From positions 4,672,001 through 4,736,000 of the forward strand of contig OZ250150.1 of assembly GCA_965237675.1 (NCBI GenBank): a DNA stretch of 64,000 nt, read 5' to 3'. This document shows positions 1 to 64,000 of this stretch, piece after piece. The notes under the pieces were generated by a model. The model had not been told where the DNA came from. It did not search any database and saw nothing but the letters and a program-made list of their open reading frames with translations. Positions within the stretch are counted from its first letter, which is position 1. Every line of letters starts with the position of its first letter. A program made the translations under genes and the position numbers. The stretch is from Candidatus Latescibacterota bacterium. Its GTDB lineage: Bacteria > Latescibacterota > UBA2968 > GCA-2709665.

Positions 1-654
1 GTAGTTCAATCTGTGATTCGCCACGTGCCATTCCCGACCATCCCACGACACTGTGGCATATCCGACCCGATTGTCGCCGTCAAACGGAAACCCGGCGGAA
101 TCGATGATCGCATACCGCTGGCCGCACGGCGCGCCACAGGACGCGTAGTGGAGGTGCCCCGCCACAATCAGATTGGCCTCCGCATCCCCGAGCAGTACCC
201 TGGCCTCCTCCTCCGGCGTAACCGTCAGAAGCCCGAAAGGATCAGGCTGGAGAACCAGCACACCGGTCACGTCAGCAGGCGTCGCGTGGACGATGAGAAG
301 ATCATCCTCCGGAGACTTGCCTCCCGGCGGGGTTATCCTGTGCTCAAACGGCAGACGCTTCAGATAGTTCAAACCATCTGATCCAAGCCTCTCTCTCACC
401 CAGTCCACGCCGTCGAAGGCATATTCTTCATCAAAGACGAACAGGTCTGCGTTGCCGTAAATCGTGGGTGCCCCCAGATTCCGTATCGTATCCAGGCTTT
501 CGCCCGGGCGGGGTCCGTTCAGCACCAGGTCGCCGGCGACAACCAGACAGTCATAGGGTCGACGCTTGAGATCCTCGAGAACGGCGTTGAGCGCAACGGC
601 GTTGCCGTGAATATCTGCAATTACCGCAACTGTATATGGCACGGAATCACTCAT
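1..654 (-). CDS. Metallophosphoesterase (YfcE/calcineurin-like), 3' end outside window
   Basis: Manual translation MSDSVPYTVAVIADIHGN..AGDLV..GNAD..GHLH; not in ORF track. Confidence 0.85.
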   Translation of the reverse strand, partial: MSDSVPYTVAVIADIHGNAVALNAVLEDLKRRPYDCLVVAGDLVLNGPRPGESLDTIRNLGAPTIYGNADLFVFDEEYAFDGVDWVRERLGSDGLNYLKRLPFEHRITPPGGKSPEDDLLIVHATPADVTGVLVLQPDPFGLLTVTPEEEARVLLGDAEANLIVAGHLHYASCGAPCGQRYAIIDSAGFPFDGDNRVGYATVSWDGREWHVANHRLNY

Positions 655-675
655 TCAAAGCTCGAAATCCTGGCG

Positions 676-739
676 GCGTAACGCGATACCCGCCGGCGGC
701 GGGGCGGAACGAAGTGAAGCCGCGGCCTGGATGTTATCT
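676..739 (-). other. attC-like site
   Basis: GCGTAAC...GTTATCT with GC-rich interior, just upstream of the cassette start. Confidence 0.6.
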
Positions 740-800
740 GACGTGGAGGGGTTTCAGAGGTACCAATATTCAGGCATTTGGACAATATCTTCAAGCACTG

Positions 801-911
801 TGACAACGTCCCACGGTCTGCGAACACCGACGGGATTGCCGTAAGTCAAGGCGCCCTTCCACAAGCTCAGGATAAACTCCGCAACCGTAGCCGGGCACGG
901 TCGTGATATAT
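801..911 (-). other. attC-like site (degenerate) with REP-like insert
   Basis: TGACAACgtcccacggtctgcgaac...gccgggcacggtcgtGATATAT; contains cccttccacaagctcagg. Confidence 0.65.
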
Positions 912-987
912 GATGTGGGATGCATTCAATCGTTAGTCAAACTGAAGTCAGGTCAAGAGCAAGGTGAACCTCGCCGCCAAAGTGACC

Positions 988-1413
988 CTACTGATGGTGT
1001 GTGACACGAAAACCGAATCGCTTGTAGAACTCGATAATGTCAGACCAGGTAGAAGTCGTTTCCAGGACAATGCGTTGAAATCCCAACTCTTTAGCCTCCT
1101 GACAGAGCCTTTCCAGCATTTTTCCGCCGATTCCTCGTCTCCGCAACTCAGGTGCCACGGACATCCTGGCTATCTCTGCGACCTGGTCTGACCTGGGTAT
1201 CAGTGCACCCGAGCCAATAATCCTGCCATCAAGCCAGGCTACCAGAAATGTGGCATCGTTGTAACTGGCACGGATGTCGTTCAAATCCGGATTTAATGTC
1301 GGATCAATTTCCCCCCAGTGTTCGGCAAGTCCAGCTATAATTAGACTCCGGACAGCGTCTTGATTCTCGCTCTCAAATGGCTTTATCAAGATTCGTCGGG
1401 CATCCACCACCAT
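988..1413 (-). CDS. GNAT N-acetyltransferase (probably shortened by a premature TAG)
   Basis: RMSVAPELRRRGIG motif A; frame continues GHFGGEVHLALDLTSV after the stop. Confidence 0.85.
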   Translation of the reverse strand: MVVDARRILIKPFESENQDAVRSLIIAGLAEHWGEIDPTLNPDLNDIRASYNDATFLVAWLDGRIIGSGALIPRSDQVAEIARMSVAPELRRRGIGGKMLERLCQEAKELGFQRIVLETTSTWSDIIEFYKRFGFRVTHHQ

Positions 1414-1474
1414 TTGAGACTGTCCTTTCCTGTTTTGTCAAAGTTACCGAACGGGCCCTGTTCCCTTTCCCGAT

Positions 1475-1572
1475 TCATAAATCGTTTCCACGGTTTGCGA
1501 AGCCCGAGCATGTCGAGGGGTTGCCGGAGGTCAACGCGCGATCGGCGCCGCAGCGCAACACCGATGTTTTAC
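1475..1572 (-). other. attC-like site (degenerate)
   Basis: cggtttgcgaagcccg...gggttgccggagg...cgcagcgcaacaccgatGTTTTAC, array consensus. Confidence 0.65.
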
Positions 1573-1594
1573 ATGATGTGTCCAACCAATTCAA

Positions 1595-1933
1595 TCACTT
1601 GTCTTCATCTACCGCGAGATCTACAAGGAGTTCCAACTCTGTCGTCGATCCACGCACCCAGTTATCCTTTTTGAACTGTTGGTGGACGGTTTCAATCTCA
1701 TGTTTTGACTGCTCGACGACCTCATGGGCGCGCTCTATGTCTTCGGATCGCATGTACGAGAGGAGATATACTCCGTCATCTAAAGTCAGCAGGAACCAGG
1801 ACTCGACTTTCATTCCTTCGTCGCGCAATGTAGCCAATGCTTCGTCCTTGCGCCCGTTGATGGCGCTTGCCCATGCTGCCACGCCATCCTCCGAATTCTC
1901 CTTGAGCTTTATCAACTTTGCCTTTACGTCCAC
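1595..1933 (-). CDS. DUF6176-like small protein (paralogue of 32469-32810)
   Basis: EALATLRDEGMKVESWFL...YL.SYMRSEDIE shared by both copies. Confidence 0.7.
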   Translation of the reverse strand: MDVKAKLIKLKENSEDGVAAWASAINGRKDEALATLRDEGMKVESWFLLTLDDGVYLLSYMRSEDIERAHEVVEQSKHEIETVHQQFKKDNWVRGSTTELELLVDLAVDEDK

Positions 1934-1961
1934 GCTAACCTCAATGTTTTTTGCATTTCAT

Positions 1962-2033
1962 GTAGCGACGGCATTAGCGAACAGATACGGCAATACGGAT
2001 CAGATCTGAGGATTACCGAACGTACGGAAACAT
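1962..2033 (-). other. 72-bp attI-like double-dyad site, copy B
   Basis: 54/72 identical, ungapped, to 59782-59853 (hand count). Confidence 0.7.
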
Positions 2034-2104
2034 ATCGGTTTGACGGCGGCCTGGTACCGGAGCGTGATGAATCCACTCAAGCCCCGTCAGCTTCCATAAG
2101 ACTC

Positions 2105-3421
2105 CTAATCATTCCCGTTTTCGCTTTTCGCCAGACTGGCACAGACCAGTTCTTCATCATTTCGAGCGAACACATGTTTATAGGCAAACGCTGGATGCGC
2201 CCACGTGACGCCGCCTCGACGATTCAACTGGTCGCGCGTCGGTTCGATCAGTTTCGCGCGACTGATGACATTCAGCCCGTCCGGCGACAGCGTGGTAATC
2301 AGAAGTTCGCCGCGCTCATTGAACATCCAGACCCTATCGCCGTTCCTGATAAAATGGATGTTGCTCCAGCGGGCTTTGGGTACCGCTGTCAGGTCTTCCC
2401 AGATCCGATCGCCGTTTCGGGCATCGAGACAGCGGAGTTCCCCGTAGCTATCCACACCGTAGATGAAATCGCCAAGTCGGATCGGAGTTGACATCGTGGA
2501 ATGGAGGGCCTCTGTGTTCCGCTCGTCTTTACCCTTACGGTGCCAACCGAATTGCATTGTCGGCTTATCCGGATTCAATCTCAGCAGCAACGATCCATCA
2601 AAGAAATCAGTGAAAAACAACTCGTTCCGATAAAAAACCGGACTTGCGATCCCGATCTCCATGCGATGCGGCGGAAAAGGATGGCGCCAATACACGCCGC
2701 CCGTCTTCGGGTTGAGACCGACGATATTCTCGGCTGTCCGACAGACCAGGACGCGCGCATTGCCCTGTGTGATCACAATCGGCGCCGAGTAAGATGCCTT
2801 GTCGTCAAGGGCCTTCCACCTTTCAGCTCCGGTTTCGCGGTCGAAAGCGACGATACATGCTCCGGGCGTACCGCCGATCTGGATGATCACGTTTGATCCT
2901 TCAACGATCGGCGCGCTTGCAATTCCCCACGTTGGCATCGCAATATTGTACTCGGTGTTTAAGTCTCGCTTCCACTTCAATTCGCCCGTCGCCGCGTCAA
3001 AGCAGTGGAGATGCCCCATCGCCCCCAGGGCGTAAGCGAGGCCATTGTGAACGGTAACTGCCGCGCGGGGACCTGCAACATATTCAATTCTGTACTCGCA
3101 ATCGTACGTGTAGGACCAGATCAGTTCTCCCGTTTCCCACGCAAAACAGTGAACCCGTTCCACCTGTTTCGGTTTCGCAAGACGGTCAGTAACGTAGACG
3201 CGCCCGTCTGCGACGCTGGGGCCGCTATAGCCGCTACCGATGGGCACTCGCCAGCGGACCGGGATCTCGGGTCCGTCAAACGCTTTCAATATCCCGGTTT
3301 CACTCCAGACTCCGTCCCGTGTCGGTCCTCGCCACTGCGGCCATTCGTCGGCCAAAACCGAAGAGACGGGAATCAACACAGCCAGCAACATTGGCGTAAT
3401 TCTCAATTGGATCCGGTTCAC
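2105..3421 (-). CDS. PQQ-like/BamB-type beta-propeller protein with signal peptide
   Basis: ADEWPQWRGPTRDG N-terminus; repeated CFDAATGELKW blades. Confidence 0.88.
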   Translation of the reverse strand: MNRIQLRITPMLLAVLIPVSSVLADEWPQWRGPTRDGVWSETGILKAFDGPEIPVRWRVPIGSGYSGPSVADGRVYVTDRLAKPKQVERVHCFAWETGELIWSYTYDCEYRIEYVAGPRAAVTVHNGLAYALGAMGHLHCFDAATGELKWKRDLNTEYNIAMPTWGIASAPIVEGSNVIIQIGGTPGACIVAFDRETGAERWKALDDKASYSAPIVITQGNARVLVCRTAENIVGLNPKTGGVYWRHPFPPHRMEIGIASPVFYRNELFFTDFFDGSLLLRLNPDKPTMQFGWHRKGKDERNTEALHSTMSTPIRLGDFIYGVDSYGELRCLDARNGDRIWEDLTAVPKARWSNIHFIRNGDRVWMFNERGELLITTLSPDGLNVISRAKLIEPTRDQLNRRGGVTWAHPAFAYKHVFARNDEELVCASLAKSENGND

Positions 3422-3580
3422 GGTTTATCCTGTCCTTTCGTCCGTCACGTCCATCCGCTCAACGAAAACGATGTCCCCGGCCTTCGGGTCGGCAGGGCGC
3501 TTTACGGACCCGGATGGCCGGACGGTTTGCAAACCGGGAAAGGGGCGCCCGGGACCAGGGAGCGTAGTGATTGAAGCACA

Positions 3581-3612
3581 AGCCGGCTATCACAGGTTGT
3601 GCCGGCTTTTTT
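3581..3612 (+). terminator. Possible intrinsic terminator
   Basis: agccggc-N-gccggct hairpin followed by a T-run. Confidence 0.4.
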
Positions 3613-3825
3613 TATCGGGAAAAGAAAAAAGGGACTGGCACCGGCTGCCGAAACTCCCGTGCATATGCAGGATGCGGCTGGTAAGTCACAAACCTCCTTT
3701 TCTCTTCATCAAGGTAACAAGAAGGTGGATGTCCACCAAATCGGGTCAAATCCTATAAACACCAGACGCCGTATGGCGCAGCGTAAATGGGTGTGACAGA
3801 GGGTGTTGGAATTTTCACGAATGAT

Positions 3826-4614
3826 TCAGCCCGACAAGGGCGTTATGACGATTTCATCATTGATTTTGTCAATATCGCAGAATAACAACTCCTCCTCAGT
3901 GTATGAAGCTCTCACCAGAATCCGTCCCGAAGCATCACAAATGATCGAACTTCCCAATATGCGATCTTCAGCCATCGCACTAATCTGAGCAACATAGTTT
4001 GACTGAATCACGGGAATACCAAACGTCTGAGATATCGTCTGGGCTCCGTCGCCACATCCGTCTTTGGTAATGCGTCGCTCCGAATCTATGGTACTTGTCG
4101 ATACCGATGGCCATAAGATCACATCGCTATCCTCCAGGCCTCTACCTTTCACTCGATCAAGAAAGCCAGACTCTGCGCAGAAAACAGAGCCGAAGCGAAA
4201 TGGACCAATTCGTATGGGCGAACGATCTTGCGCTTCGACAAATGCCCACACCTTCTTCCAGCCGTCAACGAGAAAGGTTCTGGCTCCCCCTAAAACAGGT
4301 GCTTTTCCGGGCTGGAGCAGTAACAACGCGTTGAGATAGCCCTTTCCCGATGAATACGGCGTACCGATGAGGGTTCTGACATTTATCTTACAAGCAGCGT
4401 CGTTTATTTCCGATATCGCATTCTCGACGCCTTGATACCAATTGGGTTCTCTAAAAAAGCTGTGCAGGTGAAAATCATAGCCTATTAGCATCATCTCCGG
4501 AAAGACCATTAACTCGGCATTGTGCTCCGATGCTCTCTCCATCCATCTTGTAATCGTTGCGACATTCTCATCTATAGTCGCTGACATCACCGGCTGTACT
4601 GAGCAGACCTTCAT
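3826..4614 (-). CDS. Carbon-nitrogen hydrolase (nitrilase superfamily)
   Basis: MKVCSVQP start, VFPEM and FCAE motifs; the ORF-track extension runs through an attC. Confidence 0.82.
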   Translation of the reverse strand: MKVCSVQPVMSATIDENVATITRWMERASEHNAELMVFPEMMLIGYDFHLHSFFREPNWYQGVENAISEINDAACKINVRTLIGTPYSSGKGYLNALLLLQPGKAPVLGGARTFLVDGWKKVWAFVEAQDRSPIRIGPFRFGSVFCAESGFLDRVKGRGLEDSDVILWPSVSTSTIDSERRITKDGCGDGAQTISQTFGIPVIQSNYVAQISAMAEDRILGSSIICDASGRILVRASYTEEELLFCDIDKINDEIVITPLSG

Positions 4615-5017
4615 TTGTACACCGCCATGGAAGTTATCCAATGTCCTCAAACGATCTTGCAGGCACCTACCCGGCGCAGACGGCTTCTGCGAATGCACCG
4701 GAGCCGCAGCCTGTCGCGTTGGCCACCCGACGTACCCGATGCGTGCCTGCCGGAACGTCAAGCCCGCATGCTCACAGGAATCACTGTAACCTTCCGTTCT
4801 CTGCACAAGGTCACAACGTGTCCGAACCATTCAATGGGATCCAATGACCTATACAGGTTGTCCACGGCCCATGAATGTGCACACGTCACGGGGCTTCGGG
4901 TTCCAGTTTCCTGGCATGAATCCGGCTTGATCAATCCCCCGGGCCGATGACTCACCAGGCGGCGCACCGCAGCGCCGAACATCCTCGACAACCATGCGGT
5001 AATCGCAACTCAATCTG

Positions 5018-5836
5018 TTATGCGATGTCTCTCCTCGTGACAACAAGAAGAACGTGGCTGCTTGCACCCAGGAGAGAACGGTCTCGATCCGTTCGGTCGA
5101 TCATCTCGAGCATGATAGCCCGCTGTCGCGGATCCGACCAGATCTGGTCGAAATTCTGCCATAACCACGCCACGCCCTCGACGGCGACGAGGTCCACAAC
5201 CTGTAAATCTGCCTCCTCGGCCTCACGCGCGATCTCATCAGGGTAGTGGAAATACGCATCGGTAAAGTACCGGGTATTGTCCCCGTTGGGACGGTGGACA
5301 CCCGTTACGAGGTCCTGCCGCACAATTTCAAGATACTCCGGATCCTCGTAATAGCCCGTCACGAATCCATCCAACATCGACGCAAACCGTGAGATATAGG
5401 CCACAAAACCGACGCCGTTGGGTGAAAGCCAATCGGCGGTCCTCCGCAGCACGTGGCTGCGCTCCTGTGCGCTGGTGAGATGGTACATGGGTCCCAAAAG
5501 CAGCACGACGTCATACTTCTGAGACCCGAGTTCGAGAGATCGCACATCGGCAGTTTCGATCCTGGTGAGCGGATTGGGCGCGTTCTTATTGATCGACACG
5601 GCCTCTTCGATGTGTTCAGGGACCAGGTCAAACAGGGCGACCCTGTGCCCCTTCCCGGCAAGCCAGAACGCGTACGGCCCGGACCCACCGCCGACGTCTA
5701 TGATCGACAGACCGGATTCCTTCGGAAGATACTGCTCGATGATCTGTTTCGTACGGAGGAATTCCAGCTCGCCCCGACCGCTCATAAGACGTTGGTGTTC
5801 GTTCTCTCTGCTGTAATGGTCCGCGATTCGATCCAT
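5018..5836 (-). CDS. Class I SAM-dependent methyltransferase
   Basis: IIDVGGGSGPY, LLLGPMYHL; TAA lies within the attC R'' box. Confidence 0.9.
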   Translation of the reverse strand: MDRIADHYSRENEHQRLMSGRGELEFLRTKQIIEQYLPKESGLSIIDVGGGSGPYAFWLAGKGHRVALFDLVPEHIEEAVSINKNAPNPLTRIETADVRSLELGSQKYDVVLLLGPMYHLTSAQERSHVLRRTADWLSPNGVGFVAYISRFASMLDGFVTGYYEDPEYLEIVRQDLVTGVHRPNGDNTRYFTDAYFHYPDEIAREAEEADLQVVDLVAVEGVAWLWQNFDQIWSDPRQRAIMLEMIDRTDRDRSLLGASSHVLLVVTRRDIA

Positions 5837-5980
5837 TCGGCACCTCGTGAAAATGGTGATCGCGTATGAACTTGACCGAAATCCTTAGCGGGAAATGGGT
5901 CGCAAACTGAGAGGTCCATCTCAATAGGTGAGCGATGAACGTAGTTACGAGCTATCTCTTTGACATCTTTCGTAGCCATT

Positions 5981-6352
5981 CTAATCCTGAACGTTGGCAT
6001 AGAAATTGACGATGTTCCGATCCGGATCCCGAAACCAGAAGGATCGGCGCCCCCACGGTTGGGTTGTCGGCGGCTTGACAATCTCGACATTCAAGGCCTT
6101 CAAACGCTCGAATTCCTCGTCTACGTCTTCAACCTCAAACTCGATGGTATAGCTACCGTTTCCAGCACCCTTCAGGCAACCGGGAGCCATCTTTTCCGTG
6201 CGTTCTGAGGAGTAGATCGACAGTTCTGCGCCGTCCGTCGGAATAATATCAAAAACATTTGCTCCTTCAGGTTCGAGCTTTAAAATCTTCCTGTAGAAAG
6301 CGCATAGACGAGGCACATTTTCAGTTACAATACAGATGCCATTGAACCGCAT
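5981..6352 (-). CDS. VOC/glyoxalase family protein
   Basis: PTTQPWGRRSFWFRDPDRN. Confidence 0.9.
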   Translation of the reverse strand: MRFNGICIVTENVPRLCAFYRKILKLEPEGANVFDIIPTDGAELSIYSSERTEKMAPGCLKGAGNGSYTIEFEVEDVDEEFERLKALNVEIVKPPTTQPWGRRSFWFRDPDRNIVNFYANVQD

Positions 6353-6478
6353 GAAGGTCCTCCTGAAATCTTAGTGCGCATCTTCCGGGCGGCGCGGCGC
6401 CGCATTACCTTCGAATACTTTAAGAACTTACATTAGGACTTCGACGCAAAATGCGTGCATACGTTAAGGCGCAGAAAT

Positions 6479-6550
6479 CCCCCCTCCGCATCAGCCGTCG
6501 CCGGTTGGCTCGGCTTCTGAGACTCCCCCTCAAGGGGGGAGTGATTGGAC
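6479..6550. repeat. REP-like palindromic element
   Basis: actccccctcaaggggggagt hairpin plus agccg..cggct stem; intergenic. Confidence 0.55.
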
Positions 6551-6631
6551 CGTCAAACGGGCTCGCGGATTCACTTCCACCTATTTGGTTGTGGCTGAAC
6601 AACGCGAAGCCACGATAGGAAATTTGAATAC

Positions 6632-7444
6632 TTACGACTCTATCGCTGGACACCAGTCGGCGGCGAAATCGTTGGCCGAACTGTTGGAGAGATTGATCAG
6701 GTTCCCGCCGTCGGAATCGATCCGGTAAATTTGCTGCCGGCCGTCTCTGTCGCCTGTAAAGACGATCTGTTGACCGGTCGGAGATCATGAGAGTTCTCCA
6801 ACGCCCTTTTCAAGGTTGGTGAGGCGTCCGGGGTCGGACCCATCCGCAGTCATGACGTAGACGTGCCTTCCACCGTCGCGGTCCGAGTTGAAGGCAATCC
6901 ACCTGCCGTCCGGTGACCAGGCAGGATCCCCGTCGTCGCTCTGCGATACGTGCAGCCGTCGCTGCCCGCTGCCATCCGGGTTCATCACGTAAATTTGCGA
7001 TTTTCCGTCACGGTCCGTGGTGAAGGCAATCTGAGCGCCGTCAGGGGAATAGGTCGATTCCAGTTCGCGCGCCGGATGATCGGTCAGGTTCCTCTGGTCG
7101 GAGCCGTCGCGGTTCATCGCGTAGATTTCTACGTTGTCGTTGCGATCAGTCGTAAAGATGATCATCTGCCCATCCGGCGACCAGTGCGGCCGAAGATCGG
7201 GAGCAGAATTGCGGGTCAGTCGCTCCGAATTCCTCCCATCCGCGTCTATCAGGTAGATTTCACCCTTTCCGTGACGCCGGTCGCAGTATGCGATGCACGT
7301 ACCGTCGGGGGACCATCTCGGATGATCTTCCTCCCATTCCGGGGTACGGGTGATGTTCGTCTGATTGCTTCCGTCCGCATCCATAACGAAGAGATCGTAG
7401 GTCCCATCCCGATCGCTCACAAACGTGATCTTCGAAGATTCCAT
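6632..7444 (-). pseudogene. TolB-like PD40 beta-propeller with an in-frame TGA at 6785-6787
   Basis: WSPDG repeats; after the TGA the frame continues SPTGQQIVFTGDRDGRQQIY...WCPAIES*. Confidence 0.8.
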
Positions 7445-7520
7445 GGCTGTGCTCTTTCAAGCGGACATTGTGGCAATGCAGAGCGGATAACGTCCAGGCT
7501 GAACCAGCAATGAACGGAAT

Positions 7521-8201
7521 CTATGTCTCCAGCTTCCTCAGGACGAGAAGCTCATCTTCCATCAAAGCCTCAAGCGTAAAGTCGAACCGGTCGACATCCA
7601 GACACATTTCGACGTCTCGTGGATTGATACCCTTTTCGCCCGCAGCCGCTGCCTTACGGATATCGATCGCTGCCCTGGACCCGGAAGCTCTCCGGATGTA
7701 TGGGGTCGGATCAATTGCGGGATCTCGAACGAGAGCATCGATAAATTCAGCGCAAGACAGGTCCTCCTCTGCCGTTCCCTCCTCACCTGTTACGACATAG
7801 GTCAACTCATCTGGCGCCGAGCCGCGTATTCTCCGGGCGACTGCCGATGCGCAGACGAAGCCCGTGCAGATCAGTGGTTTGCAATGGCGCACGGCAACGG
7901 CGCCAATCGTTCCGGCAGTTGTCCGTTGCACGATGGTTTTGCCGCGAATATCCACTTCCTGGAGGTCCGCGGGTGAATTATACAGATCGAATCCCTCTGC
8001 GGGCGCACCATCCTTCAAGGCGAGGGACCCCGGAAATTGTGCCTTGATTTCCAGGGCTTCTTCAAGGTCGTCAACAAGAATCATCCTCGACGCGCCCTTA
8101 TGCATGGCCCACGCGGCAACGGTATACGCTCGCATTACGTCGATAACAACTGCCGCACCCGAGACAGACTCACACTCCCCGATACCTACAAATCTTGCCA
8201 T
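7521..8201 (-). CDS. 2-phosphosulfolactate phosphatase (ComB family)
   Basis: VVIDVMRAYT, NSP, QRTTAGT, EEDLSCA motifs. Confidence 0.85.
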   Translation of the reverse strand: MARFVGIGECESVSGAAVVIDVMRAYTVAAWAMHKGASRMILVDDLEEALEIKAQFPGSLALKDGAPAEGFDLYNSPADLQEVDIRGKTIVQRTTAGTIGAVAVRHCKPLICTGFVCASAVARRIRGSAPDELTYVVTGEEGTAEEDLSCAEFIDALVRDPAIDPTPYIRRASGSRAAIDIRKAAAAGEKGINPRDVEMCLDVDRFDFTLEALMEDELLVLRKLET

Positions 8202-8213
8202 GGAATATCCGCC

Positions 8214-9050
8214 TCACTTTTCATGTGGTTTGCTATGGGATTGAAATTGATCGAACTCCGGATAGGGGTTCTCCCAGAGCTTGACTCCCCCTACCCAGGT
8301 TACATGGTGTGTGGTCACGATCTCGCCGGATGATGTGGTATTGCGTTCATCGAACAGCTTCAGACGAGGGTCATCGTAGCGAGGAACGGATCCGCCGCCC
8401 CAGGCCCAGATGGAACATTGAAACTGGAGCCATTCGTAGACATCCGGATAGATTCGCTTCTCGATGACGTCGGCTGCAAATCGAATCCCTACGCCGTTCC
8501 TTTCCATGGAGACGCGCATCTGGTCCTGAACGGTGATCATCTGGCTCAGCCGTGTATTGTCGCCAAAAACCTCGCCCACCTCCTGATGGTGCAGTTCTCC
8601 TATCAGTTCACAGAAGATGAGACCTCCCGGCTTCAGGACTCGCAATGCGGCCTGTACTCCGAAACTGTCATACCCGATCGGTGCCCGTTCGGAGTAGACA
8701 AAGTCAAACGATTCCGGCTCCAGGGATTCTCCTTCCGCAAGGAAGTCCAGAAGCCTGAACTCTACGTTCCCTGCCTTCATCGTTCTCAGGGCCTCTTCAG
8801 CCAGTTCTATATGGCTGGGGTCGTTGTCGACACCGAGAGCTGAGTCAAAGCGATCGGCATTCTGTACCAGAGTCCCGCCGTTCCCACAACCGATATCCAG
8901 GACTCGCATCTCAGGGCGAAACTGCGACGCAATAATTTCCCTTGCCCGAGGCGCGATGTTTCCATCAGTGCGGCATTTCGCCGGCCGCGAGCCGTAATAG
9001 GAGTGTTCCTGATTCAGAATCGACTTCAGGCGATCTTCGTCAAGATCCAC
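8214..9050 (-). CDS. Class I SAM-dependent methyltransferase
   Basis: VLDIGCGNG; VLKPGG. Confidence 0.88.
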   Translation of the reverse strand: MDLDEDRLKSILNQEHSYYGSRPAKCRTDGNIAPRAREIIASQFRPEMRVLDIGCGNGGTLVQNADRFDSALGVDNDPSHIELAEEALRTMKAGNVEFRLLDFLAEGESLEPESFDFVYSERAPIGYDSFGVQAALRVLKPGGLIFCELIGELHHQEVGEVFGDNTRLSQMITVQDQMRVSMERNGVGIRFAADVIEKRIYPDVYEWLQFQCSIWAWGGGSVPRYDDPRLKLFDERNTTSSGEIVTTHHVTWVGGVKLWENPYPEFDQFQSHSKPHEK

Positions 9051-9129
9051 AGATAGGACCTCCGTTCATCGACGGAATACCTGTCGCGTGTACGCTCGGA
9101 CGACGTCGTTTTCCCCTGGTTGGCATTAC

Positions 9130-9290
9130 AAATAACGATTTCCAGTTTCCGAACCCCGAGCCCGGCCGCCAAGCCTGAACCCTGGACCTGCACCCTGGCC
9201 TTGCCCTGAGCTTGTGGTCCCTGAGCCTGTCGAAGGGCCGAAGGGCTGTCGAAGGGTGCCGATGGGGTTGCCGAATGCCGCTCTGACAAG
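9130..9290 (-). other. attC-like site expanded by nested REP-like units
   Basis: AAATAAC..ccgaacccc...ggggttgccgaatgcc with nested ccctgagc(t/c)tgt..cgaaggg at 9204-9256. Confidence 0.65.
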
Positions 9291-9296
9291 ACCCAT

Positions 9297-9959
9297 CTAC
9301 AACCGTTCGTTTCTGACGGCGAAGAAAAACGGGTGAACCTCATCCAGCGTGTCAACATTGGTAAGCCCGGCTCCTGCGATACCTTCCCGTTCGATCTCAA
9401 ATCCGGTCTCAGCAAGAATTTTCCTGTAGGTCGAGGGGCCAAAGTTGCTCCAGTACATCGTCCCGCCGAAGAAGTCATCTTCAGTATATCCAGGCCCGTC
9501 GTCATTCCTGGCAACCGTAAACAGAAGGAGGCCGCCTGGCCGAAGCCACTGTACGAATCGACGAAAGAGATTCAGATGCTCCTGCCTCGGGATGTGAAAA
9601 ATGGCGCAAAAGCTGACAATTGCATCGAAGCTGGCTGCGGGGAATTCCATCTCCGTTACGTCGGCGGTGACGAACCGGGCTGTGGGGACGTTGTTCCTGG
9701 CCAGAGCTATCATGCTCGAGGAGATGTCGATACCCGTGACGCGAAATGTCTTCGCAAGGTGCCGCGCGACCGGGATACCGGCGCCACAGCCAACATCAAG
9801 GATCCTGGAACCGGGCGCCAGACGTTTCGTGATCAGGTTGAGCTCAGAGTCGGCCGTGGTGCACCGTTGCTCGGCGTAGTGTATCGCGCATCGGTCGTAG
9901 GCCGCCCTGACGAGCGCCCGATAATCCGTATTCGGATCATCAGCAATCTTGAATGGCAT
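9297..9959 (-). CDS. Class I SAM-dependent methyltransferase
   Basis: ILDVGCGAGIP; WLRPGG; MYWS. Confidence 0.88.
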   Translation of the reverse strand: MPFKIADDPNTDYRALVRAAYDRCAIHYAEQRCTTADSELNLITKRLAPGSRILDVGCGAGIPVARHLAKTFRVTGIDISSSMIALARNNVPTARFVTADVTEMEFPAASFDAIVSFCAIFHIPRQEHLNLFRRFVQWLRPGGLLLFTVARNDDGPGYTEDDFFGGTMYWSNFGPSTYRKILAETGFEIEREGIAGAGLTNVDTLDEVHPFFFAVRNERL

Positions 9960-10034
9960 TATGTCACATTCCTGACCTGAGTCACTCGTTTCAATGAAGG
10001 ATTTCAGCTTTCGTTTTGCCGTTTTTTGACGGTT

Positions 10035-10117
10035 GGCCAACGGGGTACCGGCCTTCCAGGGATGTGTGGCCAGGGTGTCCTGCAGGCTGAAGGACCGCAG
10101 CGCAAACCGTGTTGTAA
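10035..10117 (-). other. attC-like site
   Basis: GGCCAAC...cgcagcgcaaaccgtGTTGTAA. Confidence 0.55.
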
Positions 10118-10289
10118 AATGAAGTGGAAACCAGTGTCCTGTCGCAGAAATATGTCACCATTCTTCCCTGTCTGCGTGCGTGAGGCAGCACGCACAGGCA
10201 GGCGCCGGTTCATCCCGTCTCGCGGCGTTGCCTTGCGTGCCGGGCGACTCGTCGGCCGAATTTCGGCAATCTAGTTCCCGGACAGAACA

Positions 10290-10658
10290 CTATCCGTTCT
10301 TGTCTTGCGCGATACACAGACTGTTTCCATCGGGATCGACGAAACTGAACTCAAGATTGCCCCAACTTTGATCCCAAAGCTCTCCAACCGGGATACCCAC
10401 TTGCCTGTACTCCTCGTAGACGGCCGGCGCGTCCTCGACATAGATCTGAACAGTCCGCGTCCCAGGCGGGCCATCGCCTGGAAACGAGGAAATAACGACG
10501 TGGGCCGCATCCCGGACGACTCCCATATAGCAAGGGTCGAGTTTTGTCGGATGGGGCCTCCAGGCGTACACGCGACGGAACCCGAGTTTTCCACAGTAGA
10601 ATTCCTCGGCAGCTTCCGAACTCGACACGCCCAAAATTGGTATGGCCTCTTTGAACAC
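10290..10658 (-). CDS. VOC/bleomycin-resistance family protein
   Basis: AIPILGV..AEEFY..LGF; DQSWGNLEFSFVDPDGN; GTG start after GGAG. Confidence 0.85.
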   Translation of the reverse strand: MFKEAIPILGVSSSEAAEEFYCGKLGFRRVYAWRPHPTKLDPCYMGVVRDAAHVVISSFPGDGPPGTRTVQIYVEDAPAVYEEYRQVGIPVGELWDQSWGNLEFSFVDPDGNSLCIAQDKNG

Positions 10659-10674
10659 GCGATCTCCTTTCAAA

Positions 10675-10746
10675 TTAGCTTCGGCATTCGCGAGCAGGCA
10701 CGGTAATACGGACCGGTCAGAAAAATCCCCGAATGTTCGTGTACAC
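10675..10746 (-). other. 72-bp attI-like double-dyad site, copy C
   Basis: Colinear with 59782-59853 and 1962-2033 (ggcatt..cga.cag..acggtaatacgga..at..ccgaa.gttcg). Confidence 0.6.
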
Positions 10747-10768
10747 TTCGTGTGGGATTTAACTATCG

Positions 10769-11155
10769 TCAATCCGATTCAAATGCATGTTGGGTCAACC
10801 ACTCAACCAGACTCTCCTTTGAAACCTGGCCGGAAGCAACACCTAAAATAAGCGACTCTTGTTCATCCACACTGGCTCTGATTTCATGACCATTCAGAAT
10901 CAGAAATACCTCCATCGCTGCATGGCCCAATCTCTTATTCCCATCGACGAACGGGTGGTTTTGCACGAGGGAAAAGCATAACGCACCGGCTTTCTCGATC
11001 AACGAAGGATAGAGATCACGCCCCCCATAAGTGATACGGGGTTGCGCGACGGCCGACTCTAATCTGCCTGTATCGCGCAACCCCGATGCTCCGCCACTTT
11101 GATCGACAACGCGTCCGTAAAGTTCGATCACCTCTGCCAAAGAAAGATACCTCAT
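10769..11155 (-). CDS. doc: Doc/Fic family toxin
   Basis: HPFVDGNKR motif; LESAVAQP. Confidence 0.92.
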
Positions 11156-11349
11156 TAACTCAGCCTTCTATAGAGTTCCTCATTCTTGCGTAAAACACGC
11201 TGTGCTGCAACTTCAAAATCCTCTTGAAGCTTATCAAGCAAATCGTCCAACGCAGCTTTTGCAAGCTGCTCCGGACGTATGCCAAGGCGTTTGGCGGTTA
11301 AATCCAACTTTTCGTTTTGTGATTCTGTGAGATCCAGAAAAAGCTTCAT
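11155..11349 (-). CDS. Putative antitoxin of Doc
   Basis: 64 aa, overlaps the doc start, ends [10 protein letters not shown]. Confidence 0.8.
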
Positions 11350-11590
11350 TTCAGTTCCTCCGTACGTTGTTGATTATTCCACATAATCGCAAATTACAGA
11401 CCAGGGTTCAAGAGTGATTTTTCTTTTCGGTTTGTCTGCAAATACCGCTTCTGGGGGCTTTGCCGGTTTGCGAACACCGACCCGTGCCCTGATCACAGCC
11501 TCCTGGTTTTAGGTTTTCATCATTAACCACCAGGAGTCAAGATTAACGACGTGTCCCGGCGCGATCATCGCAATCTTCAATTGGGGCTTT

Positions 11591-11974
11591 CTAAATCGGT
11601 TGCCCTATATCAATTCGGTTGCCATCGGGATCTGCGATGACAAAGTCCCGAAGACCGTATCTTTGATCGCGTAGTCCCTTGACTATCCGTACTCCCGACT
11701 TGCCAAGGTGAGCGTAAAGCGCCTTCGCATCATTCACAATCAGGTGCGCGACGTTGTGTGTCGATGGCTTCTTGTCACGGCACAATGACAGGTGCAGCTC
11801 GGCCTGGCCTTTCTTCATGATCACGAAGCCGACCGGATTCCCGTTCTCGAACGTTTTGCGCATTCCCAACATGGACCTGTAAAATGCCACGGACTCCTCG
11901 ATAATGCTGACTGTGATCCCGGGCGCCATGCGCCCAAACTCGACCGAGATCGGGAATTTCGATGAATTGTCCAT
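11591..11974 (-). CDS. VOC/glyoxalase family protein
   Basis: YGLRDFVIADPDGNRIDIG. Confidence 0.88.
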   Translation of the reverse strand: MDNSSKFPISVEFGRMAPGITVSIIEESVAFYRSMLGMRKTFENGNPVGFVIMKKGQAELHLSLCRDKKPSTHNVAHLIVNDAKALYAHLGKSGVRIVKGLRDQRYGLRDFVIADPDGNRIDIGQPI

Positions 11975-12254
11975 GAACTCTGCCCCCTTCGTTGACCACA
12001 CGATCCGGAACTGAGGCGGTGCTCAATGCAGGACAATGGCCGGTTCTGGAAAGCCGAGGCGGTGCTCGGATCGATGATCGGGCTGGGTGCCACTTCACCA
12101 GGTGATAAGAAAATCCGCTCGCGATTGCAGGTTCGGTGATACGACGATCGCGTATAACGTGCGGTTGGATCCAATGTCGCCTTCAGAATCTCGTGATTCC
12201 GTCCGAACCTTCTCTCCCTTTATTACGCCATGATATTGAGAGGGCATAGACCGA

Positions 12255-13574
12255 ATGCATCGACGACCGCCCAAAGAACTCGTCAGGCAATCCTCAGAGG
12301 GGAACCCCGAAGCGTTTGTCGCCGTTGTCAGGCACTTCGAGGATAGACTGACAACCCTGATCAGATACTTCATTGACAATGAAGATGATGCGTCAGATGT
12401 GCTTCAGGATACGCTCCTCCAGGCCTGGGCTACTCAACACCAGCTTCGGGATCCGTCGAGGATCGGGCCGTGGCTCTTCCAGATTGCGAGAAACCGCTCC
12501 CGTGATTTCCTCAGAGGAAAGCACAGAAGAGAATTGCCGACTTCGCCAATTGAGCTGGAGCGGATTCTGAATCAGTCACGGTCGACGCCGCACAATCAAA
12601 CGGAATCGATTCGGCGGATCAGGCGCGCAATAGAGAAAATACCAAATTACGAAGCGAACGCCATCAAAGACTTCTACTTCAGAGGTCTTACAATTGCAGA
12701 AATCGCAAATCGCACCGGACGTTCCGGTGGTACAATCAAACGCAGGCTGTCAACCGGCCGCAATCGAATACGGGATGTACTTGGCGTGACAGCACAAAGA
12801 AGGAGGACAGAAATGCCAGCACTTGGCTCTCGGGAGTTGAAGCATCGATTTCCTCACGAACGGCCAAGAATTCAGATCAACAGGTCGGAGCGTCCACGGT
12901 TTTCCGTGGACTGCCCCGAACTCAGATGGTGGTTCGCGGTACCCACAATTGATGAGTCGGTGCTCGTCGCAACCTATAGTCCGAACCGGTGGACATTGAC
13001 CTCGGTCATGAAACTGGAAGCATCTGGAATCGCTGAGGTCCACGGCGTCGAACGTATCGAAATAGAGGTGACGGAAATCAATGTGCAAACGCACCTTGCA
13101 AGTAAAGTCTGCTCGATGGTCGGACGTCTCACCGAAGAGAAGGCACAGTACCTCGCTGTCTTTCAACGAAACGGAAAGTTCAGTGTCGAGACCTTCCTGA
13201 GTGAGGCCTTCTGGCGAGATTCTGTACGGAAGCTTGAACCTCAGGGGTCATTTGACGAGGTGGCGCCGCGGGCGTTTTGCAGAACCGACAAATCATGCGA
13301 AGAAGCGGGGGCAGGAAATCACGAAGTTCGCGTAGACGGTCGTTTTTTCTCGTGTTTACGGGTCCTTGAGCTCGAGGGAGATCCCGAAGAGCCTGACTCT
13401 GTATTCACGGAGAGTTTCCTGACCGCCGAAGGCCGTACCTTACTCAGGAGGCATTACTGCCACCCTGAATGCGAAAACGTCTCCGTCGATAAATCCGGAG
13501 AGGTCGACGTGGACGGAGCCAAATTCGTACACTGGTACGATAACCTGACGGATATTGCATTCCGGCAGCGTTAA
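12255..13574 (+). CDS. ECF-type sigma-70 factor with long C-terminal extension (inverted relative to array)
   Basis: Region 2 DASDVLQDTLLQAW..WLFQIARN; region 4 GLTIAEIA..GTIKRRL. Confidence 0.85.
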   Translation: MHRRPPKELVRQSSEGNPEAFVAVVRHFEDRLTTLIRYFIDNEDDASDVLQDTLLQAWATQHQLRDPSRIGPWLFQIARNRSRDFLRGKHRRELPTSPIELERILNQSRSTPHNQTESIRRIRRAIEKIPNYEANAIKDFYFRGLTIAEIANRTGRSGGTIKRRLSTGRNRIRDVLGVTAQRRRTEMPALGSRELKHRFPHERPRIQINRSERPRFSVDCPELRWWFAVPTIDESVLVATYSPNRWTLTSVMKLEASGIAEVHGVERIEIEVTEINVQTHLASKVCSMVGRLTEEKAQYLAVFQRNGKFSVETFLSEAFWRDSVRKLEPQGSFDEVAPRAFCRTDKSCEEAGAGNHEVRVDGRFFSCLRVLELEGDPEEPDSVFTESFLTAEGRTLLRRHYCHPECENVSVDKSGEVDVDGAKFVHWYDNLTDIAFRQR

Positions 13575-13611
13575 ATCGGGCTCGTTCCCGATGTCTGGCT
13601 ACTGCCATAGC

Positions 13612-13691
13612 ATGAAACGTCCCCGGCTGCTGCGAACCGTGCATCGGTTGGAATAAAGCGCCAAATGGCCCATAGCCGGGCATGGTTACGT
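13612..13691 (-). other. attC-like site
   Basis: ATGAAAC..cccggct...agccggg..GTTACGT; contains the stop of the upstream gene. Confidence 0.7.
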
Positions 13692-14558
13692 CCTGTCGGC
13701 GACAACTGGTCCGTTCTGTGATACTGAATGCTCCTTGACGATCATTCTATCCGCATGAAGGGAGACAAAGTTGAAGCATGGCGGGTGCTCTGCGTCAAAA
13801 CTCACTTTCTGTTCATCAGGCCAATAGTTGAGCTGGCAGAAAGTGCTTCCTACGCTGATATACGCAATGCCGTCTTTCCGGATATGGGTCCCTCGATGAA
13901 CATGACCGAAAAACACGCCTCGCAGCCGATCTCTTGCCGGCAAGAGTGCATCATGTAATTCGGCGCCATTGAGCATGCCTACGTATTTGGAATACCACGT
14001 GGAATCCATATCAAGCGGCGAGTGATGAATGAAAACGGTCAATGAGCCGTTCTGCCGGCTAACCTCCGCTCGAACAATATCAAGCTGGTCTTCCGTAACT
14101 TTTCCGAAGTGGCCCGCTTCATCATATGGCTGCTGGGAATCCAGAACCAGAAACCGTTCGCTTGCAATTGAGAATCGATAACAGTTCAGGTCCGATCTGG
14201 ATAGAACATCCTCTTTGGGCCCCGTCTTTAGATGTTTGCGCATATAGGCACGCGTATCGTGGTTTCCTGTCACGAAGTACATGGGAATATTAATCTTAGC
14301 AAATGCCTCCGCAGCCAACTCGTAAGCGACTTCGGTGTCATGGTTCGCTACGTCGCCTGTATGGATTATGAACCGAGGTTGGGTAGGGAGGCCATTTATG
14401 GCTTCAAGGACCCGCAGCAGATTGCGGTAAGGATTGTTGCCCAGCACGGCCCAATCTCTCGAATGCCCTAAGTGCGTGTCACTGATTTGGACGAAATACA
14501 GGGGATCTGCCATGTCTTCCTCCCGTACCGGGAGTTGCGGATCCAATGATTCATACAT
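13686..14558 (-). CDS. Metallophosphoesterase, CpdA/Icc-like
   Basis: SDTH, TGDV, GNHD, HH, GHVH. Confidence 0.9.
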   Translation of the reverse strand: MYESLDPQLPVREEDMADPLYFVQISDTHLGHSRDWAVLGNNPYRNLLRVLEAINGLPTQPRFIIHTGDVANHDTEVAYELAAEAFAKINIPMYFVTGNHDTRAYMRKHLKTGPKEDVLSRSDLNCYRFSIASERFLVLDSQQPYDEAGHFGKVTEDQLDIVRAEVSRQNGSLTVFIHHSPLDMDSTWYSKYVGMLNGAELHDALLPARDRLRGVFFGHVHRGTHIRKDGIAYISVGSTFCQLNYWPDEQKVSFDAEHPPCFNFVSLHADRMIVKEHSVSQNGPVVADRT

Positions 14559-14729
14559 GTTGACCGCGGTCCTCGGATGGGCAGCGCCGGTTGTTCGAGG
14601 GCGCGCTTTCGGCTATTGACTCTCGCCGTACCCGAAGCCGGGGTCATGGATCTGCTATGCGGCCCCAAACGACCCACGCGGGAGAAACGAGCGGGATGTT
14701 TGCGATTGCAGTCCGGCGTGAAAAAGCAC

Positions 14730-15281
14730 TCATTGCCTGGATCCATGCCTGGACTCAAATTCAGTCTTTAACAAACCGAACAAGAGCCTATCCCATCGGC
14801 AATTGGACCAATATGCAGCCTCACGCTCCCGTCCTTCCTGTGCAAATCCAAGCTTCTCGAGAACTCTTATAGCGCCTGCATTGTTTGAAGTCGTCGCAGC
14901 CGAAATCCTGTACAAGTCCAATTCTTCGAACGCGAACCGAAGCATGACCAGCGCAGCATCCGTGCAATACCCCTTCCCCCTGTCCTGTCTGAGTGCGATT
15001 CCAAAACCGAGACTCGCTGTGCGACTCCTCCAGTCGATTCCAGAAAGCTGAATATCACCGACGAGATTTCCATCATTATCGAATATGCCCAGGTAAATTT
15101 GACTCTTGCCCTGTTGCTGCTGGATCTCGTCAAACCATTTCTCCGAGCCCTCGAGTGAATGACCAGGCCTCACCGGTTCGGTCGGAATTGGCTCCTCGAG
15201 CTCATAGTGTTCCCATAGTGTGCGGCAATGCTGGCGTTCCATTGTCCGCAATACCGCTTTTTTGCCACGCAATTCGATCAT
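14730..15281 (-). CDS. RimJ/RimL-type GNAT
   Basis: RGKGYCTDA; NAGAIRVLEKLGF.QEG. Confidence 0.88.
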   Translation of the reverse strand: MIELRGKKAVLRTMERQHCRTLWEHYELEEPIPTEPVRPGHSLEGSEKWFDEIQQQQGKSQIYLGIFDNDGNLVGDIQLSGIDWRSRTASLGFGIALRQDRGKGYCTDAALVMLRFAFEELDLYRISAATTSNNAGAIRVLEKLGFAQEGREREAAYWSNCRWDRLLFGLLKTEFESRHGSRQ

Positions 15282-15459
15282 GAAAGGTAACCTGTCAACG
15301 TATTCACGATCTGGATATCCTCGCCGATGGATTTCAACAACATCGCTGCTGAGTTGGCATAGCAGTATGGAGCATTTCCTACATATTCGAGCATCGTCTT
15401 CTCCCCTCACTCGACGAACGTTCAGGCAGGAAAGGCGTTGCGCATAGCGTCCAGCAGGG

Positions 15460-15564
15460 CTGATGGCCGGTTTGGGAACCCGCGAAGCGGGTTGCGCAGG
15501 CCAGGGCGCCCGTCGGCAAGCGTAGGATAAACTCCGCGCCGAAGCACAAGAGGACATGTTATAC
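15460..15564 (-). other. attC-like site with REP-like insert (R' degenerate)
   Basis: ccggtttgggaacccgcgaagcgggttgcg...GTTATAC; cccgtcggcaagcgtaggataaactccgc. Confidence 0.65.
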
Positions 15565-15637
15565 GTCTACAAAGGTCTTCGGAGTTGCAACATCCAATTG
15601 GACACCCTCCACGAGTCCCGGTTTTGTTTTAAAGTCC

Positions 15638-16210
15638 TCATTCGCCGGCGCGAGCCAGGTATTGCAATGCCAATGAAATTGCAGCAGCCCACGACAAGAC
15701 CTTGAACTCTCCGGAGCCTAACGCATCTTCCAACTCCTGCCGGGAAAGAAACAGAAGTTGCTGATCCTCAATGTCATCACTGCAAGGTTCAGTTACTTGC
15801 CGTGCCTTACGAGCCAGGAACAAGTGCCGAACGCCAACACCGCGATTGGGGTCGACCTTGTAGCTGCCAAGGTCGATCCATTCCGTCGCTTCGAATCCAG
15901 TCTCCTCCAGCAGTTCACGCTTTGCAGCCGTTAATGGATCCTCACCGGGTTCAACCATACCTGCTACAGGCGCCAGAGTCGTTCCCACGACCGCGTATTT
16001 CGTCTGCCGAAAACAAAGGAACCTGCCGTCCGAATTGACCGCGAGAATGATCGATGCGTCTGGGCCGACTATCCAGGGCCAGTCGGCGATGACCTGTCCA
16101 TCTGGCCATTGTACCGTGTGACTCTCTACAGTCAGATATGGTCCGTGATTTAGAATTGTGCGACGAGAAAGGGTCTTGAACGGTCGCAGTTCCTTGCCAT
16201 CGGTTGTCAT
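15638..16210 (-). CDS. NUDIX hydrolase (ADP-ribose pyrophosphatase-like)
   Basis: GMVEPGEDPLTAAKRELLEETG. Confidence 0.9.
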   Translation of the reverse strand: MTTDGKELRPFKTLSRRTILNHGPYLTVESHTVQWPDGQVIADWPWIVGPDASIILAVNSDGRFLCFRQTKYAVVGTTLAPVAGMVEPGEDPLTAAKRELLEETGFEATEWIDLGSYKVDPNRGVGVRHLFLARKARQVTEPCSDDIEDQQLLFLSRQELEDALGSGEFKVLSWAAAISLALQYLARAGE

Positions 16211-16400
16211 TTGTCCTCCGGCAGAATGCTGGGGCGTGGTGGATACAGTTCTTGCGCTTATCTACATAGTTTTGACGATCCGGAAACCGGTGTTGTGTAT
16301 AACGTTCAGCAAAGGCAGCTATACCTATAGGCCGAGGGGCGTCCGAACGGCGGCACCGCAAAAACCGTGAGGTCGACCGCAGCGAACAACCTGACCACGG

Positions 16401-17213
16401 CTAACCGAACTGTTCTTCCAGCCATGCGATCGCGAAGTCTGCCAGATCCCTGGCGTCGAACAGAAACGAGTCCGCGGCGCCAACCCACCCCTCCGCGCAG
16501 CGTCCGCGAGCCATATACGCTTTTGAAATGGCCCGGAAATAGCTGCCATCGGGCCAGTCAGCGATTCCATTGGAAGTATCAAACTGCTCGAACTCGATCC
16601 ATTCGCACTTGCCACCGCGCAAGACGGGCCACCGATAGCGCTCAGTTCTCTTGTTGGGCACGTCAGCAATGTGTTCCGCGTAGTGGAGAATGGTGAGGCT
16701 ATCGAAAAGCGGTCCAAGCAGGAGTATTTTCCCCCGAACTTCGCACAACTTCTCGAGGGGGGAATCCACGCCATAACCGAACTGAAGCGGATGGTCCGAT
16801 GTTATCCAATCCGCGCTCGCGCCAACTGCTGCCACTCGTGCCTCAGGATGGGCGCTGCAACGTGCCCCTGGCCATGTGCGCAGGTACTCTGTAAGGATGC
16901 TCCACTCACGAAAGGCGCGAGTCCGGGAAGGATCAAATGGTGGGCACTCTGCCAGATAGGCTTTCTGCCAGTCCTCCGGCCAATCATCAATTTCGTTCAA
17001 TGGTTCCTCGCACTTCACGTACATCATCAAGGTCCCCGTTGAACCGAGCACGTCCAGGATCGCCCGAAGCACCATTTCAGGGCCCCCTACGATCCAGCCG
17101 ACTGCCTTGACAGAAGCATGCAGCATCAAGGTGTCGCCAGCGGCAAGCCCCAGTTTCGATAAGTCTGATACCAATCTGCTTCGTGTAATCACCGGCAGAT
17201 CTGTGTTGACCAT
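16401..17213 (-). CDS. Aminoglycoside 3-N-acetyltransferase family (AAC(3)/YokD)
   Basis: MLHASVKAVG, GTLMMY, TILHYAE. Confidence 0.9.
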   Translation of the reverse strand: MVNTDLPVITRSRLVSDLSKLGLAAGDTLMLHASVKAVGWIVGGPEMVLRAILDVLGSTGTLMMYVKCEEPLNEIDDWPEDWQKAYLAECPPFDPSRTRAFREWSILTEYLRTWPGARCSAHPEARVAAVGASADWITSDHPLQFGYGVDSPLEKLCEVRGKILLLGPLFDSLTILHYAEHIADVPNKRTERYRWPVLRGGKCEWIEFEQFDTSNGIADWPDGSYFRAISKAYMARGRCAEGWVGAADSFLFDARDLADFAIAWLEEQFG

Positions 17214-17322
17214 GCTGACCGCCTCTCGCGTCAGGGAAGACCTTGCATTGCAGTCTACGGTCTGGCCGCGTGCGAACCCACCGAGCGCAGCGGAGGTGGA
17301 TTTCCGCAGGCCATGAATTATG

Positions 17323-17670
17323 TCAACTCTCACCCCAGTTCTTGACCAGGTCGCGGTCGGCGCCCCCCTGTGCCAGCACCGGTATTTCCGACCGGGTCCG
17401 CACCGGGATATTTGGATCGGCTCCCGATTGCAACAAAAACCGCACGACGTCAACCCGGTCGCCGCGTGCTGCTTCCCACAGAAACGTCCGGTTGTGCCCG
17501 CCGCTCTTGGCCAGCAGCAGCGACGGTTCCCGCTTCAGATGCCGTTTTACAGCGTACAAATCTTCGCGTCGTGCATCCTTTCAAATCCTGTCGATACCGA
17601 AGCGGCCGCTGTGGCCTGAACGCGGCTTGACTTCATCTCCCCATTCGTGGTCGTCCGGAGCCGTACCCAT
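17323..17670 (-). pseudogene. Ankyrin-repeat gene remnant
   Basis: RTFLWEAARGDRVDVVRFLLQSGADPNI; upstream in-frame stop. Confidence 0.55.
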
Positions 17671-17906
17671 CGTCTTTGCACCTGATTCAGCCGCTATTTC
17701 GGACTACTGACGTTACGTCGATTTCCGAACCCCGCGCTCGGCCGCAGCGCATACCCTGAGCCGCTCACATTTGCACAAGTGGATGTAATGGAAGATGTAC
17801 GAACCCGAAAGATCGCCAAAAGAAACAACGGGGCGGTCATCACCCCGTTTCGTGTTTTTTTCCTGATAGGCGTACCAATTTTGCCGTAGACGATGTTAGA
17901 TATCAG

Positions 17907-18134
17907 TTCATATCAGGGCTCGGAATTCTTCCACGGTCAAACCTGCCTCGCGAATAATCGCTCGAAGAGTTCCGCTTTGGCTACCTGTCTATGATTGGGG
18001 ACTACGATACGGCGATAAGGTTCTCGATTCAGTCGCAATACGATGTGGCTTCCACGTTGACGATCGGACTCATAGCCGATCTGTCCCAATGCCCTCACAA
18101 CGTCGCGTCCAGAGACAACTGGGAGCGGACTCAA
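17907..18134 (-). pseudogene. hicA: HicA toxin, frameshifted
   Basis: RQRGSHIVL..VVPNH; canonical tail GTLRAIIREAGLTVEEF lies in another frame. Confidence 0.8.
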
Positions 18135-18352
18135 ATTTTAATCTCGATGATTTCTTCCGTAATCGCGGGAGGAATCGGGTCTCCATGGGCTTCCAGACTC
18201 TCAATATAGAGCTCCATCGCTTCCTGCGCATTTGCCAGGGCTTCCTTTCGAGTAGACCCTTGTGAGATACACCCTGGCAAAGCCGGAACCTCGGCCACAA
18301 AAATGCCGTCTTCATCCTGCTCGATGAGTACCCTGAATTTGATATTGCTCAT
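18131..18352 (-). CDS. hicB: HicB antitoxin
   Basis: VPALPGCISQGSTRKEALAN. Confidence 0.9.
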   Translation of the reverse strand: MSNIKFRVLIEQDEDGIFVAEVPALPGCISQGSTRKEALANAQEAMELYIESLEAHGDPIPPAITEEIIEIKI

Positions 18353-18629
18353 TTCGCTGTCCCCGACTATCGACTATTCCCTCCAAAGATGCTTTACAAC
18401 ACATCAAAGATAGCCACTATTCAATACCGTTGCAATTAGTATTGGCGTTCACGTTGTTTCCGGAAATCGGACATAACTTGGTACACTCGCAGCGCTCTTT
18501 CCGCGATCATTCCAACCCAGGTCTTTATTCGACCTATAGGCGTTATACATATACGCTGACGTTTCCGCCGCGCGGTCATGTTGCCGGGCGTGCCACGTGC
18601 AGATACCAACACTTTCTATGCGATTGTAC

Positions 18630-19862
18630 CTACTCGGTCGCTTCGATAAGCGCGAGTGCCGCCTTGACACTGGCAATTGCGTCTCGTTCCGCCTGGAGCG
18701 CGGTCGAGATGAGCCTGCTCACCTCGGCGCGAGCATTATCGGTAAATTCGTCAGCAGGCACCGAGCGCTCGCAGACCGAATAGAGCTTACCAGACGCTTC
18801 GGCGACGCGATCGTAGTGACCGGCTGCTGATTCGAGTTCGGAGGCGGCCACCGGGAATACATCGGTGAGGTCCCGCAGATAAGCAGCGGCGTATCCGCGG
18901 AGTGACGTCAGTACTCCTGCGTGGCTTTGAGTATCCTTAACGATTCCGTGGCTCCTCGGATGCCGCTGACCGGGATCGGGACTCGCTCCCGATTCGATGG
19001 CGTCCCGCCAGAGTTCGAAGGCGGCGAGGCCCCGAGCAGCCACTTTGATTGGGGCTTTGTCCGTATCGTATCGAGACCCGTTCGCAAACGCGACCGCGTT
19101 CCTTAGCGCCTTGACGTGGGTGCTCGGCACGTCCACCTGCTCCGATCCATCGTAGACGAGCACACAAAAATCTTCGGGAGGGCCGACGTCTCCGATCGCG
19201 TCGTAGCGAACGCCAAATTCCCCGCCGCGACGGCGAACGATGTAGGATTCGTCCGCCTTGTCGTAACCCACCAGGAGACCCCAATCGCGGGCCGAGTCCT
19301 CTTTTGGATACATAGGGGCCCACGCGGCCGCCGGTATCCCGCGGTCGATGCTTGCCCGAACGGCGTCCCAGGCGGCAGCCTTGATCTTCCTGCTTTCGTC
19401 CGGGTCCGTATCCCCCTGGCGCGTCTGAAAGCGCTGAATTCGGCAGCCCAGTTCCTCTTCCGGGCGGGTCTCGAAGACCAGCCACCAGTCCAGGTTCCCC
19501 TCCTGCCAGACGTCCCCGCCGCCTTTCTTCATTTCGAAACTGAAGGCATTGCCCAGCACGCCTTGAAGCCGCGCGGGCGACCATTCCGTTTGACCCGGCG
19601 CCCGAAGCATGTCGTGAAACGCGCTGATGATACGGGTCCAGACTTTCGTCCTTTCGATGTCCAGAACCTTGCGCAAATGCCCGCTCTTCGATTCGAATAC
19701 CAATTTCTTCTCCTCTATCGGGTTCGCGTTGAGCGTCTCAAGCGCAACGACCGCGACAGCCAGGGCAACAAAAATGCTGACAAGGCAGGAATGTGTGAAG
19801 CGTGCCAGCCTGCGCCGTGGCACAGAAGCCATAACGCTTCGATCCTCTATTGTCTCAACCAA
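18630..19862 (-). CDS. Hypothetical exported/membrane-anchored protein
   Basis: 410-aa ORF with N-terminal hydrophobic segment. Confidence 0.65.
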   Translation of the reverse strand: MVETIEDRSVMASVPRRRLARFTHSCLVSIFVALAVAVVALETLNANPIEEKKLVFESKSGHLRKVLDIERTKVWTRIISAFHDMLRAPGQTEWSPARLQGVLGNAFSFEMKKGGGDVWQEGNLDWWLVFETRPEEELGCRIQRFQTRQGDTDPDESRKIKAAAWDAVRASIDRGIPAAAWAPMYPKEDSARDWGLLVGYDKADESYIVRRRGGEFGVRYDAIGDVGPPEDFCVLVYDGSEQVDVPSTHVKALRNAVAFANGSRYDTDKAPIKVAARGLAAFELWRDAIESGASPDPGQRHPRSHGIVKDTQSHAGVLTSLRGYAAAYLRDLTDVFPVAASELESAAGHYDRVAEASGKLYSVCERSVPADEFTDNARAEVSRLISTALQAERDAIASVKAALALIEATE

Positions 19863-19887
19863 AAAAACGCCCCTTTCCGAAATCAGA

Positions 19888-20874
19888 TTACCCCAACCGT
19901 TTCACCAGGCCATAGTCCACCAGGTGCCGCACCCTGTATCCGGCGCCGAAATAGATCTCCTGAGCCGGATTGTTCAGACCCGTATGGAGCGTATTGCGTA
20001 CCATACCCCGTTTCTTGAACTCCGCACACATCAAATTGAACAGCACCGTACCGATCTTGCCCCGCCGGTAGTCCGGATGTGTCCCGATCCCGGTAAAGCC
20101 GCCGCTTCCATCCTTGCCCACCCGGATCGGCCCGGCAAAACCCACCACCGCCGGCCCGTCCGTCGCGATCAGCACGGGATAAGGCGGATCTCCATCCATA
20201 CATCCTTTTACTGAAGCCTCCCAACCGCCCGGGAACAGTGCCTCCATAAACCCACACAGCGCATCCCGATGTCCGGCTTCGCACATCCCGAACAGGATGC
20301 CTCGGGATCGGTTCTTTTCAATAAAACCTTCTATCTCCTCCCGAAGTTCAAACTCGGCAAACGTCGTTTCCATAAACAGACTCACCGACCCGCTGTTGCG
20401 GAATCCCCGATTCAGGAAAAACGTATAGGCCGGCGTCTTCACATCGACGCCAGTCGCAAATGGGATCGGATTGCCCTTGTAACCGATCCGCATCTCCGTT
20501 TTTCCGCAACCCGATAGAAATCCCTCCGCGGCATCCAGGAGCATACCCCCAACCCCCTTTTGCCGAAAATCCGAATCCACCATCAACACGCTCAGGTAGC
20601 CTGTCTCTCCCGGCCTCGGCGCCACACCCAGAACAAACCCCACAATCCTGCCTTCCACCCTTGCAATTAGCGCCCCCCCGGGGTCAAAATCCGCATGTGC
20701 CAGAACCCGCTGCCGAAACCCCGCTTCATCCATCCGGAAATCATATTTCCGGTCTGCAAACACCCGCTGCCAGAGATCCATCACCGGCTCCAGATCTTCG
20801 TCTTTCCAGGGAGCAATCGCTAAAGTGCCCATATCTTCGATCCACCAATCCCTTCGACTGCTAATGAATTTCAT
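19888..20874 (-). CDS. Tandem-domain GNAT acetyltransferase
   Basis: Two motif A copies: FRQKGVG and YRRGKIG. Confidence 0.85.
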   Translation of the reverse strand: MKFISSRRDWWIEDMGTLAIAPWKDEDLEPVMDLWQRVFADRKYDFRMDEAGFRQRVLAHADFDPGGALIARVEGRIVGFVLGVAPRPGETGYLSVLMVDSDFRQKGVGGMLLDAAEGFLSGCGKTEMRIGYKGNPIPFATGVDVKTPAYTFFLNRGFRNSGSVSLFMETTFAEFELREEIEGFIEKNRSRGILFGMCEAGHRDALCGFMEALFPGGWEASVKGCMDGDPPYPVLIATDGPAVVGFAGPIRVGKDGSGGFTGIGTHPDYRRGKIGTVLFNLMCAEFKKRGMVRNTLHTGLNNPAQEIYFGAGYRVRHLVDYGLVKRLG

Positions 20875-20911
20875 GATCTTCGGGCGCCTCGCACAAGCAA
20901 ATTTCGGGCTT

Positions 20912-21307
20912 CTACGAGGATGGAAGGAATGCTACGGCTTCAATCTCAACGAGGTAATCGGGATGAGCGAGGCCGCTGACGAACAACAGTGTGTTGGGAG
21001 GAAAAGCGTCCGTGAAGAAGCGGTTGCGGGCACGCCGAAAGGCTTCCAGATGGCTGCGTTCGGTCAGATAAGTGGTCAACTTGACGATGTCTTCCAGACT
21101 CCCTCCGAGTTCCTCGAGAATGGCCTGAAGATTCGCGTAGACCTGGTGCGTCTGCACCTCGATATCGCCTTTCCCAACCAGGTTGCCGCCCGGATCCAGG
21201 GCGATCTGACCGGCGATGTAGAAGGTGTCGCCGGCCTTTGCCACGTGAGAGTAACCCACCCCCGCCGTCGAGTGTACGCTTGCCGGATGTATGATCTGAC
21301 GGGCCAT
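20912..21307 (-). CDS. RidA/YjgF family protein
   Basis: YIAGQIA; PPNTLLFVSGLAHPDYLVEIEA. Confidence 0.92.
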   Translation of the reverse strand: MARQIIHPASVHSTAGVGYSHVAKAGDTFYIAGQIALDPGGNLVGKGDIEVQTHQVYANLQAILEELGGSLEDIVKLTTYLTERSHLEAFRRARNRFFTDAFPPNTLLFVSGLAHPDYLVEIEAVAFLPSS

Positions 21308-21397
21308 CGCTCCCGACCTCCTGCCTTATAGGTTGTGTTTAGCTTCGTAGGCTACGGGTTCCTGGCGCAAGCCTTGTATAGGCACAGAGCTTGTTCT

Positions 21398-21808
21398 TTA
21401 CGTCCTTCCAGATAATCTCGCACCGATCCACGCCATAGGTATATAAGCGCCAACCAGGTCCACGACGGTAAACAGGACAGGTCCCCCTATCGTGAACACG
21501 TTGACGATACCGCCAATCATGAAGAGCCCGCCTACCACCATCGCTGATGCCAACCTGCAGCTTGCGGCGATGAGGGCGGCCAGATAGGCGCCCACAAGGG
21601 TCCCCAGCGCATGGGCCAGGAACGGGAAGATGAAATGCCTGAACTCGAACAGGTGCATGGACGACCTGATGGATTCCATATTGGTCACGTCGACACCATC
21701 CGGCGCTGGAATAACTACAGGCCCTGCCATGACCACAATCATATTTGCGATACTGCCCAAAACAAGACCGACGATGACGGCCAGGACGTTCTTCAGTTTG
21801 GGACTCAT
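21398..21808 (-). CDS. Small multi-TM membrane protein
   Basis: Hydrophobic helices; FPFLAHALGTLVGA. Confidence 0.75.
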   Translation of the reverse strand: MSPKLKNVLAVIVGLVLGSIANMIVVMAGPVVIPAPDGVDVTNMESIRSSMHLFEFRHFIFPFLAHALGTLVGAYLAALIAASCRLASAMVVGGLFMIGGIVNVFTIGGPVLFTVVDLVGAYIPMAWIGARLSGRT

Positions 21809-22035
21809 AAATCACCTCACCTGTTAAATGTTCGATTGCACTCGCTCTTCTTCACATCTTGACACGTTGTCACCTACCCGGAGATTCCGGATAACGAACC
21901 CGAATTCGTTCCTTAAGGCTATTTGATCGTCGCAATTCGCAACACATGCGAGGCACGGGGTTGCCGACAACAATGGCTCCGAAGGGCGGCCGTTTGCGCC
22001 CCCGTTGTTGGCCTCTGTGCACAGCGTGACCACGG

Positions 22036-22848
22036 CTAACCGAAGTGTTCTTCCAGCCATGCGACCGCAAAATCGGCCAGATCCGTCGCGTCGAACAGAT
22101 ACGAATCTGCGGCTCCAACCCGCCCCTCCGAGAAGCGTCCACGAGCCATATATGCTTTCGAGATGCACTGGAAATAGCTGCCATCGGGCCAGTCGGCGAT
22201 TCCTCCTGAAGTATCAAACTGCTCGAACGCTATCCATTCGCACTTGCCGTCGCGCAAGACCGGCCATCGATAGCGCTCAGTTCTCTTGTTGGGCACGTCA
22301 GCGATATGCTCTGCGTAGTGAAGAATGGTCAGGCTGTCGAACAGCGGTCCGAGCAGAAGTACTTTCCCCCCAACGTCGCACAGCTTCTCGAGGGGGGAAT
22401 CTACGCCGTAACCAAACTGAAGCGGATGATCTGACGTTAGCCATTCCGCCCTCGCGCCAACTGCCGCCACTCTTGCCTCGGGATGGTTGCTGCAATGCAC
22501 CCCGGGCCATGTGCGAAGGTACTCTGTAAGGATACTCCACCGACGATTGGCGCGAGTCCGGTACGGGTCAAACGGCGGGCACTCTGCCAGATAGGCTTTC
22601 TGCCAGTCCTCCGGCCAATCATCGATTTCGTTCAACGGTTCCTCACACTTAATGTACATCATCAAAGTCCCAGTTGAACCGAGCACGTCAAGGATCGACC
22701 GTAGCACCACGTTAGGCCCCCCGACGATCCAGCCGACCGCCTTGACGGAGGCATGCAGCATCACCGTGTCGCCAGAGGCAAGCCCCAGTTTCGACAAGTC
22801 GGATACCAAGCTGCTTCGTGTGATCACCGGCAGATTTGTGTTGGCCAC
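22036..22848 (-). CDS. AAC(3)/YokD family acetyltransferase, second copy
   Basis: About 33 aa differences out of 270 from 16401-17213 (hand count). Confidence 0.9.
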   Translation of the reverse strand: MANTNLPVITRSSLVSDLSKLGLASGDTVMLHASVKAVGWIVGGPNVVLRSILDVLGSTGTLMMYIKCEEPLNEIDDWPEDWQKAYLAECPPFDPYRTRANRRWSILTEYLRTWPGVHCSNHPEARVAAVGARAEWLTSDHPLQFGYGVDSPLEKLCDVGGKVLLLGPLFDSLTILHYAEHIADVPNKRTERYRWPVLRDGKCEWIAFEQFDTSGGIADWPDGSYFQCISKAYMARGRFSEGRVGAADSYLFDATDLADFAVAWLEEHFG

Positions 22849-22886
22849 GCTGTATGCCACCCTAGTCAGGGAAGAATATGCATTGC

Positions 22887-22956
22887 AGTTAACTTTCTCC
22901 GGTTCGCGAACGGAAATTTTAATTGTCGTTGAACTAAAAATTAGTTGACGTTAGTC
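22887..22956 (-). other. attC-like site
   Basis: AGTTAACtttctccggttcgcgaac...GTTAGTC. Confidence 0.6.
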
Positions 22957-22978
22957 ACTGGAGACCGATCAATGGGTT

Positions 22979-23419
22979 TCAGTCAGTCTTGATCGACACG
23001 TACTCTTCGTCGTCCATAGGCGCTTCAAACTGCGCTCGGAGGTTCTCAAAAGCTCGTTCGTTAATATAAAGGGAATCTTGCGACATCTCCGTGCGGGTGA
23101 GTACTCGATGGCGCATAACGTCCACCGAGCAACGCAGAAAATAGAGCTTCGATTGAACCCCGATTTCCTGAGCTTTGCGCCTGGCGAGATCGCGGTCAGC
23201 GCGGCGCCAAAAACCATGATCGAGAACCACATCCTGTCCCAGGGTGAGAAGACGAGACGCGAATTGCCAGACTAAATCCTCGACTCTGTGATAGTATGTT
23301 TGAAAACGTTCGCTGGGCGGATTTCGGCCATACAGTTTGACCATCCATTCGTCATGGCTGAAAAGTACGGCGGAATGAACTTGCTCCAACGATTTCGCAA
23401 AGGGTTTTGCCCGCTCCAA
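22979..23419 (-). pseudogene. AAA_33/P-loop kinase-like gene lacking the Walker A segment
   Basis: Paralogue of 49025-49498 (SHDEW, DVVLDHGFW) but no GxxGxGKT in frame. Confidence 0.6.
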
Positions 23420-23480
23420 TGAATCCGCAAAGCAAGTGCAGGGTAGTCATTGCAATTCGAATCGATAATTATGTGCTGTC

Positions 23481-23566
23481 GTCCAACTTTCCCGCGGGCT
23501 GCGAACCTGGCACAGGCAGGTTAGGTCGGAGGCCCAAATGGTCCGGAGCCAGCAATTGTGTATTGT
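23481..23566 (-). other. attC-like site (R'' degenerate)
   Basis: Near copy of 54472-54559: cccgcgggctgcgaacctg..caggtt..ggaggccc..ccggagcc. Confidence 0.7.
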
Positions 23567-23622
23567 GCGCTGTGCCAACCTGGAGCGGTTCAGGACGCAA
23601 GAATCAGACGAATTCCGATATG

Positions 23623-24249
23623 CTACCAGGCCCTTTGAAGAGTAATTTCACAGAACGGCTTCCCGCGCCGGCTCACAATATGCGCCGTGGAAACGTGCCT
23701 GAACCCGCCGGCGTGCTCTGCGATTTCCCTGAAAACACCTGGCGTGTGAAGCGACATGATCGGCAGGACCGCCTCAAGAGAAGTCACCCCTGAACTCGTC
23801 ATCTTTCCCTGTTCGGATTGTTGCTGCAGGAGCGCGACCAGGTGCCCGTTCGGAGCGAGATGCGCGGCAATTGTTGCCAGGGTTGTCTCCAGGTCCACGT
23901 ATTCGAAAAATAAGGCGCCATAAGCCAGATCGAAACGGCCTGCTTCACTGAAGCCTTCCGGAAAACTGCATTGTGCTGTTCGCAATGCTTTAAGCATCTC
24001 AAAGCGTTTTCGAAGGTATGCCAGATACTCGGGATTGACGTCCACAGCCAGAATATCGCTTAGGTGCGACGCACGAGCGGTCTCCAGCCCATTACCTAGA
24101 CCCGCACCCAGATACAGAAGCGATTTCGGGGCAAACCGTACCAGGCAATCCTCAAGATGTTTCCGGATCATCTCGCCCTGCCGGACCGTTTCATGTTCCA
24201 TGTGAATCTTGTAGTCAGCAACTGGAACATTCAGCCAGGGATTGTTCAC
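23623..24249 (-). CDS. SAM-dependent methyltransferase
   Basis: NPWL N-terminus, LGAGLGNGL, FEYVD. Confidence 0.78.
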   Translation of the reverse strand: MNNPWLNVPVADYKIHMEHETVRQGEMIRKHLEDCLVRFAPKSLLYLGAGLGNGLETARASHLSDILAVDVNPEYLAYLRKRFEMLKALRTAQCSFPEGFSEAGRFDLAYGALFFEYVDLETTLATIAAHLAPNGHLVALLQQQSEQGKMTSSGVTSLEAVLPIMSLHTPGVFREIAEHAGGFRHVSTAHIVSRRGKPFCEITLQRAW

Positions 24250-24339
24250 AATTATAGCCTGATATCGTCAATGTTGGACACGCGGTCCGACGTACGTTGG
24301 AATATCCAGGATGGCGAGGGATGGATATTCGCCGGTTTT

Positions 24340-24432
24340 GTATAACGTCCTACCAGTTTGCGAACGGGTCCAGCGAACTGCGGCAGTCGAGATCGGGACT
24401 ACCGCAACGTCGCCGGCAAACGGGCTTTAGTG
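24340..24432 (-). other. attC-like site
   Basis: GTATAACgtcctaccagtttgcgaac...ggcaaacggg. Confidence 0.6.
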
Positions 24433-24482
24433 AGGTGACAAAGGCGTGAACTGAGAGAAAATAGCCCGTGGTATGATGAAAA

Positions 24483-24869
24483 CTATCCGGGTCCAGGTCG
24501 CTCTTGAGTAAACCATCTGTGCTCAAATTCATGCCCGTCGCTGCCAAAATACTTGCCCTTGAATACATCGAGAGCTGCATCATACTGTGATATGATAAGG
24601 ACCGCATCGCTATTTGACGGTAGTGTCTCATCATCGAGAAGGTCGAGGAACTCAGCGGTTGCCTCATCCTTGAGAAGGTCCCTAATCCGTGTGAGTACTC
24701 GGTTAACCATCTTTACTTTCAACGCGTTCAGATTTCCATCCTGCTTCTTCTTGGAGAGCTCCTTGAGTTCAGTGCGGATTTTCCCGAGAAGAGGTACCAG
24801 CAGTTCGTAAATCTTTACCTCGTTCTCAGACGGTAGTTCTTTAGACTTCTTGCTTGCCCTCTTAGCCAT
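24483..24869 (-). CDS. Hypothetical protein, downstream partner of 24928-26298
   Basis: 128-aa ORF with GGAGG RBS. Confidence 0.7.
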   Translation of the reverse strand: MAKRASKKSKELPSENEVKIYELLVPLLGKIRTELKELSKKKQDGNLNALKVKMVNRVLTRIRDLLKDEATAEFLDLLDDETLPSNSDAVLIISQYDAALDVFKGKYFGSDGHEFEHRWFTQERPGPG

Positions 24870-24927
24870 GACTGAGCCTCCTTGTCAGTGCCGCCGGGAT
24901 GGTTTGTCCCCCTGCGTCAAACCAAGC

Positions 24928-26298
24928 TTAGCCGGGACACATCCTACTGAATTCAACGTATTTCTTCTTGAGGACCTCGATCGGGTTTCTTTGCTTGCTT
25001 TCGAAAACTTCGACCATCATACAAAGGTCAGAATCATCAAGAATAAGTATGCAGCGGCGCTGGCCAGCCCACAGATCAATTGTATTCCGCAAGATGTTCC
25101 TACTTGGTTTGTTCCTGGCCAATATTACGCCGAAGCGGCCGAATCCATCGATCATGTAGCGATTAAGCTGGTTTATGTGTTCACGCTTAACGCTTTGGAC
25201 GTTCTTCATTTCGACGACTATCTGCCGGCAGTCGTAAGCGTCGTAAATTTCCGCGAGGAAATCCGTACATCTGTTGTTATAGAAGATTAGATCGCGGATC
25301 AACACTCCGCTATGTGTACGGCTTTGCAGTTCCGCGAAGTCAAGGTGTGGGTAAAACAATGACGACAGAAGTTGGCTGCTTATGTCCTCGAATAGTCGAT
25401 CTGCTTTTCCCTCTAAACCGATCGGGAGCTTAGCGAGTTTCGACAGTCTCCTCTTCGCAGAAACGACTGGGATGGGCGTGAAGAGCGGGTCGTTCCGACA
25501 ATCAGCTTGCGTGCGCTCCTTGCTGGCAACGTACGCCTGTAACACATCGTAGTGTGTCCGATTGTAGGTGAGAACGGAGACGCGGTCTGTGCTGGATGCA
25601 TTCTTGTCGACTTGTTTAAGAAAGTATCCCCTGAAGTAATCATCATATTGAATCCAAGGACTGTACCTCAGCCAACGCCTAGGCACAAGGATGATGGGAT
25701 CCCTCGTTTCAGGGTTCAATGGGAGATTTGTTGTCTCTTCCTTCAGAACATTACTTTTGTAATCGTACACGCGTTGGCTGCACCCTTCGACTGGAATGCC
25801 GTATTGTTCACAAGACTGGATCGTATAGTCAATTAGAAATGATTTCAGGAACGTACTCGCTATGTCGCTGACGCGGTCCTTGGAGACGTTCTCCACCAAA
25901 AGCTGAATTTCCTCAAAGTGCAGAAAGCCGCATTCCCTTATCTGGGGAACGGAATCAAAAAGGCGGAGGATTTCCAGCGCCAGATCCGGACCCATTCGGT
26001 GACCCTTCCTTATGCGAGACGATCCCAAGCCAACCTCATTGCACTCCGATGCTGAAATTAGCAGTGCGACTGCCTTGTCGACGTCACCCCTTTTATACAT
26101 CAACCCAAGATAATTGAAGCTATTTACGATTGCCGTGTGCAATGAATTGTCTTGCAACGACGGTGACTTCCACAAAAGGAAAGGATCGATGAATAGTGGG
26201 ATGTCCTCATTTAGGAACGGTATCGCGAAATCGACCTCCTCCTGCGTGATCGGGAGGTCGTGGTAGTCGTTCAGTCTTGGTCTAATTATAGCCATCAA
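24928..26298 (-). CDS. Hypothetical protein with C-terminal PD-(D/E)xK-like nuclease motif
   Basis: DIPLFIDPFLL N-terminus; IRDLIFYN...VEMKN; lower GC than flanks. Confidence 0.7.
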   Translation of the reverse strand: MMAIIRPRLNDYHDLPITQEEVDFAIPFLNEDIPLFIDPFLLWKSPSLQDNSLHTAIVNSFNYLGLMYKRGDVDKAVALLISASECNEVGLGSSRIRKGHRMGPDLALEILRLFDSVPQIRECGFLHFEEIQLLVENVSKDRVSDIASTFLKSFLIDYTIQSCEQYGIPVEGCSQRVYDYKSNVLKEETTNLPLNPETRDPIILVPRRWLRYSPWIQYDDYFRGYFLKQVDKNASSTDRVSVLTYNRTHYDVLQAYVASKERTQADCRNDPLFTPIPVVSAKRRLSKLAKLPIGLEGKADRLFEDISSQLLSSLFYPHLDFAELQSRTHSGVLIRDLIFYNNRCTDFLAEIYDAYDCRQIVVEMKNVQSVKREHINQLNRYMIDGFGRFGVILARNKPSRNILRNTIDLWAGQRRCILILDDSDLCMMVEVFESKQRNPIEVLKKKYVEFSRMCPG

Positions 26299-27077
26299 GG
26301 TTGAATCCTAGAATTTAAGTGGGATCTGCGGTGCATTTAGCCTGAATAATTCACAAAAAAGGTAGTTTCCATACCCAAGTCATTGTATTATATTATGGTT
26401 ACGCAAATAACCTAATAACAATGAAACAGGAGGAAACTACCGTGGGAGTTCAAGATAAACATCACAGGTTGTCTTTCGCAAGTCTTTCTGGTAGGCAGGT
26501 AGAAGCCACGTTCGACGGGGGCGTGCTGACGACCGACGTCGGGGTGATGCTGCTTCGTGAGGTCGAGGCCAATGTCGGCATTTTGCATCGGATGGTTGCG
26601 GCGCTCACCGATCATCGACATCAAAGTTACGTACATCATTCGATGATGGACCTGATCAAACAACGTGTCTTTCAGATGGCCTGTGGGTATGAGGATGCGA
26701 ATGATTGCAAGACGTTACGCGAGGACCCCGGCTTCAAGGCGGCCTGTGATCGGTTGCCGTTGTCTGGCGCGGACCTGGCCAGTCAGCCCACGATGAGTCG
26801 GTTCGAGAACCGCATCAGCAGAACCGATTTGTATCGGATCGCCAAGGCCTTTGCGGATGTGTTTGTCGCCTCGTATGAGGAACCGCCGGAAGCCATTCTG
26901 TTGGACATCGATGACACCGAAGACAAGGTGCATGGGTCTCAACAGTTGTCGTTGTTCAATGCGTATTTCAATGGCTATTGCTACCAGCCCCTGCATATCT
27001 ATGAAGGCCAAACCGGCAAGTTGATCACGACGGTCTTGCGTCCTGGCAGGCGGCCTGCGGGTAAAGAGATCGTCACC

Positions 27078-28502
27078 GGGATTGTGCCTATCTTAGTTGA
27101 AATAGAAGAGGCTCCGATGTAAATTGGATACGGCAGTCTCGACGAAGAAGACCGTATCCTCAACCAAAGGAGCCTGTGATGAAAAAAGTACCGTCGAACC
27201 TCCGTGAAGTCAAGTCGAATAGGGATGCCGGGGTGACGTCTGGCGCCTTCCTGGGAGAAGCCCTGGAGGATGTTGACGTCCGTGTGGCATTGATCCAAGC
27301 GCTGATCCCGCTTGGTCTGGACGCTGTGGCAGAAATCTTGCAGCAAGAGGTTGCCGGGTTGACGGGCAAGAAACACAGTCGTAAAGCGGGCAAGACCCCG
27401 AATCGTCGGTGGGGCGCTCAACCGGGATCGGTGTATCTGTCGGATCAAAAAGTGCCCATTACGGTGCCCAGGGTGCGTGACGTGGAAGCCAATGAGGAAG
27501 TTCCTCTGGAGGTATATCACCACTTGCAGCGACCCAGAAACATGGACGGAGGGTTGCTGCTGCGCGTGGTCAGCGGCATTGCGACGCGTTCTTACGCCAG
27601 TTGCGCAGAGGCGATACCCGAGGCGTTTGGCTTGTCTTCATCGAGTGTCTCGAGGCGGTTCATCAGGGCATCGGCGGCCAAGCTGAGACAGTTTCAAGAA
27701 CGGTTTCTTTCGGGCTATGACCTGGTGGGGCTGTTTATGGATGGCAAGACCTTTGCCGATCAGGAAATGATCATCGCCCTTGGCGTGACCATCGACGGGC
27801 ACAAGATCCCGCTGGGGTTCGTGCAGGCCGCCAGCGAAAATGAGCGCGTGTGCCGCCAGTTTGTCGATTCGCTCATCGATCGCGGATTGCAGTATCACCA
27901 AGGGCTGCTTTGCCTCATCGACGGCTCAAAGGGCTTGTATAGTGCCCTCACAAAAGCCCTTTCCGGTTATGTCGCCATTCAACGCTGTCAGTGGCACAAA
28001 CGGGAGAACGTGATCGCCTATTTGCCCAAGACACAGCAGAGTGAGGTCAAGAAAGCGCTTCAAAGTGCCTACGACATGGACACCTACAAAGAAGCCAAAG
28101 CCGCGCTGTATGCCCTCAAGCCCTCCCTGACCCTGATGAATGCATCGGCCCTCAACAGCCTGGAGGAAGGGCTCGAAGAAACCCTCACCCTCCATCGCCT
28201 GGGACTGATGCCACAACTCAAGCAATCGTTTCGCACCACCAACTGCATCGAATCCCTCAACGCCATGATCGCACAGCGCACCCGTAATGTGAAACGATGG
28301 AACAACTCCGATCAGCGATATCGGTGGTTGGCAGCCGCGCTGTTGGATATCGAGCCCCGATTGCGGAGGATCAAAGGATACCGCTTTCTTCCCGTACTCA
28401 GACTTGCCCTACGCAATCATCTCGCGCTCGATCATGACACGCAAAACGCTTTCGCCGCTGATTGAACGCCTCTGCTATTTCAACTAATAATAGTACTTGC
28501 CC
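27078..28502 (+). mobile_element. IS256-family element
   Basis: TIRs GGGATTGTGCCTATCTTAGTTGAAATAG / CTATTTCAACTAATAATAGTACTTGCCC; 8-bp TSD TCGTCACC. Confidence 0.92.
27176..28465 (+). CDS. IS256 (mutator-type) DDE transposase
   Basis: FMDG, IDGSKG, QRCQWHK, TTNCIESLN. Confidence 0.92.
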   Translation: MMKKVPSNLREVKSNRDAGVTSGAFLGEALEDVDVRVALIQALIPLGLDAVAEILQQEVAGLTGKKHSRKAGKTPNRRWGAQPGSVYLSDQKVPITVPRVRDVEANEEVPLEVYHHLQRPRNMDGGLLLRVVSGIATRSYASCAEAIPEAFGLSSSSVSRRFIRASAAKLRQFQERFLSGYDLVGLFMDGKTFADQEMIIALGVTIDGHKIPLGFVQAASENERVCRQFVDSLIDRGLQYHQGLLCLIDGSKGLYSALTKALSGYVAIQRCQWHKRENVIAYLPKTQQSEVKKALQSAYDMDTYKEAKAALYALKPSLTLMNASALNSLEEGLEETLTLHRLGLMPQLKQSFRTTNCIESLNAMIAQRTRNVKRWNNSDQRYRWLAAALLDIEPRLRRIKGYRFLPVLRLALRNHLALDHDTQNAFAAD

Positions 28503-29561
28503 TCGTCACCATCCTCAAACGGGTGATCGCCTACCTGCGTAAAGCCTGGCCCGACGTGGAGATCCTGTTACGTGGCGATGCGCATTTTTCGTGTCCGGAA
28601 GTGCACGTGTTGTGTGAGGAAGAAGATGTGTATTTTGTCCTCGGACAGAACGGCAACGCCAAACTCCTGCGGAAGGCACAGTCCTTGATAGACCAGGCCA
28701 AAACGCGGTATGCCGATTCCGGAGAAACCGTGCGCCTTTATCGCTGTTGGGCCTATCAGGCCGGCACCTGGGCGTGTCCACAACGCATCGTCTGCAAGGC
28801 GGAAGTGACACCGCAAGGTGTCAATATCCGATTCGTGGTCACCAACCTGAAGCGCGCCCAACCGTCATTCATCTACAAAACCGCCTATTGCACACGCGGC
28901 AGGATGGAAAACTTCATCAAAAATCACAAGACCTTTCTCCATTCCGATCGCACCTCTTGTCACACCTTCCAGGCCAATCACTTCCGTCTCTTTCTCCACA
29001 GCGCCGCCTATGTCCTGATGCACAGCCTGGCTGCAATCGGATTGCGCGGCACGAAGTGGACCAACGCACAGTTCAATACCCTGCAAAATCGTCTCTTGAA
29101 AGTCGCCGGGCGCGTTTGTGAGTTGAAAACTAAAATCAAGTTCCATCTGCCAACGGCGTTTCCACTCAAACACCTTTATGGCAAGATCCTCTATAATCTG
29201 GCAACGGGTGTTCCATAACCCATCGACGTGCTGACCCCGCCTTCACATTTGCATCGACCACCACCAAAGGTCATGGAGAAGTCTGTGCGCTTGACACGGG
29301 CATCGAGGTCAACCTGACGTCACGAGGCAAAGCAGGCGCCGCCCAAACGGCTTGAACACGCCAAATCCGTCACAGCCCATGCGCTTTCGTTTCTTGTCTC
29401 ACTCGGAAGCTCTTTCTGCTTCCTTAAAATGCTCTATCTGACGATTCATGAATTAATCGGGCTAGCATAACATATCCGCCGGTTAAGTACCCGCCAAAGC
29501 ATGGCGTAGGTGAGTTGGTCTCAGACCACGGCCCGCAAACGACGCCGCCCAAGAGGACATT

Positions 29562-30035
29562 TCATGTTGCGGTCCCAGCGTTGGGGTAGTTGGGCTTAAG
29601 CTTCAACTCCGTGAAGTACGGAGTAAACCCAAGTTTTGACCAGAAAGACTGGCCCCGCGGGTTCGTTGAAACGACGTCGAGCGCCATTTCAAAACCTTCC
29701 GGAAAACGCTCTCGCGCAAGCATCGCGAAGGCCATTGTTCCAAGACCTCGCCCTCGGTGATGTCTCTCTATGTAGAATTGACGAAGATAAACAACTGTCT
29801 GGTCTTCGTCGTAGTAATCAGATCTTTGCTTATACACCGCGTAGCCAGCAATGCTGTTCGATTCCAGAAACACGTCAATCTGCCATTCGCCAGACTTCAG
29901 CCACGCCTTGAAGCGATCCTCCAGATCGGAAACTGAAAATGGATTCTCGCTACCTTGGTCTTCAACCAGCCGATCGTTCATCTGCGCCAGGAGATGAAGG
30001 TCGTCGGGAATGGCGGTTCTGAGCTTGATCGGCAT
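29562..30035 (-). CDS. GNAT acetyltransferase
   Basis: LRQFYIERHHRGRGLG; FWSKLGF. Confidence 0.88.
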   Translation of the reverse strand: MPIKLRTAIPDDLHLLAQMNDRLVEDQGSENPFSVSDLEDRFKAWLKSGEWQIDVFLESNSIAGYAVYKQRSDYYDEDQTVVYLRQFYIERHHRGRGLGTMAFAMLARERFPEGFEMALDVVSTNPRGQSFWSKLGFTPYFTELKLKPNYPNAGTAT

Positions 30036-30092
30036 TGTGGAAGCCTCTTATGTATCGGTCATGCGTTGATGCGACTTTCACGAAGCGAATGG

Positions 30093-30923
30093 TCAGGGCT
30101 GTCGACCATCGACGTCTCTAAATCCGTACTCTCGGGCCAAGTCGGGGACCTCCAGATATGGTTTCACGTCGACCTTGCTCATCACCTCCGCGTCCCCAGC
30201 CAAAGCTGCGATTGCCCTGCCCGAGTATAACGGTGTAAACGTCTTCTCCAGGTCCTCAGGTTTGGTGTTCTCATCGGGTTCCCATGTTCGCATGTATTGG
30301 TGTTCGTCGCCAAGCGACAGCAGGACAACTGCTATCCCGTTTTCTCGGCATTCCTCTGCCATTCCATGCGTCATTCTATATATCGCGGACTTGAACGTAT
30401 CATAGAACAGATTTGGGTGGAACTTGCTGTCCGGATTGATCCCACTGGTGGTGTTGACAATCAAACCGTGTCCCTGCTCCAGCATGATCGAAATTGCGCC
30501 CCGTGCAGCCGTCATATGGGATCTCAACCCGGCTCCGTACATGAGTTCCCACTGCCTCATTGGTAGTTCCCAGAATCGTTTTCGCCCCCAGAATCCATCG
30601 CCCATCTCGTAGCCGCCCCAGGCGTTGTTCACGAGCACATCCAGCCGACCTTGTTCTTTCTTTACTTGACTGAAGAGTCCTTCAACCTGCTCATCTTTCG
30701 TGTGATCTACCCGGACAGGAATCCCCTCGCCGCCCCGTTGAGTCACCGTTTCGGCCGTGTCTTCTATGGTTTCGCCCGGGATGTCCTTAGTCTGGTTCCC
30801 GCGGATGCTGCGTCCCGTCACATATACAATCGCGCCGGCCTCGCCAAGCGCGGTGGCAATGCCCTTCCCCCCACCGCGGCTTGCTCCAGTCACCACGGCT
30901 ACTCTGTTTGCCAAAGTCTTCAT
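30093..30923 (-). CDS. SDR oxidoreductase (DHRS1-like)
   Basis: TGASRGGGKG, LVNNAWGG, YxxxK (YDTFK). Confidence 0.9.
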   Translation of the reverse strand: MKTLANRVAVVTGASRGGGKGIATALGEAGAIVYVTGRSIRGNQTKDIPGETIEDTAETVTQRGGEGIPVRVDHTKDEQVEGLFSQVKKEQGRLDVLVNNAWGGYEMGDGFWGRKRFWELPMRQWELMYGAGLRSHMTAARGAISIMLEQGHGLIVNTTSGINPDSKFHPNLFYDTFKSAIYRMTHGMAEECRENGIAVVLLSLGDEHQYMRTWEPDENTKPEDLEKTFTPLYSGRAIAALAGDAEVMSKVDVKPYLEVPDLAREYGFRDVDGRQP

Positions 30924-31117
30924 CTTTCGGATTCCCTGTCCCCTGGTTGTACTGACGCATAACGATCAACTTTGCGGAAGCGGATCTGTCGGGGTCAATC
31001 TGTCATCCGCCGTTTTGGGACCCGTGAAGCATATCCGCCGCGAGAACCAGGTAGAATGCGGCCTGCAGCAATTTGCCGTCTGAACAAACAGTTTGACAGG
31101 AAATGGTCGCGGCAGAC

Positions 31118-32326
31118 TCAGGCGCGCAGGCGCTCGAGGCATTCCTCATAAGCTTCAAAGCGCTCGCCTTCGCGCTCCTCGGGATCGACCTTCTTGAGGA
31201 ACAACGCGCTGCCCGGCTTCCTGCCGGTAAACTCACGGTGGCTCTTGATATGTGCCGGATCCTCACCGCTCCACTTAACCTCGCCATCCTGCAGATACAC
31301 AAAGTTCCCCCGGTGTTCCTCGATCATCGCTTGCATGCGATCGCGATAGAAGAGTCCCTGCTCACAAGCCGTTTCCCTTACCGTGGCCATGATTTCAGGC
31401 GGATCTTCCTCGTCAGAGTCAAATTCGTTCAATGGACCCCCGACTTCACTCTTGAAGTCAATTTCGTCGAGATTGACGGTTCCGAATCCGCTCTGCGCGG
31501 CGACGAGGAGATGGTTGCGGTCGCGTCGGAATGGTGGCGCAGGCCAATCGGACGCGGGATCGTGCCCCATCAGGCTGGCGCCGACGGCATCGGTGGCTAT
31601 GATCTGGTCGCCCGCGATAAGGGTGTTGCACACGCGGCCCTCGCCGCCCCACTCACGTCCCCATTGACCGGTCGTGGCGTCGACGATATTGAGACACGGG
31701 TTGGTAATGCGCGCCAGATCGGGCAGCACGTAGGACAGCCGGATTGCGTGGTGGAAATAGGTGCGCACCCGACCCTCCGGCGGGATCGTAGGCGTGAGGC
31801 CGAACAGGTTCTTGGTACAAAGTGTGACTCCCATGAAGAGGTGGTTCTTCATCTTGGCGACGGAAACGACCTCGTCCGCTTCGCTGAAGCACCGGCTGAG
31901 CGTGTAGCGCTGAAACATGCAACCGCCTCCCGGCACGTCATACTCGGCGAACGGGGGCAGATTTGACTCCACGTACTCGACGTCGAATTCCTCGAGCAGC
32001 GGACGGTAGTTGAAGTAGTCCGTTACAGCCCCGGACGCGTCCCGGCAGAACGTGTCGGCGGCGACAAGAGCCGCTGAGGTCCGCTCGCGCAGGAGCCGAA
32101 GGACGGCGCGGCAAACAGCATCGTCGACAAGCTCTCGACGACGTCCCTCGAAATGTGCCACGTCCGTATGCCCCATGTTGAACTTGAGAGCGATTCGGCC
32201 CGCCTTTCGCAGCTTCTCCCAGGAGCGCGCCAGGGGGGCGGTCGCCCGTACCAGGTTTTGGTAGACCTCTTCGTCGGAGGCCCGGTGATCGCACTGTACT
32301 GCACGAACGCTGAATTCATGGTTCAT
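31118..32326 (-). CDS. DUF362 Fe-S protein
   Basis: ALKFN, AKMKNH..GVTLCTKNLFG, IATDAV. Confidence 0.85.
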   Translation of the reverse strand: MNHEFSVRAVQCDHRASDEEVYQNLVRATAPLARSWEKLRKAGRIALKFNMGHTDVAHFEGRRRELVDDAVCRAVLRLLRERTSAALVAADTFCRDASGAVTDYFNYRPLLEEFDVEYVESNLPPFAEYDVPGGGCMFQRYTLSRCFSEADEVVSVAKMKNHLFMGVTLCTKNLFGLTPTIPPEGRVRTYFHHAIRLSYVLPDLARITNPCLNIVDATTGQWGREWGGEGRVCNTLIAGDQIIATDAVGASLMGHDPASDWPAPPFRRDRNHLLVAAQSGFGTVNLDEIDFKSEVGGPLNEFDSDEEDPPEIMATVRETACEQGLFYRDRMQAMIEEHRGNFVYLQDGEVKWSGEDPAHIKSHREFTGRKPGSALFLKKVDPEEREGERFEAYEECLERLRA

Positions 32327-32468
32327 CACTATGCTCTCCTCGTGTGAACGGCGGTTGCGGGGGTGACCCATCAGAGTCTATTGCGTCCAAATCTAAACCG
32401 GTGGTTCTGTCAAAAACAAAATCGGTGTTGACACAAACAGGTACGTAATGAGAAATACTCAGGCGCCT

Positions 32469-32810
32469 TTAGTTTCCATCCATCTGCTGTGAGAGATCCA
32501 CCAGAAGCTGCAACTCTGTCACCGACCCTCGGACCCATGTGTCCCTCTTGAAATTCTGGTGATATGCATCTATTCCGAACAATGACTCTTTTGCTACCTG
32601 CTGTGCACGTTCGATATCCTCTGATCGCATGTAGGATAGCAGGTAGTCCTCGCCATTCAGGGAAAGAAGAAACCAGGACTCGACCTTTACCCCTTCGGTG
32701 CGCAATGTGGATAGCGCTTCATCTCTTCGACGGTTGATACCGCTTGTCCACTCCGACACCCGGTCGCGCGAGTCTTCCTTAAGTTCTATCAGATAGGCCT
32801 TAACGTCCAT
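32469..32810 (-). CDS. DUF6176-like small protein, second paralogue
   Basis: Clear similarity to 1595-1933. Confidence 0.7.
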   Translation of the reverse strand: MDVKAYLIELKEDSRDRVSEWTSGINRRRDEALSTLRTEGVKVESWFLLSLNGEDYLLSYMRSEDIERAQQVAKESLFGIDAYHQNFKRDTWVRGSVTELQLLVDLSQQMDGN

Positions 32811-32924
32811 GGTCAACCCCTGTCGGCAATTCATACCATTTCGCATTTTACATATAACAACCAGGCTTCCTGAAGCGGCCGAAGCCGCAGTCCGTCGTTG
32901 TGGCGGTCGTTCGCACGCAGACTT

Positions 32925-33896
32925 CTATTCGAGAAGCTTCACAACTGTTCTTCGGTCCCAGCCGCCTGGCGCCGGACCCTGGTATGCGGCGAGGATGTCC
33001 AACACCCTTGCCAGGGAGTGGAGTTTTAGAACCAACTCTTGCTCCACACTCAACATTCCATAAGCCCGCCAGAAACATTCAGATATTTCTGGTGTCGTGA
33101 GGAATACGCTAAGATAAAGATCCCTGGAGTCGGTAAATGCCGGAGCAATTTTGGCTTTTCCGAAATCGAGAACCGCCACCAGATTCAAGGTTTCCGGATC
33201 TACACGAAGATTATGCAACTGAAAGTCATGATGGACAAGGGCATCAACTTCCGCGGCTCCGAGAGAATCGGCCAGGTCGGTCCAGAGCGCAACGCAGCGA
33301 TCGAGGGTGTCATTCCCCAGCCAGCCTTGCTTCCGGAGAAGCCCGATAGCCCGTTCGAATCTGTTCTCCTCCGACTTCCGCCACTCGTTTCCGCTCATCG
33401 GGTCGCCGAGAATGGCGGCGGTATACGGCCCCAGAGGAATGGAGTGAAGGGCACGCAAATGACTCGCGCATTGAATAAGAATCTTCTCCTTGTCTTCGAC
33501 GTCTATCTCGCTCCAAACCCGGTCCCCATCGACGCCAGCCACGTACTCAATCAGAGCATGAGGATACGGGACAATGGCGTCACCCGATGAGACGTAGACC
33601 CAGGGTGGCGTCGGCACCGTAGATTCACGTTGGACCCATCTGACAACCCCTTCTTCCCTTCGCATCACGTCGTCGTCCGAGCATCTGACCCAAATCTTCA
33701 AAATCAGCAAGTCACGACCGGGCAACTCCAGCAAGAAGATGGCGTTCACTTCACCTCGCCTCAGCCGACGGATCGAGGTCGGTTTTGGGAGACCGGCTTT
33801 TGAACAAATCGCCTGCGCGATTGGGAGCGAAACATCATAGTTGACGAATTCCTGGTAGGTCAGGAGTGGCTTAGGGGCAGTCATCGGGTTCTTCAT
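32925..33896 (-). CDS. APH/choline-kinase-like phosphotransferase
   Basis: HHDFQLHN; VLDFG. Confidence 0.85.
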   Translation of the reverse strand: MKNPMTAPKPLLTYQEFVNYDVSLPIAQAICSKAGLPKPTSIRRLRRGEVNAIFLLELPGRDLLILKIWVRCSDDDVMRREEGVVRWVQRESTVPTPPWVYVSSGDAIVPYPHALIEYVAGVDGDRVWSEIDVEDKEKILIQCASHLRALHSIPLGPYTAAILGDPMSGNEWRKSEENRFERAIGLLRKQGWLGNDTLDRCVALWTDLADSLGAAEVDALVHHDFQLHNLRVDPETLNLVAVLDFGKAKIAPAFTDSRDLYLSVFLTTPEISECFWRAYGMLSVEQELVLKLHSLARVLDILAAYQGPAPGGWDRRTVVKLLE

Positions 33897-34629
33897 CTGA
33901 TTCTTCGGGCGCGCTTCTGGATTCGACTATCTTTAGCAGATGGCTTGCAAGAATAACCATCTCAGCCGCTTCCTCAGCGCCTAAGAAGACGTTTCGATGG
34001 CTATGCGGATTCTTGTATAAGCCAATGGCTCCAGCAAACAAGCTTGAAAGGGCTTCACGTTCTGGGTTTTGTAGTTTTACATCGCGTAGTCGTCCAGACG
34101 TGTGGTGGAACGCATTGCGCATCAGTTTTGTCCCAATATCATTCTCTGAATACCCACCGCGCTTGCGTACAGCGATCTCAACCTCTTTAAAGGCATTAAA
34201 GACGGCCGTGTCGTACACGCCTCGTCTGAAGGAAGGCATCGAAGCCTGCGCAACATTCGGATGCAACATCCTTCTCGGAAGTAAGTCAGTACGTCTGTAA
34301 GCCGTATAGTCCGCGTGACTCTTGAAGCTCTTACCGCGGCGTGTAACGAAGAACCAGCCTTCCTCACTGCCGGGTTTAGGCGCCAACAGTCCCTCACGTT
34401 CCAGCCAGACCCATCCTTCCATCAGGACTTTCTTAATCTCATCGTCGTTGCATCCTGGAGAGTATTCCTCGATCCAGTGCGCGAGGCTGAAATTGTAGCG
34501 ACTCAACCCTTCGGTTTCCCTAGGATCTAGCGAGTTCAGATGTTCGAGGATAACGCCGCCAACTTCCTCCGGTTCCATCGATAGCAGGAGTTCTGGATCT
34601 GGAACAATATCGGGAATAGACTTGCTCAT
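33871..34629 (-). CDS. TIGR02391 family protein
   Basis: AVFNAFKEVE..IGTKLMRNAF..LFAGAIGLYKNPHSH. Confidence 0.85.
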   Translation of the reverse strand: MSKSIPDIVPDPELLLSMEPEEVGGVILEHLNSLDPRETEGLSRYNFSLAHWIEEYSPGCNDDEIKKVLMEGWVWLEREGLLAPKPGSEEGWFFVTRRGKSFKSHADYTAYRRTDLLPRRMLHPNVAQASMPSFRRGVYDTAVFNAFKEVEIAVRKRGGYSENDIGTKLMRNAFHHTSGRLRDVKLQNPEREALSSLFAGAIGLYKNPHSHRNVFLGAEEAAEMVILASHLLKIVESRSAPEESDEEPDDCP

Positions 34630-34708
34630 AGTCGCGGACCCCTACCGTTAGAGTGGCGTCTTGCGATTCTGGGTTCGAATCGACATCCACTCTTGATTTA
34701 GTGCTATC

Positions 34709-35614
34709 CTACAGCCTAATGTTCTTTGTTCTTAACTTCATTGATTGGATGGTATCGAACTGTTTGAGCGCTTCCCTCTTCCCTCGTTCACAAGATTGAT
34801 TAATGAGATCAAAAACGAGAGTTTGGATTCTTTCGTTTGTTTTCTGTACAAGGCCTTTGGCGAAGTCAGTATGATTCTGAAAGTTGTCTGAATCGGCGAC
34901 AATCATGACGAGTCGATCAAGATTCACCGTAGTGCTTCGCTTCATGGAGTAGTACGAATTGCGGTATTCATTGTCAAAGACTTGGACCCAATCGTCATTT
35001 GGTGAATGGCTCAGGACGAATTCTAGGTAATATGCTGCTGGGAAGTCTGGGGCTTTTCTGAAAGCGTTGTCATCGACTGATTGGATTGAGATTTCTGGGA
35101 ACTTAGATTTCTCTCTTTGCTTACGTGCATCCCACTCAATCTCGATCGCTTTTCGGGCACTTTTCCTAATCAGATCCCTCTCAGCGAGCCATTCAGAAGC
35201 CTCTTGGATGGATCCGTGAGCGACAGGCAAACGCGAACTGGAAATCAACTGACATGCTTCGTGTAGCTCATCTCTAAGCTTGGATTCGACGACATCTGGC
35301 CCTACGTCTGGCAGCGAATTTCGAATCTCATCCAGATTTTGAAGAACTCTTTTTTCGATCTCGTTGCTCTCCTTCAATTGTTCCTTATATAGCCTGATCT
35401 GATCTGGCGTGAATTCCTTATGGCGATGATAGCGGTGTTGATGGCAATTTGGACAGAGGACAATGAGATTCTCAGGCTCATCCGAACCGCCCTCCGCTCG
35501 TTCAACTATATGGTGAATCTCAAAGCATTTCTCTGCGCAGATTGTGCACCTATGACGCGCTTCTACGAGTAACCGGTCTCGTATTGACTTCGCTATTGAC
35601 ATAACAAAACTCAT
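34709..35614 (-). CDS. HNH endonuclease-domain protein
   Basis: CTIC..EIHHI..GG..NLIVLCPNCH. Confidence 0.88.
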   Translation of the reverse strand: MSFVMSIAKSIRDRLLVEARHRCTICAEKCFEIHHIVERAEGGSDEPENLIVLCPNCHQHRYHRHKEFTPDQIRLYKEQLKESNEIEKRVLQNLDEIRNSLPDVGPDVVESKLRDELHEACQLISSSRLPVAHGSIQEASEWLAERDLIRKSARKAIEIEWDARKQREKSKFPEISIQSVDDNAFRKAPDFPAAYYLEFVLSHSPNDDWVQVFDNEYRNSYYSMKRSTTVNLDRLVMIVADSDNFQNHTDFAKGLVQKTNERIQTLVFDLINQSCERGKREALKQFDTIQSMKLRTKNIRL

Positions 35615-35825
35615 CCTCGCGTGAATTGAACTGATTTGTGATCAAGACACAGTACATTTCTCGGAATTTGGGATTGTTATGCAAAGATCCAGATCTGTTT
35701 TTTTCTTTTTCATCTACCGTCTTCGGTTTTCGAATTGCGAACTTGCCGATGTTTTGCAGACTGCCGAGGCGCAGCGCCGCAGAAAATGCGTTGTCTGAAT
35801 TCTAGAAGACATCGAACTACTGTGC

Positions 35826-36533
35826 CTAAGACATACTTGGCTTAAGACCAAGGTACTGAAGGAAAAATTGACCTTCTTGGGTTACAGAAAGTATTGAATC
35901 TTGGTCCTCCAGCATATTGAACTGAATTAGCACACCCAAAACAGCGTCACGTTGTTCCTTTGCTGGAATCTGTTGTTGCCAAATGAGATGGAAATTTTGT
36001 ACTGATTGGCTATGATTTGTCGAAAGCCAAAGTAGGATCTGCTTCGTTATTGGGACATAGAACAGGTTCAAATAGGAAAACTTCCACATGTAAGTGAGAT
36101 ATTGTGCATCACTGAGTTGCCTTTGAAGATCAACCCGCTGCGCTGAGGAAGTGGCGACACTTTGCTGGAGATCTTCGATATGTTTCCTAATTTGCCTCTG
36201 TTGTTCACTGGTCAGACTGATGCCTCCTTCCGGTGCACCGCCTGCAAGCTCGGAATTTGCAGGTCCAGCGGTTTGCGTTTGTAGGTTGCCGCCGGGAAAA
36301 GAAACGCTCCTTATGCTTCGCAGAAACACGTCAATTGCTTCCTTGAAGCGAGTAAGCACGAATATGGAGATCAAGGCAGCAACTGCAGGCCACGAAATCA
36401 GCAATCCAATAATCTTTACGGACGATTCCATTGACGGAGAATTGCGCCATAGAATGATAGGCAACCAGATGCACAAGAATGCAATGACCAAGATCTTTAC
36501 TGCGAACCCAACGATTTTTGTGATGAGTTGCAT
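35826..36533 (-). CDS. Hypothetical 2-TM protein with coiled coil
   Basis: Two N-terminal hydrophobic helices; lower GC. Confidence 0.7.
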   Translation of the reverse strand: MQLITKIVGFAVKILVIAFLCIWLPIILWRNSPSMESSVKIIGLLISWPAVAALISIFVLTRFKEAIDVFLRSIRSVSFPGGNLQTQTAGPANSELAGGAPEGGISLTSEQQRQIRKHIEDLQQSVATSSAQRVDLQRQLSDAQYLTYMWKFSYLNLFYVPITKQILLWLSTNHSQSVQNFHLIWQQQIPAKEQRDAVLGVLIQFNMLEDQDSILSVTQEGQFFLQYLGLKPSMS

Positions 36534-36565
36534 GTGTCCCTCACGATATATTTGGAATCGATATC

Positions 36566-36650
36566 AGGTAACATCCTAGGCACCCGCAGGCCGTGTAGGC
36601 GTTTGCGCATCGAGGCGAAAGCCCCGTAGCCGTGGGTGCTGGTGTTACCT
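36566..36650 (-). other. attC-like site (intact)
   Basis: AGGTAAC/GTTACCT perfect R pairing; gcaccc/gggtgc stem. Confidence 0.85.
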
Positions 36651-36694
36651 GCCGTGTACGCTTAACGGATTTGGAGCCTGTGAGGACGAAGGGG

Positions 36695-37387
36695 TCAACC
36701 CACAGGCTTCACGAATTCGAGGACCATCAGGAATGGAATCGAATTCCCGCGATCTCGATTCAGGGCATTGGGGTCGGGGTTAATGTCTTTCAAGGATCTC
36801 AGAAGAAAGCCATTCTTCCCGAACACGTCGATGTATTCCTCCATCGTTCGGTGATAATAATATACCTCGACTCCCTTCCGCGCCAAACCCTGATAGATCA
36901 CTGACTCACCTGTGGCGAAGTAACGAGTGGCCTTCTCTCTCAGGACCGCCGAGTAGGGATTGTTGATGGAAAAAATCGCCCTCCCACCGCCGCGGCACAC
37001 AGCAGAGAGTGTGCGGACGAATCCTGCATAGTCGGGGACGTCATTCAACACGAGGTGAGAGGCGACGAGGTCGAAGGATTTCTCCAGGTCTGGCAGCGGT
37101 CTGCTGAGGTCATGGACCCTGTAGTCGATAGAATGATCAGGATCTTTCGCTCTTCCCAGTTCGACAAGCGGCGCACTGATGTCAATCGCACAGACTTCCG
37201 CTCCGCGACCTGCCAGGAGTCTCGCGACCAAGCCGTCGCCGCATCCCGCATCCAGGCAGCGAAGTCCCTGAACGTCACCGACGATGTCCAGGAATACAGA
37301 TAGTACAGGATCGCTGCCAACGTCCACATCTGAGACCATCGCCGAATACTGCTCGGCGAAGTCATCATAGGTGTTTCGATCGGTCAC
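36695..37387 (-). CDS. Class I SAM-dependent methyltransferase
   Basis: LDAGCGDG. Confidence 0.9.
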   Translation of the reverse strand: MTDRNTYDDFAEQYSAMVSDVDVGSDPVLSVFLDIVGDVQGLRCLDAGCGDGLVARLLAGRGAEVCAIDISAPLVELGRAKDPDHSIDYRVHDLSRPLPDLEKSFDLVASHLVLNDVPDYAGFVRTLSAVCRGGGRAIFSINNPYSAVLREKATRYFATGESVIYQGLARKGVEVYYYHRTMEEYIDVFGKNGFLLRSLKDINPDPNALNRDRGNSIPFLMVLEFVKPVG

Positions 37388-37538
37388 TTCTTCAAGCCCT
37401 TCCGACTCCCGACAGGCCGGTCAAAGGCGGTGCAAGGCAGGAGACGTTTCGGTACCCCTGAACCGCAAGACGATTACCGAAGGCCAAAGCGCCCGAACGG
37501 CGCCGCAGCGCGAACCGACCGGTTATCGGACGTGTGCT

Positions 37539-37979
37539 CTACTTGCGAGCGTCCAATGACTCTACAAGTAGGTCAATCTTGTCGTCGTAATTGGCAACGA
37601 GCCTGGGAAGTGCCCGGACATTGGCCCAATAGAAATCGAATGGATGGATGAGAGTTCCGTCCTCCGAATGTTCTCCATGGCGCCAGGTTTCTTCTATGGG
37701 CCCGTCCACAGACAAATGAAAGAACCAGCGGCACTGCAGTTCATCACTCCCGCAATCCCGCATGTCGCGAGTATCCCGGGCGAGGAACCGTACATACCTG
37801 AGCCCCGTTAATCCCGTCTCCTCTTCTGCTTCTCGCATCGCCGCATCCTGAGGATTCTCTCCGGGCTCAATCGTTCCCGCGGGAACTTGAATGCCGGCCT
37901 CCGGCGCACCGGGTTGGGTGAAGAGGAGCAGGCGGCTCCCCCTCGTGATATAGGCGTAGGCTCTTTGACGGGTTTTCAT
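37539..37979 (-). CDS. NUDIX hydrolase
   Basis: GTIEPGENPQDAAMREAEEETG. Confidence 0.9.
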   Translation of the reverse strand: MKTRQRAYAYITRGSRLLLFTQPGAPEAGIQVPAGTIEPGENPQDAAMREAEEETGLTGLRYVRFLARDTRDMRDCGSDELQCRWFFHLSVDGPIEETWRHGEHSEDGTLIHPFDFYWANVRALPRLVANYDDKIDLLVESLDARK

Positions 37980-38123
37980 TGGAGTGGGGGTTAGAGAAAC
38001 CCTTGCCTCACATGTCCGATAAAATTCTCGGCACCCCCGAAGCCGGAGGCGCCGTGTTAACCGATGTGGAGGTCTGCCGGATCATCGTAGAGTTCAAGAG
38101 GCAATGATCGCCCCCTGATTTTT

Positions 38124-38429
38124 TCATTCATTTCCTGCCAGTACTTCTGACCAACGCCTGGCCATTGTCCACAATTCTTCCTCATGAACTGGCCAATCGT
38201 GGAGCGTGGAAGGATCAAAGTCAGCACCATTCGGCCAGACGAGTGCATGCACTTCAGAATCGATACGCACCTGATTAAAAAGCACTTCATCCATCAGAGG
38301 TCCGAACAACTCGCCCACAAGAACTGGTCGAAAATCGATAACCTGAGTCGTTTCATCGTTGAATCTGACACTGATCCGACGGGGCCCAACAATCTCAAAT
38401 GAAACGACTCGATAGATTGGATGACTCAT
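38124..38429 (-). CDS. DUF2442 antitoxin-like protein
   Basis: VRFND..GELFGPL..LVWPNGADFDP. Confidence 0.82.
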   Translation of the reverse strand: MSHPIYRVVSFEIVGPRRISVRFNDETTQVIDFRPVLVGELFGPLMDEVLFNQVRIDSEVHALVWPNGADFDPSTLHDWPVHEEELWTMARRWSEVLAGNE

Positions 38430-38440
38430 TCTATCCTCCC

Positions 38441-39002
38441 CTAATGAAGCGGATCGATCGGCAAGGGAGGATACCCGGATTGGAGCCGACCCCAATCTTC
38501 AAGTGGCTCCTCCTGATGCAACTCCGCCCAGGCTTCGACGAATCGTCGCTGACGGCGCTGCAATGCCCCTGCGATCAGTTCTATGTCATCCACAGCCACA
38601 ACTGTCCAAAATCTGCTTCGTTCTTGGACAACAGTGACATAAGGCAAAAAAGCTTATTTCGTGAACGACTGAATAGCTGCGAAAAACGCCAATATTTCGT
38701 ACGGACTGCAGACGTTTCTTCACCCACCCTTTGGCTTGTAGTCCTTCTGTGCCTTCTGTGCTTTTTGTGGCTATTGTCCCGCTCTACCAGTTTGCCGCGA
38801 AAAAACATTTGCCACAAAAGGCACAAAAACACAAAAGGTCACACGTGTCCGAAATCGGCTTCGTTCCTGGACAGCGGTGATCCACAGCGTAAACGGCAAG
38901 GTTATCGTGACAATAGGCATGAAAATTTGGCTGATAGCACTGTGTTCTCGGTTCGGCGAACATGCGAATGATGATTCCGAAAAACCGAGAAATTTCAGGC
39001 AT
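38441..39002 (-). pseudogene. DUF4160 toxin-like gene split by a MITE
   Basis: MPEISRFFGIIIRMF..AVYAVD | DIELI..VEAWAELHQEE rejoins in frame after removing the insert and one TSD. Confidence 0.82.
38597..38879. mobile_element. 283-bp MITE
   Basis: 9-bp TSD ATCCACAGC (38588-38596, 38880-38888); imperfect TIR CACAACTGTCCA / TGGACAGCGGTG. Confidence 0.82.
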
Positions 39003-39156
39003 CTGTTCTCATTTCGATATGGATTTTTTGGATGAAATCCTCCGGGAAATGTACCGAATTTCAAATGGACAAGCAAAATCCAAATTGGTAGGGATGGGAT
39101 TTTGCTGTTGCCCCTCAGAACTTCATCTACCAAAAACCCCTTCAATCCTCCATGTC

Positions 39157-39243
39157 CGCTAACGTCCGCCGGTTTGCGAACCCCGAGCCTGGGGAGAGGT
39201 TGCCGAAGGCCAAGGCGCAACAGCGCAAACCGCGCTGTCATCC
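39157..39243 (-). other. attC-like site
   Basis: CGCTAAC..cggtttgcg...cgcaaaccg..GTCATCC. Confidence 0.78.
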
Positions 39244-39819
39244 GACGTGAAGACAAACTATATGAGTATGTTTCGAAGCGCACCTAACGACGAAATAATC
39301 TGTACGCCATCTATACATGCTGTGCTGAAACCTGACTCAATATCAGAATTTTCGCTGCCAAAATCCCGGGCGGCCGGCTCGGTGCCCCTGCCTTTCCTAT
39401 CAATCAGAATTGGAGTCATTCCAATTGCTTTAGCACCTACGATGTCGTCCTCAACAGAATCGCCAATGAACGCAACGTCCTCGGCTACCATTCCAATCTT
39501 GTTCAGCGCCAGGGAGAAGATCCCTGAGTCAGGTTTTTTTGAACCTACCTCTCCCGATACTACAACAGCATCGAAATACTGCGTGAGTCCCAGTTCCCGT
39601 AGGCGACAATGCACATGGGGTGGATGATCGAAATTCGTGATTAGGGCCATTCGATGCGAGCCTCTCACATCATTCAGTAGGCTTTGGGCTTTAGGATCAG
39701 GAAAGGTGTGCCGTGACCAAGAGTCTACACTCCTTTCCGAAATGTCTGACATCTCTCGAGCTGTAAATTCGACTCCGAGCTGTTCTCCCAAAGCCCCAAT
39801 ACGTCGCTCATACAACGTT

Positions 39820-41633
39820 GAGTCCACTCCGAAAAGTCGAGTTTACTTATTGAGGAAAAAGTACTAAATTTCAAGGTGAGAAGAGGTTTCAAAGTTGCGG
39901 ACGTATAAAGGAAAAAGCGAGGGTATAGAATCAATGTATAAGAGAAGCGCGTCATGCAGCCAACCGGATCTGTTTTCGGGCTTCGAGTCGCATTTCAAGA
40001 GGCGCAAGCAGGACCAGTTGAATGATCCGAAGTCGTGGCATAATCTGTTTTACCAGCACGTCACGTCAAAGATAGAAGAGGATGTGTTTTCGGTGTTGTT
40101 TGATCCCAACCAAGGCCGCCCCAATGCGCCGATTCGTCACCTGGTGTCGATGATGATCTTGAAGGAGGGCTTTGGGTGGAGCGATGCCCAACTATTCGAG
40201 CATTGTCGGTTCAACATCCTGGTGATGCGGGCATTGGGGTTGATGAATCTATGCGATGAAGTGCCTGCGGAGTCCACGTATTATTTGTTCAAGCAGGCCT
40301 TGTATGCGGATCAACTCGAAGCCGGTCGAGATCTGATTGGAGAGACCTTTTCCAGCTTGACACAGACGCAGGCCAACGCCTTTGGTGTATTAGGTCAGCA
40401 CATCCGAATGGACAGTAAGTTGATCGGCTCTAACATTGCCCTGTGTTGTCGGTTGCAGTTGGTGGTGCGTTGCTTACAAGGGTTCTGGGGGTCGCTGGAC
40501 AAGGCCCAAAAGCGACGATCATCGGCAAAAAATCAGCAGGTTTTGGACGGATTGCTGAAGGTGAAGGCGCATCAGGTTGTCTATGGTCTCACCCGCGCTG
40601 AAAAGTGTGAGAAGCTGCAGGAATGCGGGCAGTTATTGAGCAGGCTTCAAGCGACCTATACCGACGAAGACAGCGGTCACTACGGTCTGATCGTGCGTGT
40701 TATGGGGGATCAATATACCGTTTTATCGTCCTCCAAACAGGTGCTTCCGAAGCCTCCTAAAGAGATCTCCTCATCCTCCTTGCAGTCTGCCGATGATGAA
40801 GATGCGACCTTTCGCAGGAAAGGGAAGGACAAGGTGAAAGGATACAGTGTCAACCTCACCGAGACCTGTGGTGAGGACGGCCTCAATTTGATCACGGACG
40901 TTGACGTCAAACCGGCGACGACGCCCGACAATGCGTTTGTACAAGCGGCCATCGAGCGGACGCAACAGGTCGTGGGTGACGCCTTGGAAGTGTCAATGGA
41001 TGGGGCCTATAATGATCAATCCAACGCCGAGTATGCAAAAGAACAGGACAAGCAATTCTATTACAGTGGCCTGCAAGGAACCCCAGGACGTTTCATTTAT
41101 GAACGCACAGAAGATGGCGTCACCGTCATCGATCAACAAACCGGAGAGGTTCACATAGCCCAAGAATACAAACCGGGAAAATACAAAATCATCATGGATG
41201 GCAAACCCCGATACTTTAAAGAACAGCACATCGACAATTACCTCAAACGCAAACAGATTGAAGCCCTGCCTGACCACATCAGAAACCGACGCAATAACGT
41301 CGAAGCCAGCATCTTTCAGTTGAGCTACTACACCAAAGATGGCAAGACGCGCTATCGCGGACTGAGGCCACACCAATTGTGGGCGCACTGTCGCGGCTTA
41401 TGGGTCAACCTCGTTCGGATCAAGAACTACCTCGCAACACCTCCGATGCTCCCCGCATAAGGGGGGGTTTCTTGCAAAAACCTCCATACCATAGGCCCTG
41501 AGCAACTTCGTAGGTTGCCCCTGAGTTGATTTGCCGCACCTACACGTTATATCGTCGCCACACGCTAAATCACAATACCCAACCCTGACCACTTACATCA
41601 GGCCTTTATAACCCCCGTTTTCGGAGGGGACTC
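39820..41633 (+). mobile_element. DDE insertion sequence (IS5/IS1182-like)
   Basis: TIR GAGTCCACTCCGAAAA / TTTTCGGAGGGGACTC. Confidence 0.85.
39934..41460 (+). CDS. DDE transposase with InsH-N/DUF772-like N-terminus
   Basis: GRPNAP..LKE..GWSD; RMDSK; DGAY; RNNVEA. Confidence 0.85.
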   Translation: MYKRSASCSQPDLFSGFESHFKRRKQDQLNDPKSWHNLFYQHVTSKIEEDVFSVLFDPNQGRPNAPIRHLVSMMILKEGFGWSDAQLFEHCRFNILVMRALGLMNLCDEVPAESTYYLFKQALYADQLEAGRDLIGETFSSLTQTQANAFGVLGQHIRMDSKLIGSNIALCCRLQLVVRCLQGFWGSLDKAQKRRSSAKNQQVLDGLLKVKAHQVVYGLTRAEKCEKLQECGQLLSRLQATYTDEDSGHYGLIVRVMGDQYTVLSSSKQVLPKPPKEISSSSLQSADDEDATFRRKGKDKVKGYSVNLTETCGEDGLNLITDVDVKPATTPDNAFVQAAIERTQQVVGDALEVSMDGAYNDQSNAEYAKEQDKQFYYSGLQGTPGRFIYERTEDGVTVIDQQTGEVHIAQEYKPGKYKIIMDGKPRYFKEQHIDNYLKRKQIEALPDHIRNRRNNVEASIFQLSYYTKDGKTRYRGLRPHQLWAHCRGLWVNLVRIKNYLATPPMLPA

Positions 41634-41639
41634 AAGTTT

Positions 41640-41834
41640 GAGTCCACTCCGAAAAGTGAGATTCGCGTGATTTTCTTCCAATTTGGATCAGGAACGGCCA
41701 TTTTCAACAAAAGCTATATCCCCATAAATCATTATATATCATAGTGTTATATCAAGTATGATTTTGATTTACTTCTGAGTGAAACACCAACTTGGACCTC
41801 GTCAGAGTGGATTTTGACTTTTCGGAGGAGACTC
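41640..41834. mobile_element. 195-bp MITE with the same TIRs as the adjacent IS
   Basis: GAGTCCACTCCGAAAA...TTTTCGGAGGAGACTC; AACGTT flanks the whole IS+MITE unit. Confidence 0.82.
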
Positions 41835-42055
41835 AACGTTAGCTCTTTGGCGCCATCCATTGGGGGTTCCGGTTTGCTGAAGAATCCAGTGCAGATTGTT
41901 CGAAGGTAGTCTTTCTCGACCTTCACTCCAAATTCCGTCAGTGACTCACGGATGGAGTCAAACCACTCTTCCCAGGCCATCTTCATGTCCCCGTAAACAA
42001 GGATCGTACCATAAAGGTCAAAGAAAAGACCACTAAATCTGTGCGTTTTCATGTT

Positions 42056-42145
42056 GGATAACGTTCTGGCCACTTACGAACCCGCGCAGCGGGTTGCCAA
42101 TGGCCGAAGGAGTGTAGCGACAGAAGCGCAGAGGCGGTGTTAAAT
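42056..42145 (-). other. attC-like site
   Basis: GGATAAC...aacccgc..gcgggtt...GTTAAAT; next ATG 3 nt after R'. Confidence 0.8.
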
Positions 42146-42228
42146 GACGGCAGCGCGCCCCAAAGGAGCGAAGCCGTAGAATGGCTGACATACAACGCAC
42201 ATCATTGGAGTATTGTCTTGCTCTGAAA

Positions 42229-42597
42229 TTATCCAGATACGACTCGATATGTTGAGTTGAATTTTGTGGAGCATCTTCCCTCTTTCAATAGCTTATCAGA
42301 GATCCTATGAAACGCGCCACGAATACATCTTGACCGCTCTGTTGGCGTTTTAGCATTGCCCCACCAGAACTCAATAGACGTGTCTGGATCCAAATTGTCA
42401 TGACTCTTACGGAGCGCGGCAATAGAATTCGCATGACCATTCTCTTTGACGTATTCTAAACAATCGGTAAAATCCAGGACGTCGCCGCTTTTTAAGCCCA
42501 CAGATTCTTGGTTAAGTTCGACCAGTGAATTCACGGAAACGCTGCTGTTCGTGGATCGTGTATTATTGTATATGATATCAGCCGCATGCTTGATCAC
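42229..42597 (-). CDS. Hypothetical protein (possibly a 3' fragment)
   Basis: AT-rich ORF, TTG start only. Confidence 0.4.
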   Translation of the reverse strand: MIKHAADIIYNNTRSTNSSVSVNSLVELNQESVGLKSGDVLDFTDCLEYVKENGHANSIAALRKSHDNLDPDTSIEFWWGNAKTPTERSRCIRGAFHRISDKLLKEGRCSTKFNSTYRVVSG

Positions 42598-42712
42598 TTG
42601 AGATACCGCCTTGTGTTACCACACATTGTGATTTGCGATGATATTGTTCTTTGTGCGCCATGAATCTGGGGTTGGGATGGCGGCGAGCATCGGGTTGGCT
42701 GATTCTCGCCTT

Positions 42713-43690
42713 TCAATCTATGCCTTCGATTGCAGCTTCGCCCATACGAATCGCCGCATGCGGGAGGGCGAGTATTCGGTCTTCCAGTTCCCAGATCTTC
42801 CGATTATGCGACTTTGGACCCCATTTCCGGTGGAGCTGACAAAGGCGCCTGGCATAGAAGGCAGCGAAGATGAGCGGGAGTGCGGTTCGTTCATCATCTG
42901 AGGGAGGCCGGACTGAGAAGTACCCCTCCACGAACCGCTGCATTTCCTCATCTGTAAGCTGTCGACCCACGGTCCCAATCAGCCATTGCATCCGGACCAT
43001 CACCACATCCACAAGCGCCGGAGCGAAGTGGGCAGAATTGAAGTCGGTGAACCTGACTTCACCTGAAGGGGAAGCAATCGTGTTCCTGCTTCGCACATCT
43101 CCGCGACAGAAGAGCCAACGAACGTTCATCTTGTTCGGCGTGTTATCCAGCTGTGCTCGAAGCCGGGTGACCGCATCTGCCGCGTTCGACGAGAACGTCG
43201 TCCTCTCGCAATACTCGAGAGCATCAGAGATGTACAGCCGCGCATCTTTGACTTCTGAACTGTAGACTGGAAAGTCTTCGCTCGCATCGTGAACCCGTGC
43301 GAGAGCCTCCCCCACGTTGCGGAGCGTATCGACGCGGTCTACAACCTCTCCTTCCAGGACGCTCTCGACCGAAATCACCAGGTCTCGAACGGATTTGCAG
43401 GGGCTGCCATCCGTGGTTGGAAGGATGTCAGGACACGGCGCGCCGCGATCAGAAAGGTGTCGAACGAACTCCACAATGGTTTTGGGGTGGGTCGAACCGT
43501 CCCATCCCGGATTTACGCGGAACACAACGCGTCCGTCCCGCAGACTGTCACAAAAGAAGACGCACCGTGAATTCGCCCTGCGGACTTTTGTTACTTTCAG
43601 ACCCCAGAATCGCTTGCAGAGTTCCGTGATCTCTCGCTGATCAGGCAGCGGGCCCGTTTCGTCTCTGGATCTGGGATAGAGGGCTTCCAT
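42713..43690 (-). CDS. Phosphotransferase (homoserine kinase type II/APH-like)
   Basis: LARVH; RGDVRSRN; TDF. Confidence 0.8.
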   Translation of the reverse strand: MEALYPRSRDETGPLPDQREITELCKRFWGLKVTKVRRANSRCVFFCDSLRDGRVVFRVNPGWDGSTHPKTIVEFVRHLSDRGAPCPDILPTTDGSPCKSVRDLVISVESVLEGEVVDRVDTLRNVGEALARVHDASEDFPVYSSEVKDARLYISDALEYCERTTFSSNAADAVTRLRAQLDNTPNKMNVRWLFCRGDVRSRNTIASPSGEVRFTDFNSAHFAPALVDVVMVRMQWLIGTVGRQLTDEEMQRFVEGYFSVRPPSDDERTALPLIFAAFYARRLCQLHRKWGPKSHNRKIWELEDRILALPHAAIRMGEAAIEGID

Positions 43691-43779
43691 AGGTTTTCCC
43701 GGCCCGGAACCGGTCGCATCGGTTGCGCGAAGGGCGCAAGCCCGAAGCCGTGGGCATGGTATTGGAGGCCATGCTCGAC

Positions 43780-44358
43780 TCAGATTTCCCAGTTCGACAC
43801 GTATGATCGGCTCTTGAGTCGCTCAGCAAGCTCAATCAATACAGATAGTGACTTGTTTAACCGGGCCGTAGTTGCGTCGTCGAGTTCGCCTCCCTCACCC
43901 CAATTATCGCCGTGGGCATACACATTATACGGGCTGACAATGCACTTGAAATCCAGCATAAGGGACGTTGCCAGCGACGCAAACGCCATATAGCTGTGCG
44001 GCAAGGCGCCCGAATTGACAAACATCACGATCTTGTCATAGAAAGCTCCTCTGAGCGATCCGCCTGGTGGCGTTGAACCTATGTACTCGACGAATTTCTT
44101 GAGCTCTGCGCAACACGCCCAGTTGTATACCGGACTGGCCAATATCACCGCATCGGATGCCGCAATGATCCTGTGGCACGATTGGTAAACCACGGATGAA
44201 TAGATTTCGTCGTCGTCGAAATTCGGCGGATCAAGTCGTCGAAGATCGATGAAGTCAACAGAAATGCCTCTGTCCTCCAGGGCGGTCCGACACATGGCGG
44301 CAAGATCCCTGCTGTGACTGTCCGCATTGAGGCTGCTGCTGACGACTGAAAATCTCAT
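43780..44358 (-). CDS. NADPH-dependent FMN reductase
   Basis: SSSLNADSHS; ASPVYNW..LKKF. Confidence 0.85.
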   Translation of the reverse strand: MRFSVVSSSLNADSHSRDLAAMCRTALEDRGISVDFIDLRRLDPPNFDDDEIYSSVVYQSCHRIIAASDAVILASPVYNWACCAELKKFVEYIGSTPPGGSLRGAFYDKIVMFVNSGALPHSYMAFASLATSLMLDFKCIVSPYNVYAHGDNWGEGGELDDATTARLNKSLSVLIELAERLKSRSYVSNWEI

Positions 44359-44395
44359 TCTTGCACTTCCCCTTGATCGGCCCACTCCACATGGC

Positions 44396-44540
44396 CTGCA
44401 ACGGTCTCGCCGGCCGCGAACCGGGCCGGCTGGCACGGCTCGTATCCCGGTGGTTTTGATGAAGCAGGCGCCGTTACTGCGATAGGCAGGCCAGGTATGG
44501 AGGCGCGATTGCGCGGGAGCCGCAGCCCGGCGTGTTAGCT
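44396..44540 (-). other. attC-like site (long)
   Basis: CTGCAAC...ggagccgcagcccggcgtGTTAGCT. Confidence 0.7.
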
Positions 44541-44569
44541 GGATTTGCCGCCCGGGTGACTCGTATCGA

Positions 44570-45664
44570 CTACCTTGGCGGGTTTCCGCTGTCCTTCAGG
44601 AACTTCTCCGCCTCGGCCAGTCTCTTCCGCGCGTCATCGCTTAGTTTGCTGTCCGGATACTTCGACAGAAACTTCGTCATTTGGCGAAATTCGAATCGGT
44701 ATCTAGCGATGTCGTCCCCGTTGAATTCATAAGGGGCCTCGTAGTAAGTCAGGAGCCGGAAGTAGGCCAAGGGTGCCACGTCCGACGCAGGATATTCTGT
44801 GACAATACGTCGAAGCACCTCCCGCGGCTCATCAGGCTTTTTAAATCCAAAGAATTCTTTCGGAGGGAAGAACTTCCACAAATCCTCAACAGCCGTCGCG
44901 TAATCAAAGTAGACCTGCGGCCTAACCTCAGCCTCATCCCCTTGATCGGCCATTTGGTATTTCTGCTGTGCCTCAAGCAGTCTATCCAAGACTTGGATAG
45001 TCCAGTTAAGACCGCGAAATCCGCTAAAATATCCTTCGGTTATGGCAGATCCATGAGTATAGGTCGTAAATAGTATGACACGCTTTGTCGATCTAACTGC
45101 ATCAATTGCGCCTTCACCAAATCTCTCCAGGATTCGCTGCAGCACCCGCTTCGCCCCTCGATAGTCCCGATTGACTGCGAGAAGCTTTGCGTTGAAGAAT
45201 AGACCGTATGGACTGTACACGTTCAACGGCGGTTCAGATGACCTCTGGTACGCCTCATTTGCTCTCTTGTCGGTAAAACCACCAGCTATTACATATGAGT
45301 GCCCGGCCAGTAGGTATAGCCATGTCCTCGCAATCGGATTTGCCTCCTCTGAGGCCTCCAACGAAAGAAGGGCGGCGCTCCGATTCAAGAACCTCTGTCT
45401 ATAAAGACGGTATCCATCGAGTGATGCCGGGAGTGCGCCTGACGGTAACTCGACAGGAATCTCGCGATAATACGTCCGGAATCTGTCGTCAAGGTAAATG
45501 GGTTGTCCGGCTCGCAAGCGCACGGTTTCACCGGTGTAAAGAGTTGCGTCTACGTCTACCACTATTGGAACATGACGATGACCCATTGCGAAGCCATTCG
45601 CCTTGGCGTCCGATGCAATAAACAGTACCGCCAACATGGGCCATAGATGTCTGGCAAATATCAT
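44570..45664 (-). CDS. Exported TPR/BamD-like helical protein
   Basis: Signal peptide; EYPAS and KYPDS repeats. Confidence 0.65.
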   Translation of the reverse strand: MIFARHLWPMLAVLFIASDAKANGFAMGHRHVPIVVDVDATLYTGETVRLRAGQPIYLDDRFRTYYREIPVELPSGALPASLDGYRLYRQRFLNRSAALLSLEASEEANPIARTWLYLLAGHSYVIAGGFTDKRANEAYQRSSEPPLNVYSPYGLFFNAKLLAVNRDYRGAKRVLQRILERFGEGAIDAVRSTKRVILFTTYTHGSAITEGYFSGFRGLNWTIQVLDRLLEAQQKYQMADQGDEAEVRPQVYFDYATAVEDLWKFFPPKEFFGFKKPDEPREVLRRIVTEYPASDVAPLAYFRLLTYYEAPYEFNGDDIARYRFEFRQMTKFLSKYPDSKLSDDARKRLAEAEKFLKDSGNPPR

Positions 45665-45731
45665 ACTGGTCTCCGATTCACGCTTTGCACGCAATGACAA
45701 AGAGGAAGAGAATTTCTTCGCGGCAATTCTC

Positions 45732-45840
45732 AGCCAATGTCTCACCTGTTGCCGAACTCGCGAAGCGAGTTGGCGAAGGCCAAGGCGCCCTTCGGCAGGC
45801 TCAGGGCCGCAGCGGGAACGAGGTGCCAAACGACGTGGGA
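45732..45840 (-). other. attC-like site with REP-like insert (degenerate)
   Basis: aactcgcgaagcgagtt hairpin; cccttcggcaggctcaggg. Confidence 0.65.
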
Positions 45841-45904
45841 TACGATCTCCCCTCAAGCTGTATCTTGAACCAAATTCCTATTGCTGTCCCACTTCATGCG
45901 CTAG

Positions 45905-46681
45905 TTAGCGCTGTTGGGTACATTCTGGTATTTCGATCAGCAACATGCCTTCTTCTTTTAAAGGAAATTCAGCCAGAATGTCACCTGATTTTGAGACAAA
46001 TAAAGCAGCACCGAAGTAACCGCCCATTTCGTCGTCTGTCAACTGATTGACCAACATCATATTGACGCCGGCCTCTCGCGCTCGCCCGGCATAAAGGTAC
46101 TTTTCCTGTCTATGCCACATAGCCATATCGGCCACATCTTCATCAAACCCGCGAGCCATAGGAAACAACAACCAGTCCGGATTTAATGCCTTCACACGAG
46201 ATAGGCAGGTATTATTGAATAGATCGCCACAAAGCAAAAAGGCAGCAGTCCCAATCGGTGTAGAGGCAATTGGCATCTCGTCACCCTGGGCATAAATCGG
46301 AAAAGGACAAGGCCGATTATGCCAGTGATGCCAACGCGGATCGATGCGACGATATCGCATACGAATGACACCGTCAGGACCAATTAGAATAGCCGTGTCA
46401 TAGAGGCGATCCTCATTTCGTTCAAAAAGCCCCGTTGCCAGCCAAATTCGGCATCTGGCTGCAAGCTGGCAAAGTGCCTCCGAAGCAGCTCCGGGAATAG
46501 ATTGACCAAGAGACAGATCATAATCAGGGTTCCCGGTATTCACGAATCCTGTAATCGCCGCTTCGGAAAAAACAATCATCTCTGCATTAACATTTGCGGC
46601 ATCCTCAGTCATTTGCATCAAGCCGGAGAGAGTATCCTGCCGATTTAATTTTACTTGGGGGACACCAAGAGCCACTTTCAC
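45905..46681 (-). CDS. Carbon-nitrogen hydrolase
   Basis: VFSE, YDTAILI, LCGD. Confidence 0.87.
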   Translation of the reverse strand: MKVALGVPQVKLNRQDTLSGLMQMTEDAANVNAEMIVFSEAAITGFVNTGNPDYDLSLGQSIPGAASEALCQLAARCRIWLATGLFERNEDRLYDTAILIGPDGVIRMRYRRIDPRWHHWHNRPCPFPIYAQGDEMPIASTPIGTAAFLLCGDLFNNTCLSRVKALNPDWLLFPMARGFDEDVADMAMWHRQEKYLYAGRAREAGVNMMLVNQLTDDEMGGYFGAALFVSKSGDILAEFPLKEEGMLLIEIPECTQQR

Positions 46682-46804
46682 GCTATATGGTTCCTTTTAA
46701 GCTTGAACAGCCCAAACTCATCATTAAACTGCGAAAATTCAGTATCTCTCTTTTAATTTTGGTGGCATACTGAATAGATATCTGTCTCACCTTCATGCCA
46801 TGTC

Positions 46805-46898
46805 TTTTAACGTTTTCACCATTTACGACCCCGTGCATGCGGGGTGCGCGCAAGCGCCAGCCACCGTATGCCGCTCAGCGCAAATGGACGTGATATAT
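46805..46898 (-). other. attC-like site
   Basis: TTTTAAC..ccattt.cg...cgcaaatgg..GATATAT. Confidence 0.72.
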
Positions 46899-46942
46899 GA
46901 AGTGGGAATTTTCGCTCGGGCAATTCTCTGTCGGTGTATTGC

Positions 46943-47845
46943 TCAGTTCGGGGCTTGCGCAAAAGACGCGACAGATGACGTGTACGCGTGGCCTCCCGCC
47001 AGCCTTCGCTTCTCGAGACTACTACGAAGTTCTTCGTACTCCCAGTTCCCGCTCTCGGCCTCCTCACGCCACTTCATGTTGTATGTCTCTCGCTTGCAAA
47101 CGTCCAGGTGCCTCGGGGCCAGCGTGAGCCACGTCTTCCCTGAAGTAACGCTTCCGAATCCGTTAAAACATGGGGAGTGCATGTAGAGCAAGTTCTTCGC
47201 CATGTACGTCAGATAGTCTTCTGGGTTGTACCTGGCTCCATTGTAACTCAGCTCGTCGTTGCAGAAGATGGTCTTGTGTCGGCATAGTCGGTCCCTGGTC
47301 TCCCGTGGGCTCAGGATCAGTCCTTCAGAGTCACATAGATATGCATTGTACGAGGGGTCGACCATCACCCACTTCGAGCGAGAAGTACACCAAACCACCG
47401 TAACCAAATGATTGTCATAGTCGTATGGATTCAATGGATTCAGAGACACTATTCGGCTCTGCAATCCCAGAGATAGGCAGGCCTCTGTCAGCACGATAGA
47501 CAGCATGTAGCAGTTGATGCCATAGTCCTTACCTTTGCCGAACGAATATCTCAGAAGTCCCGAAGCGTTCATGGACAGGCATTTGCATACATCGGGCAGC
47601 GATTTGCTTATGTCGCCTCTGTGGCATATGCCTTCAGACATCCACTGCATTAAGTTCAGGATCTTGGACCATTCGTCTCCACCTCCTGCAACCTGATCAA
47701 GTCTATATGCTTCGCGCAGACGTTCGAGCTCAGGATGTGAGAGTTCATATTGGAAGCCAGGTGCCAACTCATCTGGATCCGAATCAAACTCGTCAAACAA
47801 GCGTAACAGCCCGCAGTATAGCCTGAACTGGTTATTCATCGTCAC
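46943..47845 (-). CDS. Transglutaminase-like protein
   Basis: GINC, NHLV, KWVMVDP catalytic triad. Confidence 0.85.
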   Translation of the reverse strand: MTMNNQFRLYCGLLRLFDEFDSDPDELAPGFQYELSHPELERLREAYRLDQVAGGGDEWSKILNLMQWMSEGICHRGDISKSLPDVCKCLSMNASGLLRYSFGKGKDYGINCYMLSIVLTEACLSLGLQSRIVSLNPLNPYDYDNHLVTVVWCTSRSKWVMVDPSYNAYLCDSEGLILSPRETRDRLCRHKTIFCNDELSYNGARYNPEDYLTYMAKNLLYMHSPCFNGFGSVTSGKTWLTLAPRHLDVCKRETYNMKWREEAESGNWEYEELRSSLEKRRLAGGHAYTSSVASFAQAPN

Positions 47846-47880
47846 TTCCTCAAGTTATGTTGATTCTCTCTTCCCATTTT

Positions 47881-47966
47881 ATATATCGTCCTCGCGGGCT
47901 GCTAACCTGCGTGAGCAGGATTGGCGAAGTGGCGAAATCCTCGAGCCACAGCCCGTCGTGTTACAC
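47881..47966 (-). other. attC-like site
   Basis: cgggctg...cagcccg..GTTACAC. Confidence 0.72.
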
Positions 47967-48099
47967 GCTGGCGGCGATGCGTCCCCTTCAGGCCAAGCCC
48001 TAAGGGTGCTGGAATACAATGCACACCCGAAAGGGTTTTCGGCTCTCTGGCCATTGTGCCTCTGGAACGCCTCTCAGTCATTTGGCCTTGCGCTGCTCT

Positions 48100-48843
48100 C
48101 TATCGAATCTTGCAGGTGACCACTTGCTTGCTCGCGTTACTGGAGAATGCCGCGCCGTCGAAGTTCCCAACTCGGGATTCAATGAGAAATCCATTGTAGT
48201 GAAGTAGAGCTTCAAGCTCGGCGGGGAACAGCATTCTTAATCGCAACTCATGCCGAGAGACCTCTTGGTCGGCTTCGTCGAGAATCCGGTACGTGCCTGC
48301 ACTTACCTGAAGCGCACGGTCGTACCGCCCCTGTAATTCAATGCGGAGCCGATAACCTGTTCGTGGATCTGAGATGGTCTTGACCGGGGACCACCTGTCA
48401 GGATCGAGACTGTGCCATGACAGGCTCGGGTTGAACACATCAAACGCGAAACATCCGCCTTCCGCCAGAGACTCCCGCACGCACCCAAGCGCGCGCTCCA
48501 TGTCATCGCGGGTGTGCAGATGGAGGAGCGAGTTGTTGGCTACGAAAATGAGCCTCTGTGGTATGGGCGGCCGATATGTACGGAAGTCGTCTTCAACCCA
48601 GGCAATTGTCAGACCTTCCTCCGCAGCCTTCTTCTTTGCCGTTTCGAGCATCGAACGTGACAGGTCCACAGCGGTTACCGAAAACCCGTGCTTCGCTAGC
48701 GGTATCGCAATCCGACCGGTGCCCGCGCCAAGTTCGAGAACAGGTCCAGGGTGCTGCGCAGCAAGAGCCAAGTAGAACTCGATACCGTCATCGTGACCAA
48801 ACAAGGCGTCGTAGAGGAAACCGTCGTCGTAGATCGTAGACAC
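48100..48843 (-). CDS. Class I SAM-dependent methyltransferase
   Basis: VLELGAGTGRI. Confidence 0.9.
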   Translation of the reverse strand: MSTIYDDGFLYDALFGHDDGIEFYLALAAQHPGPVLELGAGTGRIAIPLAKHGFSVTAVDLSRSMLETAKKKAAEEGLTIAWVEDDFRTYRPPIPQRLIFVANNSLLHLHTRDDMERALGCVRESLAEGGCFAFDVFNPSLSWHSLDPDRWSPVKTISDPRTGYRLRIELQGRYDRALQVSAGTYRILDEADQEVSRHELRLRMLFPAELEALLHYNGFLIESRVGNFDGAAFSSNASKQVVTCKIR

Positions 48844-48944
48844 GCTGACACCTCGTTGGAAGGGACTTGCTTTGGATAGGTTGGCTGCTGGTTTTGTGCA
48901 CGATTCTCCGAGGTTGGGTGGTTGGGCAATCCATCGCTACTTGC

Positions 48945-49014
48945 GTGCAACATTCTCGCCTTGCGCGAACTGTCGCAGGCCGTCAGATCTTAACCGCAAG
49001 CGGACGTGTTAGGC
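48945..49014 (-). other. attC-like site
   Basis: GTGCAAC..cttgcg...cgcaag..GTTAGGC. Confidence 0.78.
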
Positions 49015-49024
49015 GATTGCCGCA

Positions 49025-49498
49025 CTAACCGGTCCAGATATGCTCAAAGTTCTCGGTTTCATCTGGACGCTCAAACTGAGTCACGAAGGTTAAAAATGCA
49101 TCTTCGTTAATCCAAAGCGAATTCTCATCCTCGTTGGTGCGGCTCAGTACCCGAGCCTCTAAGACATCAATCGGCGCGTCCAGATAATAGAGCCTTGACT
49201 CCACGCCAATGTAGTCTACGGACTCCCTCATCGCGTCTCGATCCTTACGGCGCCAGAACCCGTAGTCAAAGATCACGTCATTTCCAAGCACGAGATTCCG
49301 TGAGGCGTTCTGCCAGATTAGATCCGCCACCTTGCGGTAATGGGTCTCGAACTCTTGTTTCGGCGGACACCGCCCGAAAAGATGAGCGAGCCACTCATCG
49401 TGCGAATACCGGACCGCCCGTTGCGTTTCTTCAAGTTCAATCGCAAACGTAGTCTTGCCAGCTCCAGGCAAGCCACAGAGTAGGTGAGCAGTCGTCAT
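49025..49498 (-). CDS. AAA_33 family P-loop kinase-like protein
   Basis: GLPGAGKT. Confidence 0.88.
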   Translation of the reverse strand: MTTAHLLCGLPGAGKTTFAIELEETQRAVRYSHDEWLAHLFGRCPPKQEFETHYRKVADLIWQNASRNLVLGNDVIFDYGFWRRKDRDAMRESVDYIGVESRLYYLDAPIDVLEARVLSRTNEDENSLWINEDAFLTFVTQFERPDETENFEHIWTG

Positions 49499-49512
49499 TC
49501 GATTCTGCCTTC

Positions 49513-49609
49513 GCCTAACGCTTCAGGGTTTGCGAACCCGGAGCGAAGCGAAGGGTTGCCCGATAGGGCCAAGCGGCGTATGCCGCACCGCGCAAGATCG
49601 GTGTTAACG
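49513..49609 (-). other. attC-like site
   Basis: GCCTAAC...GTTAACG, branched interior. Confidence 0.82.
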
Positions 49610-49621
49610 GAAGTACGATCA

Positions 49622-49834
49622 TCACAGAAGCTTACGAAATTCTTCAGTGGTTAATCCGGCATCCCTAACAATTCCTCCCATTGTAAAGGCATTCACAGGG
49701 TTGTTTCGTGGAACAGTCAGAATTCGTACTCCATCCGTCATAATGATATGCTTGCCCTGGCGTGCAATGCGAAACCCCGCTTTCTCAAAAGCTCGCACGG
49801 CATTCAAATGGCTGACACCTGGAATTTTTGGCAT
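49622..49834 (-). CDS. hicA: HicA toxin
   Basis: ARQGKHIIM..TMGGIVRDAGLT.EEF. Confidence 0.88.
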   Translation of the reverse strand: MPKIPGVSHLNAVRAFEKAGFRIARQGKHIIMTDGVRILTVPRNNPVNAFTMGGIVRDAGLTTEEFRKLL

Positions 49835-49835
49835 C

Positions 49836-50033
49836 CTATACCGTCAACTCGATCTCTCGTATCTCCGCGCCATCTAACAGATCGTCAACGACAGTAAGAT
49901 ATTCACGAATTGCTGTTTCGATGTTTGCAACCGCCTCATCTTCCGTGTTTCCTTGTGACCAACAACCTGGCAAGCCAGGCACCGAAACGCTAAAGCCTTC
50001 GTCGGATTTATGAAGGGCAACTTTGTACCTCAT
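49836..50033 (-). CDS. hicB: HicB antitoxin
   Basis: VPGLPGCWSQG. Confidence 0.9.
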   Translation of the reverse strand: MRYKVALHKSDEGFSVSVPGLPGCWSQGNTEDEAVANIETAIREYLTVVDDLLDGAEIREIELTV

Positions 50034-50124
50034 TGGGTCCTCCATGCGGTTGTTAATTCGGGTGTTTGATAACAAACCTTGTTATCTTGATTTGCAGGCC
50101 GATACTGTGATTTTGGTCTCTTCA

Positions 50125-50206
50125 AGATATCGTTCTCGCCGTGCCCGAACCGCGAAAGTGGTTGCGCGAAGGGCGCAGCCCGTCGCCGGGCACGGTCGTG
50201 TTATGT
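50125..50206 (-). other. attC-like site
   Basis: ccgtgcccg/cgggcacgg stem, GTTATGT; near copy of 53433-53516. Confidence 0.8.
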
Positions 50207-50793
50207 GAAGTCACCTCTCTCCCTACGAGGCTATGGTAAGGCGTTTCCTATTCCTGCCTTGATCGCTTTGTAGGCCAGGGGTGAGAGTAAGGGCTTCCCT
50301 CGCTCAACTTTGGCCTCGAACGTGTCAAGTTCCTCAACCGTGAAATGGGATCTCGGCATGAATTCCAGATAGTTGGCAACCTCCATTTCAATGAGGTCGC
50401 GAAGATCCGCTTGCGTGACGGGTATGTTCTCCTCGTGAACACGGTTTCACACAGTTGCCCCTTCCTTTCCTAATCCTTCGAAGAACCCACTGCGGATCGA
50501 AACACTGAAGAGAAATGTCAAAATCGCTTGGCCCTCTCGCCAATCACTTGGCGGATGCGTTGGCGATCTTCAAGGGATGCTGACTCTGTCTTGTAGGATT
50601 GCGTGCCGTAGATGCTATGAAATAAACCTCCAAGAGACACGGCTTGGTCGTTGCCCCAAGCCTGGAGGAAGTTCGTGTGTTCCCCGAAGATGATCCAAAA
50701 GATACCCGCCGCTGTGAGGATTTTCGTCAGTGTTCAGGTCGCCTCGACCGTCACAGTGGCGATGGCTAACATAATAGTTGGTGATACCCCCTT

Positions 50794-50886
50794 TTATAGC
50801 GCAATCGCCATCTCCTCCGTCGCTTTCAGCAGCGCGTTGCCGATCACCTCGAACTGGATCGGATTGACTTCGGTCTTCGCATGCAA
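50794..50886 (-). pseudogene. Hydantoinase B/oxoprolinase N-terminal stub
   Basis: AAGGAG RBS, TTG start, MHAKTEVNPIQFEVIGNALLKATEEMAIAL*. Confidence 0.65.
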
Positions 50887-51831
50887 CTACGGAATCTCCT
50901 TTAAGAAATGCCCTATCAGGCCGGTGTTCCGTGCCAGAAATCGTTGTACGCCGCCAGCGGCCCGTCCCCGTGCGGCCCGGTAGCCAGATCCAGCCCCCCG
51001 AAGAGATAGACGGACTCGCCCCCCACTGTCATAACGGGGATTCGCCTGACACCGGGACGTTCGGCGCCAGCAGAGTAATCCTCCGCACCGTTGTGTGGAT
51101 ATAGACAGTCCCACCGGCCGGCACGAAGATCGTACTGCCACAGATCGTTCAGCTGGGGGTGCTCCCCTTCCCCTCCTGCAAATCCTCCGAACAGATACAG
51201 GTGATCTCCGATCACAGCGTATCCCAGCCCGTACCGAGGGGAAGGCCGTGCAACATCATCCGACCGGTTCTCCTGAATGCAGGTCCAGGCGCCTCCGTCG
51301 GGATCGTATTCCCACAGATCGTTGTAGAACTCCGGCGCTCGACCCTGACTGTCCCGACCGCCCCACAGGTAGAGCCTGCCGTTCCAGCCGGCCAGCACGG
51401 GACAGTATCGTTTCGGCGGCCAACCGTTGCGTCCATTCGATGCAGGCCCCAGGTGCTCCCATTTCCCGGCCGGCGCCTTGTAGGTCCACAGCTGTGCGTG
51501 CGTCATCGCGCCATGGCCCCCCATCAGATACAGGTAATCACCCAGAACGGCCGCCCCCATCCCGCCCGAACCGGCGGGACGATGCCCATCCGCCGTTATT
51601 CCTGATGCGCGCCCGTCGTCGGGCTCTAACAGCTCCCACGAGGCTGTCTTCGGATCGTAGGCCCAGAGATCGTTCAGCTTGATCTCCCTCTTGCCGGGGC
51701 CCCGCACTGAGGACCCGCCAAAAAGATAAAGCCTGCCGTTCACGGGCAGCCAGGTCGTGAGCTTCCGGGTACACGGTCTGGTATCGGACGGTCTGAACCC
51801 GATGCGCCCATCGTGGTCTTCCAACCGCGTC
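50842..51831. repeat. Direct repeat, apparently identical to 63011-64000
   Basis: Constant offset of 12169 bp; identical ORF translations. Confidence 0.92.
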
Positions 51832-52043
51832 CACCGGCCTCGACCCGGGTCGTAGCGCCACAGGTCGTTCAATGAGCCCTGGACGGAAAGATCTCCAGGC
51901 CCTTTCGGCCGGCCGTACATCACTTTTATCCCCCCGAACAGGTAGACGCATCCATTGTAGCTCAACATCCCGCCGAAGGCCGCCCGCCTACAGGGTACAT
52001 CCTCGGCTTGCTCCTGGTCTGGATGCAGCAGTTCCCACTTCAT
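50916..52043 (-). CDS. Kelch-repeat beta-propeller protein
   Basis: Repeated LYLFGG...NDLW.YD...W. Confidence 0.9.
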   Translation of the reverse strand: MKWELLHPDQEQAEDVPCRRAAFGGMLSYNGCVYLFGGIKVMYGRPKGPGDLSVQGSLNDLWRYDPGRGRWTRLEDHDGRIGFRPSDTRPCTRKLTTWLPVNGRLYLFGGSSVRGPGKREIKLNDLWAYDPKTASWELLEPDDGRASGITADGHRPAGSGGMGAAVLGDYLYLMGGHGAMTHAQLWTYKAPAGKWEHLGPASNGRNGWPPKRYCPVLAGWNGRLYLWGGRDSQGRAPEFYNDLWEYDPDGGAWTCIQENRSDDVARPSPRYGLGYAVIGDHLYLFGGFAGGEGEHPQLNDLWQYDLRAGRWDCLYPHNGAEDYSAGAERPGVRRIPVMTVGGESVYLFGGLDLATGPHGDGPLAAYNDFWHGTPA

Positions 52044-52220
52044 AGTGGACCTCCGCACGGCCTGACTTGTGATTCTGCGGAGAAAGTTCGGCATATTCCA
52101 TTCGTAGCCGAAAAACTTGATACAGTTTATTCGCCGTGGAAGACTTCAAAATAAGGTGGTTGTTGCCTTTTGTGCGCGATTTTTTGGGGTAATGTGGCTG
52201 GGAACACTTGCGCCGCTTTC

Positions 52221-52321
52221 GGTTAACGGTTCTTGGCTTTACGACGTGGGCCAGTCCCAAAGGCCCATGTGCCCGCAGGGCCGAGGGGCGGATGCCCCGA
52301 AGCGTAAAGCCGGTGTTAGCC
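52221..52321 (-). other. attC-like site (intact)
   Basis: GGTTAAC..ggctttacg...cgtaaagcc..GTTAGCC. Confidence 0.87.
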
Positions 52322-52400
52322 GTCGTTATTAATTCGTATCCGTTCATTGTCGGGGCCTTATGTATCAAAATGTAGCCGCTAACTCATTCAGGCAGACTTC

Positions 52401-53321
52401 TCATTCACCAAAAAACGGGTACGGCTCGCCGGCTTCCACCAGCCTTTGTACCAGACTCGAGTACTTCAACACCTCCGTCAGCCGGGTGCGCCAATGCGGG
52501 GCGTAGAAGCCGACGAATTCCTGGAAGAACGCTCGCGCATCCTCACTGACGCCATCGAAGTATTGCGGCAGCAAAAACCATGGCTGGTCACTGGCGTAGT
52601 TCAGCCCCCGCTGGCGCATCGTGAACTCTGCGGCGGCCCGTTTTTTTACCGAGATCATCAACGAGCGCCTGAGCTTGTCGGTGTGATAGCGGCCCCGATG
52701 AATGCACAACTGGGTAAACAGCACCGCGTCACCGGGTTCCTGGTGGAGACGAACGGCGCCAGGCATATCGTTCGAGCGGTTGTGGATCCCATCATCGGCG
52801 ACGCAGATCGCGTGCTCTTCGGGGGAGTAGTCACGCAGGTGAGACCCCGGCACCACTTCGAGATCGTCGGTAGGGACCAATGCGATTTGCATCTGCAACC
52901 CGGCTCCGGTCTCCGGTCTCCGGGATACGTCTGCTTCTGCACCGATCTTGTCCTTGTGCCAAAATCCGTCCTGGCTTTCTCCGGTCGGATTACAGTAGAG
53001 ACTGCTCAAGGCGAAGAGGAATTCTTCATCCAAGGCTGCGCTCAGCGATTCGACAACTTGGGGCGACCCCATGGCATTGAGCAGAAAGGCGAGATCGTCG
53101 GGGTGATCGCGGTGATATTCCGGGTCGTTCAGGTGCCTCATGTAATTGGCCTGGGGCCCCACCGGTGGATTGTCACAGCGAGGAGCGCGCCGCCACTGTT
53201 CCAGCACTCGCTCACAGATCTCGCGCAGCCGTTTTGTCGTCGCTGCGTCGAACAAACCGCGCACCACGGCGTAAGAGTGTTGGCGTAGCTGCCCAGGGCA
53301 GGGTTCAGTAGCAATACTCAT
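52401..53321 (-). CDS. Phytanoyl-CoA dioxygenase (PhyH) family
   Basis: WHKD, VVPGSH, PGDAVLF, HRG. Confidence 0.88.
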   Translation of the reverse strand: MSIATEPCPGQLRQHSYAVVRGLFDAATTKRLREICERVLEQWRRAPRCDNPPVGPQANYMRHLNDPEYHRDHPDDLAFLLNAMGSPQVVESLSAALDEEFLFALSSLYCNPTGESQDGFWHKDKIGAEADVSRRPETGAGLQMQIALVPTDDLEVVPGSHLRDYSPEEHAICVADDGIHNRSNDMPGAVRLHQEPGDAVLFTQLCIHRGRYHTDKLRRSLMISVKKRAAAEFTMRQRGLNYASDQPWFLLPQYFDGVSEDARAFFQEFVGFYAPHWRTRLTEVLKYSSLVQRLVEAGEPYPFFGE

Positions 53322-53432
53322 TATATCCTCTTGTGTTGCTGTAAGAATTGCGTCGCAATTGGACTGTAAAAGTGCGGACAGGCTGTCTCGTGCTGTCTAA
53401 CTACGTATGGAAATCAATGCTCTATTAATTGC

Positions 53433-53516
53433 GGCTAACGTTTTCGCCGTGCCCGAACCGCGAAGCGGTTGCGCGAAGGGCCGTATGGCCCGTAGCCGGG
53501 CACGGACGTGTTATGT
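53433..53516 (-). other. attC-like site (intact)
   Basis: GGCTAAC..ccgtgcccg...cgggcacgg..GTTATGT. Confidence 0.88.
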
Positions 53517-53635
53517 GTTGTGCCAGCCGGGGGGCGGGGGCGGCCTTGCCACGGATGGCAAGGCCGCTTTGTCGCTGAAACAGAATTTCCGCTAAATGAA
53601 TTATTCAGCGGAAATCTTGAAAGAAGAACGAGGGA

Positions 53636-53806
53636 TTATGTCTCCCGTTTCACCGATTCTTCTCTACTTTTCCGCACCAGCTTCTCAGGATGCTCTTTCT
53701 GGCGTCTTATGTAATACGCCACCAATTTCTCTGGGTCGTGATCACATTGCTCCGAAATCCTATGACGCACTTCACGAATCCTACGAATGGTCGGATCATC
53801 TTTCAT
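53636..53806 (-). CDS. 56-aa putative partner/antitoxin of the PIN toxin
   Basis: Manual translation MKDDPTIRRIREVRHRISEQCDHDPEKL...; overlaps the PIN stop. Confidence 0.7.
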   Translation of the reverse strand: MKDDPTIRRIREVRHRISEQCDHDPEKLVAYYIRRQKEHPEKLVRKSREESVKRET

Positions 53807-54281
53807 CTTCAATATCTCCTAGGAGTTCCAGCGGAGTCACCAACGTGGGCACATATAAGCCAAGAATAGTGTTGACTCGCTTGATGTGGGCAAACTTATT
53901 CGCGTTAGCCAGATGATTGCAATTCCATGTGAGCAAAAATTCACACTTATGATAAGAGGCTGTCGCAAGATGGAGTGCATCGCCCAGGGGATCATTAGGC
54001 ATCATCTGGTGTTGGATATATGCTTCTACAATCTCAGCGATTTCTCGTTCAATTGGCAGCAGTGGCAAAGGAGCAACCAGGGCCAATACTCGGTCCTTGT
54101 TAGGATACTCTCCTCCACTGAGTTCATCGATAACCGCTTCACTGGTGAAAATCTCATAACCCTCACGCCGTTCGTCCCACCACTGGCGTGTCCAAGTCCG
54201 CTTTGCAGCCATCTCGGGTTCTGTACGTGTTTCGTAATAGAAACTGGGAATAGATATCTCGATGTAGACCTTAGGAATCAT
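53796..54281 (-). CDS. PIN-domain (VapC-like) toxin
   Basis: VYIE.SIPS; DALHLA; LLTWNCNHLAN. Confidence 0.87.
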   Translation of the reverse strand: MIPKVYIEISIPSFYYETRTEPEMAAKRTWTRQWWDERREGYEIFTSEAVIDELSGGEYPNKDRVLALVAPLPLLPIEREIAEIVEAYIQHQMMPNDPLGDALHLATASYHKCEFLLTWNCNHLANANKFAHIKRVNTILGLYVPTLVTPLELLGDIEDER

Positions 54282-54471
54282 TATATATCATATTGTTTTT
54301 AATATGGTAAAGACGGTTCAATTCTGCTGCGATTGGTCACCTATAGACCTGCTATAAATCTACATATCTTAATTAAGTTCTTCAAGCGAAATTTCCGCTA
54401 CTGAAGAACGTAGTGAGATTCTCTTGGGCGGCCAGGACGGCCGCCTGCTTTTGGAGGAAGGCTGGCATGGC

Positions 54472-54559
54472 TTATAACGTTCCCGCGGGCTGCGAACCTG
54501 CGCCAGCAGGTTGCTGCGGAGGCCCGAAAGGGCCGGAGCCGCAGCCCGACGTGTTAGCT
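54472..54559 (-). other. attC-like site (intact)
   Basis: TTATAAC..cgggctgcg...cgcagcccg..GTTAGCT. Confidence 0.88.
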
Positions 54560-54620
54560 GCAGTTGTCCCTAGCTAATGCGATGCGTTAAGAATCTCGAA
54601 GTCGTCTTCAGTGTTTTTTA

Positions 54621-55160
54621 TTAAACGTTTTTGGTTGCCCGAATTCGAGCGAGTAAAACCGGAACCCAATGATCGCCGTACCGAGTGCGAAGGATTGTTG
54701 ACATCCAATCCTCTCCGGTAATCAGACCGCGGCACTCGGATGAATCACAATTGCAGTTCATCGCGAACTCAAAACTATCCGCCTGCGTGGCATAGTCTAC
54801 TGAAATCTCTTCGTTTTTTAGTATGTCTCTCCGGGATTCCAGAGTGAAGGCATCAACGTGCCAAACAGTCGGATCACAGCTGTGATTCAAGAAATGGACT
54901 TGCTGTCTCGGTACAATGAACAGATCAAGACCTTCAGCAACGCTGATACTGTCAACGTAAGGCAGATCAGGGTTGCTTTCTCTTGCGGAGATCATCTTCA
55001 GCAGGTTATCTCGAGAGATAATCTCGCCGCCGAACTGCAGAATCCTCGTGCCGGCAGTGATTAAGGTCTCAGCGAAAAGACACGATCCCTCAATCTCGGA
55101 TCTTCGGACTCCCACTTCGCTATGCAACCAACACTTCGATGGGGGTTGAGGTGTTTTCAC
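54621..55160 (-). CDS. SET-domain protein-lysine methyltransferase
   Basis: NHSCDP, EEISVDY, post-SET CNCDSSECRG. Confidence 0.9.
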   Translation of the reverse strand: MKTPQPPSKCWLHSEVGVRRSEIEGSCLFAETLITAGTRILQFGGEIISRDNLLKMISARESNPDLPYVDSISVAEGLDLFIVPRQQVHFLNHSCDPTVWHVDAFTLESRRDILKNEEISVDYATQADSFEFAMNCNCDSSECRGLITGEDWMSTILRTRYGDHWVPVLLARIRATKNV

Positions 55161-55189
55161 GTAGACATCGCGATCTCTGGGGCAATTGC

Positions 55190-55341
55190 AGATAACGTTC
55201 CCGGGCTATACGACGTTCCCCGGTCCGGCGAAGCCGGATTGGCGCGGCGCTTGCGTCTCTCAGCAAGCGACGTGACAAAGGGGAATGTGCCCGAAGGGCC
55301 GGAGGGAGCGAAGCGACCGGAGCGAATAGCCCGTGTTAGCA
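55190..55341 (-). other. attC-like site (long, intact)
   Basis: AGATAAC..cgggctat...atagcccg.GTTAGCA. Confidence 0.85.
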
Positions 55342-55939
55342 GAAGTCGCATCGGGGTGGCGCCCCTCTCGGTCCTGGAGATCGGGGCGTACATACAGCGT
55401 GCGACATAGGTTTGGTTCCTCTCATCTGATTGGGATGACCTGAGATCCGATTCGAAAAAATGGTTTAGCCCTAGGCAATACCGAAGAGATCACGACATCT
55501 CTCCAAAACCTTCACGTCAGGACCAGCAAGGGCAGTGGCCCCTCCAAGCGGCACGCGAGCAAAGTGATCCCGAACTTAGCGGCATGCCCTCTGGGTAGGG
55601 GCGCAGCCTTCGGCATAGTCAAGTCATTAGCAAGTGAGCTTTTGGACAAGACGAAGGTGCATTCCGCCGGATATTCAGTTTTCTCCGTCGCCTTTTCGCC
55701 ACTTCGATAGGTGTAAAAATCAAGCAACCGGTGTGACACAGGCCAATGTGTGGGTAGTGGTGTTGAGGTGGGTCCAGGAGCGCTTTATTTTGCGACGGCG
55801 CTCATGGCCCGACAATACAGATCTTCTACGTCGATGTCCGAGGCCGTCACTTCGGAGCACCACGCACGAAGTGTATGGGAGGCTCGATATGTTCGCTACG
55901 GCTCAAGTGATTCCTGATTGCGTTCCCGAATCCGCTTAG

Positions 55940-57627
55940 CCCGATTAATTCATGAATCGTCAGATAGAGCATTTTAAGGAAGCAGAAAGAGCTTCCGAGT
56001 GAGACAAGAAACGAAAGCGCATGGGCTGTGACGGATTTGGCGTGTTCAAGCCGTTTGGGCGGCGCCTGCTTTGCCTCGTGACGTCAGGTTGACCTCGATG
56101 CCCGTGTCAAGCGCACAGACTTCTCCATGACCTTTGGTGGTGGTCGATGCAAATGTGAAGGCGGGGTCAGCACGTCGATGGGTTATGGAACACCCGTTGC
56201 CAGATTATAGAGGATCTTGCCATAAAGGTGTTTGAGTGGAAACGCCGTTGGCAGATGGAACTTGATTTTAGTTTTCAACTCACAAACGCGCCCGGCGACT
56301 TTCAAGAGACGATTTTGCAGGGTATTGAACTGTGCGTTGGTCCACTTCGTGCCGCGCAATCCGATTGCAGCCAGGCTGTGCATCAGGACATAGGCGGCGC
56401 TGTGGAGAAAGAGACGGAAGTGATTGGCCTGGAAGGTGTGACAAGAGGTGCGATCGGAATGGAGAAAGGTCTTGTGATTTTTGATGAAGTTTTCCATCCT
56501 GCCGCGTGTGCAATAGGCGGTTTTGTAGATGAATGACGGTTGGGCGCGCTTCAGGTTGGTGACCACGAATCGGATATTGACACCTTGCGGTGTCACTTCC
56601 GCCTTGCAGACGATGCGTTGTGGACACGCCCAGGTGCCGGCCTGATAGGCCCAACAGCGATAAAGGCGCACGGTTTCTCCGGAATCGGCATACCGCGTTT
56701 TGGCCTGGTCTATCAAGGACTGTGCCTTCCGCAGGAGTTTGGCGTTGCCGTTCTGTCCGAGGACAAAATACACATCTTCTTCCTCACACAACACGTGCAC
56801 TTCCGGACACGAAAAATGCGCATCGCCACGTAACAGGATCTCCACGTCGGGCCAGGCTTTACGCAGGTAGGCGATCACCCGTTTGAGGATGGTGACGATC
56901 TCTTTACCCGCAGGCCGCCTGCCAGGACGCAAGACCGTCGTGATCAACTTGCCGGTTTGGCCTTCATAGATATGCAGGGGCTGGTAGCAATAGCCATTGA
57001 AATACGCATTGAACAACGACAACTGTTGAGACCCATGCACCTTGTCTTCGGTGTCATCGATGTCCAACAGAATGGCTTCCGGCGGTTCCTCATACGAGGC
57101 GACAAACACATCCGCAAAGGCCTTGGCGATCCGATACAAATCGGTTCTGCTGATGCGGTTCTCGAACCGACTCATCGTGGGCTGACTGGCCAGGTCCGCG
57201 CCAGACAACGGCAACCGATCACAGGCCGCCTTGAAGCCGGGGTCCTCGCGTAACGTCTTGCAATCATTCGCATCCTCATACCCACAGGCCATCTGAAAGA
57301 CACGTTGTTTGATCAGGTCCATCATCGAATGATGTACGTAACTTTGATGTCGATGATCGGTGAGCGCCGCAACCATCCGATGCAAAATGCCGACATTGGC
57401 CTCGACCTCACGAAGCAGCATCACCCCGACGTCGGTCGTCAGCACGCCCCCGTCGAACGTGGCTTCTACCTGCCTACCAGAAAGACTTGCGAAAGACAAC
57501 CTGTGATGTTTATCTTGAACTCCCACGGTAGTTTCCTCCTGTTTCATTGTTATTAGGTTATTTGCGTAACCATAATATAATACAATGACTTGGGTATGGA
57601 AACTACCTTTTTTGTGAATTATTCAGG
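55940..57627 (-). mobile_element. IS1380-family element, intact copy 2 (1688 bp)
   Basis: TIRs as copy 1; 4-bp TSD TTAG. Confidence 0.93.
56183..57547 (-). CDS. IS1380 family transposase
   Basis: FDGG..T.D.G, GYEDANDC, LASQPTMSR, LDID, LRGD, RG.MENFIK. Confidence 0.93.
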   Translation of the reverse strand: MKQEETTVGVQDKHHRLSFASLSGRQVEATFDGGVLTTDVGVMLLREVEANVGILHRMVAALTDHRHQSYVHHSMMDLIKQRVFQMACGYEDANDCKTLREDPGFKAACDRLPLSGADLASQPTMSRFENRISRTDLYRIAKAFADVFVASYEEPPEAILLDIDDTEDKVHGSQQLSLFNAYFNGYCYQPLHIYEGQTGKLITTVLRPGRRPAGKEIVTILKRVIAYLRKAWPDVEILLRGDAHFSCPEVHVLCEEEDVYFVLGQNGNAKLLRKAQSLIDQAKTRYADSGETVRLYRCWAYQAGTWACPQRIVCKAEVTPQGVNIRFVVTNLKRAQPSFIYKTAYCTRGRMENFIKNHKTFLHSDRTSCHTFQANHFRLFLHSAAYVLMHSLAAIGLRGTKWTNAQFNTLQNRLLKVAGRVCELKTKIKFHLPTAFPLKHLYGKILYNLATGVP

Positions 57628-58074
57628 TTAGGTCTTCGAAATAAGAAATAGATAGAAGCACCAAGGACATTGGAGCCAAGAATTGTAATGCCCCAACCCA
57701 ACTTCTGCCCAGGCTACCACTGACATTGACGGGCGCCCAATGCCAGCAACAGCATGATGCGCTCGCAGGGGCAGATCAGAGACCCGAGGAAACGCGAGAA
57801 GACAGGACCAGGATGGCAACAAATGGTCAAGTCTCCCTTACGTGTCATATCTCTCTGAACGATACGTAAGGGGTCTCCTGATGTCAATGTGCCAGGGAGG
57901 AAACGCCGGCCGGGGATCAGGGCCTGTGGCGTCCGTTGCCAAGGGGTCGCGGCGGATCGGGCCTTCCGGCGCATTGGGTGAATCACGTTGTGATTAGCCG
58001 GTTCCTGGGGACGTCGATTCCCCGAGTCGGCGAAGCGACGAATCCCGCAGATAAGTCCCGCAACGGGCGCATGC

Positions 58075-59451
58075 CTACCTGCTGAACGCGTCGGGCCTGC
58101 TGGAGTCCGAGGGCCAGTACCCGTCGCGGCTCGGGTGCCAGCGCTTGCCGCACAGGTCGGAGATCACGCTCCATTCGGGGGCGCTCAGATCAGGGTCCGG
58201 CTGGAACAGGAAGCGCTGCAGGCCGGCCCGCTCGGAGGCGGTCAGGATGCCGTGCAGGTCGCGGGCGGTCATGGGCTCGCCCCCGTGCGGACGGCGCCCC
58301 GTCGACACCCAGGCGATCACCTTGTTCACATCCCCGATGGCCTCCAGCGCTCGGCGCGTCTCGTTGTACACCAGCTCCGAGTAGAACTCCTCGGGGAACC
58401 CCAGTTCCATGTCCGCCAGGGTCTGCACCCCGGGAAGCTCCAGCCCCAGGAAGGCCTTGACCACGGCGAAGCCGTCTGCCTCCAACAGGGTCGGGTTCCA
58501 GTCCAGGACCTGCTGCACCCAGCGGGCCATGGTGCCGTAGAGGCCGTCATTCCCGCGGTGCCAGAAGTAGTGCTTGGGGAAGACGTAGTCGAAGTACTCC
58601 GCCATCTCGCCAAATTCGTGCCCGGTCAGTGACGAGAAAGCGGCGGTGCGCGGAATGCCCCCCAGCTCCACCTTCCCTCCCACTCTCTGCATCTGCGCGT
58701 GCACGGCGCGCATGAACCCCCGCGCCGCTTCGCGGCGGGCGCGCAGCCAGTACAGGGCATCCTCGTTCAGGTCGAACAGGTTCAGTGCCCCCAGCATGCC
58801 GCCGGACGCGTGGTAGCGCACCAGATCCGGAGTCAGGTTGTGGAAACGCTCGTTCAGGTGCGCCATGCCGCGGGCGACGCGCTCCACATCGGCGCCGATG
58901 GCTTCCAGGCGGTGCCGCATGCGACCGTCCAGTTCCAGTAGGGCCTTACCCCGATGGAAGGCAAGTTCGTAGAAGGTCTCACCGGGCTGGTCCAGGATGA
59001 CGCCGTGGGCCTGGGGATAGGCACTGGCCAGGTCGTGCACCCCGGCGGCCACCTCGATGGCCCCGAAAGGGTCCTCCTCCTCGGCTAGGCCGCTGGTGGT
59101 ACCCTGGCCCCGCTGGTAGAGCAGCCGGAGCCCGTCTCTGGAGTCGAAGATCATGATGTGCCAGCCCCGGGAGGCGGCGTTGTCGAGGAGCGCGTGGAGC
59201 TGCTTCTCCCTCTCGGGGGTGCGGGCCGTTTCCGGGGGCGGCTTGATGCCGAACGCGGCGTACACCTTTGGGTCCGCCGCAAACGAGGGGGTGAGGGTGT
59301 CCCCCCACAACGGCATGCCGGCCTCGTTCCTGAGCCACATCCGTCCCACCACGATGCCGCCCACCCCTCCCGCCTCCCACGCGTCGAAGATGCGCGGGTA
59401 GTCGTCCAGCCAGTGCTCCAGGGGATTGTGCACGAAGATCCAGGGTACCAT
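58075..59451 (-). CDS. Hypothetical GC-rich protein (458 aa)
   Basis: Long ORF with GAGG RBS; PKHYFWHRG.DG.YGT motif. Confidence 0.75.
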   Translation of the reverse strand: MVPWIFVHNPLEHWLDDYPRIFDAWEAGGVGGIVVGRMWLRNEAGMPLWGDTLTPSFAADPKVYAAFGIKPPPETARTPEREKQLHALLDNAASRGWHIMIFDSRDGLRLLYQRGQGTTSGLAEEEDPFGAIEVAAGVHDLASAYPQAHGVILDQPGETFYELAFHRGKALLELDGRMRHRLEAIGADVERVARGMAHLNERFHNLTPDLVRYHASGGMLGALNLFDLNEDALYWLRARREAARGFMRAVHAQMQRVGGKVELGGIPRTAAFSSLTGHEFGEMAEYFDYVFPKHYFWHRGNDGLYGTMARWVQQVLDWNPTLLEADGFAVVKAFLGLELPGVQTLADMELGFPEEFYSELVYNETRRALEAIGDVNKVIAWVSTGRRPHGGEPMTARDLHGILTASERAGLQRFLFQPDPDLSAPEWSVISDLCGKRWHPSRDGYWPSDSSRPDAFSR

Positions 59452-59471
59452 CGCGTCACCTCTCTCTGGGG

Positions 59472-59588
59472 TTACCCCAGTTTAGTGGACGGTTCCTTAA
59501 CTGCACATTCAATGAGCATCCACAGCCAGAAACCTATCATGCCCAAGAGGAGGACAAGCAGGATTTCCCAAAGACCTATGCCGAACAT
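59472..59588 (-). pseudogene. Truncated small membrane protein (PLDc-N-like)
   Basis: MFGIGLWEILLVLLLGMIGFWLWMLIECAVKEPSTKLG*, GGAGG RBS. Confidence 0.55.
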
Positions 59589-59781
59589 TCTCGCCTCCCT
59601 TGTTTTCGGTCAATCGAATGGTTGATAATTATCTCGAGCTTTGGATTTAGGGAAGATCTGACTCGGGATTTCTCCGCTGTCGCATAAATCCAAGTATAGG
59701 AACGAGTGTTGATGGTGGGGAGGGTGGGGCTATTTTTGCACGCAATCACGGTTCTTCTGGGGGTGGTGGGGGCGATTTCTG

Positions 59782-59853
59782 CTAACTACGGTATTACCGA
59801 ACAGTTACGGTAATGCGTACCTGATCCGAAGATCTGCGAACGTTCGGGAACAT
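59782..59853 (-). other. 72-bp attI-like double-dyad site, copy A, 60 bp downstream of the recombinase stop
   Basis: gtattaccg-N8-cggtaatgc and cgaacgttcg dyads; ends GTTAG on the - strand. Confidence 0.7.
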
Positions 59854-59913
59854 TCCACGCTGAAGCTTGTAGCCCGAACATGTTCAGGAATGCTTCCTAT
59901 GGTGGCATCGTCT

Positions 59914-60174
59914 CTAATCAAAAACTGCCTCCCTTTCTTCCATCAATGCATCCAGCGGGCTCTGGATTTTCGCGAGATCCCGATTCGTCACCCGAGTATA
60001 GATCTGTGTGGTCTTTGGGCTTACGTGCCCGAGCAACACCTGGATATATCGCAGGTCCGTCCCGCGTTCAAGCAGGTGTGTCGCAAAGGAATGCCGTAGC
60101 GTCGGTATCCGCTGGACAATTTTCGCTTTCTCGCAAGCCCAGTCAAACGCGGTCTGTACCGACCTCTCCCTGTG
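59914..60174 (-). pseudogene. Tyrosine recombinase/integron-integrase-like C-terminal remnant
   Basis: Manual translation [73 protein letters not shown]. Confidence 0.92.
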
Positions 60175-60398
60175 CTATCGGATTTCGCCAACCCATTGCG
60201 CCCAAAAAACGGGAGCAACTTAGTCGTGAAACTGAAATCCCAAGTCTCAAATATCGCCACTCACTCGAACCGCATCCATTCAACAATATCATCGAGAGCC
60301 TTGTCTTGATAGCTCACCGCGTCCTCCCGTCCTACAAAGCCATGAACAAAATCCGTGGAGGCAGTCGCCTTCCTTGGATCATCATTCCACACGTGATA

Positions 60399-60467
60399 CT
60401 CCCTCAGCCCAATTACCGTCGTGGGCATACACATTATACGGGCTGACAATGCACTTGAAATCCAGCA
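60399..60467. repeat. 69-bp internal fragment of the FMN reductase gene (43890-43958)
   Basis: 3 mismatches, last 48 bp identical. Confidence 0.88.
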
Positions 60468-60481
60468 GTATGCATAGTTCG

Positions 60482-60913
60482 TCAGTTGTCGATCAGAGCT
60501 TGCCTGATCCGTTCTGCATATGAATCCAACTCTTGATCAGGTAGACGATCTAACCACCGTGGATAAACTCTCAATAAACCATCGTCTATCATCCTTGGGT
60601 GGATATGAAAATGCACATGGGGGACTTCCTGGTGAGCGCCTGGCCCATTGCTCTGCCATATGCTTAATCCGTCAAGCGCGAATGCTTTTTTGACGGTTTG
60701 AGAAAGTAGGATCATAGCTTTCATAATCCCGAATCCTGCTTCCTCTGACAGGGCATAGATGTCCTGAAAGTGCTCTTTGGGAATGACCAGAATGTGCCCA
60801 GGAATTGCTTGCCTTGGATCTATCATCGCGATGACAGAGTCCGTCTCGTATACAATCCTTGCGCTCTTAGTTCCTTCCACGATCTCACAGAAAACACATT
60901 TCGTTTCATCCAT
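60482..60913 (-). CDS. HIT family hydrolase
   Basis: CVFC; QEVPHVHFHIHPR. Confidence 0.92.
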   Translation of the reverse strand: MDETKCVFCEIVEGTKSARIVYETDSVIAMIDPRQAIPGHILVIPKEHFQDIYALSEEAGFGIMKAMILLSQTVKKAFALDGLSIWQSNGPGAHQEVPHVHFHIHPRMIDDGLLRVYPRWLDRLPDQELDSYAERIRQALIDN

Positions 60914-61009
60914 CCAGTCCCCACATTGCTTTGTGAAAAAGTTATTATGACATACGAAAAAGGAACCCCACGGTAGTCGGTGTGTGCCATTCTTTGATTT
61001 CTTGCGTGC

Positions 61010-61092
61010 AGTCAACGATCTCACGGGCCGTGAACCTGCGAAGCAGGTTGGGCGACGGGCGTAAACCCGAAGGCGGGGGCACGGTGTTAGAC
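61010..61092 (-). other. attC-like site
   Basis: AGTCAAC..aacctgcgaagcaggtt..GTTAGAC. Confidence 0.8.
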
Positions 61093-61128
61093 GAAGGGCA
61101 GTTTCGGTCAATGTCCCTACGACTTGGC

Positions 61129-61527
61129 CTATACGAATACTGCGGGGGAGACGCCAAATCGCCTGGACAAAGCACGTATCTGCCGGACGTTTAGCTCTCG
61201 CTTACCTTCCAGAATCTCAGAAACCACCCCTTGCGAACCCACCTCCGGCAAATCCGACTGGGTCAATTCATGCTCCTCCATGAGAAGCCGGAGTGGATCG
61301 GCGCCCTCCAACCCGGGCATGGAATGGTGTTGTTCTTCCCAAGCGTGGACAATGGTGCCCAACGTATCGAGCAGAGAATAAAGCGGATGCCGTTCATCGG
61401 TGCCTACTTCATCGATCAGGCTGTTGAGCCGCGCCAGGGCCAGGTCGTATTCCTGCTCGTTCTGAATCTTGAGTAACGCACTCACTTGCGTCCAGGATCG
61501 CTGAAGCTGTGGGGTAATGACACTCAT
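61129..61527 (-). CDS. higA: HigA antitoxin (HTH)
   Basis: LMEEHELTQSDLPEVGSQGVVSEIL.GKRELN. Confidence 0.9.
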   Translation of the reverse strand: MSVITPQLQRSWTQVSALLKIQNEQEYDLALARLNSLIDEVGTDERHPLYSLLDTLGTIVHAWEEQHHSMPGLEGADPLRLLMEEHELTQSDLPEVGSQGVVSEILEGKRELNVRQIRALSRRFGVSPAVFV

Positions 61528-61811
61528 GTCCTCCATCCTCCACGGTCGTAGGCTTGGTGTGTAAGCACATGACGGATGTATACTTTGCCCCGGTTGAAGT
61601 GAATAGATACAACAAGACGGTACTTGCTGCCGGCGATGTTGAACACAACGAATTCGCCGACCTTGTCGGCCGAAGGAAAGGTGTGGCGCAATGCCGCGAA
61701 ACTCCCAAACTGAGTTTGCCGCATGATCTTGAACCAGCGACTCAGAGGCTTCTCACTGTCGGGATGCTGTGCCCAAAACGCTCGGAGGGCTTTGCGTGAG
61801 ATTACATGCAC
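61524..61811 (-). CDS. higB: HigB toxin
   Basis: MHVIS..FPSADKV..VFNIAG.KYRL..LTH..YD. Confidence 0.92.
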   Translation of the reverse strand: MHVISRKALRAFWAQHPDSEKPLSRWFKIMRQTQFGSFAALRHTFPSADKVGEFVVFNIAGSKYRLVVSIHFNRGKVYIRHVLTHQAYDRGGWRT

Positions 61812-61902
61812 CTACATAATATATCGTAATAAGCGATATGCCGCAAATATCCTGCCCCGCGTCCCAATCCACGGGCCTGACTCGACGCCATTGCTGCCTT
61901 TC

Positions 61903-62002
61903 GTCTAACCTTCTGGCCACTCGCGCATCCGCGTAGCGGGTTGCCGAATGGCCGAAGGAGCGTCGCGACAGCAGCGCTCCCCGATAGAGCGAAGCATTAG
62001 AG
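61903..62002 (-). other. attC-like site, deletion derivative of 42056-42145
   Basis: Same left arm; R''-containing segment missing. Confidence 0.7.
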
Positions 62003-62049
62003 CGGCTGACCTTCAACGCACACCATTAGAATTTTGTCTCGCTCTGAAA

Positions 62050-62283
62050 TTATCGCTGTACCCTGACATTGCCGATCGACACCCCAAAGGACTCAAAGTT
62101 CGGCTCCTGCATTGTTGAAAGTTCCTTGTGCGCCGACTTGCAGAGGTTGTGGATGGTCCTTAGTCGGAAGTCGGCACGTTCCAGATGGTACCTGTAACAC
62201 CTCGGATACTCTCTGGCAAACCTACAGAACTCGCCATACTTATCCGCATCCTTCCCTTCGAGTTCTCGCCATATTGTATCCAT
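62050..62283 (-). pseudogene. Hypothetical gene fragment
   Basis: MDTIWRELEG...; shares its 3' tail with 42229. Confidence 0.4.
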
Positions 62284-62399
62284 GGTCAAGACGACCCCAG
62301 GGGATCCCCGACGCATTGAATGCAAGCTGAGAATAGGATGGATTCCCGTGCTGTAACCTGGAAGGCTCATGTTGTCAGATTGGCTCGGAGTCTGATTGC

Positions 62400-62556
62400 A
62401 GCTAACGTTTGGCGTCTGAGAAGGGGACTGGCCCGGCGAAGCCGGATTGGCGCATTGCGACGAGGTCGTGAAGGGTGATGAAGTAGACGCGATGGCCGGC
62501 TTCGAGTGCTTTGAGTGCCAGTCCGATAGCCAGGTCGGGTGCAGCGTGTGTTAGGC
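62400..62556 (-). other. attC-like site (long)
   Basis: AGCTAAC...GTTAGGC; contains the stop of the HAD gene; ccggcgaagccggattggcgc shared with 55190 site. Confidence 0.8.
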
Positions 62557-63003
62557 AGCCCCTGTCCAATCCTCCCGAATGAACTTCGCAACGCTATCCT
62601 CGTTGTTGCTGCCAATCACTTCGGTGGCATGCCTCTTCACTTCATCTGTTGCATTCGAGACGACAATCGCGCGGTCAGCCATTTGAAGCATACGAATATC
62701 GTTGTCACCATCTCCGAACACCACTATCTCTGATCCTTCCAGACCCCACTCTCCCATCACAATGCGAATAGCCTGGTCTTTTGTGGCCTTCTCATCGTGT
62801 ACTGTCAACCAGTACCATCCAGGAGAATACCAATTCTCGAAGCAATGTGTCTCCACCGCACCATTGCACCTTGTTTTGATTGCGCCTTCCAATTCCTGCA
62901 ATGGCCCACCTCGCCCGATTATGGTCAGACGGATCACTTTGTCATGGAACGACTGCCTCACGTCGTCCACAAGGCGCAAACGTTCATCACCTTGATGATC
63001 ATC
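62551..63003 (-). pseudogene. Cof-type HAD hydrolase, 5'-truncated
   Basis: ATKDQAI, FGDGDNDIRM, VSNA; motif I absent, replaced by the Kelch duplicate. Confidence 0.82.
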
Positions 63004-63084
63004 CGTTGCGGATCACCTCGAACTGGATCGGATTGACTTCGGTCTTCGCATGCAACTACGGAATCTCCTTTAAGAAATGCCCTA

Positions 63085-64000
63085 TCAGGCCGGTGTTCCG
63101 TGCCAGAAATCGTTGTACGCCGCCAGCGGCCCGTCCCCGTGCGGCCCGGTAGCCAGATCCAGCCCCCCGAAGAGATAGACGGACTCGCCCCCCACTGTCA
63201 TAACGGGGATTCGCCTGACACCGGGACGTTCGGCGCCAGCAGAGTAATCCTCCGCACCGTTGTGTGGATATAGACAGTCCCACCGGCCGGCACGAAGATC
63301 GTACTGCCACAGATCGTTCAGCTGGGGGTGCTCCCCTTCCCCTCCTGCAAATCCTCCGAACAGATACAGGTGATCTCCGATCACAGCGTATCCCAGCCCG
63401 TACCGAGGGGAAGGCCGTGCAACATCATCCGACCGGTTCTCCTGAATGCAGGTCCAGGCGCCTCCGTCGGGATCGTATTCCCACAGATCGTTGTAGAACT
63501 CCGGCGCTCGACCCTGACTGTCCCGACCGCCCCACAGGTAGAGCCTGCCGTTCCAGCCGGCCAGCACGGGACAGTATCGTTTCGGCGGCCAACCGTTGCG
63601 TCCATTCGATGCAGGCCCCAGGTGCTCCCATTTCCCGGCCGGCGCCTTGTAGGTCCACAGCTGTGCGTGCGTCATCGCGCCATGGCCCCCCATCAGATAC
63701 AGGTAATCACCCAGAACGGCCGCCCCCATCCCGCCCGAACCGGCGGGACGATGCCCATCCGCCGTTATTCCTGATGCGCGCCCGTCGTCGGGCTCTAACA
63801 GCTCCCACGAGGCTGTCTTCGGATCGTAGGCCCAGAGATCGTTCAGCTTGATCTCCCTCTTGCCGGGGCCCCGCACTGAGGACCCGCCAAAAAGATAAAG
63901 CCTGCCGTTCACGGGCAGCCAGGTCGTGAGCTTCCGGGTACACGGTCTGGTATCGGACGGTCTGAACCCGATGCGCCCATCGTGGTCTTCCAACCGCGTC
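63085..64000 (-). CDS. Kelch-repeat protein, duplicate copy, 5' end outside window
   Basis: Identical translation to the C-terminal part of 50916-52043. Confidence 0.9.
   Translation of the reverse strand, partial: TRLEDHDGRIGFRPSDTRPCTRKLTTWLPVNGRLYLFGGSSVRGPGKREIKLNDLWAYDPKTASWELLEPDDGRASGITADGHRPAGSGGMGAAVLGDYLYLMGGHGAMTHAQLWTYKAPAGKWEHLGPASNGRNGWPPKRYCPVLAGWNGRLYLWGGRDSQGRAPEFYNDLWEYDPDGGAWTCIQENRSDDVARPSPRYGLGYAVIGDHLYLFGGFAGGEGEHPQLNDLWQYDLRAGRWDCLYPHNGAEDYSAGAERPGVRRIPVMTVGGESVYLFGGLDLATGPHGDGPLAAYNDFWHGTPA

Follow-up and report, generated by a model that had tools for sequence, protein, structure and literature searches.

Three related 72-bp stretches in a Latescibacterota cassette array as probable cores of an attI-type site linked to an insert-less tyrosine recombinase

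The window analysed here is a stretch of 64,000 nucleotides from Candidatus Latescibacterota bacterium (contig OZ250150.1, positions 4,672,001 to 4,736,000, forward strand), which carries a long array of gene cassettes with attC sites. Three related 72-bp stretches, called A, B and C, are found at cassette boundaries in this array, and the question is what kind of site they represent. An earlier note, made from the sequence alone, had read them as primary insertion sites with accessory recombinase-binding repeats, left by several fused platforms or by repeated integrase loss. The features concerned are listed below.

59781..59914, minus strand: element A, complete attI-like site, beginning just past the recombinase stop and ending in its R box (GTTAGC, 59781-59786)
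~59874-59891, ~59835-59853 (palindrome 59837-59846) and ~59788-59816, minus strand: three repeats of element A with a GAAC..GTTC-type core
59915..60449, minus strand: tyrosine recombinase remnant, C-terminal ~86 codons readable, rest frameshifted; stop at 59915-59917
60482..61111, minus strand: HIT-family gene immediately preceding the recombinase remnant, with no attC found in between by the covariance model
58075..59451, minus strand: 458-aa ORF with no Pfam family, first cassette behind A
1952..2043, minus strand: element B, solo truncated site from the second repeat, R box GCTAC (1962-1966), flanked by the PQQ-repeat and DUF6176 cassettes
2105..3421, minus strand: PQQ/BamB-like beta-propeller gene, cassette with B as putative 3' site
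1595..1933, minus strand: DUF6176 gene, cassette downstream of B
10666..10757, minus strand: element C, solo truncated site from the second repeat, R box GCTAA (10675-10679), between the phd/doc cassette and the glyoxalase cassette
10769..11349, minus strand: Fic/Doc toxin gene (10769-11155) and small upstream ORF (11155-11349), cassette with C as putative 3' site
53424..53515, minus strand: top-scoring ordinary attC of the array (attC model)

Copies A (59782-59853), B (1962-2033) and C (10675-10746) were aligned over 72 bp without gaps, with identities of 54/72 (A-B), 48/72 (A-C) and 47/72 (B-C). The A-B count announced in the earlier note was reproduced exactly, and it lies far above the background obtained when A was compared, ungapped, with all other 72-mers of the window (mean 17.9, sd 3.7; next-best counts 35 for the + strand, 36 for the reverse strand). 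The two dyads described for each copy are present as sequence; one is a 10-bp palindrome, the other an inverted repeat with 7-nt arms and an 8-nt spacer. Read on the minus strand, which is that of the cassettes, A terminates in GTTAGC, B in GCTAC and C in GCTAA, in keeping with the GTTAG and GCTA termini first noted. The position of A after a recombinase stop stood, at a distance of 129 nt, but the frame in question turned out to be only a frameshifted C-terminal remnant. B and C were indeed located where an attC would be expected, 71 nt past the PQQ-repeat gene and 22 nt past doc, respectively, with no attC match in between. Scans of the window for tRNA genes and for Rfam families (at gathering thresholds) returned 0 genes and 0 matches, respectively, so that no known RNA family matches the copies at that threshold.

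The ordinary attC sites were described with our own covariance model, for which 53/53 matches were on the minus strand; 31 matches were inside the window, from 666 to 61981. The array of folded, oriented attC sites extends over at least 151 kb between the outermost detected sites, and its gene content is typical of cassettes. Other attC searches were dropped or replaced: a hairpin finder based on minimum-energy folds pairing terminal AAC with GTT gave only 14 sites, mostly spurious; matching attC 3' halves with a loose regular expression gave no useful enrichment; and iterated nhmmer from one attC recovered one sequence subclass only (24 sites), for which covariance models were substituted.

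The position of B and C exactly at expected attC places, the same GTTA terminal box and the internal inverted repeats could indicate that the element is a second sequence class of attC, recombining as folded single-stranded DNA. However, the consensus fold of 17 element copies reached -0.05 kcal/mol with 3 pairs, whereas that of 14 array attCs reached -10.25 kcal/mol, with compensatory changes in 8/14 pairs. No covariation was found in the dyad of the element, the observed values being reached by 219 and 166 of 500 shuffles. The imperfect attC hairpin (R''-L'' with L'-R') is not formed, there being no R''/R' pairing across the element. As the earlier note had stated, the element is unlike the array's attC sites: the attC model gave no match to A, B or C at E <= 1. 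Together with a position fixed behind the recombinase stop, as detailed below, these data make a second attC class highly improbable.

In order to delimit the element family, a profile built from 9 copies was searched against the genome. It returned 11 matches at E <= 6e-10 and two weak ones (4.8e-4 and 0.16), that is 13 copies, all on the + strand of the search and confined to 4.61-4.76 Mb and 1.41-1.42 Mb, where two attC arrays are found; the remaining 10 profile matches listed were dispersed, at E >= 0.44. The copies are thus clustered in attC arrays, all in cassette orientation, and not scattered over the genome. The family was also detected in 23/31 related genomes, including 13/14 of the same genus.

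Complete copies are conserved beyond the 72 bp towards the recombinase stop, and the full site measures about 130 bp. It immediately follows a tyrosine recombinase gene, which runs in the direction of the cassettes, and terminates in G|TTA. The intact form, at locus L022 of a related genome, consists of the recombinase gene, about 130 bp with three spaced repeats, the G|TTA box and cassettes with folded attC sites, all on one strand. The repeats, whose GAAC/GTTC pairs have spacers of 2, 0 and 1 nt, are conserved and, in sequence, of the kind expected for an L box and accessory direct repeats, and may be recombinase-binding sites. B and C begin at the second repeat and carry GCTA in place of GTTA in this genome. 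Some copies (A, G, L021, L022) also show partial conservation over about 60 nt past the box.

The linkage to a tyrosine recombinase, which the earlier note had proposed to check, was found in both directions. In this genome, the element adjoins the recombinase gene at A and at three further copies, D, F and G. In related loci recovered with the recombinase as query, the element followed the stop codon in 10/10 element matches. With the element itself as query, 54 copies were recovered from relatives. In 26 of these, similarity still extends to the recombinase frame or into it, and in 23 the overlap measures 37 nt or more; the other left ends are situated between the stop and repeat 1 (14), at repeat 2 (6) or further in (6), and 2 copies had no BLAST match, these classes being BLAST limits against a single reference, so that divergence may mimic truncation, chiefly in the second family. 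In several species the order is a PG-binding gene, the recombinase or its remnant, the element and then cassettes. Such nested left ends and a decayed recombinase at a conserved array head fit the repeated integrase loss suggested at the outset.

A mainly transcriptional function (cassette promoter, operator or terminator), with coincidental cassette boundaries, was also weighed. An integron whose integrase is co-directional requires a promoter close to attI, and palindromes could bind a dimeric regulator. Nevertheless, 0 promoter-like (including sigma-70-like) or terminator-like sites were found in 59400-60000, and the GAAC/GTTC spacers are unequal, for which reason LexA-type boxes were also provisionally set aside. 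This explanation also leaves the exact, recurrent break of homology at G|TT unaccounted for, and we regard it as extremely improbable. A role in transcription control would be compatible with an attI role.

This break was examined by pairwise comparison. When A was compared with D, F, G and 10 related loci, homology stopped at the G of the box. The cassette behind D was also found behind an attC at 1,412,214 (95.9% identity over 712 nt), that behind F behind an attC at 4,748,542 (98.7% over 700 nt), and the cassettes behind the relatives' elements L083, L090, L095 and L106 are likewise present behind attC sites of this genome. All these element/attC cassette alignments begin at most 5 nt from TT. 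By such comparison, the element possesses an R box with an apparent G|TT crossover that would exchange with attC sites.

Strains differ in the gene that comes next to G|TT, as a primary insertion site would lead one to expect. B and its counterpart L090 in a related genome have 1,288 nt in common up to the box and nothing beyond; L090 has the box GTTAGC and a cassette other than that at B. Similarly, copy E and its counterparts L087, L089 and L093 are alike up to the box and different beyond. For C, two related genomes (L110, L113) have the same junction, with GTTAA as the box. Furthermore, two independent metagenomes (X2, X4) contained about 1.06-1.08 kb of extra DNA at the GTTA box of A: in the X2 contig, 1,064 nt separate two pieces overlapping on 59783-59786, and in the X4 contig, 1,079 letters are found between 59729 and 59783. 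Contigs of X3 and X5 begin at 59782 or 59783. In a separate 206-nt contig of X3, 59798 is fused to 60833, a position within the HIT gene; this could reflect either an assembly chimera or a deletion after which just 12 nt remain in front of the G.

These results were confronted with the possibility of a small integrative element that carries the recombinase, uses GTT boxes of attC arrays as insertion targets and has the present site as its right-hand attachment end. In that case the arrays would have been built by a different, canonical and now lost integrase, and the copies would be insertion scars rather than the array's attI. The copies are many and mostly accompanied by decayed recombinase remnants, and the protein family includes clearly mobile members, one of them present as three identical copies in one genome. 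G017, a relative of the same family, carries a canonical IntI with an IS91-type unit, in repeated copies, beside it. IS91-family elements with a tyrosine recombinase gene, such as this one, belong to the same broad clade; there, however, an IS91-type transposase (so named in G017 from a zinc-finger motif read by eye in the translation) follows the recombinase, in place of a GTTA-ended site and cassettes.

A mobile origin is difficult to reconcile with the left ends, which are nested and not common to the copies, no second conserved end being seen. In addition, the recombinase and the element occupy one conserved chromosomal place in several species, beside the PG-binding gene at the array head, and the metagenomes have new cassettes at the element's box. 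No canonical IntI reached the cut-off in 30/31 related genomes, G017 being the exception, or in any of the 5 genomes holding distant homologues with arrays (0/5). An integrative element is for these reasons considered unlikely.

Linkage to the recombinase, a common crossover point at G, turnover at the box, cassettes found behind both kinds of site, metagenome inserts, the absence of a conserved fold and the like architecture in distant homologues (see below) argue for an attI-type site. Most likely, the 72-bp stretches are the core of such a site in an integron-like platform, of which A would be a decayed representative and B and C solo, truncated sites. The primary-site interpretation of the earlier note is in this way supported. 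The platform would comprise, in order, the recombinase gene, the three-repeat site, the G|TTA box and cassettes, each with a folded attC. Strand exchange between G and TT, which is also where the R' box of attC sites is cut, would move cassettes in and out, the site itself presumably recombining as double-stranded DNA. In A, the recombinase gene of the platform would have decayed; B and C, reduced to the second and third repeats and the box, would serve, or have served, the upstream cassette as its 3' recombination site. The internal copies may have arisen by platform duplication and truncation or by fusion of several platforms. Several points speak against this explanation: B and C carry GCTA, instead of GTTA, at the crossover in this genome; every recombinase copy in it is defective, and the recombinase is without the integron-integrase insert; the left-end classes may partly reflect divergence; the upstream junction of copy D has no site-specific signature; about 60 nt past the box are conserved in part in some copies; and no sigma-70-like promoter was found in 59400-60000.

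The adjacent recombinase, the putative enzyme, is nearest to the integron integrases but is without their insert of about 40 residues. In alignment, the insert region comprises 27 residues versus 69 in IntI4, and the profile TIGR02249 matched in two stretches that skip model positions 175-234 (214-215 bits, cut-off 265); the IntI-specific insert near patch III, which belongs to IntegronFinder's definition of a complete integron, is thus absent. Among solved structures, VchIntIA (PDB 2A3V) ranked first both by sequence (E 1.7e-43) and by fold (Foldseek E 5e-16, 34% identity). This canonical IntI possesses the insert that is absent here. In a small tree, the family was sister to 9 canonical IntIs, with a support of 100/99 for the joint clade, and the two Xer proteins of this genome fell outside.

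No intact copy of the gene is present in this genome. D is without about 105 N-terminal residues relative to L022, and A and F are C-terminal remnants; that of A covers TIGR02249 positions 233-315 with 1 TAG inside and is 92% identical in DNA to the D copy over 396 nt. As all copies are defective, present-day activity in this genome would need an enzyme supplied in trans. Many family members have an extra N-terminal domain of about 95 residues, which matched Pfam HARP below threshold (12.7-15.2 bits, cut-off 25). A structure search with this domain placed CASTOR2 first (Z 5.6), and its other matches have a Z below the tool's meaningful level (N-terminus of T4 UvsW, 5.3 and 4.7; N-terminus of XPB, 3.7-3.8; SMARCAL1 HARP, 3.6), and a HARP-like identity is taken as a lead only.

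Integrases of the 'inverted integron-integrase group' carry the IntI-specific insert, unlike the linked recombinase. In the account of PMC4889954, the gene order and orientation of this group, for example in certain Treponema, are as here. According to the passages of PMC12901181 on attI1 of class 1 integrons, that site has L and R boxes and upstream direct repeats DR1 and DR2, which provide four integrase-binding regions, and its crossover occurs after the G of GTTRRRY. On that description, our element resembles attI1 by its place beside a recombinase gene, a terminal GTTA box with apparent exchange with attC sites, upstream repeats and lack of a conserved hairpin. It differs by lying 3' of a co-directional recombinase gene and not between divergent genes, and by its length of about 130 bp, three spaced repeats, many copies per genome and unrelated repeat sequences.

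In the ΔattI-type cassettes of class 1 and 2 integrons, as outlined in PMC12901181, a truncated attI replaces attC as the 3' site, and the published cases mentioned were still recombination-proficient (citing Partridge et al. 2000, 2009). B and C, where a truncated site likewise takes the place of attC, are comparable in layout, and B's counterpart turns over at the box. However, they belong to a sedentary chromosomal array of an uncultured phylum with another recombinase, and retain at least 70 bp versus about 11 bp in those cassettes. They are probably a chromosomal counterpart of ΔattI cassettes, which have so far been seen in clinical integrons. The rule of IntegronFinder, as given in Cury et al. 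2016, calls for a protein matching both PF00589 and the intI_Cterm profile, and insert-less recombinases beside attC sites were judged there not to be IntI. Under this rule the present arrays would probably be filed as CALIN, clusters of attC sites without an integron integrase, but unlike CALIN they have a particular recombinase gene and primary site at their head.

The very large array of this uncultured sponge bacterium, with its many fossil primary sites, would be a record of repeated platform decay. A keyword search of open-access papers (supplements excluded) returned no account of integron-type arrays headed by an insert-less recombinase, and nothing on integrons in Latescibacterota genomes. 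The present understanding of integrons derives from a single integrase family, whose defining feature is a small insert that recognises folded attC DNA; this I2 or 'additional' domain is considered necessary for attC recombination, and detection tools demand it. As judged from genome comparisons, an insert-less recombinase is tied, in two Latescibacterota families, to a primary site that apparently exchanges cassettes with attC. If the enzyme is confirmed, it would offer a natural test of attC recognition without the I2 helix, many 'orphan' cassette arrays would be reclassified, and the known reach of cassette-based gene capture would widen.

More tentatively, and with somewhat less than even confidence, we propose that a sister lineage to the integron integrases, without the I2/'additional' domain and often with an N-terminal HARP-like (junction-binding) domain instead, operates integron-type cassette arrays of its own, in which attI is co-directional, across Latescibacterota, Bacillota, Atribacterota and further phyla. 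If true, many CALIN arrays would be a second type of integron excluded by current detection rules, and the lack of integrons assumed for Gram-positive lineages would in part have the same cause. Homologues in Bacillota and Atribacterota are also found at the head of attC arrays, in phyla where integrons are reportedly near-absent. For distant homologues, repeats followed by a GTTA or GTTG box were seen by eye 80-170 nt past the stop in 10/17 loci, and in one genome with a distant homologue three paralogous copies diverge right after GATGTT.

Three stretches of 72 bp in the window, which an earlier note had picked out as attI-like, were compared without gaps:

59782-59853, copy A, minus-strand 3' end GTTAGC
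1962-2033, copy B, minus-strand 3' end GCTAC
10675-10746, copy C, minus-strand 3' end GCTAA

The identity was 54/72 for A and B, 48/72 for A and C and 47/72 for B and C, against a mean of 17.9 (sd 3.7) and a maximum of 35 or 36 for the other 72-mers of the window aligned with A. Both the gapless alignment and the ends GTTAG (A) and GCTA (B and C) claimed in that note were thus recovered, and its count of three proved too low. BLAST of A against the genome returned six additional copies, and a profile built from nine copies gave 11 strong and 2 weak matches, the remainder having E values of at least 0.44. All 13 matches lay on the plus strand and, far from being scattered, fell within two gene cassette arrays, that of the window and a smaller one at 1.405-1.423 Mb. 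A sequence-only model of 17 copies gave matches in 23 of the 31 relatives (13 of the 14 belonging to the same genus), with 1 to 13 copies per genome, which were clustered and shared one strand within each cluster.

Nearly all genes of the window are on the minus strand. According to their Pfam annotation, they form a long run of small, unrelated and co-oriented genes, which includes GNAT and aminoglycoside acetyltransferases, glyoxalases, methyltransferases, NUDIX, HAD and HIT enzymes and modules (phd/doc, HigBA, HicB, PIN), and which is broken by a few insertion sequences. Between the genes, imperfect palindromes start near ...TAAC and end in ACGTTA.... The alignment of 14 palindromes yielded 14 consensus pairs, 8 of them with compensatory changes (-10.25 kcal/mol). 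When covariance models built from these palindromes were run on 168 kb of the genome, all matches, first 45 and then 53, were on the minus strand, 31 of them in the window. This places the window inside a large array of attC cassettes, with 151 kb between its outermost detected sites (an attC at 4,608,787 and copy F at 4,760,228); of this span, the scan covered only 4,605,001-4,625,000 and 4,652,001-4,770,000. Metagenome runs containing the stretch were mostly labelled sponge. A scan of the window for Rfam families and tRNAs gave none, and the attC covariance model did not match A, B or C at E ≤ 1, in line with their claimed unlikeness to the attC sites of the array.

Upstream of copy A, in the cassette orientation, we observed the C-terminal frame of a tyrosine recombinase with its ...HxLRHxxAT...LLGH...Y motif region, which is broken further up. 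Three places of the genome carry this gene, as an open frame of 346 codons at copy D and as remnants at copies F and A; none reaches the cut-off of the integron-integrase model. The position of the element 3' of a tyrosine recombinase gene was also found in related genomes. In 10 loci retrieved by means of the protein, 50-140 nt separate the end of the recombinase from the element. A further 54 copies, fetched from relatives through the element itself, were each compared with copy D. Similarity reached the reading frame in 26 copies, started between the stop codon and the first repeat in 14, at the second repeat in 6 and further in for another 6, and two copies gave no BLAST match. Since these classes are BLAST limits against a single reference, some apparent truncations in the more distant family probably reflect no more than divergence. 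In several species, a chromosomal gene for a 248-aa protein with a peptidoglycan-binding domain is followed by the recombinase, cut to different lengths, then by the element and the cassettes. This order represents a conserved array head in which the recombinase gene has decayed repeatedly, in agreement with the repeated integrase loss proposed in the earlier note. The recombinase copy of the nearest relative is frameshifted and, as copy D is about 105 N-terminal residues short of the intact form L022 from another Latescibacterota MAG, the present genome has no intact copy.

In the cassette orientation, a complete site begins at the stop codon, contains three repeats and closes with a terminal box. 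In each repeat, TTCC or TTAC stands ahead of a core in which 0 to 2 nt separate GAAC from GTTC; the GTTCG core starts are 38 and 39 nt apart, and the terminal GTTA box lies 16 nt beyond the third core. Copies B, C, H, I and K, together with several copies in relatives, start at or just before the second repeat, and copy J lacks the segment separating repeats 1 and 2. GTTCG is also found in the attC sites of the array, 12-14 nt ahead of their own GTTA box; in this respect, the element resembles at its right end a double-stranded version of the attC 3' half. The 17 element copies gave no consensus structure (-0.05 kcal/mol, 3 pairs). With regard to the dyads reported earlier, a 7-bp dyad is indeed kept as sequence (87% of cells paired over the 17 copies), but it shows no covariation: its paired fraction was reached by 219 of 500 shuffles and its covariation score by 166 of 500, and one of its pairs is broken in 9 of the 17 copies.

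Both solo sites, B (1962-1966) and C (10675-10679), have GCTA at the crossover box, where their counterparts in related genomes have GTTA (L090 in the case of B, L110 and L113 in that of C). The first T past the exchange point has thus changed to C twice independently, which might fix the junctions. About 25-60 nt following the GTTA box (59730-59780 in the window) are semi-conserved in A, G and five loci of other genomes (L021, L022, L085, L088 and L116). The genes that follow differ between these copies, which come from different genomes, and the stretch could represent either the site's ancestral right flank or a leader common to the cassettes.

The crossover point was located by comparing the copies with 3-kb flanks, all against all. 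Wherever the similarity between copies begins, it ends at the terminal box. The cassette of D is also found after the attC at 1,412,214 (95.9%, 712 nt) and that of F after the attC at 4,748,542 (98.7%, 700 nt); furthermore, cassettes behind the elements L083, L090, L095 and L106 of relatives also stand behind attC sites of this genome. All alignments of cassettes shared between an element and an attC start at most 5 nt from TT. The gene following the box varies between strains: the counterpart of B in a related genome shares 1,288 nt with it up to the box and differs beyond, and the homology of E with three relatives likewise ends at the box. In one relative, the downstream side of E is shared and the upstream side differs from the first repeat on. 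Copy C is conserved with both flanks in three genomes.

In addition, contigs of four independent metagenomes were aligned to 58500-61200 of the window; being assembled contigs and not reads, they document presence, not frequency. A contig of run X2 carries 1,064 nt between the recombinase remnant with its element and the first cassette, and its pieces overlap at 59783-59786, the GTTA box. In X4, 1,079 letters stand between 59729 and 59783. In contigs of X3 and X5, the match begins at 59782 or 59783 with a different continuation, and X5 also has a contig colinear with the window. One 206-nt contig of X3 joins 59798, that is, the last 12 nt before the crossover G and what follows, to 60833 in the interior of the HIT gene. 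The position of this join resembles that of the -11 truncation known for ΔattI sites of class 1 and 2 integrons, but the contig may be a chimera of the assembly.

The protein encoded beside D matches PF13495 and PF00589. It scored 219 bits on the NCBIfam XerA/integron-integrase model (cut-off 220) and 215 bits on TIGR02249, the latter in two stretches skipping model positions 175-234. Among solved structures, the Vibrio integron integrase IntI4 is the best match, also in two stretches, which are separated by 27 residues in D against 69 in IntI4. The structure model of L022, the intact form of 376 aa (pLDDT 81.8), was nearest to 2A3V, followed by XerA. In the intact form, the first ~95 residues make up a separate beta-beta-alpha-beta-beta-alpha domain, which is absent from some homologues and to which no Pfam family was assigned. 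HARP matches below threshold were obtained for this domain in 3 of 3 proteins, and its weak structural neighbours include the T4 UvsW N-terminus, XPB and the HARP of SMARCAL1; according to PMC4666394, the UvsW N-terminus is a HARP domain, and HARP is specific for junctions. As all these scores are below noise level, the HARP likeness is taken as a lead only.

Canonical integron integrases above the cut-off were found in one of the 31 related genomes (G017, a relative from the same family) and in none of the five genomes with distant homologues. At L120 (G017:C1:2492000-2500000, 1505-4961), the canonical integrase (338 aa) is directly followed by a short recombinase of 284 aa and a 399-aa ORF, which, from its zinc-finger motif, would be an IS91-type transposase. 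The short recombinase has identical-score matches at two more places of G017, one of them beside an integron-integrase match.

The recombinase family comprises thousands of members, annotated at source as XerD or 'site-specific tyrosine recombinase/integron integrase'. Distant loci (49-57% identity) were collected from Peptococcaceae, Desulfosporosinus, other Bacillota, Atribacterota and unclassified MAGs. In 10 of 17 such loci, judged by eye, lineage-specific repeats and a GTTA or GTTG box lie about 80-170 nt after the gene. Downstream, attC-type hairpin sites are present between small genes. The attC model trained solely on this genome gave 23 matches in 11 of 27 distant loci, all of them 3' of the recombinase gene and on its strand, against none in upstream flanks of equal length. 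One unclassified MAG has three paralogous copies (L039, L040 and L042) with identical recombinases, each preceded by a RhuM-family gene. They are identical up to GATGTT and then differ; past the GTT box are differing restriction-modification genes (type I/IIG-like and two type III methylases), not typical cassettes. A tree of 35 proteins placed the family, represented by 24 rows with an IS91-associated member on a long branch among them, as sister to 9 canonical IntIs; the two Xer proteins of the genome fell outside. As the sampling was thin, with IntIs from one clade and XerA and phage integrases absent, this placement is only consistent with the PDB ranking.

Taken with the link to the recombinase gene, these results support the view that the elements are attI-type recombination sites. 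The layout at A, D and F corresponds to attI as defined in PMC12901181, a site beside the integrase gene with repeats upstream and an R box in which the crossover follows the G. The same source describes cassettes of class 1 and 2 integrons, of the ΔattI type and functional there, in which a solo truncated attI replaces attC; B and C are the chromosomal counterpart of these. Such sites would have multiplied and then been stripped of their recombinase gene, and some would now serve as cassette 3' sites; we infer such an origin for the internal copies. The repeats would bind the recombinase, and this insert-less enzyme would carry out the attI x attC reaction. Co-directional integrases are already known (PMC4889954). 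The integrase here differs from IntI by the absence of the insert. Cury et al. report that an insert of ~35 residues sets IntI apart and state of insert-less recombinases next to attC sites that they 'are not IntI'. In PMC7790495, single-strand recombination is linked to the acquisition of the I2 helix, and Néron et al. describe integrons as extremely rare in Firmicutes. A keyword search of the open-access literature returned no description of the present arrangement.

Several other features of the window were recorded:

26421-27122 and 28523-29218, halves of a DDE_Tnp_1_4 transposase gene, split by a Mutator-family transposase gene (27176-28465)
56183-57547, intact 454-aa copy of DDE_Tnp_1_4
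39895-41460, DUF772 transposase
16401-17453, 22036-22860, 32925-33896 and 42713-43690, four cassettes, two of the aminoglycoside 3-N-acetyltransferase family and two APH-family kinases
50835-51134 and 63004-63303, identical 300-nt repeat within Kelch-repeat genes (50916-52094 and 63085-63993)

The two Kelch-repeat genes are a duplicated cassette. The acetyltransferase pair is 86% alike over a 300-nt stretch; these acetyltransferase and APH cassettes sit in the array of an environmental symbiont. The attC at 52212-52320 has a score equal to that of the attC at L015:15734-15842. Finally, a 69-nt segment is 96% identical between 60399-60467, in the gap between the HIT gene and the recombinase remnant, and 43890-43958, inside an FMN-reductase gene; metagenome contigs match this segment alone, with unlike sequence on either side.

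Follow-up and report, generated by a model that had tools for sequence, protein, structure and literature searches.

The segments at positions 53433-53516 and 54472-54559 of the 64,000-nucleotide stretch of DNA analyzed here (the window) are attC-type cassette recombination sites flanking one cassette. Comparison with the sequences of related genomes leads us to think it somewhat probable that arrays of such sites were built and shuffled by an IntI-like tyrosine recombinase without the IntI-specific insert (which we call rec), and not by a canonical IntI. With slightly less credence, we propose a candidate integron family, spread over three families that belong to two orders of a single class, with a few sites elsewhere in other classes, that would combine an insert-less integrase with an attC code made of a one-sided 4-nt bulge and a single variable base. 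Hereafter, G000 is the genome of the window and the other G numbers are related genomes.

On the plus strand, both sites have the same surface layout: a 7-nt box ending in AAC, 7 nt, a 9-bp arm, the center, the other arm, 4 nt and a GTTA box. An earlier reading of the window made from the letters alone (the sequence-only reading) had described this as a perfect stem with spacers of 4 and 7 nt. The letters that it quoted at 53433-53516 and 54472-54559 and the stems that it listed, including those at 52221 and 39157, are real and stand as given. Its layout also holds, but the parse was incomplete, having missed two covarying base pairs between the spacers. The two bases that close the 7-nt 5' spacer are paired with the two central ones of the 4-nt 3' spacer. 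From the boxes inward, the folded plus strand therefore has an R helix (TAAC/GTTA with a G.T pair added), four bulged nucleotides in the AAC arm, 2 bp, a single extrahelical base in the other arm, the 9-bp stem and a three-way junction.

Site 1 (53433-53516, plus strand, which is the bottom strand) begins with the R' box at 53433-53439, followed by G 53440, the 4-nt bulge at 53441-53444 and the 2-bp extension, in which 53445-53446 pair with 53507-53508. The 9-bp arms lie at 53447-53455 and 53497-53505 and enclose a center of 41 nt with the three-way junction (53456-53496); the extrahelical A is 53506, and T 53509 precedes the R'' box at 53510-53516. Site 2 (54472-54559, plus strand) follows the same plan with a different but compensated stem sequence and a 45-nt center. 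Its minimum-energy DNA fold gives the R helix, the 4-nt bulge, 2 bp, a 1-nt bulge, 9 bp and two hairpins. In DNA-parameter folds of both sites the three-way junction bears two inner hairpins, as the sequence-only reading had proposed, and the plus strand is the more stable one (-26.9 versus -25.3 kcal/mol for the complement of site 1 and -30.4 versus -27.3 kcal/mol for that of site 2).

The stems covary between sites, as had been claimed. A covariance model (R1) was made from an alignment of nine sites with equal spacing, in which 91.5% of the stem cells are paired, against 26 to 49% with the partners slid, and compensatory changes occur at six of the nine stem pairs. R1 scores site 1 at 90.9 bits (E value of 9.5e-24) and site 2 at 89.5 bits. 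A larger alignment of 55 R1 matches, 49 of them distinct, from this genome and nine relatives gave 93.1% paired stem cells versus 29 to 46%, with compensatory changes at eight of the nine pairs. RNAalifold predicted no structure for a MAFFT alignment of 15 sites, because the stems are misaligned there. The 2-bp extension helix is 87.5% paired in the 49 distinct sites; it reads CG/CG in 31 of them, and compensated forms (GC/GC, GG/CC, TC/GA twice, AG/CT and CC/GG) supply double changes at each pair in five sequences. One base of the 3' arm is bulged between this extension and the 9-bp stem in 43 of the 49 (T in 19, A in 17, C in 4 and G in 3), and the 9-bp stem has no second bulge. The first spacer base after AAC is G in 46 sites and lies opposite an invariant T; the one stretch left unpaired, four bases rich in pyrimidines, is in the AAC arm. 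Pairing in the TAAC/GTTA helix reaches 95.5%, with the R/Y pattern of the single boxes loosely kept.

Much of this anatomy is shared with canonical attC sites such as VCR2/1 and attCaadA7: the RYYYAAC/GTTRRRY boxes, the G after AAC, an extrahelical base opposite AAC, the variable and sometimes branched end, the more stable bottom strand, the position 3' of an ORF and the crossover at the R' box. The G is described as conserved in attC by Bouvier et al. 2009 (PMC2727003). Terminal structures from 3 nt to a complex branched form are on record (PMC2727003, PMC5027507), and since VCR sites are themselves described as branched (PMC2727003), the multi-way apex is not the atypical trait that the sequence-only reading took it for. 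Three traits depart from the textbook attC: a spacer on one side, an extrahelical base that is single and varies in identity, and a three-way junction that is conserved. VCR2/1 is given with a spacer of 5 nt per arm (Bouvier et al. 2009, PMC2727003), whereas here an unpaired spacer is present but one-sided, with 5 nt versus 1 nt (a 4-nt one-sided bulge) and the surplus on the arm with the cleaved AAC, that is, on the R' side, where the extra bases had already been placed. The extrahelical bases of attC are described as lying in the arm opposite the bottom-strand AAC, two or three in number and the first a conserved G (PMC2727003, PMC5027507). In the sites studied here there is only one, mostly T or A and absent from 6 of the 49; it does occupy the canonical arm in the 43 others, which corrects the impression that this arm had lost its extrahelical bases. 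Also unlike canonical attC, the center (27 to 101 nt) is conserved, starting with AAC in 42 and ending with AGC in 36 of the 49 sites.

Polarity looks canonical and matches that of integrons: the plus strand of the window corresponds to the bottom strand, and the top strand bears the ORFs. The plus strand carries the variable AAC box, with the bulged base on the arm opposite, and in DNA-parameter folds it is the more stable strand at 16 of 18 sites (mean of -23.5 versus -21.0 kcal/mol for the complement). For mobile-integron attC sites, Nivina et al. 2016 (PMC5027507) give bottom strands a mean stability advantage of 2.12 kcal/mol over top strands. At the level of single sites, the 50125 and 53433 sites have body and right box in common and different left boxes, and boxes match across the cassette at 52322-53432 (GTTAGCC at 52315-52321 and GGCTAAC at 53433-53439). 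One junction between genomes, G012 versus G000, was examined base by base, and its breakpoint falls on AAC in the 5' box: the sequence lying ahead of the 44396 site in G000 continues in G012, at AAC, into the body of the 39157 site, and the cassettes of these two sites are adjacent there, in reversed order. The arrays of G000, G012, G008 and G010 are block mosaics with 83 to 99.9% identity, many blocks being about the length of a cassette, and cassettes are re-ordered between species. The breakpoint and the mosaics therefore point to exchange at the 5' AAC box of the plus strand. Together, the AAC box, the bulge on the opposite arm, the stability of the plus strand and the breakpoint at AAC correspond to a canonical bottom strand and give no support to the different strand choice suggested by the sequence-only reading.

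The sites lent themselves to a dedicated model, as had been envisaged. With filters off and E≤1, R1 found 30 matches in 98 kb (the window and 34 kb rightward of it), 22 of them inside the window and all 30 on the plus strand, well beyond what chance would give. Genome-wide, with 150 of 2219 candidates scored, there were 28 matches, again all on the plus strand; they span C1:4608796 to C1:4753065, and a second cluster lies at C1:1405618-1412291. Rfam, which does not include the IntegronFinder attC covariance model, had no matches in the window at gathering scores. The intervals between sites mostly correspond to one ORF on the minus strand, which, together with the single orientation of the sites, identifies a cassette array. 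The window sites belong to a chromosomal array of about 145 kb that is interspersed with insertion sequences, whose transposases break it up. ORFs of the cassettes include members of the PIN, methyltransferase, NUDIX, HAD, APH-like, SET, PhyH and nitrilase-like families. The body between sites 1 and 2 (53517-54471, 955 bp) has two ORFs on the minus strand, one of 161 amino acids with a PIN domain at 53796-54281 (Pfam PF01850, 26.1 bits for a cut-off of 23.6) and one of 58 amino acids at 53636-53812 without a family match.

Other sites, all on the plus strand, differ in how closely they follow the model. High scores are those of 50125-50206 (78.1 bits), a near copy of site 1 elsewhere, 46805-46898 (70.2 bits), 47881-47966 (69.9 bits) and 48945-49014 (48.2 bits), the last with a short center. 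The site at 42056-42145 (35 bits) has an imperfect stem, and those at 36566-36650 and 61010-61092 score 29.2 and 24.1 bits. The two partners of the G012/G000 breakpoint are the body of 39157-39243 (27.1 bits, with a GC/GC extension pair and the stem cggtttgcg/cgcaaaccg) and the left box of 44396-44540 (24.8 bits). A long site of 152 nt at 55190-55341 (15.1 bits) folds at -42.2 versus -32.2 kcal/mol. The site at 52221-52321 (15.1 bits) has a 3' spacer of 3 nt and does contain the ggctttacg/cgtaaagcc stem; the cassette between it and site 1 (52322-53432) carries a PhyH-like ORF, and the pair is duplicated beyond the window, with a copy of the 52221 site at L009:15743-15843. A DDE transposase on the minus strand at 56183-57547 (PF13701, 521 bits) marks an insertion sequence within a cassette, and 55935 is joined to 57628 without it in contigs of all four public runs, as well as in G012 and G008. 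The contigs of the public runs break at sites, and three joints near boxes (45805>53437, 45805>61020 and 53442>59779) have sides of only 30 to 67 letters with unknown letters between them, so that nothing is concluded from these joints. Contigs from RNA libraries also contain the region; such presence of a contig is not a sign of transcription.

Integron integrases are defined by an extra domain, and it is this domain that recognizes attC by holding its two or three flipped-out bases; the IntI-specific region forms the helix that holds them. No match to the IntI model TIGR02249 above its cut-off was found in this genome. The best IntI-like match is rec, a 333-amino-acid ORF at C1:4757838-4758836 on the cassette-coding strand, 4.6 kb past the last site, which reaches 214 bits with TIGR02249 as a whole protein (111.7 and 103.7 bits in two pieces; cut-off of 265) and 218.6 bits with the XerA-type model NF040815 (cut-off of 220), remaining under both cut-offs. 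Among solved structures, the integron integrase VchIntIA (PDB 2a3v) is closest to it, matching in two stretches for 151.8 bits. The N-terminal and catalytic parts of rec can be aligned with those of IntI (VchIntIA, TIGR02249), and its ORF shows the catalytic motifs (R, H-x-x-R, H and Y). The alignment to 2a3v shows that the IntI-specific region is absent from rec, whose residues 217 to 243 (27 residues) occupy the place of IntI residues 171 to 239 (69 residues), about 42 fewer. The full-length form of rec (P0001 type, 376 amino acids) has an extra N-terminal part of about 100 amino acids in comparison with IntI. The G000 protein matches residues 106 to 373 of this form and is missing about 105 N-terminal residues; rec is split over two frames in G012 and has an internal deletion in G008. 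Among species representatives of the window's genus, rec is present at E≤1e-50 in 3 of 15, none of the three being intact. Because the local copy is truncated, the array of this genome may be dormant or served in trans.

Gene neighborhood links rec to the arrays. The gene lies about 0.7 to 4.6 kb from the cassette-entry end in 14 loci of three families, adjoining, like IntI, the site where cassettes join at G|TT. In 11 of these loci (G000, G012, G008, G015, G038, G049, G051, G017, G107, G093 and the metagenome locus L173) rec is co-directional with the cassettes, and R1 sites begin 0.7 to 4.6 kb downstream in the expected orientation (filters off). Conservation extends for about 135 nt past the stop codon of rec and stops exactly at G|TTA, after which at least nine different continuations follow, often with an ATG about 9 nt on: two in G000 outside the window, one at window positions 59780-59786 that is common to G003, and one each in G012, G008, G051, G015, G049 and G038. 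In three loci of another order (G102, G091 and G152) rec is divergent, a layout as in classical integrons; there about 220 nt upstream of the rec start are conserved (73 to 75% identity), again ending at G|TTA, and unrelated first cassettes provide three continuations, for at least 12 over both layouts. The core before G|TTA is common to both, an AAC...GTTCGG inverted repeat followed by 8 to 10 nt. It speaks against such a link that copies or fragments of rec are also found inside arrays, in G008, in G016 and in the window at 59779-60168, where a C-terminal fragment (59920-60168, minus strand, 87% identity to residues 248 to 332) is followed by the conserved attI-like segment (59779-59943, minus strand), in which similarity to the other copies stops at the G|TTA core (59780-59786). 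A degenerate copy of the attI-like junction lies at 1968-2033. The sequence-only reading had surmised a distinct recombinase from site architecture. We infer one on other grounds, namely the lack of an IntI over the cut-off and the position of rec at array heads in the 14 loci, and find the idea plausible and slightly favored.

The distribution of the three elements was surveyed in relatives. IntI exceeds the TIGR02249 cut-off in 2 of 41 relatives, and G017, which belongs to the same family as G000, carries a true IntI (464.5 bits). In a sample of 151 genomes evenly drawn from the phylum, with 29 candidates scored per genome, R1 sites were found in 56, from three families of two orders and a few others. 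IntI was over the cut-off in 15 of the 151 and occurred together with R1 sites only in G093, G107 and G059. The IntI flanks of G093 and G107, the two of these three that were checked, have no R1 sites. In 80 loci with an IntI related to that of G017 (886 kb), R1 gave no matches at E≤0.01 with default filters; R1 is lineage-specific, and this result does not imply that attC is absent from them. A crude scan for attC-like palindromes found no clear arrays in the IntI loci or beside the IntI genes of G107 and G093. The gene for rec, at E≤1e-50, was found in 25 of the 151 genomes; R1 sites occur in 19 of these 25 (related genomes and not independent cases), and rec is missing at this threshold from 37 of the 56 site-bearing genomes. 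Scanning metagenomes with P0001 gave 19 loci, the only close relative being L173.

We consider it possible, though clearly less likely than the reading with rec, that the sites are an ordinary lineage-specific attC type made by a canonical IntI, which was later lost or works in trans from another replicon, the array being a CALIN and rec a passenger of mobile elements attracted to GTTA. CALINs without nearby intI pseudogenes are described as common (PMC4889954), the IntI of G017 shows that the true enzyme exists in the family, and most array-bearing genomes are without rec. A Planctomycetes attC model exists (Ghaly et al. 2021, PMC8352920), so that standard tools may detect such sites if the genome is of that phylum, and such sites may already have been used as "attC" without this anatomy being described in the published account. 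The passenger role has a concrete precedent in a 2.5-kb element of G020 that carries an IS91-type transposase and a recombinase 45 to 51% identical to rec: it is present in six copies, all of which abut the TAAC of attC sites, and in G017 an IS91-like element with a related recombinase lies 370 bp past the true IntI. With rec belonging to a very large family and a sister subclade being cargo of an element that lands at attC TAAC, rec could likewise be a passenger of mobile DNA. Against a lost or distant IntI stand the 3 of 56 site-bearing genomes with an IntI over the cut-off, not adjacent to the sites in the two checked, and the blank result of R1 in the 80 G017-type loci. Nor does insertion of such elements explain jointly that the same attI-like core adjoins rec at its 5' end in the three divergent loci and at its 3' end in the co-directional ones, that its position at the entry end is constant, and that this genome has no IS91-type transposase (tblastn with the G020 transposase found nothing in it and matched only G017 loci). 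The divergent loci in G102, G091 and G152 thus make rec more likely as the array integrase than as IS91 cargo.

Processing of the folded sites by host recombinases of the XerC/XerD type appears improbable to us. Xer enzymes do integrate a folded single-stranded phage site, that of the CTX phage. Xer-like genes were present in every genome searched, including two in this one (C1:1530648-1531451 and C1:5369063-5369896), and they would account for the arrays without either IntI or rec. However, these genes are far from the arrays, dif-like arms were not seen in the sites, which bear the AAC/GTT cores of integrons, and nothing links Xer to the conserved G|TTA junction beside rec. We give hardly any weight to the idea that the repeats are intergenic palindromes of the REP or terminator type and not recombination sites. 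G+C-rich hairpins between convergently packed ORFs would suit it, but the single orientation, the AAC/GTT boxes and the matching of neighboring boxes across a cassette do not, and it is contradicted by the G012/G000 breakpoint at the AAC box.

If rec is the array integrase, its gene would mark the cassette-entry end, co-directional with the cassettes or divergent from them, and the conserved attI-like segment adjoining it would end at the G|TTA where unrelated cassettes start. If the parallel with integrons holds, the bottom strand in its folded form would be cleaved at AA|C and would recombine with the attI-like core, leaving replication to resolve the outcome; the one-sided bulge and the lone extrahelical base would fix the polarity. 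It speaks against this reading that IntI itself, in work of Messier and Roy from 2001, is reportedly in need of its additional domain.

Such a system would have both parallels and differences with what is known. As in the CALINs of Cury et al. 2016, there are many attC-type sites and an IntI neither near nor elsewhere in the genome; a non-IntI recombinase and an attI-like junction heading the arrays, seen in 14 loci, fall outside that concept. Recombinases near attC that lack the IntI-specific region were judged there not to be IntI (Cury et al. 2016, PMC4889954). The co-directional placement of the recombinase in this genome and 10 other loci (in three it is divergent) resembles that of inverted-integrase integrons of the Treponema type. 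Those integrons carry a full IntI. IS91-family elements of G020 and G017 also have a related recombinase, but theirs is beside a Y2-type transposase, whereas the recombinases at array heads stand alone beside the attI-like segment, and no Y2 transposase was found in this genome. A full-text literature search listed no paper on an integron whose head gene is a recombinase devoid of the IntI-specific region. Were the proposal true, rec would represent a second solution for recombining folded single strands and a concrete candidate origin for integrase-less attC clusters, many orphan CALINs then being this second kind of integron, and the rules of strand choice would become directly testable with a minimal enzyme. 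Should a lost IntI have made the arrays instead, the sites would be an ordinary lineage-specific type of attC.

The family of rec is very large, with 7769 proteins at E≤1e-30 from many phyla, including Clostridia and Dehalococcoidia, under the NCBI name "site-specific tyrosine recombinase/integron integrase"; if the proposal is right, folded sites might also be substrates of these relatives in other phyla. A quick tree, in which the row rec_G038 is a wrongly cut ORF with a very long branch, placed the host Xer genes much farther from IntI than the rec clade (support of 92), the branching order of IntI, rec and Xer not being separated. In the same tree, and against the reading with rec, the recombinases at array heads are mixed with family members from other phyla.

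Far within the array, at window positions 1968-2033, is a degenerate copy of the attI-like segment that retains 77% identity over 66 nt, and its presence at such depth suggests that the 145-kb region consists of several arrays linked head to tail. Two attI-like segments are also found in tandem both in the genome carrying the window (G000; locus L010:1-4600) and in the related genome G008 (locus L161), one of them sitting behind a fragment of the IntI-like recombinase that adjoins conserved backbone genes. One block, comprising three cassettes and a glycosidase-like ORF of 757 aa, comes after the second attI-like segment in G000 but after the first one in G008, as though the unit flanked by the tandem segments had been moved in the fashion of a cassette.

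Within the array of G000, a PhyH-like cassette is present together with its attC site in two near-identical copies spaced about 27.5 kb apart, at window positions 52221-53432 and, in the DNA to the right of the window, at L009:15743-16954. Remote from the main array, we found a second small cluster of five attC sites, all on the same strand (G000:C1:1405618-1412291, locus L011), near which neither the IntI-like recombinase nor a canonical IntI was matched. R1, the covariance model built from nine of these sites, did not detect the degenerate centre and 3' part of an attC-like site at window positions 45700-45836. This remnant falls within, or directly ahead of, the annotated start of a 428-aa ORF, and the interval with that ORF may therefore contain two cassettes.

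A 1.3-kb stretch (window 48445-49769) with boundaries that do not coincide with these boxes is absent from G008 and from contigs of two public runs, and the joint replacing it has 7 letters common to both sides. An insertion sequence encoding a 454-aa DDE transposase interrupts a cassette at window positions 55936-57627 in this assembly only; in G012, G008, and contigs of all four public runs, 55935 is joined directly to 57628, with 4 letters common to both sides of the empty joint. More copies of this insertion sequence are located at window-equivalent positions of approximately 64.6-65.9 kb and 81.2-82.6 kb.

The related genome G020 carries a 2.5-kb element (L023:4154-6662) in which a gene for a tyrosine recombinase (283 aa) accompanies one for an IS91-type transposase (394 aa). 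Its six copies (one in L023 and five in loci L024-L028) are 94-99.7% identical, and every one of them directly borders the TAAC in the R' box of an attC site. The copy in L025 has its junction precisely at the box of a site whose uninterrupted version is found at L023:344-432. The terminus of the element itself forms a small attC-like fold.

Follow-up and report, generated by a model that had tools for sequence, protein, structure and literature searches.

Integrons are defined, and detected by software, via a domain specific to their integrase, IntI; this domain is held to let a tyrosine recombinase use folded, single-stranded attC sites, and arrays without IntI are filed as CALINs of unknown origin. 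The closest IntI likeness of the locus reported here is the 'inverted-integrase' integron, with the recombinase gene transcribed towards the cassettes in both; Treponema denticola provides an example. According to Cury et al. 2016 (PMC4889954), intI reads towards the cassettes in such integrons, attC recombination is tied to the IntI insertion, and 50 PF00589-only genes surveyed next to attC sites were judged not to be IntI. In addition, an 'Integron-like' subgroup of simple tyrosine recombinases, comprising IntI and the recombinases of IS91/IS3-type elements, has been named (Smyshlyaev, Barabas, Bateman, 10.1101/542381). In the literature, we found no description of non-IntI recombinases heading attC arrays; Figs. 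S1 and S5 of Cury 2016 and the list of 50 PF00589-only neighbours may bear on this point.

We analysed a window, that is, a stretch of 64,000 nt from a Candidatus Latescibacterota bacterium (contig OZ250150.1, positions 4,672,001 to 4,736,000), in which the remnant of a tyrosine recombinase gene and an adjoining site, termed T2, lie inside an attC array. Its relevant parts are the following:

61010..61092, minus strand: attC preceding the unit of HIT gene, 62-aa ORF, remnant and T2
60482..60916, minus strand: HIT-family gene (PF01230, 71 bits), cargo in the remnant's unit
60175..60177, minus strand: in-frame TAG upstream of the remnant (from translation)
59914..60174, minus strand: remnant recombinase (from translation, PF00589 and paralogue alignment)
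59838..59885, minus strand: small hairpin with xAAC...GTTx ends (GAAC-AT-GTTCGGG / CCCGAAC-GTTC), in the extended site
59782..59862, minus strand: T2 core
55190..55341, minus strand: next attC downstream of T2
10675..10752, minus strand: second T2 of the window, 12 nt past the stop of a Fic/Doc gene (10769-11155)
1960..2041, minus strand: third T2 of the window, 63 nt past the stop of a 438-aa PQQ-propeller gene (2105-3421)
801..61092, all minus strand: span of 22 attC hairpin sites (E <= 0.1), part of an array of about 151 kb
54472-54559, 53433-53516, 50125-50206, 47881-47966, 13612-13694 and 801-911, minus strand: sample attC sites

T2 is separated from the attC at 55190..55341 by an ORF for a small membrane protein, a 458-aa ORF that matches no Pfam family and an IS4-like insertion (56183-57547).

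As a preliminary description of this DNA had proposed, the minus strand at 60174-59914 encodes 86 aa representing the C-terminal piece of a tyrosine recombinase, ending in a TAG stop (59916-59914). The frame scores 54.4 bits against Pfam PF00589 (cut-off 27.1; E 1.7e-14), with the match covering positions 107-169 of the 172-position profile, so that a chance frame is ruled out. It corresponds to about residues 291-376 of a 376-aa intact form, the N-terminal 290 residues being gone, and its homology to paralogues begins at about 60168. The lesions listed in the same description were seen as well: the in-frame TAG at 60177-60175 immediately upstream closes the frame, the only usable start is an internal GTG that would yield 41 aa, and the His of the HxLRH motif (H314) was lost by a 6-nt deletion (RIPTLRH in the window versus RISIHTLRH in two paralogues), visible in the DNA alignment of the copies as a 6-column gap unique to the window copy. 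Of the catalytic residues, only R317, H340 and Y349 are left. The remnant protein is 84-89% identical to paralogues and to orthologues in three species carrying the same TAG, and its top NCBIfam match is the integron-integrase model TIGR02249 (81 bits versus a cut-off of 265). The window copy is a dead internal remnant and not an engine, the role for which it had been put forward.

This state is shared by its relatives in the genus. The four recombinase copies of this genome each miss at least the first 106 residues, differ mutually by 8-12% and lie inside one array at different depths (4760282, 4757847, 4731917 and about 4611281). Three of the 14 other genus genomes (G003, G008, G012) carry recombinase fragments, all truncated or frameshifted. 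As all copies found in these genomes are broken, the module cannot now be an engine there. The 5' ends of the remnants are irregular, do not fall at GTT sites and are not preceded by a site, and it was not possible to mark out an intact unit at both of its ends. A metagenome scan for intact close relatives returned one close hit, the remnant L150. Separately from these copies, the genome encodes one Xer-type gene at 1.53 Mb and another at 5.37 Mb.

Intact 376-aa forms were seen solely as database proteins. An N-terminal domain of about 100 aa, for which a protein-atlas search with the first 100 residues gave uninformative scores of at most 0.79, is followed in them by a core-binding domain of the SAM-like type and by the catalytic domain, which has the R-K-H-R-H-Y set of tyrosine recombinases that is also found in IntI; R224, K249, H314, R317, H340 and Y349 show no variation among 27 intact homologues. 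PF00589 scores 143-148 bits in the intact homologue P0003 and in paralogue B. Both proteins match TIGR02249 as two pieces (about 1-175 and 235-315), skipping the IntI-specific insertion; for P0003 the match reaches 213 bits (cut-off 265) with about positions 176-234 skipped, and the IntI model NF011946 gives 149 bits (cut-off 435). Aligned by BLASTP with a true IntI from the same family, P0003 shows 36% identity and a gap of about 46 residues at the place of the insertion, and the nearest solved structure is IntI4 (2a3v, 151 bits). The recombinase is the closest kind of relative of IntI, without the IntI-specific insertion, and is not IntI, in agreement with the non-IntI assignment made earlier; the IntI motif given for comparison at that time (GYDIRTVQELLGH.DV.TTMIYTHVLN) indeed matches the true IntI of a related genome. 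It belongs to the 'Integron-like' subgroup named in 10.1101/542381, whose insertion-less close relatives of IntI it resembles.

IntI itself was searched for in this genome in six frames, reading through stops. Nothing above cut-off and no fragment was found there, and none of the 14 other genus genomes has it; among 41 genomes searched, this one counted, IntI is present in two (G017, G036). The preliminary description had named, as evidence that would speak against it, full-length homologues with the I2 insertion or without a link to arrays or the site. Close homologues lack the insertion and show the link; among distant ones, the array-linked L107 and L110 are true IntI.

Compared with IntI and attI, the system shares the Xer/IntI branch, with both the best profile and the best solved relative being IntI, the gene at the head of a co-oriented attC cassette array, and a non-palindromic site that adjoins the gene and to which cassettes are joined at G|TT. 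It differs in that the recombinase lacks an insertion of roughly 40-60 positions, carries an extra N-terminal domain of about 100 aa and reaches the cut-off of no curated IntI model, and in that its site also occurs many times within arrays. With XerC, XerD and XerA it has the two-domain core in common, and P0003 just passes the XerA naming model NF040815 (222.7 bits, cut-off 220). Its scores of 189 bits for XerC and 181 bits for XerD, however, fall far below the cut-offs of 335 and 330, and the copies are multicopy, decayed and array-bound, unlike single-copy housekeeping Xer genes.

The IS91-family integrase of G017 is 46% identical and has the same profile scores (NF040815 about 215-223 bits, TIGR02249 about 213 bits). 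The layout of an integrase followed by a Y2 (HUH) transposase, in multiple copies, is found for relatives of 284-314 aa in G017 and G020, but not here: the recombinase does not lie beside a Y2 transposase, tblastn with the G017 transposase returned nothing from this genome at E <= 1, and a PF04986 search of the genome had no match, though its controls also gave none. Furthermore, the recombinase has an N-terminal domain that the 284-314-aa proteins lack, and it is associated both with attC arrays and with a 3' site of its own.

That site, T2, has a conserved core of about 80 nt on the minus strand (59862-59782), starting at about 59862, some 52 nt past the remnant's stop, and ending in CCGTAG|TTAGC, with GTTAG at 59786-59782. 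An 'extended' site of about 135 nt is kept behind all recombinase copies; the core holds two of its three GTTCGG boxes and two AWTRCCGTA direct repeats. In every recombinase copy T2 is attached to the 3' end of the gene, and homology among T2 copies stops at GTTAG, that is, at one GTT despite other GTTs inside. The genome contains 13 T2 copies at nhmmer E <= 4e-11 (next match, E 0.43), all of them on the minus, cassette strand inside two attC arrays and restricted to about 169 kb (3%) of the 5.6-Mb genome.

We then considered the fold. The window copy pairs GAAC..GTTCGGG/CCCGAAC..GTTC (59885-59838) and ATTACCG/CGGTAAT (59813-59792) at -21.6 kcal/mol (z -2.5), so the 'double-dyad site ending GTTAG' reported earlier is correct for this copy; it does not extend to the family, as RNAalifold over the 13 copies found no conserved structure on either strand and the ATTACCG/CGGTAAT dyad shows no covariation across copies. 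Without a consensus fold in 13 copies, T2 is conserved as sequence, not as fold. It does not form the imperfect hairpin with R''/R' and L''/L' of attC, and as a candidate structured RNA or member of a known RNA family it was rejected, since Rfam returned nothing at its gathering thresholds and nothing at E <= 1. What it shares with the local attC sites is a GTTCG box 17-20 nt before the crossover.

The distribution of T2 is wider than that of the gene. It is found in 13 of the 14 other genus genomes, most of which have no recombinase fragment, and also ends cassettes with unrelated genes (Doc, HicB-like and the 438-aa gene), so the earlier view of a site private to the recombinase does not hold. 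The T2 sequence is limited to two genera; 3' flanks in other genera differ. Its position beside the gene, the G|TT junction and the repeated boxes (GTTCGG three times, AWTRCCGTA twice), which are putative binding boxes, suggest that T2 is an attI-like linear site. The attI/delta-attI-type cassettes of Gonzales Machuca et al. 2026 (PMC12901181) are alike in having a linear site by the integrase gene, truncated forms of which end in-array cassettes, and a GTT crossover. T2 differs from the attI of mobile integrons in its unrelated sequence and in being chromosomal and old, and its binding by the recombinase is putative.

Two cassettes were each found twice: one of 2,760 nt (96.7% identical) behind T2-B at 4757707 and behind an attC at 1412215, and one of 798 nt (98.7%), putatively DUF4160/DUF2442-like, behind T2-C at 4760150 and behind an attC at 4748543. 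In both, homology begins exactly at GTTAGC. T2's GTT is therefore a genuine cassette junction, like that of attI, and it lies 3' of the gene, where the insertion site had been placed. Clean T2-bounded gain or loss was sought as a form of array change among three species and rejected: none was found, and the differences consist of untidy deletions, inserted IS elements, an indel of 425 nt and replacements whose breakpoints do not lie at GTT.

The two attC arrays of the genome span about 151 and 17 kb. Their sites were called with our own covariance models rather than with IntegronFinder, which gave 22 sites in the window (E <= 0.1) and 37 over the 200 kb scanned for both arrays; with the first model, 37 of 37 matches lay on the same strand as T2. 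As RNAalifold on eight attC sites gave no structure, the structure was supplied by hand and then tested: 77% of cells are paired versus 29-38% in slid controls, and five of eight L-helix pairs are compensatory. At 80 loci of distant homologues, the lineage-specific covariance model R3 returned no attC; this is not taken as absence, because R3 also misses sites at L094 and L179 that were later seen by eye and by fold. Our own generic attC finders, an arm-alignment scan and a constrained-fold scan, did not separate arrays from control DNA and were dropped. A stricter stem-rule scan serves as a pointer only (22 hits per 512 kb of background; six hits in the window versus 22 by covariance model). 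For N-domain homologues it gave 19 hits per 90 kb downstream versus 16 per 173 kb upstream, an excess that included the true IntI locus L110, without which 15 hits in about 82 kb downstream remain.

By the published definition (PMC4889954), both arrays are CALINs, with at least two, and here many, clustered attC sites and no IntI nearby. They differ from ordinary CALINs in that one of them, at about 151 kb, is very large and keeps its synteny across species, in having a second, linear site type (T2), and in that a particular non-IntI recombinase has left remnants at the head.

Such heads recur, with relatives of the recombinase, and in part the site, co-oriented at the array head in four genera. 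In G012, a flank is followed by a full-length frameshifted gene, T2 and attC cassettes, all co-oriented; in G015, methyltransferase, cupin and TonB-type receptor genes precede remnant and T2, then at least seven attC; in G017, core genes precede an intact 50%-identical homologue, an IS3 and at least five attC; and in G038, from a different family, ArsR and P-type ATPase genes precede a remnant, an IS256-like element and four attC. The gene thus adjoins an attC array with a site between, as in IntI integrons, and is co-oriented with the cassettes, as already described for the window, rather than divergent. Outside this genome, co-oriented attC sites lie downstream at seven of ten loci of this recombinase type; no attC was found at L134, L163 and L168. 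The G016 homologue lies inverted within an array, and G017 also encodes, at another locus, a true IntI which might act in trans. Four arrays, namely array 2 of this genome, one in G038 and two large ones in G015, have no recognisable recombinase at their head. Orthology of the array 2 head with the G017 locus was rejected, as the PhyH-like neighbours are only 21% identical.

In other phyla, too, homologues that lack the insertion (identity of about 32-39%) stand at the head of attC arrays, both on plasmids of Bacteroidota and in one genome of the Cytophagales. On a Rufibacter plasmid, on which no IntI was found, a 484-aa insertion-less homologue is followed by eight co-oriented small genes and six attC-like repeats, and Pontibacter and Chryseobacterium plasmids have the same gene layout (three plasmids: NZ_CP012644.1, NZ_CP111080.1, NZ_CP041688.1). 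At the Cytophagales locus L094, in a genome without an IntI model match at cut-off, the insertion-less homologue precedes three textbook attC sites (GCCCAAC...GTTGGGT, -24.1 kcal/mol, z -3.95). A direct-repeat search revealed no clear attC family downstream of the L045 and L048 homologues, which are not counted as arrays. That the array is served by a different recombinase clade, as previously inferred, agrees with these heads and with the lack of IntI in this and the 14 other genus genomes, but cannot describe the present state, in which the window copy is dead and the genus copies found are all broken.

Together, these observations lead us to favour, with moderate confidence, the reading that a variant integron, driven by a recombinase other than IntI, once had its platform copied here and that the remnant is what decay has left of this copy. 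In this arrangement, the recombinase gene would be transcribed towards the cassettes, T2 directly behind it would play the part of attI, and ordinary hairpin-attC cassettes would be joined to T2 at the G|TT of CCGTAG|TTAGC. Judging from sequence, the intact recombinase would catalyse this T2 x attC recombination. The ancestral layout would be the module at the array head beside ordinary chromosomal genes. Internal copies such as that of the window may be old platform copies, brought in by site x site recombination or array fusion and then eroded from the 5' side by ordinary deletions, and the shortened T2 sites may now serve as 3' ends of unrelated cassettes, like the delta-attI-type cassettes of class 1 integrons.

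The internal position of several copies at different depths of one array would also be expected if the gene and T2 were a selfish, cassette-like mobile unit that inserts itself and, in trans, T2-ended passengers at GTT core sites of attC arrays built by something else, with the window copy as a decayed insertion. Divergence of 8-12% fits separate arrivals, T2 ends cassettes with unrelated genes, and the nearest relatives (46% identity) are integrases of a multi-copy, 2.5-kb IS91-family element. We consider this scenario unlikely: a random passenger is not expected at heads beside core genes in four genera, the irregular 5' ends are not preceded by a site, no unit with both ends was delimited, the IS91-type transposase is absent from the genome, and the three species provide no T2-bounded pair of empty and filled sites.

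It also seems improbable that these are ordinary IntI integrons that lost intI long ago, with the recombinase an unrelated neighbour, for example from an integrative or IS91-like element favouring integron heads, and T2 an old attI or a secondary GTT site used by IntI. In neither this genome nor the 14 others of the genus was an IntI fragment found. The non-IntI gene, in turn, has left remnants at array heads in four genera, T2 is attached to the gene's 3' end in every copy with homology ending at one GTT, and plasmids of Bacteroidota and a genome of the Cytophagales that show no IntI have the same layout. Loss of intI is, on the other hand, common in sedentary arrays (PMC4889954), and IntI is reported to act on secondary GTT sites as well as on cassette ends derived from attI (10.1101/2022.09.11.507474; PMC12901181). 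The attC sites are canonical hairpins, IntI occurs in the wider family (G017, G036), with IS91-type relatives beside it in G017, and the array-linked L107 and L110 of other phyla are true IntI.

Finally, a chance open reading frame followed by a terminator or random repeat, to which the missing start codon and the mere z of -2.5 of a single fold might point, is refuted by the PF00589 match, the 84-89% identity to paralogues and orthologues in three species with the same TAG, and the 13 site copies, and has practically no probability left.

Beyond the platform reading, we advance a broader proposal that we hold more loosely and regard as plausible rather than probable: a second, IntI-independent integron engine. 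It would be a clade of IntI's closest relatives that lost the insertion or never possessed it and that has an N-terminal, possibly HARP-like, DNA-structure-binding domain; it would read towards the cassettes and capture ordinary hairpin attC cassettes at a linear 3' site serving as attI, and would head large chromosomal arrays in this order as well as Bacteroidota plasmid arrays, accounting for part of the puzzling abundance of CALINs. Should it prove wrong, the pseudogene remains well documented and the repeat family specific to the arrays remains new. The plasmid cases would matter for cassette traffic in Bacteroidota, a phylum in which few integrons are known (10.1101/2022.02.28.482270). 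If an insertion-less sister clade with an attI-like 3' site does run attC arrays, the current definition of integrons and the search tools built on it would miss a class, part of the CALIN puzzle would be explained, and the accepted link between the insertion and attC recombination would need to be revisited.

The minus strand of the window at 60174-59914 encodes 86 aa, SPLD included, followed by a stop codon; in Pfam, this translation hits the C-terminal third of PF00589 with 54.4 bits (E 1.7e-14). An in-frame TAG directly upstream closes the frame, no usable start codon was found in it, and the window copy, through a 6-nt deletion, reads RIPTLRH where two paralogues have RISIHTLRH, which costs it the His of HxLRH. 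Translation, the Pfam match and the paralogue alignment confirmed what the preliminary description had read at this position, including the GTTAG at 59786-59782; the feature is a pseudogene fragment with an attached site. Among NCBIfam models, the remnant scored best with the integron-integrase model TIGR02249 (81 bits; cut-off 265), followed by the XerC, XerD and XerA models. Just upstream lies a 62-aa open reading frame; a 69-nt stretch at its start (60399-60467) recurs with 96% identity at 43890-43958 inside another cassette. In the same genome (G000), where the window covers 4672001-4736000 of contig 1, three paralogues retain the following parts of the recombinase.

Further recombinase copies in G000 (genome coordinates; residues as in the intact protein)
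Copy B, 4757847-4758650, strand as window copy, residues 107-373 kept (346-aa open frame)
Copy C, 4760282-4760566, strand as window copy, residues 282-376 kept
Copy D, about 4611281-4611352, strand as window copy, residues about 330-353 kept

Database homologues with 97% identity are 376 aa long (three intact sequences in the cluster) and carry a ~100-aa N-terminal domain (motif KIKTIPGRRW..CWSIP) that is kept in none of the G000 copies. All of 27 intact homologues share the catalytic residues R, K, H, R, H and Y. Matches of the N-terminal domain to HARP (PF07443), a DNA-structure-binding module of annealing helicases, were weak and sub-threshold (22 bits in the homologue of the related genome G017; E <= 0.01 in 4 of 27 homologues), spanning residues 25-54 of the intact homologue P0003 and 29-63 of the protein at locus L036; a HARP-like nature of this domain is a lead only.

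The minus-strand intergenic DNA contains imperfect hairpins starting with ..TAAC and ending with ..ACGTTA. Eight such attC sites share a 4-bp R''/R' helix and an 8-bp L''/L' helix with an asymmetric loop between them; 77% of cells were paired, versus 29-38% with the partner slid, and five of the eight L pairs showed compensatory changes across the eight sites. A covariance model built from these sites returned 37 hits in 200 kb (two candidate regions), without exception on the minus strand; rebuilding it with these 37 gave 22 window sites at E <= 0.1. The attC sites make up two arrays, which also contain T2, a linear site of ~80 nt located 3' of recombinase copies.

Arrays in G000 (genome coordinates)
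Array 1, about 4,608,796-4,760,226, minus strand
Array 2, about 1,405,618-1,423,048, minus strand

Cargo near the remnant is cassette-typical (HIT, HigB/HigA, HAD, Kelch, Fic/Doc and PQQ-propeller genes, plus IS4-like insertions). Within the array, a Kelch-repeat gene occurs twice together with its upstream region, at a distance of 12.2 kb (window 50835-51134 and 63004-63303, 100% identical), and further repeat families lie at 51128-51874 and 63297-63848. The IS4-like element (DDE_Tnp_1_4, 521 bits) is present in several array copies (window 56183-57547 and 24928-26298; genome 4736324-4738018), two of which are missing at the equivalent places in the related genome G012. By the published definition, both G000 arrays are CALINs, that is, attC clusters without an integron integrase. 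An array built by IntI, with the recombinase an unrelated neighbour, seems rather unlikely: a search of G000 reading through stops gave no IntI model match at cut-off, and IntI was found in none of 14 other genus genomes and in only two of the 41 genomes searched, G000 counted.

Three recombinase copies align from within the gene to ~135 nt beyond the stop and diverge exactly after ..CCGTAGTTAGC. Profile searches with the last ~80 nt, T2, yielded 13 copies at E <= 4e-11 (next match, 0.43), all on the minus strand and within the two arrays. No conserved secondary structure was found in T2, and its apparent dyad ATTACCG/CGGTAAT showed no covariation. The site is a row of sequence boxes: two of AWTRCCGTA and, in its extended form, three of GTTCGG. 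Local attC sites likewise keep the GTTCG box almost unchanged, 17-20 nt ahead of the crossover. Of 14 other genus genomes, 13 carry T2, as does one of two genomes from a sister genus; searches of three further genera gave no copy.

The strongest evidence on the role of T2 comes from two pairs of near-identical cassettes. A 2,760-nt cassette (copies 96.7% identical) lies behind T2-B, the site of copy B, in array 1 and behind an attC in array 2, and a 798-nt cassette (98.7%), encoding what we take to be a DUF4160/DUF2442-like pair, lies behind T2-C, the site of copy C, and behind another attC. In both pairs homology starts at GTTAGC, and the GTT of T2 is a genuine cassette junction. Insertion by attI x attC recombination in integrons leaves the same pattern, and these junctions suggest that T2 is a present or past recombination partner of attC. 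A conserved C-rich leader of ~60 nt (..AATCGCCCCCACCACCCC..AGAA..CGTGATTGCGTGCAAAA) opens many cassettes right after G/TT, both behind T2 (window 59781-59700; genome 4611076) and behind attC (genome 4744441, 4724221, 4720945 and 4749391). It also occurs at L135 (G017), L034 (G012) and L167 (G015), and is nearly identical across genera whose recombinases are just 46% identical; a promoter, a 5' UTR element and the far half of the recombination site are possible roles.

The preliminary description had regarded the recombinase as not of the IntI type, a view borne out by P0003, whose TIGR02249 match (213 bits) falls into two pieces and leaves out the IntI-specific insertion, and which aligns with the true IntI of G017 (464.6 bits) at 36% identity with a ~46-residue gap exactly at the insertion. 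With 222.7 bits, P0003 barely exceeds the cut-off (220) of NF040815, a naming model of the XerA type; its nearest solved relative is IntI4, and with the integrase of an IS91-family element (2.5 kb, multicopy) in G017 and G020 it shares 46% identity. The Integron-like subgroup of Smyshlyaev et al. (10.1101/542381) comprises IntI and insertion-less recombinases of IS91/IS3 elements; the IntI-side profile matches, the missing insertion and the kinship with the IS91 integrase thus place the recombinase in this subgroup. At L125 of G017 (7505-11234), a 2.5-kb IS91-family element encoding a 284-aa integrase and a 399-aa Y2-type transposase begins 180 nt behind a true IntI of 338 aa; the 3' part of this IntI and the element are duplicated elsewhere (L126), and G020 holds six copies of a similar element.

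Three species of the genus have the array at the same chromosomal location, with synteny throughout. Comparing G000 4720000-4760150 with G012 and G008, the head-proximal ~40 kb are 97-99.9% identical, versus 86-89% for flanking genes and 75-95% for the distal array, which points to recent between-species exchange or conversion of the head. Related genomes show the following layouts.

Layouts in related genomes, in cassette reading direction
G012: conserved flank, gene at full length but with two 1-nt insertions close to codon 107, T2, attC cassettes
G015 (sister genus): methyltransferase, cupin and TonB-type receptor genes (other strand), remnant with T2, at least seven attC
G017: core metabolic genes, intact 50%-identical homologue, IS3, at least five attC
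G038 (another family): ArsR and P-type ATPase genes, remnant, IS256-like element, four attC

Outside G000, co-oriented attC lie downstream at seven of ten loci with this gene type or a remnant (L034, L166, L167, L036, L164, L150 and, weakly, L135), and none were found downstream at L134, L163 and L168. In the counter-example G016 the homologue sits inverted inside an array. T2 also occurs apart from the recombinase: shortened copies lie 5-63 nt past the stops of unrelated genes (Fic/Doc, HicB-like, and 142-, 304- and 438-aa genes).

Beyond the order, none of 80 distant homologue loci gave a hit with the lineage-specific attC model. For homologues with the N-terminal domain, the true-IntI locus L110 included, a crude structural scan with a background of 0.043 hits per kb counted 19 hits in the 90 kb downstream and 16 in the 173 kb upstream; for shorter homologues the counts were 19 in 283 kb and 14 in 255 kb, respectively. 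L107 and L110 were excluded from the insertion-less homologues, both being true IntI (467 bits each). The L110 IntI (Candidatus Eisenbacteria, 10001-11086) lies within a 466-aa open frame, matches the query from residue 55 and may carry part of the N-terminal domain besides the insertion; four nearly identical co-oriented attC follow in the 8 kb downstream. At L094, in a Cytophagales genome with no IntI-model match at cut-off, an insertion-less homologue precedes three textbook attC (GCCCAAC...GTTGGGT; -24.1 kcal/mol, z -3.95). A Rufibacter tibetensis plasmid, on which no IntI was found, encodes a 484-aa homologue (39% identity; TIGR02249 pieces 7-179 and 241-315); behind it come eight small genes in the same orientation, with six attC-like repeats. 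Pontibacter and Chryseobacterium plasmids share this gene layout, and their arrays contain a group II intron and an element of the IS110 family, both kinds being frequent guests in integron arrays. On the Chryseobacterium sp. plasmid (L181), a 209-nt repeat recurs in a co-oriented gene run (8087-8295, 10182-10390 and 12563-12771), first 82 nt past the recombinase stop, and is a possible T2 counterpart.

Several points weigh against reading the window feature as a platform, that is, an integrase gene with an attI-type site. Every recombinase copy found in G000 and in three other genus genomes with fragments is broken, no recognisable recombinase was found in array 2 of G000, two large G015 arrays and one G038 array, and between-species array differences are untidy. 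On the established view, attC recombination requires the IntI insertion, and Cury et al. (PMC4889954), examining 50 PF00589-only genes beside attC, judged them non-IntI. A full-text literature search found no such platform described; members of the clade may already figure in the supplementary trees and lists of that study. A selfish recombinase-plus-site cassette travelling in arrays is a rather unlikely source of the window feature. Weighing these points with the cassette junctions and array positions, we lean towards the window feature being an integron-type platform copy that has decayed; the integrase of this platform would be a sister of IntI with an extended N-terminus and without the insertion, and T2 would be its attI.
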